Below are positions 1-32,000 of a stretch of DNA of 32,000 bases, one piece after another. The DNA is from Candidatus Saccharimonadota bacterium. Lineage in GTDB: Archaea > Nanohalarchaeota > Nanosalinia > Nanosalinales > Nanosalinaceae. The position numbers and the translations under genes are program-made. The notes beneath the pieces were generated by a model. It saw nothing but the letters and a program-made list of their open reading frames with translations. It had not been told where the DNA came from and searched no databases. The DNA is taken from contig NZ_CP180230.1 of NCBI RefSeq assembly GCF_047555085.1, forward strand, positions 630,001-662,000. Reading direction: 5' to 3'. How positions within the stretch are numbered: the stretch's first letter is position 1; each line of letters starts with the position of its first letter.

Positions 1-91
1 CGACTACGCTCTCAAACCATACGAAGTAGCTGAAACTTACAGGTACGGTACGAGAGGCCGTGACCTGAGAAAACAACTGGTGAATCACTGA
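1..91 (+). CDS. 3' end of a LamG/ConA-like-fold protein (long-form paralog), truncated by the window edge
   Basis: Frame 2 reads DYALKPYEVAETYRYGTRGRDLRKQLVNH*. This matches the C-terminus of the 1220..2638 product (EIFELYRYGTRGRDLRKFLVTH*). Stop TGA 89-91 abuts ATG 92 of the next paralog. Confidence 0.7.
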   Translation, partial: DYALKPYEVAETYRYGTRGRDLRKQLVNH

Positions 92-778
92 ATGGTACTA
101 GTCGGATACTGGCCTCTAAACGAAACCTCCGGAACAACGGCATACGACGTCAGGAACGGAAACGATGGAACAGTCAACGGTGCCGGACCTGATGGAACAG
201 GTACTTCTTCAGGCCTGCTTAACTCCTCAGCGTACTCGTTTGATGGGACTGATGACTATGTGACTATGCCTCGTTCGAGGGAAGGTTTTCCGAAAAGCTA
301 TTCTGTATGGTTTAACCCGGGAGATGGTTCCGGATATCCTGCAGTACTACGTGATGATTACCATACTCAGGACGCTTACAGTGGAATAAGTATACAGTAT
401 AACGCTCCAGACACCTGGGCGCTACAGATAGGCGATGGCAGCGGATCAGGTTCCAGCCACAGAAAAAGTCACAAAGGAGGAGATTTAACTCTGGGAAACT
501 GGCATCACCTTGTTGCCGTGGCAAGAGGAGTAAACGATGTAGAACTCTACAAAAACGGTGTAAACGACTACAAAGGTGTTTCAGGAAGCGGGAGTTCAGT
601 TCAGTACATCGGCTCGAAAAACGTTATGGGATTCAGGCCCGCAGGAAGCTACTACACTCCAGGAAAAATACAGCATGTCAGAATCTACGACCACGCACTG
701 ACACCGCAGGAAGTACAGTACATGTATTCAGTCGGAAAAAATAGAGGCCTGCACATCTCCAGCGAAAAAACTCTGTAA
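92..778 (+). CDS. LamG/ConA-like lectin-fold protein, short form (228 aa), no signal peptide
   Basis: N-terminus is MVLVGYWPLNETSGTTAYD, followed by YSFDGTDDYV and WHHLV. C-terminal block is GKIQHVRIYDHALTPQEVQYMYSVGKNRGLH. This pattern is typical of Laminin_G_3-type domains and is shared with 5 other ORFs in the window. Confidence 0.85.
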   Translation: MVLVGYWPLNETSGTTAYDVRNGNDGTVNGAGPDGTGTSSGLLNSSAYSFDGTDDYVTMPRSREGFPKSYSVWFNPGDGSGYPAVLRDDYHTQDAYSGISIQYNAPDTWALQIGDGSGSGSSHRKSHKGGDLTLGNWHHLVAVARGVNDVELYKNGVNDYKGVSGSGSSVQYIGSKNVMGFRPAGSYYTPGKIQHVRIYDHALTPQEVQYMYSVGKNRGLHISSEKTL

Positions 779-804
779 AAAACTTCCGAAAGATAAATCC
801 CAGT

Positions 805-816
805 AAAAAATTTTTT
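805..816. terminator. A6T6 palindrome between convergent genes, putative bidirectional oligo-T terminator
   Basis: The sequence aaaaaatttttt lies directly after the gatC stop (817-819, minus) and 27 nt after the 92..778 stop. Archaeal RNAP is known to terminate at oligo-T tracts. Confidence 0.35.
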
Positions 817-1095
817 CTAGGCGCTTGGGCCTTTGAAGTATCCTTCTTCCTCGTTTTCCGTATTCTGGAAGACTTCTTCTTTTTCAAGAGTTTCCTCTTT
901 CTCATCGCTTCTTGTCGTCGAATCGACGTCCACAGGATGGAAAGATGGCTCAACATCTTCTGTATCAACTTCGTCAAGAGTCTCGAACATTCCCAGAATC
1001 TTATCGAATTCCTCTGAGAACTTCGAGGCCTCTTCATCTGAAAGATTGATCCTTGCGTTCTTCGCAACTTTCTGAACTTCTTTTTGATCTACCAT
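817..1095 (-). CDS. gatC: Asp/Glu-tRNA amidotransferase subunit C (GatC)
   Basis: 92 aa. The sequence VQKVAKNARINLSDEEASKFSEEFDKILGMFETLDEVDTEDVEPSFHP ... GYFKGP has the GatC family layout and length. Confidence 0.85.
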   Translation of the reverse strand: MVDQKEVQKVAKNARINLSDEEASKFSEEFDKILGMFETLDEVDTEDVEPSFHPVDVDSTTRSDEKEETLEKEEVFQNTENEEEGYFKGPSA

Positions 1096-1187
1096 ACTTC
1101 AGAACTGTAGACAAATTCTTTAGTAATCCACGGAGAGCCCAAAAAAATTTCCACAGGCCTCTGAAAAGTAATTTATTAGGAAGATTC

Positions 1188-1200
1188 AAATTAACTTATA
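1188..1200 (+). promoter_or_regulatory. TATA-like box for the 1220..2638 gene (leaderless geometry)
   Basis: The sequence aaattaacttata is centred about 26 nt upstream of ATG 1220. The same spacing is seen at 5523-5535 and 11736-11749. Confidence 0.4.
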
Positions 1201-1219
1201 GAGGCCTCAGAAATTTTTC

Positions 1220-2638
1220 ATGGCGATAAGATGGGATTCAGAAAGCGACTGGGAGAACAGTCAGGACAGTTCCGGTACAGTCGGCAGAAATGGAAATCTA
1301 CGGCAAGGATATTCAAGAGAAAAGCCTCCGCTTTCTCAAGGCCTTGTCGGATACTGGCCTCTACACGACGATTCGGCGACTGATTACTCAGGAAATAATA
1401 ATCATGGAACACTCAATGGCGGAGTCACGACAGGCATCGCTGGAAAAGCTGGTTTACAGGCGATGAGTTTTGATGGGAGCGATGATAGTATCGATATTCC
1501 TGATCAGCTTTTATCTAATGGCTCTTCTTTAACTCTTTCTTTCTGGTTCAAGGCCGATACACTAGGGAACGATGATCGTCCTGTGGCAATCAGCCAGAGC
1601 CATGAATGCCTTGCAAATATAGGTCGTTCAGGAACTAACGAGATTGGTGTTCGATGGAGAGCAGGAGACGGTAACGCGAGAGATTATGAATTCAAAACTA
1701 TTTCTACAGATACATGGCATCACTATGCAGTTACCTATGACAGTAGCTCAGGCGACTTGAAAGGCTATCTTAACTCAACAGAACAGCTGTATAAAGCCGG
1801 TATTGGTTCTTCAGGTATAAGTCAGGAATCGGCTATAGGGCAGAAAGGAGGTACAGGATATTTCAATGGAAAAATCTCAGACGTCCGTATATACAACCGT
1901 ACTCTATCCTTATCCGAAATAAATACGCTGTACGAATGGGGATCTGGCGACTATGCGAGGCCTCCAAACGACGGAACGGCATACTACAAGTTTGATGGTG
2001 ATGGCTCGGATTCATGGGGATCTAACTCAACGACTAACAGCGGTGTAGTCTTTTCCTCTGATTCTGTAAGAAATCAGTCAGGAGAGTTCCAGGCCTCGAA
2101 CAATGATCGCGTTGTGATAGATAACTCTGAGAGTAGCTCTCATCCTCTCAACGTCGGAAATCTTGCTGCATCTGATTTCACAGTATCTACATGGGTGAAG
2201 TTTGACTCATTCCCTAATACCAACAACGATATTATCGGAAGCTACGATGGAGCATGGTACATGCTGTGGTACAACACTGGTACAGGATTCAGATGGGGTG
2301 TAGACGACGGCTCAAACAAGATCACAGCCGACGGCGGCACAGCACAGACAGAAACATGGTACCACCTCACAGGCACGTACGACAGCTCCGAGAAGAAAGC
2401 AGAACTTTACCTTAACAGCTCCAAGATAGCTGAAGGATCAAACACAAGCTTCACCGCCACAGCTTCCTCAAATCCTGTTCACATAGGAGATGGAGGCTCA
2501 GGAAGAACCAGGCCTTTAAACGGACATATCGATGACTTGCGGATCTACGATAGAAAACTGAGGCCTGAAGAAATATTTGAACTCTATAGGTACGGCACCA
2601 GAGGCCGCGACTTGAGAAAGTTCCTGGTGACGCACTAG
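1220..2638 (+). CDS. Two-domain LamG/ConA-like-fold protein, long form (472 aa) with about 45-aa N-terminal extension
   Basis: The N-terminal extension is MAIRWDSESDWENSQDSSGT...QGY. LamG domain 1 runs LVGYWPLHDD...MSFDGSDDSI...WHHYAVTY...ISDVRIYNRTLSLSEINTLYEWG. LamG domain 2 runs AYYKFDGDG...WYHLTGTYD...IDDLRIYDRKLRPEEIFELYRYGTRGRDLRKFLVTH. Confidence 0.85.
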   Translation: MAIRWDSESDWENSQDSSGTVGRNGNLRQGYSREKPPLSQGLVGYWPLHDDSATDYSGNNNHGTLNGGVTTGIAGKAGLQAMSFDGSDDSIDIPDQLLSNGSSLTLSFWFKADTLGNDDRPVAISQSHECLANIGRSGTNEIGVRWRAGDGNARDYEFKTISTDTWHHYAVTYDSSSGDLKGYLNSTEQLYKAGIGSSGISQESAIGQKGGTGYFNGKISDVRIYNRTLSLSEINTLYEWGSGDYARPPNDGTAYYKFDGDGSDSWGSNSTTNSGVVFSSDSVRNQSGEFQASNNDRVVIDNSESSSHPLNVGNLAASDFTVSTWVKFDSFPNTNNDIIGSYDGAWYMLWYNTGTGFRWGVDDGSNKITADGGTAQTETWYHLTGTYDSSEKKAELYLNSSKIAEGSNTSFTATASSNPVHIGDGGSGRTRPLNGHIDDLRIYDRKLRPEEIFELYRYGTRGRDLRKFLVTH

Positions 2639-2651
2639 TCCCTATACCAGC

Positions 2652-2658
2652 TTTTTTT
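2652..2658 (+). terminator. T7 tract 14 nt after the stop of 1220..2638
   Basis: The sequence is ccagctttttttcagg. Oligo-T is the known archaeal termination signal. Confidence 0.35.
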
Positions 2659-2843
2659 CAGGAGTTAAGGCCTCCGGATTTTTGTCTAAGAGATATAGTA
2701 TAGAATTTTTTGAGGCCTGAAAATTATTTGCGTTTTTAGTTACTGGCGGTGAAGTAAATTTTTTCTAGAGTGGAGAATAGTGAAAACTGTCCGAAGATTT
2801 ATAAACGGGCTAAGGTAAAAGTAAGTTAGATAAGATACATTTG

Positions 2844-2980
2844 TTCAAGTCTGGTGGGACAGATCTTGAACGACTCGCCTTCGAACTTGGTGGGACAAGT
2901 TTCGAGGCAAACATCGATCGGTTCACAAGTTTGGGACTTGTGATTGAACATTGGGAATTTACGTGTAACGTTTGGGAAAC
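2844..2980 (+). repeat. Array of short hairpins / TGGGA motifs in the ftsZ upstream spacer (candidate structured 5' leader or small ncRNA)
   Basis: H1 (2844-2870) is TTCAAG-TCT-[GGTGGGAC]-AGA-T-CTTGAA. H2 (2880-2906) is TTCGAA-CTT-[GGTGGGAC]-AAG-T-TTCGAG. They share the same 6+3 bp stem, bulged T and 8-nt loop, with four compensatory base-pair changes. H3 (2923-2943) is TCACAAG-[TTTGGGA]-CTTGTGA. Two weaker TTGGGAA copies lie at about 2951 and 2972. Confidence 0.55.
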
Positions 2981-3052
2981 TTTCTATGGTAGAGTTAGGT
3001 CTACTGCTTTAAAAAACTATGGTAGTTCAATCGGTGAGGGCCAGAAGGTAAG

Positions 3053-4120
3053 ATGGAATCTATAATAAACGACTCTGAAAACGACGGAAAAACCAGTCAA
3101 AATCTGGATGATGTAAAGGATGCAAGAATCCTTGTAGTGGGTGTTGGAGGAGCTGGTAATAACCAGGTTACTCGTATCCAGAACAAGGAGGTTGCAGGAG
3201 CTGAGACAGTTGCGATCAATACTGACAAGCAGCACCTGGAGATGTCATCCGCCGACAGAAAAATACTTGTCGGAAAAGACTTGACAAGAGGTCTTGGAGC
3301 TGGAGGAGAACCTGAGACAGGTGCTCGTTCAGCTGAAGAGAACAGGGCCGAACTAAGAAATCTTTTCAAAGAAGCTGACATGGTCTTCCTCACCGCAGGA
3401 ATGGGAGGAGGAACAGGAACAGGAGCAACACCAGTCCTCGCAGAAATCGCAAAGAAAGAAGACTGTATTGTGATCGGAACAGTAACAATGCCTTTCGAGA
3501 TCGAAGGAGCAAGAATGAGCAAGGCAGAAGAAGGCCTCTACAGACTGAGGAAGCACGTCGATACAGCGATCGTCATCGAAAACGACAAGCTACTTGACAT
3601 CGCAGGCGACATGCCTCTCGACCAGGCCTTCGGAGTCGCAGATGAACTGATCACTACAATGATCAAGGGAATCACAGAAACGATCAGCAAGCCAAGCCTT
3701 GTCAATCTGGATTACGCTGATGTCCAGGCAATTATGAATGAAGGAGGAGTCGCCGTAGTAGGATACGGTGAATCAGACACCTCCAACAAAGGAAGGGAAG
3801 CGATCCATGAAGCGCTCTCGAATCCGTTGCTTGACGTAGAGTTTGACGGAGCAAACGGAGCACTTCTGCACGTAGCAGGAGGAGAAGACCTGACACTGAA
3901 CGAGATCAACGACGTCGGTCAAAAAGTCACCGAAAAGCTGAACAAACAGGCACAGGTCATCTGGGGTGCAAGAATCAAGGACGACCTCAAAGGAAAGATG
4001 CAGGTCATCTCAATCATCACAGGCGTAAAATCACCTTACGTCCTTGGAGAACTGGATGAAGACGAAGAATCTGAAGTCACAGGCGACGTAGAGGACCTGG
4101 GACTGGAGATCGTCGAGTAG
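3053..4120 (+). CDS. ftsZ: Cell division GTPase FtsZ
   Basis: 355 aa. It has ILVVGVGGAGNN, the tubulin/FtsZ signature GMGGGTGTGATP and an acidic C-terminal tail. Confidence 0.95.
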   Translation: MESIINDSENDGKTSQNLDDVKDARILVVGVGGAGNNQVTRIQNKEVAGAETVAINTDKQHLEMSSADRKILVGKDLTRGLGAGGEPETGARSAEENRAELRNLFKEADMVFLTAGMGGGTGTGATPVLAEIAKKEDCIVIGTVTMPFEIEGARMSKAEEGLYRLRKHVDTAIVIENDKLLDIAGDMPLDQAFGVADELITTMIKGITETISKPSLVNLDYADVQAIMNEGGVAVVGYGESDTSNKGREAIHEALSNPLLDVEFDGANGALLHVAGGEDLTLNEINDVGQKVTEKLNKQAQVIWGARIKDDLKGKMQVISIITGVKSPYVLGELDEDEESEVTGDVEDLGLEIVE

Positions 4121-4210
4121 AAAAAAGCTTTCCACAAGCCGGATGCCGTAGAGGCCTCCGGGCAAAATCTATATTAGACGGTGGGATCTCTGTACACCGG
4201 GATGTTTTAA

Positions 4211-4229
4211 CCCCCTCCCCCTCCCCCCC
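4211..4229. repeat. C5-T-C5-T-C7 tract (G-rich on the minus strand)
   Basis: The sequence ccccctccccctccccccc is read directly. It is the only such tract in the window. GGGATCTC copies at 4183-4190 and 4246-4253 and a 6-bp inverted repeat tacacc/ggtgta (4193-4198 / 4239-4244) flank it. Confidence 0.9.
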
Positions 4230-4323
4230 TTATTCCTGGTGTATGGGGATCTCCCGCTAAACCTTTTTCTTTTAGACAAGTTTTTCCGAAATAACTATAA
4301 CATTAAACTAACAGAGTTGTCCT

Positions 4324-4863
4324 GTGAAGCGTGTATATCTTTACCTGATTACAGGCCTGTCGATAATAGCAGGTGCAGCATCAGCATACTTCATAAATAC
4401 TGGAAATGGATTATCAGCTGCCTTAGCAGGCCTGGCAGGATTTCTGTTCCTGGAGTACGGGAAGGAGAAATCCATAGAGCTGAAGAACCGGAAGCAGGTA
4501 AAGGCCTTGAACAGCACTTCGACAACGCTTCTTGAGGTTGTACTTATTGGAGGCCTTCTGGCAAGTCAGAGTCTGCCGATCAAGCTTTCAGTTGCGGTTC
4601 TGTCATCTCTCGTGTTCGTGAAGGCGTTGAAAAGCAACTCGGAGAACTTTCTGAATACGGATGTTAGTCTTCGCTTCGATCAGAGAGGCAGAGTTATCAC
4701 TGCTTTAGCTGCTATGGCGCTCTCGATATTCAATCCTTACTATATCTTCATCGGGGCTTGGGTGCTTCTGGGATCGGTAATAGTTGATACCGCGGAGATA
4801 CTTTACGATCTACAGGACAGAAGCGAGAAATCCAAGCTGAAGAACAGAATCATGTCAAACTAA
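4324..4863 (+). CDS. Hypothetical multi-pass membrane protein (GTG start)
   Basis: 179 aa with several hydrophobic segments (LYLITGLSIIAGAASAYF, LAGLAGFLFL, LLEVVLIGGLLA, ALAAMALSIF, IFIGAWVLLGSVIV). I recognise no family. Confidence 0.55.
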   Translation: MKRVYLYLITGLSIIAGAASAYFINTGNGLSAALAGLAGFLFLEYGKEKSIELKNRKQVKALNSTSTTLLEVVLIGGLLASQSLPIKLSVAVLSSLVFVKALKSNSENFLNTDVSLRFDQRGRVITALAAMALSIFNPYYIFIGAWVLLGSVIVDTAEILYDLQDRSEKSKLKNRIMSN

Positions 4864-4944
4864 GTTTCTACCCCTCTGAAAGGCATTGATAAAAACAGGC
4901 CTACGGTACCCATCTATTTAATTTTTCACCGGGCTTGTTGTTAT

Positions 4945-5451
4945 ATGCAAGCACCAATATGCAACGTATGTCTAAAGAGTGACGTTCTCTGCAGCAACTG
5001 TGAGGAGAAGCTGGAGAACGGGGAGATCTCAGAACTTGAAATCAAAATCTCACGGATACTGAAAGAACTCAGCAACGAGTACGGCTCACTTCGCGACAGC
5101 GAAATCATCCACGTCTACGACACAGAAAACGTACTTGTAATCGTTACAGCAGAAGGAGACGGAGCCAAAGTAGTCGGAAGAGGCGGCGAAATCGTCAAAG
5201 AAATCGCAAGCCGAGTCGACAAAAGCATCCGTGTAGTAGAACAGGCAAAAGAAGACAGAGCAGTAATCCAGGGCCTCCTAAGTCCTGCAGAAATCAAGTC
5301 AATCAACACAGTCTTCAAGCCTGAAGGCGAAAGCCAGAAGATAGTAGTCGACGAAGAATACGAGGGAAAAATCAATCTCTCCATCGACGAACTACAGCAA
5401 CTGATCAGCGACATCACAGGCACAGACTACGAGATCTCCTTCGAAGAATAG
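4945..5451 (+). CDS. NusA-like KH-domain RNA-binding protein with N-terminal Zn ribbon
   Basis: The N-terminus has CNVCLKSDVLCSNC (CxxC-x7-CxxC), followed by a KH-like GxxG segment (VVGRGGEIVKEIASRV). Size and layout resemble the small archaeal NusA-like proteins. Confidence 0.6.
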   Translation: MQAPICNVCLKSDVLCSNCEEKLENGEISELEIKISRILKELSNEYGSLRDSEIIHVYDTENVLVIVTAEGDGAKVVGRGGEIVKEIASRVDKSIRVVEQAKEDRAVIQGLLSPAEIKSINTVFKPEGESQKIVVDEEYEGKINLSIDELQQLISDITGTDYEISFEE

Positions 5452-5522
5452 AACACAGGCCTTCCAAGAGGCCTCTCATTTTCCAATTTTTCTCTAAGAA
5501 ATTTTCTTCTGACACTCTGACA

Positions 5523-5535
5523 AATTATAAATTAG
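5523..5535 (+). promoter_or_regulatory. TATA-like box for the 5559..6215 gene
   Basis: The sequence aaattataaatta is centred about 30 nt upstream of ATG 5559. Confidence 0.45.
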
Positions 5536-5558
5536 TCCAAGGCCTAAAATCTGCATAA

Positions 5559-6215
5559 ATGACGCTTATCGGCTACTGGCCTCTCAACGAAAACTCGGGA
5601 TCAAAGGCCTACGATCATTCCGGAAATGAGAATCACGGAACTTTGAATGGTGGAGTTACACAGGGAACAACGGGCCTTCTGGCAGATACTGCGTACAGTT
5701 TCGATGGTTCTGATGATTACGTCAGTATAGCAGATAGTTCTGTTCTTGATGGCTCACCGATCTCTGCTACCGCATGGGTTAAAACCTCTGCAAGCGGAGA
5801 AAAAGTTATAGTTGCAAAGTTCAACTCATCCTCCCCCTATAATGGATACTGGTACGGACAGGGGAAAGATGGAGGTATCAGAGTATGTCTCGGATATGAC
5901 GGGCAGAAATGCTACGAAGTAAGTGATTTTCCTAACGATGGAAACTGGCACCAGATCTGCTTCACTTACGATAACTCAACTCTGAAAATATACCAGGATG
6001 GAAAACATATAGATTCAATATCAGAGACAACGGACGTGAAAGATACAGCAACAGACCTACAGATCGGATATGGACAGTGGGGAGTAGAAAACGAGTGGAA
6101 TGGAAAAATATCCGAAGTAAGAATCTATGACAGGCCTTTAACGAAAAGTGAAGTCCAGTACCTGTACAACGTCGGAAAAAGAGGCCTTCATACTACTTCC
6201 AGGAAAACTTCTTAG
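5559..6215 (+). CDS. LamG/ConA-like-fold protein, short form (218 aa), no signal peptide
   Basis: It reads MTLIGYWPLNENSGSKAYDHSGNENHGTLNGGVTQG...YSFDGSDDYV...WHQICFTYD...GKISEVRIYDRPLTKSEVQYLYNVGKRGLHTTSRKTS. Confidence 0.85.
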   Translation: MTLIGYWPLNENSGSKAYDHSGNENHGTLNGGVTQGTTGLLADTAYSFDGSDDYVSIADSSVLDGSPISATAWVKTSASGEKVIVAKFNSSSPYNGYWYGQGKDGGIRVCLGYDGQKCYEVSDFPNDGNWHQICFTYDNSTLKIYQDGKHIDSISETTDVKDTATDLQIGYGQWGVENEWNGKISEVRIYDRPLTKSEVQYLYNVGKRGLHTTSRKTS

Positions 6216-6281
6216 AATTTTTCTGGTAGAGGCCTGTGTGGAGTTCTGGTTTTAAGAGTTTTCTCTTGTTATTTTCTGTTT

Positions 6282-8072
6282 ATGAGTACTGGAAAAAATT
6301 CGAAGGATTTTATTGTAGTGGTGGATCAGGAGAAGATTGAGCCTGACTTGGCGCGTGAGACTGTGATTAATTTTGATCCGTTGAATCGTGCCGGGAAGGA
6401 TGGCGGATTTTATTTGACTGATAACGGCGAGCTGCACATCGACGATGAGCACGTTATGGAGGCTCACAAGATGGCTATCAACAAGTATCCGTACGACGGA
6501 GCTATCCAGATGATCCAGTTGCCTTTCGAGGAAGGAGAACGTATCCACCAGTTCAGCGAGAACAGTTTCCGGCTCTACGGACTTCCGACACCTGAAGAAG
6601 GCCGTGTTGTAGGCCTTATCGGGGAAAACGGAATCGGAAAATCTGTATCCCTGAAAATTCTCAGCGGCCAGATAAAGCCGAATCTGGGAGACTACGAGAA
6701 TCCTCCTGAATGGCAGGATATACTTGAGGAGTACCGTGGAACAGGCCTTCAGAAACATTTCGAGAAACTGGCTGAAGACGAGATAGAGTCTGCGTACAAG
6801 CCTCAGCAGGTTGAAAGATTGCCGGATGTGTACGACGGTGTTGTACGTGAGCTTCTGGAAAAAGTTGATGAGAGAGGCCTTCTGGAGGAAGTAGCTGAGA
6901 ATCTGGATATAAAGCAGTTGCTTGACAGGGAGCTTGAGCATCTCTCCGGTGGAGAGCTTCAGAGAGTTGCGATTGCGTCTACAGTCCTTAAAGACGTGGA
7001 TATCTACATGATCGACGAGCCATCGTCTTTCCTCGACGTGAAGCAGCGTCTTAACGCAGGACGCGAGATACAGGCCTTGGGCGAGGAAAAATCTGTTATG
7101 GCTGTTGAACACGATCTGGCTACTCTTGACTTGATTTCCAGCGGTGTACATATCTTCTACGGGGAGCCGGGCGGATATGGAATGGTTTCCAACATGTTTT
7201 CAACTAAAGAGGGAATAAATCAGTATCTTGACGGCTATCTGCCTTCTGAGAATATCCGTTTCCGTTCAAACAGTATAGAGTTTGATCGTACAAAGCGTTC
7301 TCAGGTGGAGCGAAAGCCTGTAGTCTTCGAGTTCCCGGAATTCGAAAAGGATTTTGGGGATGGAGAGTTCCAGGTCGAGGTTGAAGGCGGCAAAGTCCAC
7401 GACGAGGAAATACTTGCAATTTTCGGGGAAAACGGACTTGGAAAAACAGTTTTCGCAAAAATGCTGGCCGGAGCGATAGAGGCCGATAAAGGAGAGTCCC
7501 CGGACGTGGATATAAGCTACAAGCCACAGTACCTGGAGGCCCAGGATGAAACAGTAGAACAGGCCCTGAGAAAACACGTTAACATAGACAGTAAAAGATT
7601 TGAGAACCGTATCGGTGAGCCTCTAGGCCTTGAAGAGCTTTACGAGAGAAATCTTGAGGATTTATCTGGAGGAGAGTTACAGAAAGTTGGAATAGCGATC
7701 TGTCTGTGTAAAGACGCCGATATCTATCTTCTGGACGAGCCTTCTGCCTACCTTGATGTAGAGGCCCGTGTAAATCTGGCGAAGATGCTGAAGAGATTTG
7801 CCAGAAAGACGGAGAAGCCGCTCATGATTATCGACCACGACCTCCTGCTTCTTGACTATGTAGCGGACCGTGGAATGGTATTCAGCGGGGAGCCAGGAGT
7901 GGAGGGGAAGGCCTCTGAACCGGAGAAGATTGGAGATGCTATGGATCGATTCCTGGAGGATGTAGGCCTGACTTTCCGTAAAGATCCTGATACAGGGAGG
8001 CCTCGTGCCAACAAGCCTGGAAGCCAGAAGGATCAGGAGCAGAGGCATGAAGGCGACTTCTACGAGAAGTAG
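6282..8072 (+). CDS. abce1: ABCE1 / RNase L inhibitor-type ribosome-recycling ABC ATPase, with cysteine-free N-terminal domain
   Basis: 596 aa with twin ABC cassettes. Walker A motifs are GENGIGKS and GENGLGKT. Signature motifs are LSGGELQRV and LSGGELQKV. Walker B motifs are IYMIDEPS and IYLLDEPS. An N-terminal domain of about 75 aa is positioned like the ABCE1 FeS domain. Confidence 0.95.
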   Translation: MSTGKNSKDFIVVVDQEKIEPDLARETVINFDPLNRAGKDGGFYLTDNGELHIDDEHVMEAHKMAINKYPYDGAIQMIQLPFEEGERIHQFSENSFRLYGLPTPEEGRVVGLIGENGIGKSVSLKILSGQIKPNLGDYENPPEWQDILEEYRGTGLQKHFEKLAEDEIESAYKPQQVERLPDVYDGVVRELLEKVDERGLLEEVAENLDIKQLLDRELEHLSGGELQRVAIASTVLKDVDIYMIDEPSSFLDVKQRLNAGREIQALGEEKSVMAVEHDLATLDLISSGVHIFYGEPGGYGMVSNMFSTKEGINQYLDGYLPSENIRFRSNSIEFDRTKRSQVERKPVVFEFPEFEKDFGDGEFQVEVEGGKVHDEEILAIFGENGLGKTVFAKMLAGAIEADKGESPDVDISYKPQYLEAQDETVEQALRKHVNIDSKRFENRIGEPLGLEELYERNLEDLSGGELQKVGIAICLCKDADIYLLDEPSAYLDVEARVNLAKMLKRFARKTEKPLMIIDHDLLLLDYVADRGMVFSGEPGVEGKASEPEKIGDAMDRFLEDVGLTFRKDPDTGRPRANKPGSQKDQEQRHEGDFYEK

Positions 8073-8113
8073 GGGAAAGATTAAAGATTCTGAAGAGGGA
8101 AATTTTTCCTGTA

Positions 8114-9058
8114 ATGAACTTCCTTTCAAACGATAAATGGACTTCTGAAGAAATACCGGATCTTGAAGGTAAAAAAGTGATTGTAACAGGAGCTAATTCA
8201 GGCCTTGGATTTGAGGCCTCGAAGATGTTCGCAGCTAACAACGCACACGTCGTTATGGCGTGCAGAAGCCTTGAGAAAGGGAGAAAAGCGAGAGAAGAGA
8301 TAGAAGAAGATGTCGAGGAGGCCTCTCTCGAGGTGCGGAAAATAGATCTTGCATCTCTGCAATCAGTGAAGGATTTCGCAGAGGCATATCGTGCGAACAA
8401 CAGTGAGCTACATATTCTATGTAACAACGCCGGTGTAATGGCTATTCCACGTGACGAGACTGAGGATGGTTTCGAGATGCAGTTCGGTGTCAATCATCTC
8501 GGACATTTCGCATTGACAGGGCATCTGATTGATATTTTGCGTGATACAGACGGTGAGACGCGTGTTGTAACTCAGAGCTCCGGTCTGCATGAGAACGGGA
8601 CTATGAACTTTGATGACTTGATGATGGAGGATGAATACAACAAGTGGGATGCCTATGCCCAGTCGAAACTGGCTAACGTACTTTTCGGGTACGAGCTGGA
8701 TAGAAAACTGGAGGATGAAGACGTTGAATCTGTTGTATGCCATCCTGGCTACGCTGCCACGGATCTGCAGTACCGAGGACCTATCGCTGAAGGATCGAAG
8801 ACGAGATACTTCCTTATGAAAGCTATGAATACTGTAGTTGCACAGAGTGCCAGAAAAGGTGCTCTCCCATTGATGTATGCTGCTACCTCTGAGGATGCTG
8901 AAGGAGGGATGTATATAGGGCCTGGAGGCCTCGCAAACATGAGAGGATATCCTGTCGAACAGAAATCCTCTGAAGAATCCTACAGCAAAGATGCGGCAAA
9001 GGCTCTCTGGACGCGTTCAGAGGCCTTGACAGATATAGAGTTCGAGATAGGTGAGTGA
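8114..9058 (+). CDS. Short-chain dehydrogenase/reductase (SDR) family oxidoreductase
   Basis: It has the TGANSGLG (TGxxxGxG) cofactor motif, NNAG and the catalytic YAQSK (YxxxK). Confidence 0.85.
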   Translation: MNFLSNDKWTSEEIPDLEGKKVIVTGANSGLGFEASKMFAANNAHVVMACRSLEKGRKAREEIEEDVEEASLEVRKIDLASLQSVKDFAEAYRANNSELHILCNNAGVMAIPRDETEDGFEMQFGVNHLGHFALTGHLIDILRDTDGETRVVTQSSGLHENGTMNFDDLMMEDEYNKWDAYAQSKLANVLFGYELDRKLEDEDVESVVCHPGYAATDLQYRGPIAEGSKTRYFLMKAMNTVVAQSARKGALPLMYAATSEDAEGGMYIGPGGLANMRGYPVEQKSSEESYSKDAAKALWTRSEALTDIEFEIGE

Positions 9059-9449
9059 TATGAGCGAGATCCCTGTAGCCAAGGTTCTGATACAGAAAGA
9101 CGACGAATTCCTTGCAGTGAAGGACAATGACGGCTACTGGGAGCTTCCGGGCGGGAAAATCGAGGAAGATGAAGATCGTTTCGAGGCCTCCAGAAGAGAA
9201 GTAAAAGAGGAAGTTAATCTGGAGATCGAAGGCCTTGAAGATGTCGTCCGTGTAGAGGTCGAAGACATGGACTGCGTTAACTGCTGGATTATGCATACAG
9301 AGAAGTTTTCAGGAGATATAGATATCTTTGAAGACGAGCTGCAGGACTGGAGATGGGTGACGTTTACAGAGTATCGTGATATGAACTGGCACGCTGATTC
9401 GGGATACGCTATCCCAGCCATGCGTTTTCTGGAGGATTATCTGGATTGA
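9051..9449 (+). CDS. Nudix hydrolase
   Basis: The Nudix box is GGKIEEDEDRFEASRREVKEEVNL. A GTG at 9051 overlaps the SDR stop by 8 nt. An alternative ATG at 9060 lies 2 nt after that stop. Confidence 0.8.
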   Translation: MSDMSEIPVAKVLIQKDDEFLAVKDNDGYWELPGGKIEEDEDRFEASRREVKEEVNLEIEGLEDVVRVEVEDMDCVNCWIMHTEKFSGDIDIFEDELQDWRWVTFTEYRDMNWHADSGYAIPAMRFLEDYLD

Positions 9450-9489
9450 AGCGGAAAGCTGTTAAACGTTGAAGCCCAAAAAGTACTGG

Positions 9490-10155
9490 ATGAGTGCTGA
9501 ATCAGAGCCTATCGAACAGATAGTAGATCAGTATCCGCACAGGACACAAGAATCAGTTGAAACAGATCTGGACTCAAAGGCAATTCTTTCAAGATACCTT
9601 GATCATCAGGGAGTCAACGAATACGATTTTATTGAGTCAGATCACCCTTTCTATGCTGCACTCGGACGAGTAAAAGATTCAGAAGGCCAGCTAGTCCTCA
9701 CAAGCCATTACACATATCCTGACGATACAGATTTCTCTCAAGACCATACAAGAGCATCGCTAACAGTGGAGAAAATCGATGCAGCGCTTGAAGAAAATGT
9801 TATAGATGAAAACAGTATACTGGAGGCTTCTGGAGCGGAGATAATCGACAGCAAAAAGGCATCAACACTTAACGAAGATGAATTAAGGCCTGAAACAGTA
9901 CACTGCGTTGTATTCTACGACAGGCCTGTAGTCAGCGCCATAGAGGATACTGAATATGAAAGCACAGTCCATAAACAGGCAGCAATGCAGTCACTCAGCG
10001 AGCCTTCTCTCGCTACAGCAATAATACACTCAGGCAGGAACTCTTCAGGAGATGATTTTGCAGCAGCACAGATCGACTACTGGACACGCACCATGGACGG
10101 CATTAACGGAGGCCTTGACTATACAGAGCTTAACTGGGAGAATCCCGGATTTTAA
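9490..10155 (+). CDS. Hypothetical acidic protein
   Basis: The long ORF opens at 9469 with TTG, and the first ATG is at 9490 (MSAESEPIEQ...). Composition is acidic like the neighbouring genes. No motif recognised. Confidence 0.55.
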   Translation: MSAESEPIEQIVDQYPHRTQESVETDLDSKAILSRYLDHQGVNEYDFIESDHPFYAALGRVKDSEGQLVLTSHYTYPDDTDFSQDHTRASLTVEKIDAALEENVIDENSILEASGAEIIDSKKASTLNEDELRPETVHCVVFYDRPVVSAIEDTEYESTVHKQAAMQSLSEPSLATAIIHSGRNSSGDDFAAAQIDYWTRTMDGINGGLDYTELNWENPGF

Positions 10156-10172
10156 TCTTCAAAGAAGAAAAA

Positions 10173-10331
10173 TTAGATGTTTTGCTGACTAACGTACTTC
10201 GAATGATCGATCGAAGGATGATTGTTCCTGAAATGCTTCTCCAGCTCTGAAACATAGTCCATTCTGGAGGCCTCCTCGATCATTTTTCCACACCTTTCAC
10301 AGGTGAATTTATAGCTCATCTGAACCACCAT
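10173..10331 (-). CDS. Small (52 aa) zinc-finger-like micro-protein, below the ORF-track cutoff
   Basis: Hand translation gives MVVQMSYKFTCERCGKMIEEASRMDYVSELEKHFRNNHPSIDHSKYVSQQNI*. CxxC plus HxxxxH gives a C2H2-like ligand set. An AT-rich spacer lies upstream. Confidence 0.35.
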   Translation of the reverse strand: MVVQMSYKFTCERCGKMIEEASRMDYVSELEKHFRNNHPSIDHSKYVSQQNI

Positions 10332-10564
10332 AGCACATAATTACATACTGAATCTTATAAGATTAATGAACGATTATACTACCTTGAAAAATCAAATAGA
10401 GGCCTTAAATCTCTTTTAATCAAATAAAGGCTCTCTAAAATTATTTAATCCTATTAAAAATACTTTTTCAGATGTAAAGTTTCTGGAAAAAATTCTGGAG
10501 GGATTAGACTAATGCAGAAATTGTATCGAGTATAGAGAAAGAGATAGAGGGAAAATTGATGGAA

Positions 10565-11284
10565 CTAATCTTTCAAGACAAATTCTATCCTCTCCACGTC
10601 CGCGCCTTTACTTTTCCTGTCGACTATCTCCAGACCTCCGAGTTCTCCCGTCGAATCAACGTGAGTACCCCCACACGGACAGATATCAATATCTCCTATC
10701 TCCACAGCCCTGAGAGGATCAATGTGATCAGGTATCAGGTCAAGATTTGTTCTTCCGTCCTCAGTCTCTTTTTCCAGTTCGCTACGAGGCCTCTCACTTT
10801 TCTCCAGTTCTATATCGGCTTCGATTATCTCATTTGAAAGCTCCTCGATTTTCTCCAGATCCTTTTCATCGAAATCTGCTGGCTCGAAATCTATCCGACT
10901 TGAGTCTTCTCCCACCTGATTTCCTGCTGTAGAGGCCTCGTACTCCTCAAGTACGACTTTCGACACGATGTGCTGGGCGGTATGCATCTTCATATGACTG
11001 TATCTGCGTTCCCAGTCGATCTCCCCCTCAATTTTTTCTCCTTCCTCAGGCAGCGGGCCTTCGAGGTAGTGGCGTATTTCTCCCTGTCTTTTCTGCACAT
11101 CAGTGACTGAGGCCTCTTTATCTTTCCAGAAAATTTTTCCGTAATCAGCGGGCTGGCCTCCTCCCTCCTTGTAGAAAAGCGTTTTATCCAGTACGATATA
11201 TGAGGCCTCTTCATCGACTTTTTCGACTTCTGCCTCGAAACTTTTCTGGTACTCGTTATCGGGGCAGTACAGCAGTTCTGTCAT
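10565..11284 (-). CDS. alaX: Alanyl-tRNA editing protein AlaX (AlaXM-type trans-editing domain)
   Basis: It has HTAQHIVS (HxxxH) and CPCGGTHV (CxxxH) zinc motifs of the Ala/Thr-RS second additional domain. 239 aa. Confidence 0.85.
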   Translation of the reverse strand: MTELLYCPDNEYQKSFEAEVEKVDEEASYIVLDKTLFYKEGGGQPADYGKIFWKDKEASVTDVQKRQGEIRHYLEGPLPEEGEKIEGEIDWERRYSHMKMHTAQHIVSKVVLEEYEASTAGNQVGEDSSRIDFEPADFDEKDLEKIEELSNEIIEADIELEKSERPRSELEKETEDGRTNLDLIPDHIDPLRAVEIGDIDICPCGGTHVDSTGELGGLEIVDRKSKGADVERIEFVLKD

Positions 11285-11402
11285 GGAAAAGTTTTCTCGA
11301 GTTGAGAATTTAAACAGTTACTGTACAACCGGGACGTGATACTGTGAGAAAAATATAATAGGAAAATATGTGGTAAAAAATTCTAAGACTTTTTTTGGCT
11401 GC

Positions 11403-11594
11403 TTACTTCTCTGTGACGTTTACTGCTTCGGGACCTCTGTCGCCTTCTTCGGTCTCGAATTCCACTTCTGTGCCTTCTTCTACCTCTTCACCTTCTAGGT
11501 TACTGACGTGGAAAAAGACGTCATCATCTTCTTCTTCAGCTTCGATGAATCCGTATCCTTTCTTGTCGTGGAAAAACGTTACTGTTCCTTCCAT
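11403..11594 (-). CDS. Cold-shock domain protein (CspA family)
   Basis: 63 aa. It reads [19 protein letters not shown]...DVFFHVSNL, giving RNP1-like KGYGFI and RNP2-like VFFH motifs. Confidence 0.9.
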
Positions 11595-11603
11595 ACTCTA
11601 AAA

Positions 11604-11610
11604 CACCTCC
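11604..11610 (-). promoter_or_regulatory. Shine-Dalgarno-like GGAGGTG upstream of csp
   Basis: The minus strand reads caaGGAGGTGttttagagtATG, with a 9-nt spacer. It is complementary to the conserved CCUCC at the 16S 3' end. Confidence 0.4.
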
Positions 11611-11735
11611 TTGTAATGAAGATTTACACACCAAGCCTTTTATAGTCGCCATCCGATCCGAGGAGAAAAATTCTCCAGAAAAACAGGGTTTTTCTCCAAG
11701 GTAGAGGCCTGTATTTCGCCCCGTTAAGCAAGAGG

Positions 11736-11749
11736 GTTTAAGAAATTTA
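11736..11749 (+). promoter_or_regulatory. TATA-like box for rps17e
   Basis: The sequence gtttaagaaattta is centred about 26 nt upstream of ATG 11768. Confidence 0.4.
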
Positions 11750-11767
11750 CCGGATAGTGTAGTCTTT

Positions 11768-11959
11768 ATGAGTAAGGTACGCCAGACATACATCAAAAGG
11801 CTTGCGAAAGATCTTGTTGACGCTGAACCAGAGAAGTTTTCAGAGGACTTTGACGAGAACAAGGAAGCACTTAAAGAGACAGACGAGTTCGAATCAAAGA
11901 AACTGAGAAACAGAGTAGCAGGATACATCGTCAGAGTCGTACAGAATAGTAAAGAGTAG
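11768..11959 (+). CDS. rps17e: 30S ribosomal protein eS17 (S17e)
   Basis: 63 aa. MSKVRQTYIKRLAKDLV...KLRNRVAGYIVR matches the eS17 N-terminal pattern (GxVRxxxxKRxA...LRNxIAGY). Confidence 0.85.
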   Translation: MSKVRQTYIKRLAKDLVDAEPEKFSEDFDENKEALKETDEFESKKLRNRVAGYIVRVVQNSKE

Positions 11960-13349
11960 AAAACATAAGCAAGACCGCCAGCTGCAGGAAACCTATACCT
12001 GGAACTGATGCGGTCGTTCTATCAGCATTTCTAACGAAGACTTCCATAGAGTTCTTTGAGTTGATCTCGAACTCTTCATTAACTGTTGTAACATTCAGTA
12101 TAAATTTTCCAGAGGCCTCTGGCTGGAAACGTATATCCAGTTCCTTCATCTCGCCAGGACTTAGTTCGTAGGCACAGTCCTGATCAAGACAGTTGCTGTT
12201 GATCTCATCGTTCAGGAATTCTGCGTTGAGGCCTTCAACTGTAGAAGTTAGAGACTTCACCTCGTCATGCGTATTGGATACGTGGTACCTGATTACCTGT
12301 GAAGTTCCTGTAGTGGTGACTACGGAATCATATCTGTGATTGAACGCTGTCTGCATCCTGACCTGTGATGAAACAATATTTCTGAAGTTGAAAGGCATTG
12401 AAACAGTTTCGTAGCCATCGGAGGCATCTATACGCCACTGATAATCCTGCAGGGAATCTATTCCCTCCCATTCACACTGAACTGTTCCTTGATCTAGAGT
12501 TCTTGTACATATTGTCTCTGGAGAGGCCTGTGAACTGTAAAATCTTACATCGATAGTTTCTCCATCGCTGTCGAGAAAGTTGGCCTGTAAAGTTACCTCG
12601 CTGCCTGATGTACGGCTGTCATCTTCAGGCCTGACATCGAAGATCTGTGGCTCGCTGTTCGGAACAGTGTTGTTAGCCGAGTTCTTCCCTACGTTGCTTA
12701 CTGTATCATCCAGCTTTACTGTGACGTTGACTTCCTCCAGAACGTTGAAACTGTCTTCACCTATACTTGAGTAAAAGCATCGGGCCTGTGTATCATCGCC
12801 GTAACTTGTCCGCAGCTCCATTTCCCTGTATATAGAGTTGCTGGAGGCCTCTGCCTCGATCCAGCATGTCTCCATATCATCTATACCTTCATCGTCGCTG
12901 ACGACTGCGGAGACGTTGAACTCATGCTGATCAGTATAGTTATGGAAGTTAGGGCCGTCCACTATCTCGGGAACCGCTGTCTGCACAAGAGTATCATCCA
13001 TCGAAGTGTTAGTGCCGTCGCTGTTCTCCGCCACGACTTCACATACCAGGCCCTGATCATAAGTGTAGTTGCCGGCATCAAGATACGAGTCAACTGTTGA
13101 ACCCGAAGGTATATCCTTGAAAGTCTGAGTGTAAACCTCTGCACCGCCTACACGCCAGTTAACGTAGATATCGCCGTTCTCATTTTCGCTGTCCTCATAG
13201 TAGGCCTGACAGAAAGCATCCTCAGTGCTGTAAACCGGATCCTCCAGAGACACACCCGGCTCGCTCGGCGGAGAGGCCTGTACAAAAGCTGCAGCTGACG
13301 TCAAAAACAGAAAAACTACTGCATACCTGAGGCCCGGGATCTCTGCCAC
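11931..13349 (-). CDS. Secreted/cell-surface acidic protein with N-terminal signal peptide and C-terminal TM anchor (PGF-CTERM-like)
   Basis: The N-terminus MAEIPGLRYAVVFLFLTSAAAFVQASPP looks like a signal peptide. The C-terminus is VPGIGFLQLAVLLMFSTLYYSVRL. There are many N-x-S/T sequons. The 3' end overlaps rps17e by 29 nt (convergent). Confidence 0.7.
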   Translation of the reverse strand: MAEIPGLRYAVVFLFLTSAAAFVQASPPSEPGVSLEDPVYSTEDAFCQAYYEDSENENGDIYVNWRVGGAEVYTQTFKDIPSGSTVDSYLDAGNYTYDQGLVCEVVAENSDGTNTSMDDTLVQTAVPEIVDGPNFHNYTDQHEFNVSAVVSDDEGIDDMETCWIEAEASSNSIYREMELRTSYGDDTQARCFYSSIGEDSFNVLEEVNVTVKLDDTVSNVGKNSANNTVPNSEPQIFDVRPEDDSRTSGSEVTLQANFLDSDGETIDVRFYSSQASPETICTRTLDQGTVQCEWEGIDSLQDYQWRIDASDGYETVSMPFNFRNIVSSQVRMQTAFNHRYDSVVTTTGTSQVIRYHVSNTHDEVKSLTSTVEGLNAEFLNDEINSNCLDQDCAYELSPGEMKELDIRFQPEASGKFILNVTTVNEEFEINSKNSMEVFVRNADRTTASVPGIGFLQLAVLLMFSTLYYSVRL

Positions 13350-13444
13350 AGTAGAGTTTTTCGGGAAATTAGTAGAAAAAGGTGTCGGAGCTTCAGCAGG
13401 CCTGAAAAATCCTTCATATAAATCTTCAATCCAAAAACAGTGAT

Positions 13445-14215
13445 ATGGAAATCAATAATTACAGGAACTTCTTCTTCGACCTAGACAAGACAATCTGGAA
13501 CTGGGATAAATCAGTTACAGGAGCAGAAGATCTTATAGACACCTTGAAAGATGCAGGAAAGAACGTGTACTTCCACACAGATAACACACTGCTTTCAAGG
13601 AAGGCCTACGCCGATAAACTTTCCTCAATGGGGATTCCTGCTGAAGAAGAGGACGTGATTACTTCTGGATATGTTGCAGCGGAAGTTCTGGCTATGAACA
13701 ATACCAGAAAAGTCTACGCAGCCGGCGAACAGGGCCTGGTAGAGGAACTAGGGAAGAAAAACATCGAGATCACTGAAGAGGCCTCTACAGCAGTTATGGG
13801 GCTTGACAGGAACTTCAACTACGACAAAATTTCCAAATTAAAAGAGATAATCGAAAGAGACGGCACAGTCTACACATGCAGTACAGAGAAAACTTTCAGA
13901 CGTGAATCCAAGGAACTGCCGCATCAGAGGCCTTTCAACTCTGCTGTAAAGGAGTACGGAAAAGTTGAGCTCGTAGGCAAGCCAACTGAAAAATACAGGA
14001 AAGTTTTCAAGGATTACTTCGACTACTTCCCCGGCAAATCACTTTTCATCGGCGATCGTCTCGCAGACATCGAGACAGGTAACAAGCTCGGGATGAAGAC
14101 CGCAGCAGTCCTCTCCGGCGACATCAGTGAGAAAAAACTGAAGAAAGCTGAAGACGAACAGGTACCGGACTACGTCCTGACAGGCCTCCACAAGCTACGC
14201 AGAAGAATAATATAG
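13445..14215 (+). CDS. HAD-superfamily phosphatase (subfamily IIA, NagD-like)
   Basis: Motif I is FFFDLDKT, there is a GKP motif, and motif IV is IGDRLADIETGNKLGMKTAAVLSG. Confidence 0.75.
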   Translation: MEINNYRNFFFDLDKTIWNWDKSVTGAEDLIDTLKDAGKNVYFHTDNTLLSRKAYADKLSSMGIPAEEEDVITSGYVAAEVLAMNNTRKVYAAGEQGLVEELGKKNIEITEEASTAVMGLDRNFNYDKISKLKEIIERDGTVYTCSTEKTFRRESKELPHQRPFNSAVKEYGKVELVGKPTEKYRKVFKDYFDYFPGKSLFIGDRLADIETGNKLGMKTAAVLSGDISEKKLKKAEDEQVPDYVLTGLHKLRRRII

Positions 14216-14252
14216 AGAAAAAGCGGGAAAAGGCCTCGAACAAAGAAATTTT

Positions 14253-14828
14253 TCACAGTTCTTTTTCTTCTTCCAGCCAGTCCAGAAACTTTTTCACAGC
14301 CCTGTTCCTGTGGAACTCTCCGTCCTTCAAGTTCTGATCCTGTGCCAGGGATTCTTCCTCTCCTTCAGGTATGAAGTAGCTGTTGTACGGTAGATGTGGA
14401 TGTGATTCTCCTGTCTTCTCTTCAGGTACTCTGCCCTCCATTTTCCCTGTGAAAACTTTCACTTCCCCGTCTTCTATAACTGCTATAGCTGTCTTGAAGT
14501 AGGCCTTTCTGTTTTCCTCGCCGCGCATCAGATCAAGTAATTTTTCCGCTCCTGCAGTATCTGCGAAGAAAGCTGCCTCGGCACCGGGAAATCCTCCGAT
14601 CGCCTCCACGTAGAATCCGGTATCCTCAACGATAAGAAGCTCATCTTCGAGTTCAGAGGCCTCCAGCGAATCCCTGGCCTTCTGCTCCGCAACATTTTCG
14701 ACATCCATCGCATCGATCTCAGGGACATCGACATCCACCTGTACAAGTTCAAGGCCTCTCTCCTCAAACTTCGGCTCCATCTCCGCCAGTTTCCCTTCGT
14801 TACTTGTAGCAAAAAATACTTTCTCCAT
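14253..14828 (-). CDS. Non-canonical purine NTP pyrophosphatase (Ham1/RdgB/ITPase family)
   Basis: It has FFATSNEGKLAEM at the N-terminus, plus EDTGFYVEA...GFPG and a C-terminal HRNRA. Confidence 0.85.
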   Translation of the reverse strand: MEKVFFATSNEGKLAEMEPKFEERGLELVQVDVDVPEIDAMDVENVAEQKARDSLEASELEDELLIVEDTGFYVEAIGGFPGAEAAFFADTAGAEKLLDLMRGEENRKAYFKTAIAVIEDGEVKVFTGKMEGRVPEEKTGESHPHLPYNSYFIPEGEEESLAQDQNLKDGEFHRNRAVKKFLDWLEEEKEL

Positions 14829-14908
14829 AGAAAATCTCTGAGGCCTCGAGTTTTGTTAACCTTTCGTTCAAGGGAAACGGTAAAAACAAAGCGCAAGAAA
14901 CACTGTAC

Positions 14909-15721
14909 ATGCCGAAACTTTCCTGGAACGGAGACGACTTCCAGAATCCACAGGACTCATCTGGAACCGCTACAGAGAAAATTTCCGGCGGAGGCCTGGA
15001 ACAGGGATATTTCCACGGAAGTTTAACTAGAGGCCTTGTAGCGTATTATCCTATGAGTTCTGGTTCTGGCAGCACTCTCTTTGACAGCACCGCTTTATCT
15101 AATGATGGAACTCTTAAACCCGGCGGTTCCGGTACCACCTCAGCGGATAACATGTGGACTTCCGGCAAGCTGGGAAGTTATTCTCTTAGTTTCGACGGCA
15201 CGGATGACTACGTTGAGATCCCTGATCCAGATAATTACACTCTTACACAGCCGTATACTATCAGTTGCTGGATCTATCCACGGGGAAACAGCAGTGCCAA
15301 TAATCCTGGAATACTTGCGAAAGGACCGTTCAACGACAACGCTGACCTTCAGATGGAATACAGAGAGGCCTCTGACGAGAGGGCGATAAGATTTCTGCAT
15401 GACTGGAACACCGATAACCACTTCTTCGACTCGTCTGCAGGCTCAGTTCCTCTGAATCAATGGAGCCTCATAACTTTCACGTATGCAGGAGGCGTCAGAA
15501 AAATCTATGTCAACAGCGTCGAAGAAAACTCTTATTCGGACTCGACCGGTCAGGATACCAACAGCAACTCCTGGTGGATAGGACAGAAAGGAGGAACTTA
15601 CTTTGACGGAAAAATAGATGATATAAGATTCTATAACAGAAAACTTTCCGAACCGGAGATACAGGCCTTGTACAATCTTTCAAATCCTTCAAAAATTTCG
15701 GAGGAGGATACACTGGTTTGA
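14909..15721 (+). CDS. LamG/ConA-like-fold protein with N-terminal extension (270 aa), head of a three-gene LamG array
   Basis: The extension MPKLSWNGDDFQNPQDSSGT...QGY is homologous to that of 1220..2638. It is followed by LVAYYPM...LSFDGTDDYVEIPD...GKIDDIRFYNRKLSEPEIQALYN. Confidence 0.85.
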   Translation: MPKLSWNGDDFQNPQDSSGTATEKISGGGLEQGYFHGSLTRGLVAYYPMSSGSGSTLFDSTALSNDGTLKPGGSGTTSADNMWTSGKLGSYSLSFDGTDDYVEIPDPDNYTLTQPYTISCWIYPRGNSSANNPGILAKGPFNDNADLQMEYREASDERAIRFLHDWNTDNHFFDSSAGSVPLNQWSLITFTYAGGVRKIYVNSVEENSYSDSTGQDTNSNSWWIGQKGGTYFDGKIDDIRFYNRKLSEPEIQALYNLSNPSKISEEDTLV

Positions 15722-16368
15722 GTTTAATTGGTTACTGGCCTCTTAACGAGGCCTCGGGGACGGCCTATGATTATTCGGGGAACGAGTATCATGGATCTGT
15801 GAACGGTGGTGTAACTCAGGGAGATAACGGGCCTCTGGCCGAAGATTCGTATGGTTTTAACGGTAGTGATGGTTATGTCAGTTCTTCTGAAAGCATGGGT
15901 ATTTCAGGTTCTGATCCTGTTTCTATCTCTGCGTGGGCGAAGGCCTCTAGTTCGACTGGCTGGCAGATGCTGGCAGGATTCCATAGAGGCCAGAACGCGG
16001 GCAATCACTTTGCACTGGCTATAACAGGACAGGATGAATGGGGTGTCCACGGCTGGAGCGACGGTGACTTTGATTCCGGTGTCACACCGGATAGCAACTG
16101 GCATCACCTCACCGCAGTCTACGATGGCTCGCAGCTACGATTCTATATCGACGGCGTGGAGGCCCCGAACAGTCCTTTCAACTATACATACAGCATACAG
16201 AGCACAAAGATGTTTTTCGGCGTAGAAGAGGAAAGACTGGATCACTGGTACAGCGGCAACCTTTCCGAAGTAAGACTCTACGACAGGCCTCTAACAGAAA
16301 GCGAAATCCAGTACCTCTACAATGTTGGAAGTAGAGGCCTTCAGGTGACGGGGAGGAAAAGTTCATGA
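15718..16368 (+). CDS. LamG/ConA-like-fold protein, short form (216 aa)
   Basis: The TTG start overlaps the upstream stop (TTGA). It reads (M)SLIGYWPLNEASGTAYDYSGNEYHG...WHHLTAVYD...LSEVRLYDRPLTESEIQYLYNVGSRGLQVTGRKSS. Confidence 0.85.
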   Translation: MSLIGYWPLNEASGTAYDYSGNEYHGSVNGGVTQGDNGPLAEDSYGFNGSDGYVSSSESMGISGSDPVSISAWAKASSSTGWQMLAGFHRGQNAGNHFALAITGQDEWGVHGWSDGDFDSGVTPDSNWHHLTAVYDGSQLRFYIDGVEAPNSPFNYTYSIQSTKMFFGVEEERLDHWYSGNLSEVRLYDRPLTESEIQYLYNVGSRGLQVTGRKSS

Positions 16369-16369
16369 G

Positions 16370-17029
16370 GTGGATGATTTGACGCTGCGTGGTTACTGGC
16401 CTCTAACTGAGACATCCGGAAGTACGGCGTACGATTACTCGGGTAGAGGCCTTGATGGAACAGTCTACGGTGCTTCTATGGGTGCTTCAGGTTTGTTCGG
16501 TTCCGGTGCGTACAGTTTCGATGGTAATGATGATTACGTGAAGATTGACAGTCATGTGATCTCGGCGGGCAAGGATTCTCTCAGCGTATCTGCGTGGATC
16601 TATATCACGGGGAACGCCGGTAACAGCTGGGAGCGTTACGTCGATGTTCAGGACGGTAACAACGGCGGTGCGTGTGCTCTTTACTGGGACGATGATGATG
16701 CCCGGTACGGTTTCAGCGCTCTTAACACTCAGGCTATCGTTACAGGTGCTAATCCTCCTTCAGGCGAGTGGATGCTGTGGACAGGCGTGCTGCGGAATGG
16801 AAGCATCGAGTTCTACATGAACGCAGAGAAAAAGGCAGAGGCCTCGACAAGCAACACTACATCGGATTCATTTGTCTCAATCGGGAAAAGATACGATGCG
16901 AACGATCAGGTGCTGGCAAAGATGAACGACGTCCGTGTGTACAGTCACGCTCTTTCGCTGCAGGAGATCCAGTACCTGTACAGCGTGGGAAGTAGAGGCC
17001 TCCATGTTTCAGGTAAGAGGACTCTGTGA
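16370..17029 (+). CDS. LamG/ConA-like-fold protein, short form (219 aa)
   Basis: The GTG start lies 1 nt after the upstream stop. It reads LRGYWPLTETSGSTAYDYSG...YSFDGNDDYV...MNDVRVYSHALSLQEIQYLYSVGSRGLHVSGKRTL. Confidence 0.85.
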   Translation: MDDLTLRGYWPLTETSGSTAYDYSGRGLDGTVYGASMGASGLFGSGAYSFDGNDDYVKIDSHVISAGKDSLSVSAWIYITGNAGNSWERYVDVQDGNNGGACALYWDDDDARYGFSALNTQAIVTGANPPSGEWMLWTGVLRNGSIEFYMNAEKKAEASTSNTTSDSFVSIGKRYDANDQVLAKMNDVRVYSHALSLQEIQYLYSVGSRGLHVSGKRTL

Positions 17030-17102
17030 AAAAGTTCCCGGAGGATTTTTTCAGTCAGTTTAAAGAGTTTTCAGGCCTGAATTTTTTGCAGGTGAATCAA
17101 AA

Positions 17103-19181
17103 ATTACTGATAATAGAAGAGTCACGGTTACTGCTGCATTGCCTTATATCCACGGAGTTCCACATCTGGGGAATATAGTTGGAAGTATTTTGCCTGCGGA
17201 TATCTTCCACAGGTATCTGGATGTGAGAGGTGTCGAAAACGAGTTCATAGGCGGAAGCGATGTCCACGGAACACCTCTGGAGCTTGAGGCCCTGGAACGC
17301 GGCATGGATGTGGAGAAACTTGCCGAGCAGCAGCACAGGAAAGTGAAAAATGTACTTGAAGATTTCGAGATGGATTACTCCATCTACTCGAATACTAACT
17401 CCGAGTTCAACAGGAAGCAGACTCACGACATGTTCGAGGAGCTGTACCTGAACGGCTACATAACCGAGAAGGAACAGACTCTGCCGTACTGTAACAACGA
17501 TGAAAGATTCCTTCCGGACCGTTACATCGAGGGCGAGTGTCCTCACTGCGGAGGCCTTGCTAGAGGCGATCAGTGCGATGAATGCGGTAAGCTTATCGAG
17601 CCTGAAGAGATCATCGAGCCGGAGTGCCAGATCTGCGGGGAAAACGATATCGAGTTCAAGGAGACGACACATCTGTATCTTGATCTTCCGCAGTTCAAGG
17701 ATGAGCTAGAGGCCTGGCTGGAAAACGCAGATTCACAGCCCGTGCCTGATTCCATAATAAACGAAGTGGAGAACGCCATCGAGAACACGGAGCAGAGATG
17801 TATTACACGTGATATCGACTGGGGATTCGAGATACCAGCTGACAGAGTCAACGAGAGGATCGAGGAAGAAGGCCTTGACGTGGAAAAGATAGATAGCAAA
17901 CAGTACGAAGACAAGGTTCTGTACGTCTGGTTCGATGCCCCGATCGGCTACATCGGATTCACGAGAGAGCTTTTCGATGATGGAGATGAGTGGAAGGATT
18001 ACTGGACGGACTCGGATACTTACTACAGCATCGGGAAGGACAACACAATATTCCACACAGTTATCTGGCCTTCGATGCTTATCGGGGCCTCTACGGAAGA
18101 TATCGAGTACGAGCTTCCGCATTACGAGTTCATCCAGCAGTTCCTGATGGCGGAGGATACACAGTTCTCCAAGTCCAGAGGTACAGGCCTCTCAACAGAA
18201 GATGCACTGGAGATGTATCCGGCTGATTACTGGAGGTTCTACCTGGCAAGGAAGCTGCCTCAGGATCATGATGCAAAGTTTTCATGGAGTGATTTCGAGG
18301 CCGAGATCAACAACGTCCTGAACGATACAATCGGAAACTTCGTGAACAGAACGCTTTCACTGGCGGAGAAATGGTTCGACAACGAAGTACCTGTCGGAGA
18401 TCTTACAGATAAAGACAGAGAAACAGTCGAAAAAGCAGAAAATCTTGTAGAAGAATACTGTGAGGCCTTTGAAAATCACGATATCCGGGAAGGCCTTGAG
18501 AAATCTATCAGGCTTGCCAGACTGGGCGATCAGTACCTGAGCGAGGAAGAGCCGTGGAACAACGAGGATCAAAGAGAGGAGACGATTCATGTCTCACTTC
18601 AGATAATCCGTGCACTTGGCGCCACACTCTACCCCTTCACACCAGAAACCTCCCGCAGGATCGGGGAGATGCTGAACACGGATATACACACGTCTGAAGG
18701 AGTAGATGAACTTGTGGATCCTCTTCTCGGAGGCCTGGAGCCCGGCCACGAGCTTGGAGAACGTGAGATACTTTTCGAAAAGATCGACATAGAGGAAAAA
18801 GGAGTAGACGAGGAAGATAATATGGAAGAAAAAGAAGAACATGGATTCAACACCGACACCGTAAGCTTTGAGGACTTCACCGATATGGATATCCGTGTCG
18901 GAGAAGTACAAAGCGTGGAAGATCATCCAAACGCAGACAGACTGTACAAAGTCAAAGTCGATGTCGGAGAGGCGGTCCTCCAGACATGCGCAGGCCTGAA
19001 AAACCACTACGAGAAGGAAGAGCTTGAAGGCAAGACTGTAGTGGTGCTTGCAAATCTTGAGCCAACAGAGCTTCGAGGCGAGAAAAGCGAGTGCATGATG
19101 CTTGCTGCTGAAGACGAAGATGAAAACGTCTCGCTTCTGAGGCCTGAAGATGCGATGAAGAAAGGCTCAAAAGTCAAGTAA
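17103..19181 (+). CDS. metG: Methionyl-tRNA synthetase (eukaryote/archaeal type) with C-terminal tRNA-binding (Trbp111/EMAPII-like) domain; start codon uncertain
   Basis: It has ALPYIHGVPHLGN (HLGN variant of HIGH), Zn knuckles CPHCGG...CDECG and CQICG, the KMSKS-equivalent FSKSRG, and C-terminal VGEVQSVEDHPNADRLYKVKVDVGE. The ORF track starts at TTG 17139, which would delete beta-strand 1. The in-frame open region runs back to 17064, and its only start-like codon is ATT at 17103. Confidence 0.9.
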   Translation: MTDNRRVTVTAALPYIHGVPHLGNIVGSILPADIFHRYLDVRGVENEFIGGSDVHGTPLELEALERGMDVEKLAEQQHRKVKNVLEDFEMDYSIYSNTNSEFNRKQTHDMFEELYLNGYITEKEQTLPYCNNDERFLPDRYIEGECPHCGGLARGDQCDECGKLIEPEEIIEPECQICGENDIEFKETTHLYLDLPQFKDELEAWLENADSQPVPDSIINEVENAIENTEQRCITRDIDWGFEIPADRVNERIEEEGLDVEKIDSKQYEDKVLYVWFDAPIGYIGFTRELFDDGDEWKDYWTDSDTYYSIGKDNTIFHTVIWPSMLIGASTEDIEYELPHYEFIQQFLMAEDTQFSKSRGTGLSTEDALEMYPADYWRFYLARKLPQDHDAKFSWSDFEAEINNVLNDTIGNFVNRTLSLAEKWFDNEVPVGDLTDKDRETVEKAENLVEEYCEAFENHDIREGLEKSIRLARLGDQYLSEEEPWNNEDQREETIHVSLQIIRALGATLYPFTPETSRRIGEMLNTDIHTSEGVDELVDPLLGGLEPGHELGEREILFEKIDIEEKGVDEEDNMEEKEEHGFNTDTVSFEDFTDMDIRVGEVQSVEDHPNADRLYKVKVDVGEAVLQTCAGLKNHYEKEELEGKTVVVLANLEPTELRGEKSECMMLAAEDEDENVSLLRPEDAMKKGSKVK

Positions 19182-19436
19182 AGGCCTCAAACAATTTTTC
19201 TCTTTAATTTTTGAACAATAATTGAGAAAGAAAAATTTTCTAGGTAGTTATCTCTATCCTGGAGAGTTCAACTTCCTGATATCCTATATCGTTCTCCAGA
19301 TCATCCAGAGACTTGCCGGCTATCGAGGAATAACCAACCATCACACTTGTTATTTACTAGTGACAACTTAAGTGTTTTTTGGTGTGAGTCTCTGGAGTAA
19401 AAATTTTCTTGAACCTTGAGGCCTGAAAAATTTTCT

Positions 19437-20228
19437 ATGAAGGATAAAATCGATGTCGTGCAGACAGTTGTGAAAACTCCTGATGAGAGATATCTTATAG
19501 GCCTGAGATCTAAAGATGGCTACTGGGAGTTCCTAGGCGGAAAAGTAGAGGAAGGCGAAAATCTTGAAGAGGCTGCGATAAGGGAGCTGAACGAGGAGAC
19601 TGATCTAGGCCTCTCAGAAGACGAAATACAAAGTTTTGAAGTCGGGGAAAGTTACAGATCCAGCGACGACAGGAAATACGTACTGAATCCTGTACTTATC
19701 GAAATCGGGAAAAAGAAGGCCTCAAAGCTTTCACAGGATGATCTTTCACGGGAACACGAAGATTTTGAGTGGATCGATCTCCACGACTTCTACGAATATG
19801 AGACACTGGGCCAGTACCGGGCTCTGGAAAATCTCGGGATCGTCAACGGCGATGTAGCTCTGACAGTGCCTGAAGACGATGAAAAATTCCTGATACTGAA
19901 ACGTTCGGAAAAAACTTCAAGCTCAGGCCTCTGGAACTTTCCAGGCGGAAAAATCGAAAACGAGGAGAAAGAAGACGCCGCTATAAGAGAGCTACAGGAA
20001 GAGACAGGCCTGAAAGGAGAAATAGTTGAGGAAGGTGAATGCTATATCAGCAGCGGAGAACTTGGATACTGGCGCATCTTCCCTTTCCTTGTAGAGGCCT
20101 CTGGAGAAGTCTTTCTCAGCGAAGAGCACTCTGAATTCCAGTGGAGTAAAATTCCGGAGTTGAGAGATCTTGATGCTCTGGGAAATCTTCGCTCCCTTGA
20201 AAGTCTTGGGGTGATCGAGGATGAATAA
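19437..20228 (+). CDS. Tandem double-Nudix-domain protein
   Basis: It carries two complete Nudix boxes, GGKVEEGENLEEAAIRELNEETDL and GGKIENEEKEDAAIRELQEETGL. The ORF track opens at TTG 19416, but ATG 19437 (MKDKIDVV) is the more likely start. Confidence 0.8.
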   Translation: MKDKIDVVQTVVKTPDERYLIGLRSKDGYWEFLGGKVEEGENLEEAAIRELNEETDLGLSEDEIQSFEVGESYRSSDDRKYVLNPVLIEIGKKKASKLSQDDLSREHEDFEWIDLHDFYEYETLGQYRALENLGIVNGDVALTVPEDDEKFLILKRSEKTSSSGLWNFPGGKIENEEKEDAAIRELQEETGLKGEIVEEGECYISSGELGYWRIFPFLVEASGEVFLSEEHSEFQWSKIPELRDLDALGNLRSLESLGVIEDE

Positions 20229-20625
20229 TCCTGTCGATGTCTCTGTGGCTGTAGCGTATAATCCAGAGAAAGAGAAATTTCTGGTTCTGAAGCGTGCCGA
20301 TAGCATGGAAATTAATCCCGGAAAATGGAATTTTGCATCAGGGAAGATCAAGGAAGATGAGGCGGCTGAAGACGCCGCACTACGGGAGCTGGAGGAGGAG
20401 ACAGGCCTGAAAGGGAAAATTCTTAGAAGCGGCGATAGCTTTGTCGATGATACAGGCGGGAAAGTTTTCTGTGTACATCCTTTTCTTGTGCTTGTGAAGG
20501 ATTCCGGTGTAACGTTGAATTCCGAGCACAGCGAGTTCCGTTGGATCGATGCAGATGAACTGGATGATATCGATGGTCTGGAGACTCTCGGGAAAAATTT
20601 CGAGAAACTGGATATAGATACCTGA
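20221..20625 (+). CDS. Nudix hydrolase
   Basis: The Nudix box is SGKIKEDEAAEDAALRELEEETGL. The ATG overlaps the upstream stop (ATGAATAA, 8-nt overlap). Confidence 0.8.
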   Translation: MNNPVDVSVAVAYNPEKEKFLVLKRADSMEINPGKWNFASGKIKEDEAAEDAALRELEEETGLKGKILRSGDSFVDDTGGKVFCVHPFLVLVKDSGVTLNSEHSEFRWIDADELDDIDGLETLGKNFEKLDIDT

Positions 20626-20672
20626 AGCGAAGGATTCTAAAATCAGGGCCTGTAAAAAAGTTATAGAGGAGT

Positions 20673-21185
20673 GTGAAAATTTTTTTGAGTAAGGAAGAGT
20701 CCAGGACTGGCGAAGATTCGGATGGATCTTCTGGTTCGAATGAAATCTATGATTTCAGGACTGTCGTCAAGGCCCTGATAACAAACAATGGAAAGATTCT
20801 GATAGGTAAGAAAGAGGAGAAAGAAGGGCATCCTATAAGCGGCGAATGGCATATTCTTGGCGGCCACCTGGAGAAAGGAGAAGAGTTCGAGGAAGCTGTC
20901 AAGAGAGAAGTGAAAGAGGAGACAGGCCTTGAAGTCGAGGTACACCAGATAATCGACGTGAAAACTTTTGCATGGGATGAAGGCGAGAAAGACAGTATAC
21001 AGGCGCTGTACCACGTCGAATCAGATACAAGGGATGCCGAGGCCCGTGAAGATCTCTCCGATGTTAAATGGGTGAGTCCTGAAGATCTTCTCGACGAGCT
21101 TGGAGATATAGAGGCCTCACGTATCAAGGAAAGAGATAGGCAGGAGAAGTTCCTGGAGAAGATGAAGAAAGCACCGATATTCTGA
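20673..21185 (+). CDS. Nudix hydrolase with about 35-aa N-terminal extension (GTG start)
   Basis: The Nudix box is GGHLEKGEEFEEAVKREVKEETGL. No in-frame ATG precedes the domain. Confidence 0.75.
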   Translation: MKIFLSKEESRTGEDSDGSSGSNEIYDFRTVVKALITNNGKILIGKKEEKEGHPISGEWHILGGHLEKGEEFEEAVKREVKEETGLEVEVHQIIDVKTFAWDEGEKDSIQALYHVESDTRDAEAREDLSDVKWVSPEDLLDELGDIEASRIKERDRQEKFLEKMKKAPIF

Positions 21186-21191
21186 AGTTTT

Positions 21192-21785
21192 TTACTGGAC
21201 CCCTACAGCCGATAGGAAAGGCCTGGCTACTGTTTTGAACAGGAAGAAGTTGATTGCCAGGTTGAATACTACGTACTGTATGAATTTTGGAAGTCGGCCT
21301 CTGGATGTCAGGAAAGTCATCAGTGTGAAGATTGACTGCAGAGTGACTGATGTGTATATTCCCAGTGTCACTATGTCGATGTTGAGGCCTGCTGTTAGGT
21401 AGCCTGCAGCTGCGTAACTGGGTACTACCCATATCATGTAGACGCCTGGCGTGCTGCCGGAGAACATCTGGAGGCAGATGTAGACTAGGCCTAGTAATGC
21501 ACCGATTCTTGGTCCGAATACTGTAGCCATTGTCACAGTTGAGAAAGTTGCCAGTTCCAGTCCGAAACGGTTCAGGTTGTACCTGTTTACTGTGAGAGAT
21601 AATGCCACTGTCAAGACCATCAGAGTGAACGCTGCGAAGTAGCTTGTCAGGAACAGGGCCGGTATAGCCATTAAAGCAAGCAGAAATATTCTTCTCCCTG
21701 TCAGGAACTTCGGGCCTTCAAAATCCTTCAGTTCGCTGCGTATCTTTCTGAAGGCCTCTTCAAACTTCCTCCTAACTGATTTCAC
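21192..21785 (-). CDS. Hypothetical multi-pass membrane protein
   Basis: 197 aa with a basic N-terminus followed by about 5 hydrophobic segments. No family recognised. Confidence 0.6.
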   Translation of the reverse strand: MKSVRRKFEEAFRKIRSELKDFEGPKFLTGRRIFLLALMAIPALFLTSYFAAFTLMVLTVALSLTVNRYNLNRFGLELATFSTVTMATVFGPRIGALLGLVYICLQMFSGSTPGVYMIWVVPSYAAAGYLTAGLNIDIVTLGIYTSVTLQSIFTLMTFLTSRGRLPKFIQYVVFNLAINFFLFKTVARPFLSAVGVQ

Positions 21786-22039
21786 AGGGATATTTGAGAG
21801 GCCTAGTTTTAGATGCTTTCAGGTTTCTTACATGAATCCCGGTATCAGGTTTTTCTGTCGTGGATAGGCCAATTTTTTAACTTTTCTTTTGTGAATCCCA
21901 GTTTATGAGCAGTGATCATTTTTGTCCCTGCAGAAGCAAGATTTCTGCCTCGAGGAACAGTTCCTTTGAGAGTATTTCGACAGGCCTTTAATTCTGAAGT
22001 CCCAAAATCAGGTATAGTGCTGCTCGGAGCCGATAACTA

Positions 22040-23452
22040 ATGACACTTAAGCTATTCAATACTTTGACGCGTGAGAAAGAAGAGTTCAAACCGATTGAAG
22101 AAGGAAAGGTAACGTTTTACAGCTGCGGGCAGACAATCTACGACGATCTCCACATCGGAAACGCACGGGCATACGCAGCCTGGGACACACTCACCCGGTA
22201 CCTGCGGTGGAAAGGATTCAACGTCCGCCACGTACAGAACATCACAGACGTAGGCCACCTGACAGACGACGGCGATCAGGGAGAGGACAAGGTCGAGAAA
22301 AGAGCGAAAGAGATGGACATCGAGCCTATGGAGCTTGTCGAGGACCAGATCGAGCGTTATTTCGAAGATACCACGGCCCTGAACATTGAGCGACAGGACA
22401 TCGTGCCTCGTGCGACAGGCCACATCAACGAGATGATCCACTACGTCGAAAAGATAATAGAAAACGGATACGGCTACGAAGTCGATGGAAACGTCTACTT
22501 CGATGTAGAGGCCTTTGCAAAAGATTATCCATACGGCGACATGGCTAATAAGGATTTGAAACAGTTGAAGGAAGAGGCTCAGGCCCGTGTGGAACACGAT
22601 GGTAAGAAAAGAAATCAGTACGACTTTGCTTTATGGATTAACGCTGACGAAGGCCATCTGATGAAATGGGAGTCGCCCTGGTCAGTTGGATACCCTGGCT
22701 GGCATCTTGAATGTTCTGTTATGAGCCAGAAATATCTGGGCGATGAGTTCGATATCCACGCAGGTGGGAAAGATCATATCTTCCCGCATCACCCGAATGA
22801 ACGTGCACAGGCCTTTGCCGCTTCTGGAGAGGGACAGGCCCGGTACTGGCTTCACAACGAGTTCATCCAGGTGGAAGGGGAGAAGATGTCGAAATCGGAA
22901 GGAAATTTTTACACTGTACGTGAGCTTCTTGATGAAGGATTCAGCGGGAACGCTATCCGGCTTTACCTAATTTCTTCGCATTACAGGACAGAGACGGATT
23001 TCTCCCGTGACGGATTGAAAAAAGCGGAGAAGGAAGTCAGGAAAGCCCGGCATGTCGTGCAGAAGATAAGGAAGAATCCTGGCGAGGAGTTCCTTGATAC
23101 AGAGGCCTTGGAGGAAAATTTCAGGGATTTCATGGACGATGACCTGAATACTGCGAAGGCGAAACAGGAGTTGATGAAGTATGTGAACAGGGCGAACTCT
23201 GAACTGGAGAAGGATCGTCTGCTGGATGAGGAAGTAGCTGAAAAGATCGAGGAACTTTTCATGGTACTCGGTGTAGATCTCGAGCCAGGCCTCTCAAAGG
23301 AGGAAAAAGTGATGGCTGATCTGCTTGTTGATCTCAGGGCCGAGGCCCGTAAAGAAGCTGATTACGAGACAGGTGATCTGATCCGTGATCGTCTACAGGA
23401 GCTTGGATTTGAGATAGAGGATAACGAGGGAGAATCTCACTGGCTGAAGTGA
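22040..23452 (+). CDS. cysS: Cysteinyl-tRNA synthetase
   Basis: It has [19 protein letters not shown] (HIGN), GWHLECS and KMSKS. Confidence 0.95.
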
Positions 23453-23459
23453 TTTTTCA

Positions 23460-23810
23460 GTGACCGGTACACAGCCTATAATCGATTACCTGAAGAAACA
23501 CTCGGGATACAGTTACGATACCGCAGTACCTGAGGAACTCTTTGAGAGATGTAGGGACAGTCTGGAGGAAACAGAGCGTACAAGAGTTACGAAATATTTT
23601 CCGGAGGCCTCAAGTTACAGGGATGAAAGAAGGAGGAAAAGCGTACATCTGACGGACTACAGAGGCCTTGAAAGAGACAGGATGGAATCTGATCTGGTGG
23701 TGGCGCATCTTGAACATTTCAATCCGGAGTACCATCCTGTACTGCATACCTTGATAGATTTCCCTCTGTGGTATATCAGGAACAGGATAATCGAGAGAAA
23801 TAGAAAATAG
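23460..23810 (+). CDS. Hypothetical protein (GTG start, 116 aa)
   Basis: The ORF starts 7 nt after the cysS stop. No motif recognised. The first ATG is internal (residue 75), so the extent is uncertain. Confidence 0.4.
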   Translation: MTGTQPIIDYLKKHSGYSYDTAVPEELFERCRDSLEETERTRVTKYFPEASSYRDERRRKSVHLTDYRGLERDRMESDLVVAHLEHFNPEYHPVLHTLIDFPLWYIRNRIIERNRK

Positions 23811-23878
23811 AATTCAAAGATAGATAAAGATAAGAAGGAGGCCTGGAAAACTGGTAAAAATACGTGAAGGCCTTCTCT

Positions 23879-24013
23879 CTAGTTAGATTTCTGTTCTTTA
23901 TGTGAAGTCTTGTTGTCTTCGTCGAAAAGTTCCTTCGCTCTGTCGTCGCCGATACCGAGCATTTCCTTGGCTTTCTCTTTCTGTTTCTCCGCCTTGTCGT
24001 TGTTCATTCCCAT
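23879..24013 (-). CDS. Possible 44-aa lysine/glutamate-rich micro-protein
   Basis: Hand translation gives MGMNNDKAEKQKEKAKEMLGIGDDRAKELFDEDNKTSHKEQKSN*. It lies 46 nt downstream of the DHH gene on the same strand. There is no homology evidence. Confidence 0.25.
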   Translation of the reverse strand: MGMNNDKAEKQKEKAKEMLGIGDDRAKELFDEDNKTSHKEQKSN

Positions 24014-24059
24014 AGTACTCTTTTTGTCAAGAGGCCTTTATACTGGTTTTGGACGTGCT

Positions 24060-25157
24060 CTATACAATCTCCGTGAAATTTTTCTTGAACTCCTCGTAGT
24101 ACTTCTTGTCCATCGAGGCTCCTGCTGCTTTCCTGTGGCCTCCGGCTTCAGCACCTTCCTTCTTAGCATCCTCCGGCAAGGCCTTCTGAAGCAAGTCTCC
24201 AAGGTCTACACGGCCTGACTGGCATCTGGCGCTGATGTTTATCTCATCATCTTTCTGTATAACAAGGTGGATCCAGTCCGGTGTCTTAGTGGACATATTT
24301 GTTGCTATAGAGGATGTAATGTTGAAATCAGAGTCGATCTCGAAGAAAATTATACATTTATCCCTGTTGATCTCTCTATCTTCCTCATAGTCTTCCATCA
24401 TCCTGTTGAACTCGTCCTGCATCTCCAGGTAGACTTCGTAGACCTGTCTGTACTCTTCCTGAGCCTCTAGCTCCTGCAGTTCCCCAGAGTTCATCAGGGC
24501 CTGGTATGCAAGCTTTGCAAAATGTTTCGAGTCCCTGTACGGCTTGATATTTAATACACTGGAGTATCTTCCGTATTCACAGTTTTTGGCAAGTTCTTCC
24601 TGTGTCAACTCTTCAGGGAAGTATGTGCCGTATTTTTCATCAAGTTTCTCGAAAAGCTCCGGGCACGAATTAACACCAAAGTCCTGGATCACTCCAAGTC
24701 CTGCGATCCAGTCCAGACCATCCTCAAGACCGAATTCTGCAGATATATCAAGACAGATCTTGCTGCACGGCACATAGGCCTCTCCATCTTCAGTCCTTGG
24801 ATTCACGAAAGGAACTTCCGGCTCCCTGCCGAAAGTATGGTGATCCACGACAAGTATCTCCAGATCATACTCTTCTTCAAGCTCTTCAAGCTCATCTGCT
24901 TCAAGATTGAAATCCAGTACGATCAATCTATCGACTTCTTCAAGGCGCTTCCTGTCCTCTTCCTCAAGATGATAGGCCCTCTCATACGGGATTGTGACGT
25001 TATCAGCAGGCCTGCCTCTAACTTCTTCAAGTATCTTGGAGACTATTACAGACGAGCTGGTGCCATCCATATCCCAGTGATGTACTATCTCGATTTTTTC
25101 GTTTTCCGAGGCGTTCCTCAGAAATTCCACTGCCGGCTTCAAGTTTTCAGACTGCAT
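24060..25157 (-). CDS. DHH/DHHA1-family phosphoesterase (NrnA/RecJ-like)
   Basis: It has HHWDMDGTSS (DHH motif I/II region), VVDHH (DHH motif III) and GGHRKAAG (DHHA1). Confidence 0.85.
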   Translation of the reverse strand: MQSENLKPAVEFLRNASENEKIEIVHHWDMDGTSSSVIVSKILEEVRGRPADNVTIPYERAYHLEEEDRKRLEEVDRLIVLDFNLEADELEELEEEYDLEILVVDHHTFGREPEVPFVNPRTEDGEAYVPCSKICLDISAEFGLEDGLDWIAGLGVIQDFGVNSCPELFEKLDEKYGTYFPEELTQEELAKNCEYGRYSSVLNIKPYRDSKHFAKLAYQALMNSGELQELEAQEEYRQVYEVYLEMQDEFNRMMEDYEEDREINRDKCIIFFEIDSDFNITSSIATNMSTKTPDWIHLVIQKDDEINISARCQSGRVDLGDLLQKALPEDAKKEGAEAGGHRKAAGASMDKKYYEEFKKNFTEIV

Positions 25158-25183
25158 AGCCTACAATTCACCTGCAGTCTTTT

Positions 25184-28100
25184 TTATTCTACAGGCCCGG
25201 AAAAGGAAAATACAGTTTCGAGGTCTCTATGACTGACCTCACCACTGTAATCCAGTTCCTCGCCGAAAACGATCTCATCGACGTTCATACGCTTCTCAAC
25301 GCGATCAGTGTACTCACCGAGCACGTCTTCAGCTCCCTGGAAAGACAGCTTCACTCTGTCATGTACCTCAAGGCCTGCCTCTTTCCTCTTCTCCTGAATA
25401 GCACGGATCACTTCACTGACAAAGGCCTCTTCGACAAGCTCCTCCGTCTCCTCCAGATCAAGGAAAACTTCTCCTTCCTCAAAGGACTTGCTGTGGGCCT
25501 CTCCACGGGTCTCGCTCTTCACTTCGACATCGTCGATTCCGACGTCGTGGCCGTCAAGCTCTATCTCGCCGAGGTCACGAAGCTGCTCCACCTGATCATG
25601 TTCCAGTTCCTCGATCTTCCTTGCCACATCATCAGCTGAACCGCCGAACTTCGGACCAAGACTGGAGTAATCCGGCTTAGCGGAGAGCTTCGAGGCAACC
25701 TCCCCAAACTCGATTTTCTTGACGTTAACCATCTCCTCAACCAGCTCAAGAAGCGGCTGAAGGCCTTCCTCTGTCTCTCCATCCGTCGAGATTACGAGCC
25801 TTTTCGCAGGCCACCGGAGATTGTATTCCTCCTCATCACGGATCTTGTTAGCCTTCTCAACAATCTCACGTGTCAGCTCCATGTAACGCTCAAGATCCTC
25901 ATCGATGAAACGCTCCTCAGACTCAGGATAACTTTCCTGATGGACCGACACACCACCTTCAAGATCCTGATAAATTCTCTCAGTTATGTACGGAGTGAAA
26001 GGCGCCATCAAACGATTCAACTTCTCCAATACCTGTCCAAGAGTCCATGAGGCCTTTTCATCTCCCTGCTTGACTCTTCCACGTACTTTCTTGACGTACC
26101 AGCGTGAAAGATCATTCAAGATGAACTCTTCAAGCTCTCGCGTCACCCTGTGGAACCTACCATCATCTATTTTTTCCGAGGCCTCTTCAGCTATCGAGTT
26201 AATCCTTGAAAGAATCCATTCATCCTCCACTTCAAGCTGTTCAGGCTCTTCAGGCCTCTCATCGACGTACGTAGTGTAGAACTCTTTAGTGTTCCAGAAC
26301 ACGGAAAGAAGCCTGTAAATCTCCTCCTCAATCTCAGATTCATCATAGTTCGTCTGCTCCCATGGAGCAGCAACTCTCAAGCTGTAGTAACGCGGCAGAT
26401 CAGCACCGAACTTCTCCACCTGATCCACCGGATCTACAACATTTCCAAGAGACTTCGACATCTTCTCCCCCTCTGCATCCAGGACATAGCCCTGGAAAAG
26501 CACTTTCTCGTAAGGAGCCTCATCGAAGCCGAGGATACCTGTGAACATCAATGAGTAGAACCATCCACGGATCTGATCCGAGGCCTCTGTAATGAAATCC
26601 ATCGGCCACATATCCTCAAACGGCTGCTCTTCAAACGGATAGTGCAGGGAGGCGAACGGAGCGATCCCCGAGTCGAACCATACATCGAAAATATCCGGAA
26701 TCCTCTCGTATTCTCCGCCACAGCCACAGCTCCACGAGATATCATCGACCACGTGCTTGTGAGGATCAAAGTTCTCAGGCAGTTCACCCGCATGTTCTTC
26801 AAGCTCGTCAAAGCTTCCAATTATCTCCTTTTCGCCACAATCGTTACAGATCCAGATCGGAATCGGGATCCCCCAGTAGTTCTGCCTGGAAATACACCAG
26901 TCAGGACTCTCTGAGACAAAGTTACCGAAACGCCTCTGAGCGCTTTCCGGAATCCAGTCCACATCCTCGTTCTCCTCAAGCATCCTATTCTTGACTTCCT
27001 CATTCTCGATGAACCACTGATCAGCAGCCCTGTAAATCAATTCTGTCTTGCATCTCCAGCAATGAGGATACTCGTGCTCAAAACTTTCATGATAGAAAAG
27101 AAGGCCTTTGTCCTCAAGCATCTCGATGATCTCCGGATCAACGTCCAGGACATTTTTACCTTCTAGTTCTCCCGCTTCCTCAGTGTAGTTTCCTTCAGAG
27201 TCAAGCGGCGAGAAAACTGGTAGGCCCAGAGGCCTTGTCTCCTCATAGTCCTCCGGTCCATGCCCTGTAGCTGCGTGGACAAGGCCTGTACCGTCCTCCA
27301 AAGTTACAAGTTCCTCAGAGTTATGAACACGGTGTACTCCCGATTCTTCGTCAAGTTCCTGCTGTCTTGGGATCTCATCGATGAAAGGAGTCTCGTATTT
27401 GAGGCCTTTCAGATCAGAACCGATCAAAGTTCTTTCAATCGTGTAATCATCTTCTTCCAGGCCTTTCTTCTCCATTACTCTAGATACGAGCTGTTCTGCG
27501 ATTATGAGTTTTTCTCCCTCCGCTTCAACGATAGCATACTGGTAGTCCGGATGAGTAAAGACTGCCATGTTGGAAGGGATCGTCCAAGGAGTCGTGGTCC
27601 AGATTACAAGTTTTTCCTCTCTGTTTTCGAGAGGGAACTTTGCGAATACAGCAATATCCTCAATCTCCTGGTATTCATCCGTTACTTCGTATCCGGAAAG
27701 ACTTGTTTGACATCTTGGGCACCAGTGGATCGGCTTCCTGCCCTCGTAAAGTAAATCTTGCTCGTCTGTTTTCTGCAGAAGCCACCAGGCTGTCTCTATG
27801 TAGTCATTGTCGAATGTCATGTACGGATCTTCGAAGTCCTGCCAGATCGCAAGATCCTCCATGACTGTCTGCCAGTCGTCCTTCGCCGAGGTCGCTCTCT
27901 TCTTGCATTCTTCAATAAATTTTTTCGCGGAAATCGAGTCGCCAATCTCGTTCTTGTCCTCTATCCCGAGATGTTCTTCCGTCGCCAGCTCGTTCGGCAG
28001 ACCGTGCGTGTCAAATCCTGCCTGATCGTGGACATCGTAGCCCTGCATCTGCTTGAAACGGAGCATGACATCCTTGATGACCTTCCCCTGCATATGACCG

Positions 28101-28252
28101 ACATGCGGACTTCCGTTCAGATATGGAGGCCCATCAATCAAGAAAAACGGCTCATTACCCTCTGTAGATTCACGAACCTTCTGCTTTACATTATTATTAT
28201 CCCAGTACTCCTGAACTTTTTCCTCAATCTCCTGTGGGCTGTAGTCGGTCAT
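25184..28252 (-). CDS. ileS: Isoleucyl-tRNA synthetase
   Basis: 1022 aa. It has PPYLNGSPHVGH (HIGH-class), the editing-domain region TTPWTIPSN, and KMSKS. Confidence 0.95.
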   Translation of the reverse strand: MTDYSPQEIEEKVQEYWDNNNVKQKVRESTEGNEPFFLIDGPPYLNGSPHVGHMQGKVIKDVMLRFKQMQGYDVHDQAGFDTHGLPNELATEEHLGIEDKNEIGDSISAKKFIEECKKRATSAKDDWQTVMEDLAIWQDFEDPYMTFDNDYIETAWWLLQKTDEQDLLYEGRKPIHWCPRCQTSLSGYEVTDEYQEIEDIAVFAKFPLENREEKLVIWTTTPWTIPSNMAVFTHPDYQYAIVEAEGEKLIIAEQLVSRVMEKKGLEEDDYTIERTLIGSDLKGLKYETPFIDEIPRQQELDEESGVHRVHNSEELVTLEDGTGLVHAATGHGPEDYEETRPLGLPVFSPLDSEGNYTEEAGELEGKNVLDVDPEIIEMLEDKGLLFYHESFEHEYPHCWRCKTELIYRAADQWFIENEEVKNRMLEENEDVDWIPESAQRRFGNFVSESPDWCISRQNYWGIPIPIWICNDCGEKEIIGSFDELEEHAGELPENFDPHKHVVDDISWSCGCGGEYERIPDIFDVWFDSGIAPFASLHYPFEEQPFEDMWPMDFITEASDQIRGWFYSLMFTGILGFDEAPYEKVLFQGYVLDAEGEKMSKSLGNVVDPVDQVEKFGADLPRYYSLRVAAPWEQTNYDESEIEEEIYRLLSVFWNTKEFYTTYVDERPEEPEQLEVEDEWILSRINSIAEEASEKIDDGRFHRVTRELEEFILNDLSRWYVKKVRGRVKQGDEKASWTLGQVLEKLNRLMAPFTPYITERIYQDLEGGVSVHQESYPESEERFIDEDLERYMELTREIVEKANKIRDEEEYNLRWPAKRLVISTDGETEEGLQPLLELVEEMVNVKKIEFGEVASKLSAKPDYSSLGPKFGGSADDVARKIEELEHDQVEQLRDLGEIELDGHDVGIDDVEVKSETRGEAHSKSFEEGEVFLDLEETEELVEEAFVSEVIRAIQEKRKEAGLEVHDRVKLSFQGAEDVLGEYTDRVEKRMNVDEIVFGEELDYSGEVSHRDLETVFSFSGPVE

Positions 28253-28288
28253 AATACAGGCCTCACTTTCTGAAAGTTAAAAACATTT

Positions 28289-28507
28289 TTAGTCCTCAAG
28301 GTACTCTTCCTCAAGCTCCTGCCACATCTGCTTCGACCTCCTGTAACCAAAATAAGTCGAACCACCTATCAACGCAACTACCGCAGCAGCCTCCATACCG
28401 CCGGGAGAGGCCGAAGAAATCTCAACAGCCGCACTTGAATCATAGAGAAAATCAGCAGACTCAACACTGTAATCAAGAGCCTCTGCACCGTATTCACTCC
28501 ACGACAT
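28289..28507 (-). CDS. Small hypothetical single-pass membrane protein
   Basis: 72 aa with an acidic N-terminus, a TM-like segment AAAVVALIGGSTYFGY followed by RRSK, and an acidic tail. Confidence 0.4.
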   Translation of the reverse strand: MSWSEYGAEALDYSVESADFLYDSSAAVEISSASPGGMEAAAVVALIGGSTYFGYRRSKQMWQELEEEYLED

Positions 28508-28543
28508 AAAGAAAAACTCGACGCCAAGACTTTCAAAATTTAT

Positions 28544-29281
28544 CTACTGCCACTCAAAACTTCTTCCCTCGAAACCATCCTCTATACGTACCTCGTCCTC
28601 TTCCTCAGAGGCCTCTACAGACTTTCCAGAACTCTTCTCATCTGAACTATCAGAACTGCCGGAATCCGAAGAATCCGTCAGGCCTCCCAATGAAAGCGGT
28701 GAATCACCTTCGATCTGTTCAGCTATCTTGTCGATGGCCTCTTTATCATCTCCAGAATTCCTGGAAGTATCTTTTTCTTCAGAGGCCTTTTCTTCTTCCT
28801 TGAATTTCTTTGAGTCAGGATGCGGCTCCTTTGTCGTCTCGCCGAAGCCTGAATCAACTGACGCCATCTTATCTTTTATCTCATCGAGATTTTTCTTCGC
28901 TTCTTCGTGAGGCTGGAAGATCGCTCCTGTAGGCGTACCGGAGCTTTCCTCGTCCTGAAAGCGCGGGAATACCTGTATGTATGCGTGCGGCACCATCTGG
29001 CCGGCAGCCTCTCCCATGTTCATCGTTACGGAGACGCCGTCGGCACCGAGGCCTTTCTTTGCCTTGTCAACGACTTTCCGTGTAAGATTCATCGCCTCCT
29101 GATACTCTGACGGAGAGAAACTTTCGATGGAATCCTTGTGTTCCTTGGGAACTATCATCGTGTATCCTTTCGCCCGTGGATTGATATCCAGCCAGGCGTA
29201 GAAGTTTTCCGTTTCTCCGACTACTTTCAACTGGCCGGGATTCGCGATCAACTGGCAGAAAGGACACTGTTTCTGAGGCAT
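28544..29281 (-). CDS. HIT-fold protein with degenerate histidine triad and long acidic low-complexity tail
   Basis: It has CPFCQLI, LDINPRAKGYTMIVPKEH and GQMVPHAYIQVFPR. HAYIQ sits where HxHxH is expected (codons at 28973-28987). The C-terminal region of about 110 aa is rich in S/D/E/K. Confidence 0.8.
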   Translation of the reverse strand: MPQKQCPFCQLIANPGQLKVVGETENFYAWLDINPRAKGYTMIVPKEHKDSIESFSPSEYQEAMNLTRKVVDKAKKGLGADGVSVTMNMGEAAGQMVPHAYIQVFPRFQDEESSGTPTGAIFQPHEEAKKNLDEIKDKMASVDSGFGETTKEPHPDSKKFKEEEKASEEKDTSRNSGDDKEAIDKIAEQIEGDSPLSLGGLTDSSDSGSSDSSDEKSSGKSVEASEEEDEVRIEDGFEGRSFEWQ

Positions 29282-29412
29282 AAGTTAATTTACAGAGGCC
29301 TGTTATTAACAGTTTTTTCCCGAGTTTAGAGAACAGATTTTTCCCCGGACTCATGATTGAGTTTATAAAGCTGTGTAACTGTTTTTTGTACACTATAAGG
29401 TGCTTTTCGCAT

Positions 29413-29784
29413 ATGACAGAAGATTCTGAATTTAACGAAAGTTTTGCAGCTGAAGCAGAAAACCCAGAGGAATTTGAAGATTCTGAACCAGAAGAGGAAG
29501 AAGTAGTCGAGGAGACTCAAGAAGTCGAAGAGGAAGAAACTGAGTTCCACGAAGCAGATGAGACTACAGAAACAGATGATTCAGAGGAAGAAGATTTCGA
29601 CAAGCCTGTAAGCGAAGGAGATATCGTTGAACTGGAAGTCGAAGATCTTGGAAGTAAAGGCGACGGAATCGCAAGGAGAGAAGGATTCGTAATCTTCGTA
29701 CCTGGCGGAGAAGTCGGCGAAACCTACGATGTAGAGATTACAAGCGTAGGAAGAAAGTTCGCATTCGGAGAAATCTCCGAATAA
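29413..29784 (+). CDS. TRAM-domain protein with acidic N-terminal region
   Basis: The C-terminal sequence GDIVELEVEDLGSKGDGIARREGFVIFVPGGEVGETYDVEITSVGRKFAFGEI has the TRAM pattern. I prefer ATG 29413 over the track start 29353, whose first 20 residues are hydrophobic and Cys-rich, unlike the rest. Confidence 0.7.
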   Translation: MTEDSEFNESFAAEAENPEEFEDSEPEEEEVVEETQEVEEEETEFHEADETTETDDSEEEDFDKPVSEGDIVELEVEDLGSKGDGIARREGFVIFVPGGEVGETYDVEITSVGRKFAFGEISE

Positions 29785-29840
29785 AGCTTCAAAACAGCCA
29801 CCACATTTTCCCCTCATATTTTTTCTGCAAAAATACCTAT

Positions 29841-30458
29841 TCAACGTTCCAAGGCCTCAAAATAAAGCAAAAGGCTCGAGACAACTGTAAGAGCGAAAGC
29901 AACTGCAAAAACTATCGAGTAGAGGCCCTGTGCCTCAGGCAGCGAAGTATGCACGCCCAGAGAGTAATCAACCATATCATTAAGCAGGAAAAATCCTGCT
30001 GCAAGGCCTAAAACTTTCTTTTCTACATCGATATAGTCCAGAACAAGAAAGGCCTGTAGAAACATCCCCAGATGCGACAGAATCAGGAAAATATACATAG
30101 GAAGAGTATTGATCGCCATAAATTCAGTTCTGAACTGGAGAAGTACAAAGACTGTCCAGAGGCCGTACTTGATATTTCCTATAAACGCTAGAGCATGGAT
30201 AAGATTCTCTGCGTCTTCAGATAATCTTTCGAGGCCTCCAGAGAGTAAAATATACAGCGAAGCCGATAAAAGCAGTGTTGCTATCGGTGAATCAGCTATG
30301 AGAGGCCAGAGATAGAACTCTGTAGCGGATAACTGTGGAATATAGTAGTAGACTCCGAACAATGTTCCAGCAAGATTTACAGCGATCAGAATCTGCAGCA
30401 GAGGCCTTTTGAGCAGCGTCTCAGTTAATTTTTCCGGGATGGCCTCTGAAAGTCTCAT
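29841..30458 (-). CDS. Multi-pass membrane protein (DUF1405-like)
   Basis: It has 5-6 hydrophobic segments. NLAGTLFGVYYYIPQL resembles the DUF1405/YpjA N-terminal motif (from memory). I prefer ATG 30458 because the track start 30530 would overlap thiI by 59 nt. Confidence 0.65.
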   Translation of the reverse strand: MRLSEAIPEKLTETLLKRPLLQILIAVNLAGTLFGVYYYIPQLSATEFYLWPLIADSPIATLLLSASLYILLSGGLERLSEDAENLIHALAFIGNIKYGLWTVFVLLQFRTEFMAINTLPMYIFLILSHLGMFLQAFLVLDYIDVEKKVLGLAAGFFLLNDMVDYSLGVHTSLPEAQGLYSIVFAVAFALTVVSSLLLYFEALER

Positions 30459-30471
30459 AAGTAATTTGTCT

Positions 30472-31602
30472 CTAGATCTCTTCTTTTCTGGTGTTTTCCA
30501 GCGCTTTTTCCACAAGCTCATCGACGTCAATCCTGCGCTTCAGCTTCTCGAAATCTCCGTTTGACATCCTTGTAGCCGGGCTTTCCGGCGCCATCGTCCG
30601 GCACGCAGAATCTATCGAGGCCTCCTCAAAAGTTCCCAGTTCCCTGGCTTTCTCCGTTATCTCAGCTTTTCCACGAGTGAGCAAAGGCCTGTGAATCGGG
30701 AAATCTGTGGCAGAAGACGTGTTTCTCATGTTGGAGGAAGTCTGTGAAGATTTCTGCGAGAGGGCCTCGCCCGTCACGATCCCCTGCAGATTCTCCTGCT
30801 CAGCGATCTTTTCCGCTATCCCGAACATTATATACCGGTGAAGAAGCATTCTCCCACGGCCGATATCCATTAACTCCTCGTTTACTTCCTTCATGTCAAC
30901 GATATAGGCCTCCCAGTCTTTAGAGGGATGGAAACGCTTCAGTTTCTCAACTGAGGCCTTGAAACGCATCAGATGATCCTCTGCAGCAATAGGTCTGTTG
31001 TAGAAATATACAGGAGTTATATCAGAGCCTCGCTTCATTACTTCGTAAGCTGCAACAGGAGAATCTATGCCTCCGCTTATCAAAGCAGCCAGAGGATCTG
31101 CTGCACCGACAGGCATCCCTGAAGGACCTTCAAAAGTTTCTGTGTACATGAAAGCTTTCTCATCCCTTACATCAAACTTTATCCATGTCTCTGGATCATC
31201 AAGATCCACCTCTGCACCAGAAAAGTCCTGTACAAATGTGCCTACTTCTCTATTGACATCCATACTGCTGAAATCATGACTTCCAGAACGATTAGTATCT
31301 ATTCCGAAGCTTTCGCCGATTTCGACATCCTCGGCAGCATTTTTCAAGGCCTCGATCTCTGACTCAAGTTCTTTCACGGGAGAGGCTGATGCAACTCCCG
31401 GCAGCTCTGCTACAGCTTCTGAAGCTTCAGGCCTTGCGTTTTTTACAATTAAACGGCCCGGGATATCAGTAACAGAGTCGTATTCTTCATCTTCATACTC
31501 CAGTCGATCTTCTATCCTCTGTCTCAGGATCTTCACCATTCTTCCACGGACAGAAGCTGATTTAGTGCCGATATCTCCGTATCTTACAAGTATGTGATCC
31601 AT
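30472..31602 (-). CDS. thiI: tRNA 4-thiouridine synthase ThiI (THUMP + PP-loop ATPase, no rhodanese domain)
   Basis: The N-terminus is ILVRYGDIGTKS, the PP-loop is SGGIDSPVAA, and the size is 376 aa. Confidence 0.85.
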   Translation of the reverse strand: MDHILVRYGDIGTKSASVRGRMVKILRQRIEDRLEYEDEEYDSVTDIPGRLIVKNARPEASEAVAELPGVASASPVKELESEIEALKNAAEDVEIGESFGIDTNRSGSHDFSSMDVNREVGTFVQDFSGAEVDLDDPETWIKFDVRDEKAFMYTETFEGPSGMPVGAADPLAALISGGIDSPVAAYEVMKRGSDITPVYFYNRPIAAEDHLMRFKASVEKLKRFHPSKDWEAYIVDMKEVNEELMDIGRGRMLLHRYIMFGIAEKIAEQENLQGIVTGEALSQKSSQTSSNMRNTSSATDFPIHRPLLTRGKAEITEKARELGTFEEASIDSACRTMAPESPATRMSNGDFEKLKRRIDVDELVEKALENTRKEEI

Positions 31603-31650
31603 AGGCCTCTAGAATTGATTGCCAGAGAAAATTCAAAAACCTTGGATAAG

Positions 31651-32000
31651 TCAGGTGTATCCTTCCAGGACTTTCGTGTAATCCTTCAGAATTTTTCTTG
31701 AGGCCTCTCTTACTTCATCAACTTTTTCATCCGGGGCGTATACCCGTAGCGCCACGTTCCTCCACTCCGCATCAGTCAAAGCATCCGGAATCGGCGATAA
31801 CTCGCTAAGAGGCCTTATATCACCTTTTTTCTTGACTTTGACATCTATATCGCTGATGCCTGGTGTCGACGGTGTATGGATGATCACTTCATCAGGCCTG
31901 GTATCTGCCTCCTCCGCTATCTCTTTTTCAAGCTTCCTCGGCTTCTTGATACGCCGTTCAAGAGACTTCAGGGCCTCTTTTGGAACATCATCTATGTCCC
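31651..32000 (-). CDS. 3' part of a hypothetical protein; ORF stays open to the window edge
   Basis: The frame of the 31651..31887 ORF continues without a stop through 32000 (...DIDDVPKEALKSLERRIKKPRKLEKEIAEEADTRPDEVIIHTPSTPG...). No family recognised. Confidence 0.5.
   Translation of the reverse strand, partial: DIDDVPKEALKSLERRIKKPRKLEKEIAEEADTRPDEVIIHTPSTPGISDIDVKVKKKGDIRPLSELSPIPDALTDAEWRNVALRVYAPDEKVDEVREASRKILKDYTKVLEGYT

Follow-up and report, generated by a model that had tools for sequence, protein, structure and literature searches.

Among the closest described analogues of the proteins reported here is TafC (NF052521), the tip adhesin of the Tat-fimbriae ('tafi') of Haloarcula hispanica. 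In this salt-in halophilic archaeon it is a minor, variable part of a surface structure and serves in adhesion; besides a LamG/ConA-type domain, it has a twin-arginine leader and, at the N-terminus, an Ig-like fimbrin domain that includes a donor strand (PMC11821415, PMC12337348). Variation among taf loci lies in TafC and its counterparts (PMC12337348). A second group is made up of modular type IV pilins that carry a lectin head, including S. sanguinis PilC, whose ConA-like head binds glycans (PMC9934059), and the pilin-LamG fusions of CPR/Parcubacteria, episymbionts with reduced genomes. These fusions measure 410-426 aa, bear classical pilin leaders with LamG as a C-terminal head, and occur in several copies per genome. 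Large LamG surface proteins of DPANN archaea, Nanohaloarchaeota included, contain up to five LamG domains and signal peptides or anchors, lie in islands, vary from organism to organism and have been proposed to act in host attachment (La Cono et al. 2020, PMC7443923; Reva et al. 2023, PMC10266531; Xie et al. 2022, PMC9563170). Lastly, tailed phages and haloviruses encode leaderless LamG jelly rolls of ~220-240 aa (A0A6J5NKQ5; HHTV-1 R4TGC8; HVTV-1 L7TI36; S-PM2), annotated as virion structural proteins, for example in S-PM2.

Here, we analysed a window of 32,000 nucleotides (contig NZ_CP180230.1, positions 630,001 to 662,000) from Candidatus Nanosalina sp. VS9-1, a tiny halophilic symbiont of the class Nanohaloarchaea, whose genome is of the streamlined DPANN type that the sequence had suggested. 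Its first 17,029 positions encode members of a LamG family, already labelled 'LamG domain-containing protein' by NCBI, which membership tests assigned neither to TafC nor to the lectin-headed type IV pilins nor to the stand-alone phage LamG proteins. The family is distinctive in combining three leaderless, tail-bearing architectures, a copy number of at least 19 in the VS9-1 genome (it had correctly been called multi-copy), a hypervariable centre, turnover within chromosomal slots and a syntenic module. The members in the window are as follows:

2..91, + strand: 3' end of a long (double-LamG type) member truncated at the window edge, tail …YGTRGRDLRKQLVNH
92..778, + strand: short leaderless LamG protein, 228 aa, XOE43864, L-tail …RGLHISSEKTL (PF13385 E 5.8e-21)
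1220..2638, + strand: long member with two LamG domains, 472 aa, XOE43866 (PF13385 E 9.5e-51, two stretches)
5559..6215, + strand: solitary short leaderless LamG protein, 218 aa, XOE43870, S-tail …KRGLHTTSRKTS (PF13385 E 2.2e-29)
14909..15721, + strand: N-extension form, 270 aa, XOE43882 (PF13385 E 4.9e-30)
15718..16368, + strand: short leaderless LamG protein, 216 aa, XOE43883, S-tail …SRGLQVTGRKSS (PF13385 E 1.7e-25)
16370..17029, + strand: short leaderless LamG protein, 219 aa, XOE43884, L-tail …SRGLHVSGKRTL (PF13385 E 1.3e-22)

The boundaries of the six complete reading frames agree exactly with those given in the earlier note. All six are maximal: each opens with the earliest start codon that follows a stop, which leaves no room for a hidden N-terminal extension. 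Family DNA amounts to 4,978 nt, or 29% of positions 1-17029, and not to the ~5.5 kb estimated before. The truncated gene at 2-91 aligns with the C-terminus of the 472-aa protein (…RGRDLRKQLVNH vs …RGRDLRKFLVTH) and is the counterpart of gene 2 of the conserved module described below (L001 8655-10001; L091 9614-11005). The next gene, 92..778, whose subtype was assigned from the HMM map and tail typing, begins at the base directly after the upstream stop codon; it is the last module gene and is syntenic with Nanohalobium L001 10001-10666, adjoining gatC. The 472-aa protein comprises a 45-aa N-terminal extension (MAIRWDSESDWENSQDSSGT…QGY), two LamG domains (family-HMM residues 42-241 and 269-464) and the tail …RGRDLRKFLVTH, and shares 33% identity with the Nanohalobium double-LamG protein. 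The solitary gene at 5559..6215, flanked by a KH-domain gene and ABCE1, retrieved 230 homologues. A three-gene run opens with 14909..15721, which consists of an MPKLSWNGDDFQNPQDSSGT…QGY extension, one LamG domain and the tail …PSKISEEDTLV; it belongs to a family of uniform length (245-286 aa) with 7 copies in VS9-1, and is itself 41% identical to the first half of a 480-aa Nanohalobium protein. The run continues with 15718..16368 (TTG start, 4-nt overlap with the upstream stop) and 16370..17029 (GTG start, 2 nt past the upstream stop). The ~45-aa N-terminal extension is common to the long forms and had gone unmentioned earlier, and the C-termini form distinct conserved tail types beyond the scaffold then described.

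The proposed LamG/ConA fold was borne out by Pfam Laminin_G_3 (PF13385) in all six complete proteins (E 5.8e-21 to 9.5e-51), by AlphaFold2 (AF2) and by Foldseek. The AF2 model of the reference protein, 5559..6215 (pLDDT 89.5, pTM 0.88), is a β-sandwich or jelly roll with a C-terminal helix (196-208) followed by a disordered tail (pLDDT 46). Its best solved matches, at E about 5e-11 and TM ~0.7 (0.74/0.78 for AbnA domain 4), are the clostridial neurotoxin HCN and AbnA domain 4 (PDB 6hox, 3n7j, 5hon), non-catalytic jelly-roll modules inside receptor- or carbohydrate-binding regions; the likeness is at the fold level only, since these are domains of large secreted proteins with 14-24% sequence identity. 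A known enzyme class, which the earlier note had named as grounds for abandoning its reading, did not emerge: the family proteins of the window gave no glycoside-hydrolase Pfam match, the top structures are non-catalytic binding domains, and among viral proteins the best matches are virion LamG proteins. The common scaffold, on the other hand, fails as a family mark. It is the generic Laminin_G_3 signature (profile positions 3-207), present in giant multi-LamG proteins too and in 509,157 representative matches, and a pattern matched by hundreds of thousands of proteins cannot define this family.

What sets it apart is a set of three fixed architectures, all leaderless and each ending in a conserved tail of its own: a short form of about 220 aa (…RGLQTTSKKTS), an N-extension form of about 260 aa (…PSKVSPGDTLQ) and a double-LamG form (…RGRDLRK.LV.H). 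The large LamG surface proteins share phylum, domain superfamily and organism-specific variability with it, but this family consists of leaderless proteins of 210-290 aa (or 450-480 aa) with fixed termini, dispersed among housekeeping genes. The short forms were seen only in Nanohaloarchaeota in the homologue search, and we found no published description of the leaderless forms of this family. Small leaderless stand-alone LamG proteins as such, which the earlier note could not assign to a described system, do have a precedent in tailed phages.

The paralogues are old and diverged, as the earlier note had judged, with low DNA identity and no recent gene-conversion tracts found among the copies when tested. 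Its by-eye estimate of 65-80% DNA identity proved too high: short copies are 0.47-0.55 identical overall, and the measured values are 0.60-0.70 for the N-block, 0.52-0.72 for the C-block and 0.35-0.40 for the central part. In a set of 111 sequences, the most common residue has a mean frequency of 0.70 over residues 1-57 and of 0.75 over residues 181-209 vs 0.26-0.33 over residues 58-180; these central ~120 residues are hypervariable and take up most indels, although constant ends around a variable centre are in part a generic Laminin_G_3 property. Comparison of the window with Nanohalobium gave 73-86% identity for syntenic housekeeping proteins and 29-41% for LamG proteins. In one conserved slot compared between L004 and L094, the flanking DNA is 93-97% identical and the LamG protein 48%, with a dN of 0.56 for the LamG gene vs 0.008-0.116 for its neighbours, and L004 has an extra inserted copy and a broken one. 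LamG copies thus turn over cassette-like within conserved chromosomal slots.

None of the six complete proteins has a hydrophobic leader, TM segment or twin-arginine motif by hydropathy and RR scans, in line with the earlier description as leaderless. The ~110 short and ~30 N-extension members examined all lack signal peptides, class III leaders, Tat motifs, TM segments and lipoboxes. At face value, both forms would be read from their sequences as cytoplasmic, and, as one of the two options in the earlier note had it, the proteins might be intracellular binding modules that are never exported, for instance adaptors or sensors for variable ligands (such as virus- or host-derived molecules that the symbiont has taken up). 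We consider this rather unlikely. The family indeed lacks any export signal across more than 140 sequences, and the phylum is reported to have a weak Tat pathway or none (PMC10266531). The LamG genes lie among core housekeeping genes and are often preceded by what looks like a TATA-like element of their own, and fast turnover with copy-number variation is also typical of immune and sensor genes. However, 5,027 defence-system models gave no match, the loci examined contain no fused or neighbouring effector domains (nuclease, protease, NTPase), and all close structural and sequence analogues are extracellular or virion-exposed. The proteins are also N/S/T-rich and weakly acidic, with a net charge per 100 aa of -6.5 vs -11.5 for cytoplasmic proteins of the window, and their composition is akin to that of a Sec-leader surface protein encoded there. 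Sequons reach 1.37 per 100 aa vs 0.36 in housekeeping proteins, an excess confounded by the N/S/T/G-rich composition.

The family-specific tail of the short form is basic (mean +3.6 over its last 12 residues; body -6.5 per 100 aa) and, though disordered, conserved (top-residue frequency 0.67). Unstructured, positively charged C-terminal signals are a recognition feature of type IV secretion (VirB/D4) substrates. By analogy, the tail could be an export signal for a LamG body acting on or in the host, each architecture having its own, with giant surface proteins bearing VirB4/TraG-type ATPases or an ABC-type exporter as candidate machinery. Nanohaloarchaeal giant proteins with VirB4/TraG-like ATPase domains are on record, and their injection of 'yet unknown effectors' into the haloarchaeal host has been postulated (PMC10266531). 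Such a route appears improbable: no VirB4/TraG-type gene co-occurs or is adjacent in any locus examined, the N-extension tail is net-neutral or acidic, the type IV secretion view of the giant proteins is itself a proposal, a lectin-fold effector inside the host cytoplasm would be unusual, and the tail is equally explicable as a docking peptide.

The genomic setting supports only part of the earlier picture of copies embedded among housekeeping genes. GatC, FtsZ, a KH protein, ABCE1 and MetRS are indeed the neighbours, 73-86% identical to syntenic Nanohalobium genes carrying those Pfam domains. The embedding is not random, since part of the family forms a module beside gatC-ftsZ-ABCE1 that is syntenic across genera (Nanosalina, Ca. 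Nanohalobium). In Nanohalobium, it belongs to an operon headed by a protein with a class III (pilin-type) leader and by a small protein passing the TAT-signal model (SRRKFLK; TIGR01409 22.3 bits vs a 16.7 cut-off), whose counterpart in MAG L006 keeps the RR motif (TRRNFIK). The L006 module abuts pilin-N-terminal/ArlF/G-like genes and FlaI of an archaellum/pilus operon. The intracellular alternative does not readily accommodate a module that co-occurs with leader-bearing pilin-like and Tat-leader genes. Pilin-like genes nevertheless adjoin the module in only 2 of ~6 module-bearing loci, and dispersed copies have ribosomal, translation and replication genes as their neighbours, filament genes being absent from the vicinity in the loci examined.

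Co-export through Tat is a further possible route: a LamG protein already folded in the high-salt cytoplasm might bind the small Tat-leader protein heading the module and cross the membrane together with it, as the Tat dependence of haloarchaeal fimbriae with a LamG tip adhesin could suggest (PMC11821415, PMC12337348). This is weakened by reports that Tat in cultivated nanohaloarchaea is absent or vestigial, being missing or reduced to a lone TatC and 'likely inactive' (PMC10266531), and that Tat/TatC is patchy across families (PMC9765267). The VS9-1 module, moreover, is split, and no Tat-leader ORF lies within the window. To our knowledge, Tat hitch-hiking occurs only in a small number of redox enzyme complexes, and we consider it very improbable here.

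TafC was the best NCBIfam match of the window proteins (E 2e-11 to 6e-13, LamG half), at 42-49 bits against a cut-off of 410 for NF052521. The window proteins have neither the twin-arginine leader nor the fimbrin domain, and a TafA/E-like fimbrin, looked for in the module, was not identified. The closest bacterial relatives in CPR genomes are the pilin-LamG fusions, with the same LamG_3 subtype and GYWPLNEGSG first strand, and in two loci the nanohaloarchaeal modules adjoin pilin-like genes. The window proteins, in contrast, have no class III leader or hydrophobic α1 pilin helix and therefore cannot polymerise as pilins.

Phage LamG proteins match the whole chain structurally (TM 0.82-0.85; 0.85/0.82 for A0A6J5NKQ5), raising the question of host-captured tail-fibre or virion proteins, which are normally leaderless. 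The LamG domains of HHTV-1 and HVTV-1, PHROG matches to virion structural, tail-fibre and baseplate families, and GDxMTGxL tail-fibre-like repeats in the Nanohalobium pilin-like protein point the same way. Sequence identity, however, is just 20-34%, without the nanohaloarchaeal tails and N-extension; 2.9 million viral contigs hold no close relative (best 34%), and annotated phage genomes give 27-34% over the LamG part only. The family is chromosomal, with gatC-ftsZ-ABCE1 synteny across genera and copies scattered singly among core genes, and capsid, portal, terminase and integrase genes are absent from all loci examined. Viral remnants or domesticated parts are thus the most improbable of explanations; recent capture is largely refuted by the lack of close viral relatives and virus genes and by the cross-genus synteny, while the domain subtype may have an ancient viral origin.

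We favour, at a probability of roughly 45%, a lineage-specific family that has expanded in Nanohaloarchaeota and whose non-catalytic binding proteins of LamG/ConA fold would serve as rapidly diversifying, interchangeable modules for ligand or host recognition. This reading draws on the non-catalytic fold, the constant ends and variable centre, the conserved family-specific tail, fast turnover, the pilin- and Tat-leader neighbours, the CPR fusions, the TafC match and the surface-like composition; against it we count the missing export signals, few filament neighbours, the reported lack or patchiness of Tat, the generic Laminin_G_3 pattern and the sequon confounding. Specificity would reside in the loops and sheet surface of the hypervariable central 120 residues, and the conserved N-block, C-block and short C-terminal tail would together provide a constant surface for docking, by which each variant may attach non-covalently to a common partner, comprising other LamG architectures and small conserved-module proteins and probably also a type IV pilus/archaellum-like or fimbria-like surface structure. 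The nanohaloarchaeal LamG proteins would then be, as separate leaderless polypeptides, the functional counterpart of the lectin 'head' that TafC and modular type IV pilins carry.

The ORFs that the earlier note ascribed to a LamG family are all present as maximal ORFs at exactly the coordinates it gave, and together they measure 4,978 nt, less than its estimate of about 5.5 kb:

2-91: 5' fragment of 29 residues, aligning with the C-terminus of the 472-aa ORF (tails …RGRDLRKQLVNH and …RGRDLRKFLVTH)
92-778: complete short LamG ORF
1220-2638: complete ORF of 472 aa with two LamG domains (Pfam)
5559-6215: complete short LamG ORF of 218 aa, used as structural reference
14909-15721: complete LamG ORF
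15718-16368: complete LamG ORF
16370-17029: complete LamG ORF

The six complete ORFs match Pfam family PF13385 (Laminin_G_3) at 75.6-172.3 bits (E 5.8e-21 to 9.5e-51), above the gathering threshold of 27.6 bits and over the full 151-position model (positions 1-151). The AlphaFold2 (AF2) model of the 5559 protein, based on a 111-sequence alignment, is confident (pLDDT 89.5, pTM 0.88) and displays a 15-strand two-sheet jelly-roll β-sandwich followed by a C-terminal helix (196-208) and a disordered tail; Foldseek relates it with a probability of 1.00 to LamG-type domains in PDB and BFVD. The LamG/ConA-like fold proposed earlier is thus borne out by the Pfam matches and the model, but it is not new, since NCBI already names all these genes ‘LamG domain-containing protein’. 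The 5559 protein itself has a 100% identical counterpart in Candidatus Nanosalina sp. VS9-1 (class Nanohaloarchaea, genome of 1,046,238 bp). The best PDB matches (E about 5e-11) are the receptor-binding subdomain HCN of clostridial neurotoxin and the carbohydrate-binding domain 4 of arabinanase AbnA (5hon_A, TM 0.74/0.78), which places the predicted structure closest to non-catalytic modules. A ConA-clan glycoside hydrolase (e.g. GH16), to be recognized by a GH family match and a Glu-x-Asp-x-x-Glu-type motif in the cleft, was rejected on Pfam and structural matches, as no GH family occurs among the Pfam hits (E ≤ 0.01) and the top structural matches are non-catalytic.

The motifs put forward as a common scaffold (GYWPL…, SFDG.DDYV, W.H…YD and …VRIY.R.L…E…) are real, but they represent the generic LamG_3 signature and do not define the family. 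A family profile matches 509,157 cluster representatives (E ≤ 0.001). The 150 highest-ranking ones are giant proteins carrying 6-32 LamG domains in tandem, every domain aligning over profile positions ~3-207; dominated by such proteins, this exhaustive search yielded no census of architectures. PHROGs matches to the window LamG proteins are at the domain level only. What is distinctive is a set of three fixed, leaderless architectures, each with its own termini; KRGLQTTSKKTS represents a conserved N-block or tail peptide.

Architectures of the LamG family
Short forms; 207-237 aa; begin M-x-L-(I/V)-GYWPLNE at residue 5; basic tail at the end
N-extension forms; 245-286 aa; begin MPKLNW(D/N)GDDFRNPQDSSGT…QGY.HGSLT.GLVAYYPM; end …PSK(V/I)SPGDTLQ
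Double-LamG forms; about 450-480 aa; with or without N-terminal extension; end …RGRD(L/M)RK.LVN..

Short forms end either in an ‘S’ tail (…KRGLQTTSKK(T/S)S) or in an ‘L’ tail (…RGLHTSDKRTL), the latter usually downstream of another family gene, and among the fetched loci the tail motif is confined to them. NCBI accessions of VS9-1, spread from XOE43863 to XOE44854, include at least ten short, seven N-extension and two double forms, so the multi-copy status holds with at least 19 members, or more than 1% of a 1.05-Mb genome. In Ca. Nanohalobium constans, the searches showed one short form plus the module described below; the scan of contig collections returned a single nanohaloarchaeal MAG besides the CPR fusions described further down, and per-genome copy counts are thus not phylum-wide. 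All hits with the leaderless short architecture belong to named Nanohaloarchaeota genomes or to unnamed metagenome sequences, while more distant hits (Aenigmatarchaeota, bacteria) bear leaders or are domains of large proteins. Organism-specific LamG lectin-like proteins of nanohaloarchaea are already known, and those described are large and signal-bearing (PMC7443923, PMC10266531, PMC9563170); our literature search turned up no account of the uniform short and N-extension forms without a leader, the tails, the copy number of at least 19, the module or the slot turnover.

Conservation is concentrated at both ends of the protein, and the variable centre carries most of the indels as well.

Mean top-residue frequency in 111 sequences
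N-block, residues 1-57: 0.70
Residues 58-129: 0.26
Residues 138-180: 0.33
C-block, residues 181-209: 0.75
Tail, residues 210-218: 0.67

The short-form tail is disordered in the AF2 model (pLDDT 46) yet conserved, and the last 12 residues have a mean net charge of +3.6 (minimum +1), against -6.5 per 100 aa for the body. At the DNA level, the four short copies of the window share 0.47-0.55 identity overall, with 0.60-0.70 over the first 60 codons, 0.52-0.72 over the last 45 and a nearly random 0.35-0.40 in between, lower than the 65-80% estimated by eye. Gene conversion among copies was checked by a direct-repeat search, which returned no conversion tracts but short motif-level matches only (the best being 110 nt at 77% and 33 nt at 94%), hence no sign of recent conversion. 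A diversity-generating (DGR) variable-protein system is excluded by the LamG rather than CLec fold, by indels extending over about 120 residues, by the lack of any VR/TR-like repeat pair in 1-17100 and by the lack of a reverse transcriptase gene among the window ORFs.

The divergence of these genes stands out against that of their neighbours. Housekeeping proteins of the window share 73-86% identity with their syntenic counterparts in Nanohalobium (GatC 74, FtsZ 86, KH 77, ABCE1 73, DHH 74), whereas positionally equivalent LamG proteins are 29-41% identical. Two metagenomic loci, L004 and L094, provide a closer comparison: their housekeeping neighbours are 82-98% identical (dN 0.008-0.116), versus 48% for the LamG gene in the eIF2α|S27e slot (dN 0.56, dS saturated). 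DNA identity across this slot is discontinuous: it amounts to 93-97% in both flanks but drops within the LamG gene to about 75% (N-block), 40-55% (centre) and about 60% (C-block), and L004 has an extra LamG gene inserted there. Next to PCNA, a short LamG gene is broken into ORFs of 188 aa and 67 aa in L004 (19418-20209) and intact in L094 (8001-8711), which is direct evidence of decay alongside turnover in the family. P0002, the homologue nearest to the 5559 gene (72% identical), lies in an unrelated, non-syntenic neighbourhood. The LamG family hence undergoes cassette-like turnover, by replacement, gain and decay, in conserved slots, and its variation does not look like in-place hypermutation. 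In these rate comparisons, which rest on the L004/L094 and window/Nanohalobium pairs, it is the fastest-changing element in otherwise conserved chromosomal slots.

Other features of the window were recorded as well:

25184-28252 (-): isoleucyl-tRNA synthetase
19416-20228 (+): NUDIX-hydrolase-like ORF with two NUDIX-like halves
20221-20625 (+): NUDIX-hydrolase-like ORF
20673-21185 (+): NUDIX-hydrolase-like ORF
9051-9449 (+): NUDIX-hydrolase-like ORF

The isoleucyl-tRNA synthetase is 41% identical to its syntenic Nanohalobium counterpart, versus 73-86% for its neighbours, which suggests, from sequence comparison, a xenologous replacement in one of the two lineages. The NUDIX-like ORFs, three of them in a row, were assigned by sequence motifs and the Pfam NUDIX match of the syntenic Nanohalobium gene, and four of them is unusually many for a genome of 1 Mb. 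AGGCCT, a palindromic hexamer, is present 152 times in the 32 kb (4.75/kb; e.g. at 1155, 1202, 2668, 2713, 5457/5469, 5540, 6230, 14841 and 17073) versus 7.4 ± 2.9 in dinucleotide shuffles, an approximately 20-fold excess. Both coding (4.4/kb) and intergenic (7.2/kb) sequence contain the hexamer, as does each of the three codon phases. It accounts for 152 of the 234 GGCC tetramers, TGGCCA, CGGCCG and GGGCCC being almost absent. The signature recurs at 2.1-3.7/kb in Nanosalina-like metagenome contigs (loci L002, L004, L086, L088, L091, L094 and L244), whereas Ca. Nanohalobium (0 in 20.7 kb), MAG L006 and soda-lake contig L095 lack it; an uptake-signal-like or a restriction-modification/methylation-driven origin is possible.

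The genomic setting is of two kinds. Dispersed copies do sit singly or in pairs between core genes (e.g. eIF2α|LamG|S27e-L44e, or beside PCNA), as the description ‘embedded among core housekeeping genes’ had it, but part of the family forms a conserved syntenic module; of the 42 family genes at the fetched loci, 27 lie within 150 bp of another member. In Nanohalobium constans the module is a six-gene operon-like run that directly adjoins gatC-ftsZ-…-ABCE1.

Genes of the Nanohalobium constans module
Gene 1; 274 aa; archaeal class III leader (…KG↓QSAIEYLTTYGWMLVVVAVVGG), tail-fibre-like GDxMTGxL repeats
Gene 2; 108 aa; passes the curated TAT-signal model (22.3 bits, cut-off 16.7); ends …GEIWYDSSA
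Gene 3; ~156 aa; β-rich, …LNLVDPSN…, YEDTTGxGxADN repeat unit
Gene 4; 480 aa; N-extension double-LamG protein
Gene 5; 448 aa; double-LamG protein
Gene 6; 221 aa; short LamG protein

The window, whose left edge cuts the module, has the matching order […RGRDLRKQLVNH][short 92-778] ←gatC →[1220-2638] →ftsZ … →[5559-6215] →ABCE1. MAG L006, locus L091 and soda-lake contigs L095, L097 and L098 likewise contain the LamG part of the module. Immediately after it, L006 encodes four proteins with an archaellin/pilin N-terminal domain (ArlF/ArlG/UpsA-like) and a FlaI ATPase (E 4e-122). The unannotated genes ahead of the LamG part, listed above as genes 1-3, lie at L001 5516-7211 (Ca. Nanohalobium constans CP040089.1) and L006 1715-2724. 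The ~156-aa β-rich family was found in nanohaloarchaea only (8 hits); its VS9-1 homologue XOE43968 (240 aa), in which the repeat unit is duplicated, is encoded at a distance of about 100 genes, and VS9-1 hence has a split module. The AF2 model of the ~155-aa module protein (XOE43968/QGA80303-type) is poor (pLDDT 60), its fold search was non-significant, and no Tafi-fimbrin resemblance emerged. A scan for bacterial-type promoters and terminators performed no better than on shuffles, the models being bacterial and not applicable to archaea.

A viral origin was considered too. The best viral-structure match is a stand-alone 227-aa caudoviral LamG protein (TM 0.85/0.82), followed by LamG proteins of haloviruses HHTV-1 and HVTV-1, so that small leaderless LamG proteins have a virion precedent. 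However, the closest among 2.9 million viral contigs reaches 34% identity only, annotated phage genomes share 27-34% over the LamG part only, and no capsid, portal, terminase or integrase gene neighbours the family in the window or at the compared loci. A prophage, virion-module or viral-cargo reading was accordingly rejected, and a viral origin is extremely improbable.

The claim that the family is leaderless held when every window ORF was scanned for hydropathy and twin-arginine motifs, no LamG gene being flagged: no RR motif or hydrophobic region was detected in the window LamG ORFs, and hydropathy and motif scans of the family members revealed neither a Sec/Tat leader nor a membrane anchor. 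The class III signal peptide with its hydrophobic α1 helix (~20 residues) is absent from every member, the maximal 15-residue hydropathy being well below transmembrane level. In short forms the LamG domain starts at residue 3-5, and because each window ORF already begins at its furthest upstream start codon, upstream extension to gain a leader is impossible. Among the window ORFs, one alone clearly encodes a surface protein with a leader:

11931-13349 (-): acidic protein of 472 aa with a Sec-type leader (MAEIPGLRYAVVFLFLTSAAAFVQA), a C-terminal hydrophobic anchor after PGIGF (PGF-CTERM-like), 8 Cys and a sequon density of 1.5 per 100 aa; no Pfam family

Sequon density in the LamG proteins (1.37 per 100 aa, versus 0.36 in housekeeping proteins) is near that of this protein, although confounded by an N/S/T/G-rich composition; composition thus lends weak support to exposure. 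The family-wide lack of a leader and the housekeeping gene context would both fit LamG proteins that are truly cytoplasmic. All analogues are nevertheless extracellular, and no effector or defence association was found, the six window and three module proteins matching 0 PADLOC-DB families (a result on which a known anti-phage defence component was also rejected). We therefore regard a cytoplasmic role as rather unlikely.

This LamG subtype is tied to filament systems by three independent lines of evidence: the pilin/archaellum-like neighbours, its relatives in CPR bacteria and a match to TafC. The closest bacterial relatives (CPR/Parcubacteria), present in several copies per genome in L007, L013, L028, L035, L042, L057 and L064, are proteins of 410-426 aa that fuse a classical type IV pilin leader (…FTLIELLVVIAIIAILA…) to a C-terminal LamG head including GYWPLNEGSG. 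Short contig-edge copies beginning at GYWPLNE, with open upstream ends, were seen in other Patescibacteria MAGs L009, L017, L023, L033, L037, L045 and L048. The sole NCBIfam hit of the window LamG proteins is the LamG half of TafC (NF052521; model positions 149-366/373), at 42-49 bits against a cut-off of 410 bits and hence below membership. TafC, the tip adhesin of the Tat-dependent fimbriae of Haloarcula, combines a Tat leader with two domains, an Ig-like fimbrin and a laminin-G one, is present at about 1 per 100 major subunits and is assembled by donor-strand exchange (PMC11821415; PMC12337348). In the experimentally characterized pilin PilC of S. sanguinis, a ConA-like lectin module binds sialylated glycans (PMC9934059). 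The window proteins differ from TafC in having neither the twin-arginine leader nor the TafA-like Ig domain with its donor strand (PMC11821415), and from type IV and modular pilins in lacking both class III leader and α1 helix. Signal-peptide-bearing LamG surface proteins of DPANN would be recognized by a Sec/Tat leader or membrane anchor and a large multi-domain architecture, and this family, with lengths of 207-290 or 450-480 aa and neither leader nor anchor, does not belong to them.

The best-supported reading, to which we give a probability of roughly 45%, is that the LamG family is a diversifying repertoire of binding ‘heads’ for a surface apparatus. In the mechanism we infer, the variable centre would confer ligand or host specificity, and the constant N/C blocks and tails would dock to a partner within that apparatus that all members share. 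Export is the main weakness of the binding-head reading, as no member carries a recognizable signal. In a salt-in organism, Tat would be the first pathway to expect for the export of folded proteins. It is reported to be missing or vestigial in the nanohaloarchaea in culture and to have a patchy distribution among families (PMC10266531; PMC9765267), and Tat hitch-hiking of LamG proteins is for that reason downgraded to very improbable. Export via the conserved basic C-terminal tail could use as its machine the giant proteins with VirB4/TraG ATPases, for which secretion of unknown effectors has been proposed (PMC10266531), but no evidence of co-occurrence was obtained and we hold this route improbable. 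A bolder and, as a whole, unlikely extension of the binding-head reading is that in Nanohaloarchaeota the adhesin ‘head’ has become separate from its ‘body’, a filament or anchor: leaderless interchangeable LamG heads of all three architectures, forming a genome-wide library, would be exported independently of any N-terminal signal, through tail recognition by a T4SS-/pilus-like or other machine, then loaded on a common apparatus or delivered to the host.

How DPANN symbionts recognize and hold their specific hosts is an open question, in which LamG proteins have so far been invoked only generically, as large secreted adhesins. The conserved termini provide handles for primers and antibodies, and thus for repertoire profiling across hypersaline metagenomes, while the existing co-cultures of Nanohalobium, Nanohalococcus and Nanohalovita make the surface versus cytoplasmic outcome testable. 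In the co-culture of Ca. Nanohalobium constans with Halomicrobium, the proteins concerned are QGA80300-80302. If cytoplasmic, the LamG family is an unexplained large investment by a minimal genome; if surface-exposed, its members are prime candidates for host-range determinants and imply an unrecognized archaeal export/assembly route. Should heads and bodies indeed be split, this would constitute a previously undescribed adhesin organization and protein-export mode in archaea, and would give a 1-Mb symbiont a combinatorial, rapidly replaceable determinant of host range. The LamG family thus stands as a well-defined candidate for host-recognition determinants, together with a real export puzzle.

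Follow-up and report, generated by a model that had tools for sequence, protein, structure and literature searches.

A lineage-specific AGGCCT signature in Nanohaloarchaeota, a possible archaeal counterpart of cyanobacterial HIP1

The DNA analysed here, a 32,000 bp stretch that we call the window, comes from the chromosome of a Nanosalina-like nanohaloarchaeon, a DPANN symbiont. Its 31 coding sequences (CDS) include ftsZ and the ABCE1/RLI gene, and the palindromic hexamer AGGCCT is scattered over its entire length (Table 1). An exact count yielded 152 copies, or one per 210 bp (4.75/kb), where the original prediction had estimated about 150. AGGCCT is the most frequent hexamer of the window, and the runner-up among palindromes, AAATTT, has 24 copies. 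At least one AGGCCT was found in 29 of the 31 CDS and in all seven confident spacers of 60 bp or more, in keeping with the prediction that nearly all genes and spacers carry the motif. Enrichment in spacers is approximately 50–100-fold and reaches approximately 100-fold in the 13 confident short non-coding spacers, which hold 10 copies in 835 bp against 0.094 expected. The copies do not sit at a set distance from gene starts, which argues against a promoter-type version of the regulatory role that had been proposed.

Table 1. AGGCCT copies (position of the first nucleotide) and other features of the window.
Feature	Position	Strand	Remarks
Dispersed AGGCCT palindrome, 152 copies	1..32000		Genome-wide signature, whole window affected
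AGGCCT starts	211, 745, 1026, 1155, 1202, 1339, 1958, 2091, 2510, 2561, 2668, 2713, 3532, 3624, 4152, 4353, 4428, 4502, 4551, 4897		
AGGCCT starts	5457, 5469, 5540, 5605, 6132, 6182, 6230, 6611, 6743, 6875, 7072, 7625, 7909, 7964, 7998, 8200, 8214, 8319, 8926, 9021, 9184, 9230, 9886, 9922		
AGGCCT starts	10110, 10268, 10400, 10787, 10933, 11110, 11203, 11705, 12113, 12229, 12524, 12627, 12845, 13202, 13274, 13398, 13602, 13779, 13928, 14182, 14231, 14501, 14657, 14752, 14841, 14992		
AGGCCT starts	15031, 15366, 15663, 15749, 15941, 16285, 16335, 16447, 16839, 16996, 17073, 17552, 17710, 17870, 18185, 18463, 18491, 18731, 18992, 19140, 19182, 19419, 19499, 19607, 19717, 19925		
AGGCCT starts	20006, 20095, 20403, 20924, 21112, 21219, 21385, 21487, 21752, 21799, 21982, 22509, 22809, 23103, 23287, 23605, 23663, 23839, 23868, 24032, 24179, 24776		
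AGGCCT starts	25008, 25371, 25423, 25761, 26050, 26179, 26252, 26581, 27102, 27230, 27282, 27402, 27459, 28258, 28609, 28680, 28783, 29049, 29296, 29852		
AGGCCT starts	30004, 30050, 30232, 30402, 30618, 30685, 30906, 30954, 31347, 31429, 31603, 31701, 31810, 31894		
Phase nnA-GGC-CTn example, AGA GGC CTG (R-G-L)	743..751	+	LamG-like gene 92-778
Phase AGG-CCT example (R-P)	1958..1963	+	LamG-like gene 1220-2638
Phase nAG-GCC-Tnn example, CAG GCC TCG (Q-A-S)	2090..2098	+	
ftsZ	3053..4120	+	2 AGGCCT sites; lowest density among larger genes
Short non-coding spacer, 3 AGGCCT (5457, 5469, 5540)	5452..5558		Among the 13 confident short spacers
ABCE1/RLI gene, second phylogenetic marker	6282..8072	+	8 AGGCCT sites
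Divergent-promoter spacer, 1 AGGCCT (13398)	13350..13444		
37-bp spacer of convergent genes, 1 AGGCCT (14231)	14216..14252		

Base composition, for which the values quoted earlier were approximately correct, gives an expectation of 6.7 copies per window, within the 5–10 foreseen, and 100 dinucleotide shuffles contained 7.4 ± 2.9 (largest 19). The claimed excess of about 20-fold is real and even understated, with 152 copies against about 7. Markov models predict 25 copies at order 2 and 69 at order 3, while an order 4 null is trivially saturated because its 5-mers hold the AGGCCT signal. One-mismatch relatives are as scarce as had been described, with 0–18 copies each in the window. Shuffling synonymous codons, which retains both protein sequence and codon usage, left 17.1 ± 3.6 copies (maximum 30) in CDS where 123 are observed, a ratio nowhere near one; permuting whole codons left 8.0 ± 2.8.

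The coding copies occur on both gene strands and in all three codon phases (20 as AGG-CCT, 51 as nAG-GCC-Tnn and 52 as nnA-GGC-CTn), so no single-phase codon pair explains them, and the three codon examples given earlier are correct and in frame. Together with the non-coding copies, this makes AGGCCT a DNA-level signal. The motif does coincide with common peptides (EAS, RGL, RP), as would be expected if it arose merely from codon usage, from amino-acid composition or from repeats of a dispersed family. That origin is refuted and has practically no chance of being correct: the excess persists under the codon-aware null, usage of the GGC and GCC codons is reduced rather than raised outside the motif, and enrichment is highest in non-coding spacers. 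The flanks are also close to random (no position exceeds 0.23 bits), and the sites are therefore not copies of a longer repeat.

To compare related genomes, we used ftsZ as the marker that places the window in Nanohaloarchaeota and fetched 45 comparison loci. Occupancy of permissive contexts per genome is bimodal, at 0.46–0.79 in carriers, including SG9 (CP012986) and M3_22 (CP046106), versus at most 0.20 in non-carriers. In the window, 20 of 23 Arg-Pro dipeptides are written AGG CCT, and AGGCCT fills 52 of 67 xGL and 51 of 66 [KQE]A[FLSYCW] contexts. Altogether 123 of 156 permissive synonymous contexts (79%) are occupied, compared with 6–9% in non-carrier relatives, corresponding to log-odds of 3.87. 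Peptides that permit the motif are in turn 1.6–2.4 times commoner than in non-carriers; the signal thus distorts peptide content, a bias that had been anticipated. Contexts left open are more often one transition away from AGGCCT in carriers than in non-carriers (66% versus 38%, p = 4e-8), which points to a balance of mutation and restoration.

A phylogeny of FtsZ and ABCE1 showed at least three carrier clades, each with 100% bootstrap support, interleaved with about 30 non-carrier species. Monophyly of all carriers was recovered in 0 of 200 bootstrap replicates, and the trait flips between species approximately 90% identical in the two markers. One genome nested inside a carrier clade, L009, has an occupancy of 0.20 versus 0.62 in its sister L012. 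At approximately 80% saturation, sites common to carrier clades could be convergent, which makes a single origin with repeated loss inseparable from repeated gain. Among carriers, sites are positionally conserved: 82% of AGGCCT sites but 25% of control hexamers are shared between the window and L001, and 39–43% versus 12–17% with less closely related carriers. In non-carriers, conservation drops to 3% and sites decay like ordinary sequence; in L009, the rate of change at former sites equals that of the background. The motif is missing from foreign DNA: a recent insertion in gatC of L045 is nearly free of it, with one of seven contexts occupied versus 10 of 15 in the flanking core genes. Restriction–modification (RM) targets are normally avoided in genomes. 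The excess was correctly described as the opposite of such palindrome avoidance, as several sister lineages (L033, L007, L026 and L029) strongly avoid GGCC, a pattern compatible with restriction directed at GGCC in this phylum.

The pressure acts on the full hexamer and is nearly all-or-none. Perfect sites are used 11 times more in carriers than in non-carriers, whereas forced five-of-six sites gain only 1.4–1.7-fold and carriers use GGC and GCC codons less in the background. GGCC without a cognate flank is near background, with one it is 2–4-fold enriched and with both 20–40-fold, so the half-sites are cooperative. In M3_22, the asymmetric 5-mer AGGCC is enriched nearly as strongly as the hexamer, which sits awkwardly with a type II methyltransferase specific for the palindrome.

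The sites show a weak, symmetric flank preference (T-A-R...Y-T-A) that reaches ±3 and is more pronounced in spacers than in genes. R is preferred at −1 and Y at +1, and the 152 sites include 33 copies of GAGGCCTC and 12 of CAGGCCTG. Pairs within approximately 40 bp are under-represented (37 versus 53 ± 4), and close neighbouring sites accompany unoccupied contexts twice as often. This deficit and the flank preference fit a bulky bound protein equally well as, or better than, a methyl mark. A lineage-specific, abundant dimeric nucleoid or chromatin protein, bound about every 200 bp at weakly selected sites, could account for both, for the cooperative half-sites and for the motif in all spacers of 60 bp or more; positional conservation was also the argument of Xu et al. 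for selection on HIP1 (PMC5861425). We nevertheless consider such a protein unlikely. The sites show no periodicity, whether helical or longer (global P = 0.13), five-of-six sites are rejected more sharply than is usual for architectural proteins, and repeated loss or gain among close relatives would be unusual for core chromatin. It would also require approximately 5,000 individually selected sites in a 1-Mb genome.

The spacing of sites is slightly more even than random (CV 0.8), as might be expected of a self-DNA tag. If an import or recombination apparatus favoured AGGCCT-bearing fragments, motif alleles would be preferentially transmitted among conspecifics and accumulate without per-site selection. 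The uniform, weak and directional force on coding and non-coding DNA, with its distortion of the proteome, is as established for uptake sequences (USS/DUS), and both the M3_22 variant, resembling a lineage dialect, and the motif-free foreign DNA would fit. Sequence-specific DNA uptake is, however, not known from archaea. Known uptake sequences are non-palindromic and 9–12 nt long, a 6-mer offers little specificity, the density is about five times that of any of them, and the 40-bp interference scale lies far below the length of uptake fragments. A self tag therefore seems improbable to us, even though the leading idea for HIP1 is now a methylation-dependent role in transformation (bioRxiv 10.1101/2024.09.10.611283; 10.64898/2026.06.24.733823) and giant surface proteins of nanohaloarchaea contain VirB4/TraG-like ATPase domains (PMC10266531).

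A Chi-like sequence, read by an AddAB-type helicase-nuclease and labelling self DNA during end resection, might explain why AGGCC is enriched by itself in M3_22, just as one would expect of a strand-read signal. Immediately upstream of the syntenic region, the closest relative (L043) has genes for a PDDEXK_1 protein and for a UvrD-helicase/PDDEXK protein. Asymmetry, strand skew and an enrichment of only a few-fold characterise known Chi sites, and AGGCCT shows no strand skew here, which makes this reading extremely unlikely.

The original prediction had also offered very-short-patch repair, in which an AGGCCT m5C methyltransferase and a Vsr-like enzyme would turn T:G in near-cognate sites into C:G and thus create cognate sites. 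Dcm/Vsr with CCWGG is a precedent, as is archaeal Mig.MthI with the GGCC methylase M.MthTI, and the GGCC core is indeed essential. This model fails because the deamination neighbours are not depleted: observed/expected ratios were 1.12 (AGGCTT/AAGCCT) and 1.00 (AGGTCT/AGACCT) in carriers (168 kb of DNA), versus 1.04 and 1.15 in non-carriers (502 kb). Decayed sites showed no transition excess (0.70 versus 0.65 background), including at the cytosines, and no extra mutability of inner C/G relative to outer A/T positions was found. T:G repair should also be unable to yield the equally strong discrimination at A1/T6, and a flux argument would cap its effect at approximately 6-fold, against the 20–100-fold seen. 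We regard it as very unlikely. The earlier interpretation is supported as to a DNA-level signal that runs counter to palindrome avoidance, but not as to Vsr/Dcm-type repair in the form proposed or a regulatory site of promoter type. The lack of a deamination signature argues against unrepaired m5C, while m4C or efficient repair would escape this test. Searches for a methyltransferase, restriction enzyme, Vsr homologue or any further candidate reader came up empty both in the window and in approximately 700 kb of related loci, where absence means little at only about 20 kb per genome.

Our tentative preference, held at somewhat less than even confidence, is that AGGCCT is a lineage-specific HIP-type signature kept by a losable, hexamer-specific trans-acting factor, most likely linked to a methyltransferase. 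That the factor acts in trans and can be lost we infer from the bimodal occupancy, the interleaved carrier clades and L009. A single factor would recognise the whole 6-bp duplex palindrome and discriminate as sharply as an enzyme; it may be an AGGCCT-specific DNA cytosine methyltransferase, orphan or in a StuI-type system, or else a reader of its mark. A methyltransferase gains plausibility from the methylated AGGCCT of Alcanivorax (PMC12128166), from the alternate HIPs of cyanobacteria described below (PMC4390886, PMC5861425) and from the GGCC avoidance of sister lineages. Each complete site would gain a small, uniform retention advantage over any non-site (log-odds approximately 3.9 in synonymous contexts, with a similar value implied by the spacer enrichment), presumably either because repair or recombination is biased or because the mark is selected for. 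Mutation, mainly transitions, would continually destroy sites that the bias restores, bringing the genome near saturation, first in spacers and synonymous positions and later in amino-acid sequence. Loss of the factor would leave sites to decay, and newly acquired DNA would begin without them.

In a tiny salt-loving symbiotic archaeon, AGGCCT thus fills almost every position that genes and spacers permit. Carriers are a subset of Nanohaloarchaeota, and by analogy their signature may be the archaeal counterpart of the long-unexplained HIP1 repeats. HIP-type signatures as a kind are already known in cyanobacteria; no archaeal report was found in the literature within reach of our search. Since the signature switches on and off between close relatives, genome comparison could reveal its cause.

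Among known systems, enterobacterial Dcm/Vsr likewise raises a methylase-site palindrome, CCWGG, above expectation by repair bias, but its effect is small and T:G-derived neighbours are depleted, unlike at AGGCCT. Neisseria DUS and Pasteurellaceae USS resemble AGGCCT in being genome-wide, in all frames, proteome-distorting, roughly evenly spread and split into dialects, and molecular drive could explain both; their approximately 1/kb density and known competence receptor are, like their length and asymmetry, not shared by AGGCCT as far as known. In Alcanivorax borkumensis, AGGCCT is the target of a StuI-type (type II) RM system and nearly all genomic copies are methylated on both strands, yet they are spread almost at random and are not hyper-abundant (PMC12128166).

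The closest likeness is to HIP1 (GCGATCGC; PMC5861425, PMC4390886). Both are short GC-rich palindromes, 15–300-fold over-represented in spacers and in all frames of genes, kept in position between related genomes beyond controls, with one-mismatch variants biased to outer positions; both are missing or replaced in some lineages. HIP1 is a cyanobacterial octamer at 0.2–2.7/kb and has a reported kb-scale periodicity, a scale beyond the reach of 32 kb (Xu, Lawrence and Durand 2018, PMC5861425; Elhai 2015, PMC4390886), whereas AGGCCT is a denser hexamer of an archaeal symbiont and, unlike HIP1, flips between species approximately 90% identical in FtsZ and ABCE1. Cyanobacterial alternate HIPs co-occur with cognate methyltransferases (PMC4390886), whereas that of AGGCCT is here presumed by analogy. 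One alternate HIP, CAGGCCTG of Synechococcus sp. PCC 6312, shares the AGGCCT core and is likewise in genome-wide excess (0.37/kb, observed/expected 14.7; PMC5861425). It is an octamer with C/G flanks rather than a preference for R and Y, and AGGCCT is approximately 13-fold denser here. Because the cyanobacterial phylum is unrelated, the nanohaloarchaeal signature has an origin independent of it.

An exact count found 152 copies of AGGCCT in the 32,000 bp of the window, a density of 4.75/kb, where base composition predicts 6.7 and 100 dinucleotide-preserving shuffles gave 7.4 ± 2.9 (maximum 19). The original prediction, which put the number at about 150 and the excess at about 20-fold from the sequence alone, was therefore accurate. 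Markov models raised the expectation to 25 at order 2 and 69 at order 3, while order 4 was uninformative because its 5-mers already hold the AGGCCT signal. AGGCCT is the most frequent hexamer in the window; the second palindrome, AAATTT, occurs 24 times, and the one-mismatch relatives of AGGCCT have 0–18 copies each. The A…T flanks are found on 152 of the 234 GGCC tetramers. At the other carrier loci, i.e., the FtsZ loci of related nanohaloarchaea in which AGGCCT is also hyper-abundant, the enrichment is 8-17-fold (about 20 kb per relative).

The 31 curated genes of the window contain 123 of the sites. Shuffling synonymous codons within genes, which preserves both the protein and its codon usage, left 17.1 ± 3.6 sites, and permuting whole codons left 8.0 ± 2.8, so the predicted excess also holds against a codon-aware null model. 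Sites were said to occur in all three codon phases, and they do (20, 51 and 52, in genes of either strand); the three codon examples offered with that claim are correct and in frame. GGC and GCC codons outside the motif are rarer in carriers than in their relatives, which together with the synonymous shuffle rules out a codon or peptide artefact. The highest enrichment was found in non-coding DNA, where 13 short, confident intergenic spacers (835 bp, 37.7% GC) contain 10 sites against 0.094 expected, and all seven confident spacers of at least 60 bp contain AGGCCT. A broader intergenic set has 29 sites in 4.1 kb; since some small genes without annotation fall within it (minus-strand gatC, for example), these values represent an upper bound on the count and a lower bound on the density. 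The enrichment of AGGCCT is real, strong and biologically meaningful.

Relative to genes, AGGCCT is rare in the first 30 nt and roughly twofold enriched in the 60 nt past stop codons, without a sharp peak. As the motif has no fixed position, a promoter or terminator element can be discarded, and the idea of a regulatory site, also raised in the original prediction, gains no support from where the sites lie. At the carrier loci, with gene starts crudely called, the first two 15-nt bins of coding sequences contain 3 sites where about 16 are typical. The flanks are weakly symmetric (T-A-R-AGGCCT-Y-T-A, with T avoided at −1), more so in spacers than in genes. They are otherwise nearly random, carrying no more than 0.23 bits at any position and none past ±4, which rules out a dispersed repeat of the REP or MITE kind.

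We measured the trait as occupancy, the share of permissive peptide contexts (stretches that synonymous codons could encode as AGGCCT) that are so encoded, counting RP, [KQE]A[FLSYCW] and xGL, where x can end in A. In the window, 123 of 156 contexts are occupied (79%), compared to 6–9% in the non-carrier relatives, a log-odds of 3.87. A force of similar size follows from the spacers, which are roughly 50–100-fold enriched. Per 1000 residues, the window also has 1.6–2.4 times as many permissive contexts as non-carriers do, and protein sequences have therefore been shifted. Where the protein bars a perfect site, the best five-of-six matches are used at just 1.4–1.7 times the non-carrier level, against 11 times for perfect sites. 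GGCC tetramers with no cognate flank are near background, those with one are 2–4-fold enriched and those with both 20–40-fold, indicating cooperativity. Among the one-mismatch variants, outer ones (NGGCCT/AGGCCN) have observed/expected ratios (O/E) of 1.8-2.7 and inner ones of 0.5-1.3. Recognition of the hexamer is nearly all-or-none, and we infer a single force at the DNA level, moderate in scaled strength, that acts uniformly everywhere.

By its FtsZ, the window belongs to the Nanohaloarchaeota, close to Candidatus Nanosalina; the best match is 97% identical, and no record is fully identical. Its proteins are strongly acidic and include ftsZ, ABCE1, Met-, Cys- and Ile-tRNA synthetases, thiI, several Nudix hydrolases, Ham1, HIT and DHH among the housekeeping genes, as well as numerous LamG-like secreted proteins; searches of the window for tRNAs and Rfam families found none. 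At least six or seven of the secreted proteins are paralogues that have an N-terminal GYWPLNE-SG-AYD-SGN-HGT and a C-terminal R(I/L)YDR-L-E-LY in common. Their relatives are annotated as Laminin_G_3, and they form a large surface-protein family for 32 kb. Nucleotide-pool hydrolases are also unusually concentrated, comprising four NUDIX genes, one of which encodes two such domains, as well as Ham1/ITPase and HIT. Downstream of ftsZ lies a C-rich tract that is unusual for DNA of about 40% GC.

Features of the window and related loci, with coordinates or members and AGGCCT occupancy of permissive contexts
Feature	Sequence	Coordinates or members	Occupancy
Nucleotide-pool hydrolase genes (NUDIX, Ham1/ITPase, HIT)	Window	9051-9449, 19416-20228, 20221-20625, 20673-21185, 14253-14828, 28544-29281	
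Secreted Laminin_G_3-like paralogues	Window	92-778, 1220-2638, 5559-6215, 14909-15721, 15718-16368, 16370-17029, tail 1-91	
C-rich tract ccccctccccctcccccccttattcc	Window	4225-4252, in spacer 4121-4323	
Carriers		Window, L043/L044, L001, L002, L006 (SG9, CP012986, complete genome), L012	0.46–0.79
Carriers, continued		L032, L008/L041, L011 (M3_22, complete genome), L016, L045	0.46–0.79
Other nanohaloarchaea		About 30 species	<=0.20
Zero occupancy		L007, L033, L029	0/45, 0/56, 0/26 contexts
Possible specificity variant	L011 (M3_22)	CP046106.1: 423536-444612	
Insertion-like region	L045	3456-7489	
Duplicate of gatC 3' end (58 aa)	L045	3456-3629	
ORF between gatC copies (1068 aa)	L045	4004-7210	
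Full gatC	L045	7211-7489	
AddAB-like pair	L043	1739-7079	
Siphovirus-like prophage	L098	IMGVR_UViG_2791354938_000002: 8150-20011	

Across the FtsZ loci of 42 species-level genomes and three assembly contigs, occupancy is bimodal, separating the carriers from all other nanohaloarchaea. In a two-gene FtsZ+ABCE1 tree, whose deep branches are weak, the groups {window, L001}, {L016, L012, L009} and {L008, L006, L002} each have 100% bootstrap support, and monophyly of all carriers was recovered in 0 of 200 replicates. L009 (B1-Br10_U2g21) lies inside a carrier clade with an occupancy of 0.20, compared to 0.62 in its sister L012 (PL-Br10_U2g27). The two are 89.7% identical in FtsZ+ABCE1, the same distance as between the window and L001, and the trait is therefore labile over short evolutionary time. 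This natural loss-or-gain pair is well suited for tracing the causal gene.

Several other observations concern these relatives. In the 21 kb of M3_22, AGGCCT is only about 10-fold enriched, and the asymmetric AGGCC/GGCCT is about 5-fold enriched even when the sixth base differs; the base after AGGCC is T in 51% of cases there, against 80-90% in other carriers, possibly a 'dialect' of specificity. Four non-carriers avoid GGCC, L033 most strongly (7 versus 50 expected, O/E 0.14), followed by L007 (0.38), L026 (0.45) and L029 (0.53), and in these four loci CCGG is not avoided. Such avoidance would fit HaeIII-type restriction pressure on part of the phylum, whereas other lineages hyper-accumulate a site containing GGCC. 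A contig titled 'MAG: Colwellia polaris' (JBLGBK010000009.1) has a nanohaloarchaeal FtsZ (86% identical) and synteny with the window, so this MAG is probably mislabelled or contaminated. In L043, the closest relative of the window, an AddAB-like pair directly upstream of the syntenic region consists of a PDDEXK_1 protein of 860 aa and a UvrD-helicase protein of 921 aa that also matches PDDEXK_1 weakly; such helicase-nuclease pairs are uncommon in archaea.

AGGCCT sites are conserved in place more often than control hexamers, in 82% versus 25% of cases for L001, 43% versus 17% for SG9 and 39% versus 12% for L012. At orthologous positions, non-carriers have AGGCCT in just 3%, the differences lying mainly at synonymous third positions. 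Because saturation is near 80%, carrier clades probably share part of their sites by convergence. Of the permissive contexts without AGGCCT, 66% in carriers and 38% in non-carriers are one transition away from it (p = 4×10⁻⁸), which fits ongoing mutational loss of sites balanced by restoration.

Among the mechanisms put forward in the original prediction was a very-short-patch repair of the Vsr/Dcm type, under which deamination neighbours of the motif should be depleted. No such depletion was found in 168 kb of carrier sequence, where O/E is 1.12 for AGGCTT/AAGCCT and 1.00 for AGGTCT/AGACCT (1.04 and 1.15, respectively, in 502 kb of non-carriers). In L009, the core positions of former sites have diverged from L012 at a rate matching the background, and they show no excess of transitions (0.70 versus 0.65 in the background, p = 0.56), and the inner C/G positions of unoccupied contexts show no excess over the outer A/T. 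The signature of deamination and repair is thus negative in the neighbour spectrum, in the decay from L012 to L009 and in the unoccupied contexts. Moreover, T:G repair is unable to explain why A1 and T6 are required equally strongly, and by a flux argument it would limit enrichment to a few-fold. With neighbours undepleted and no transition excess at cytosines, we reject this mechanism.

One carrier locus, L045, contains a region that resembles an insertion, with a duplicate of the gatC 3′ end on one side and the full gatC on the other. The long ORF between them matches no Pfam family, lacks a homologue in the window and in the other 44 nanohaloarchaeal loci, and looks like an insertion into the gatC 3′ end. 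Its occupancy is 1/7 compared to 10/15 in the flanking core genes (p = 0.06), and its frequency of permissive contexts is like that of non-carriers. This insert suggests that new DNA arrives without AGGCCT.

For the gaps between sites in the window, the coefficient of variation is 0.8. The raw gap histograms suggested a peak at 46–53 bp and an oscillation of about 20 bp, but neither was significant when occupancy was permuted among permissive contexts, and this null revealed no significant short-range periodicity (global P = 0.13). A modest deficit of gaps below 40 bp did survive it (37 versus 53 ± 4 expected), and a site lies within 40 bp of 21% of unoccupied but 10% of occupied contexts. A nucleoid-protein binding site is a viable but rather unlikely reading of AGGCCT.

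Pfam searches with 20 window proteins returned housekeeping genes only. Regular-expression and tblastn searches for methyltransferase and Vsr motifs in the window and the 45 loci, which cover less than 2% of each genome, found none; in these roughly 700 kb, tblastn with approximate E. coli Vsr and M.HaeIII queries gave nothing below E = 0.6. Gene-trait association across the local loci was likewise not significant. AGGCCT does not behave like the target of an active type II restriction system, being 20-fold enriched rather than avoided. Among the matches listed by a scan of viral contigs for AGGCCT-dense DNA there was no nanohaloarchaeal virus; they consisted of chance matches, tandem repeats and a single prophage from an unrelated Firmicute. 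The latter, the siphovirus-like L098 (GC 0.43), has 26 AGGCCT sites in several genes against about 2 expected, and its terminase shares about 52% identity with Lactobacillus phage terminases. AGGCCT hyper-abundance may thus also exist in an unrelated Firmicute.

Our tentative explanation, which we favour while giving it somewhat less than an even chance, is a losable trans-acting factor that would be specific for the full hexamer and probably linked to a methyltransferase. Under this factor, complete sites would be retained slightly better than other sequences, to the same degree everywhere, and mutation would balance this bias.

Few genome signatures have gone unexplained for longer than hyper-abundant palindromes; HIP1, the highly iterated palindrome (HIP) of cyanobacteria, has been known since the 1990s. 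Its mechanism is debated, with biased repair, nucleoid structure and DNA uptake all proposed, and to our knowledge 30 years of work have not identified its causal gene. In AGGCCT, a DPANN archaeon has a signature of the HIP type, a hexamer with the highest density reported and natural on/off variation, and the HIP phenomenon is thus not confined to cyanobacteria. The bolder claim is rather doubtful, namely that this is the first archaeal HIP system and the densest known, with an origin independent of HIP1 and switched on or off between species about 90% identical in core proteins; if true, phylogenetic profiling of carriers against non-carriers could reveal a HIP-type causal gene. On that reading, the motif may mark self DNA in an obligate ectosymbiont, telling its DNA from that of the host during DNA import, repair or defence. 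On, off and intermediate states exist naturally in dozens of sequenced relatives, including two complete carrier genomes, the decaying L009 and the possible specificity variant M3_22, which makes the cause of HIP tractable by comparative genomics and methylomes. The force is directly measurable, with a log-odds of about 4, and strong enough to shift the proteome. In practice, AGGCCT skews k-mer binning, codon models and peptide composition in nanohaloarchaeal metagenome-assembled genomes, and it could serve as a lineage marker through StuI digestion or methylation calling.

No earlier account of AGGCCT enrichment in nanohaloarchaea turned up in our literature search. The SG9 genome paper is silent on it (bioRxiv 10.1101/029934), and GDGCHC is the sole methylation motif that we found in the nanohaloarchaeal literature (PMC10266531, PMC11001535). 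In Alcanivorax, AGGCCT is a bona fide restriction-modification (RM) and methylation target (PMC12128166). An uptake or recombination tag is likewise a viable but rather unlikely reading: DUS/USS are asymmetric sequences of 9-12 nt that occur at about 1/kb and have a competence receptor, unlike the 6-bp palindrome of the window at 4.75/kb. HIP1 is 15–300-fold enriched at 0.2–2.7/kb and conserved between genomes, with its one-mismatch variants skewed to the outer bases, and in some cyanobacterial strains other palindromes replace it, with a cognate methyltransferase present (PMC5861425, PMC4390886). One alternate HIP, CAGGCCTG of Synechococcus PCC 6312 (0.37/kb, O/E 14.7; PMC5861425), has the AGGCCT core in common with the window motif. 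Like HIP, AGGCCT is over-represented in all frames and in spacers, conserved in position and biased towards outer variants.
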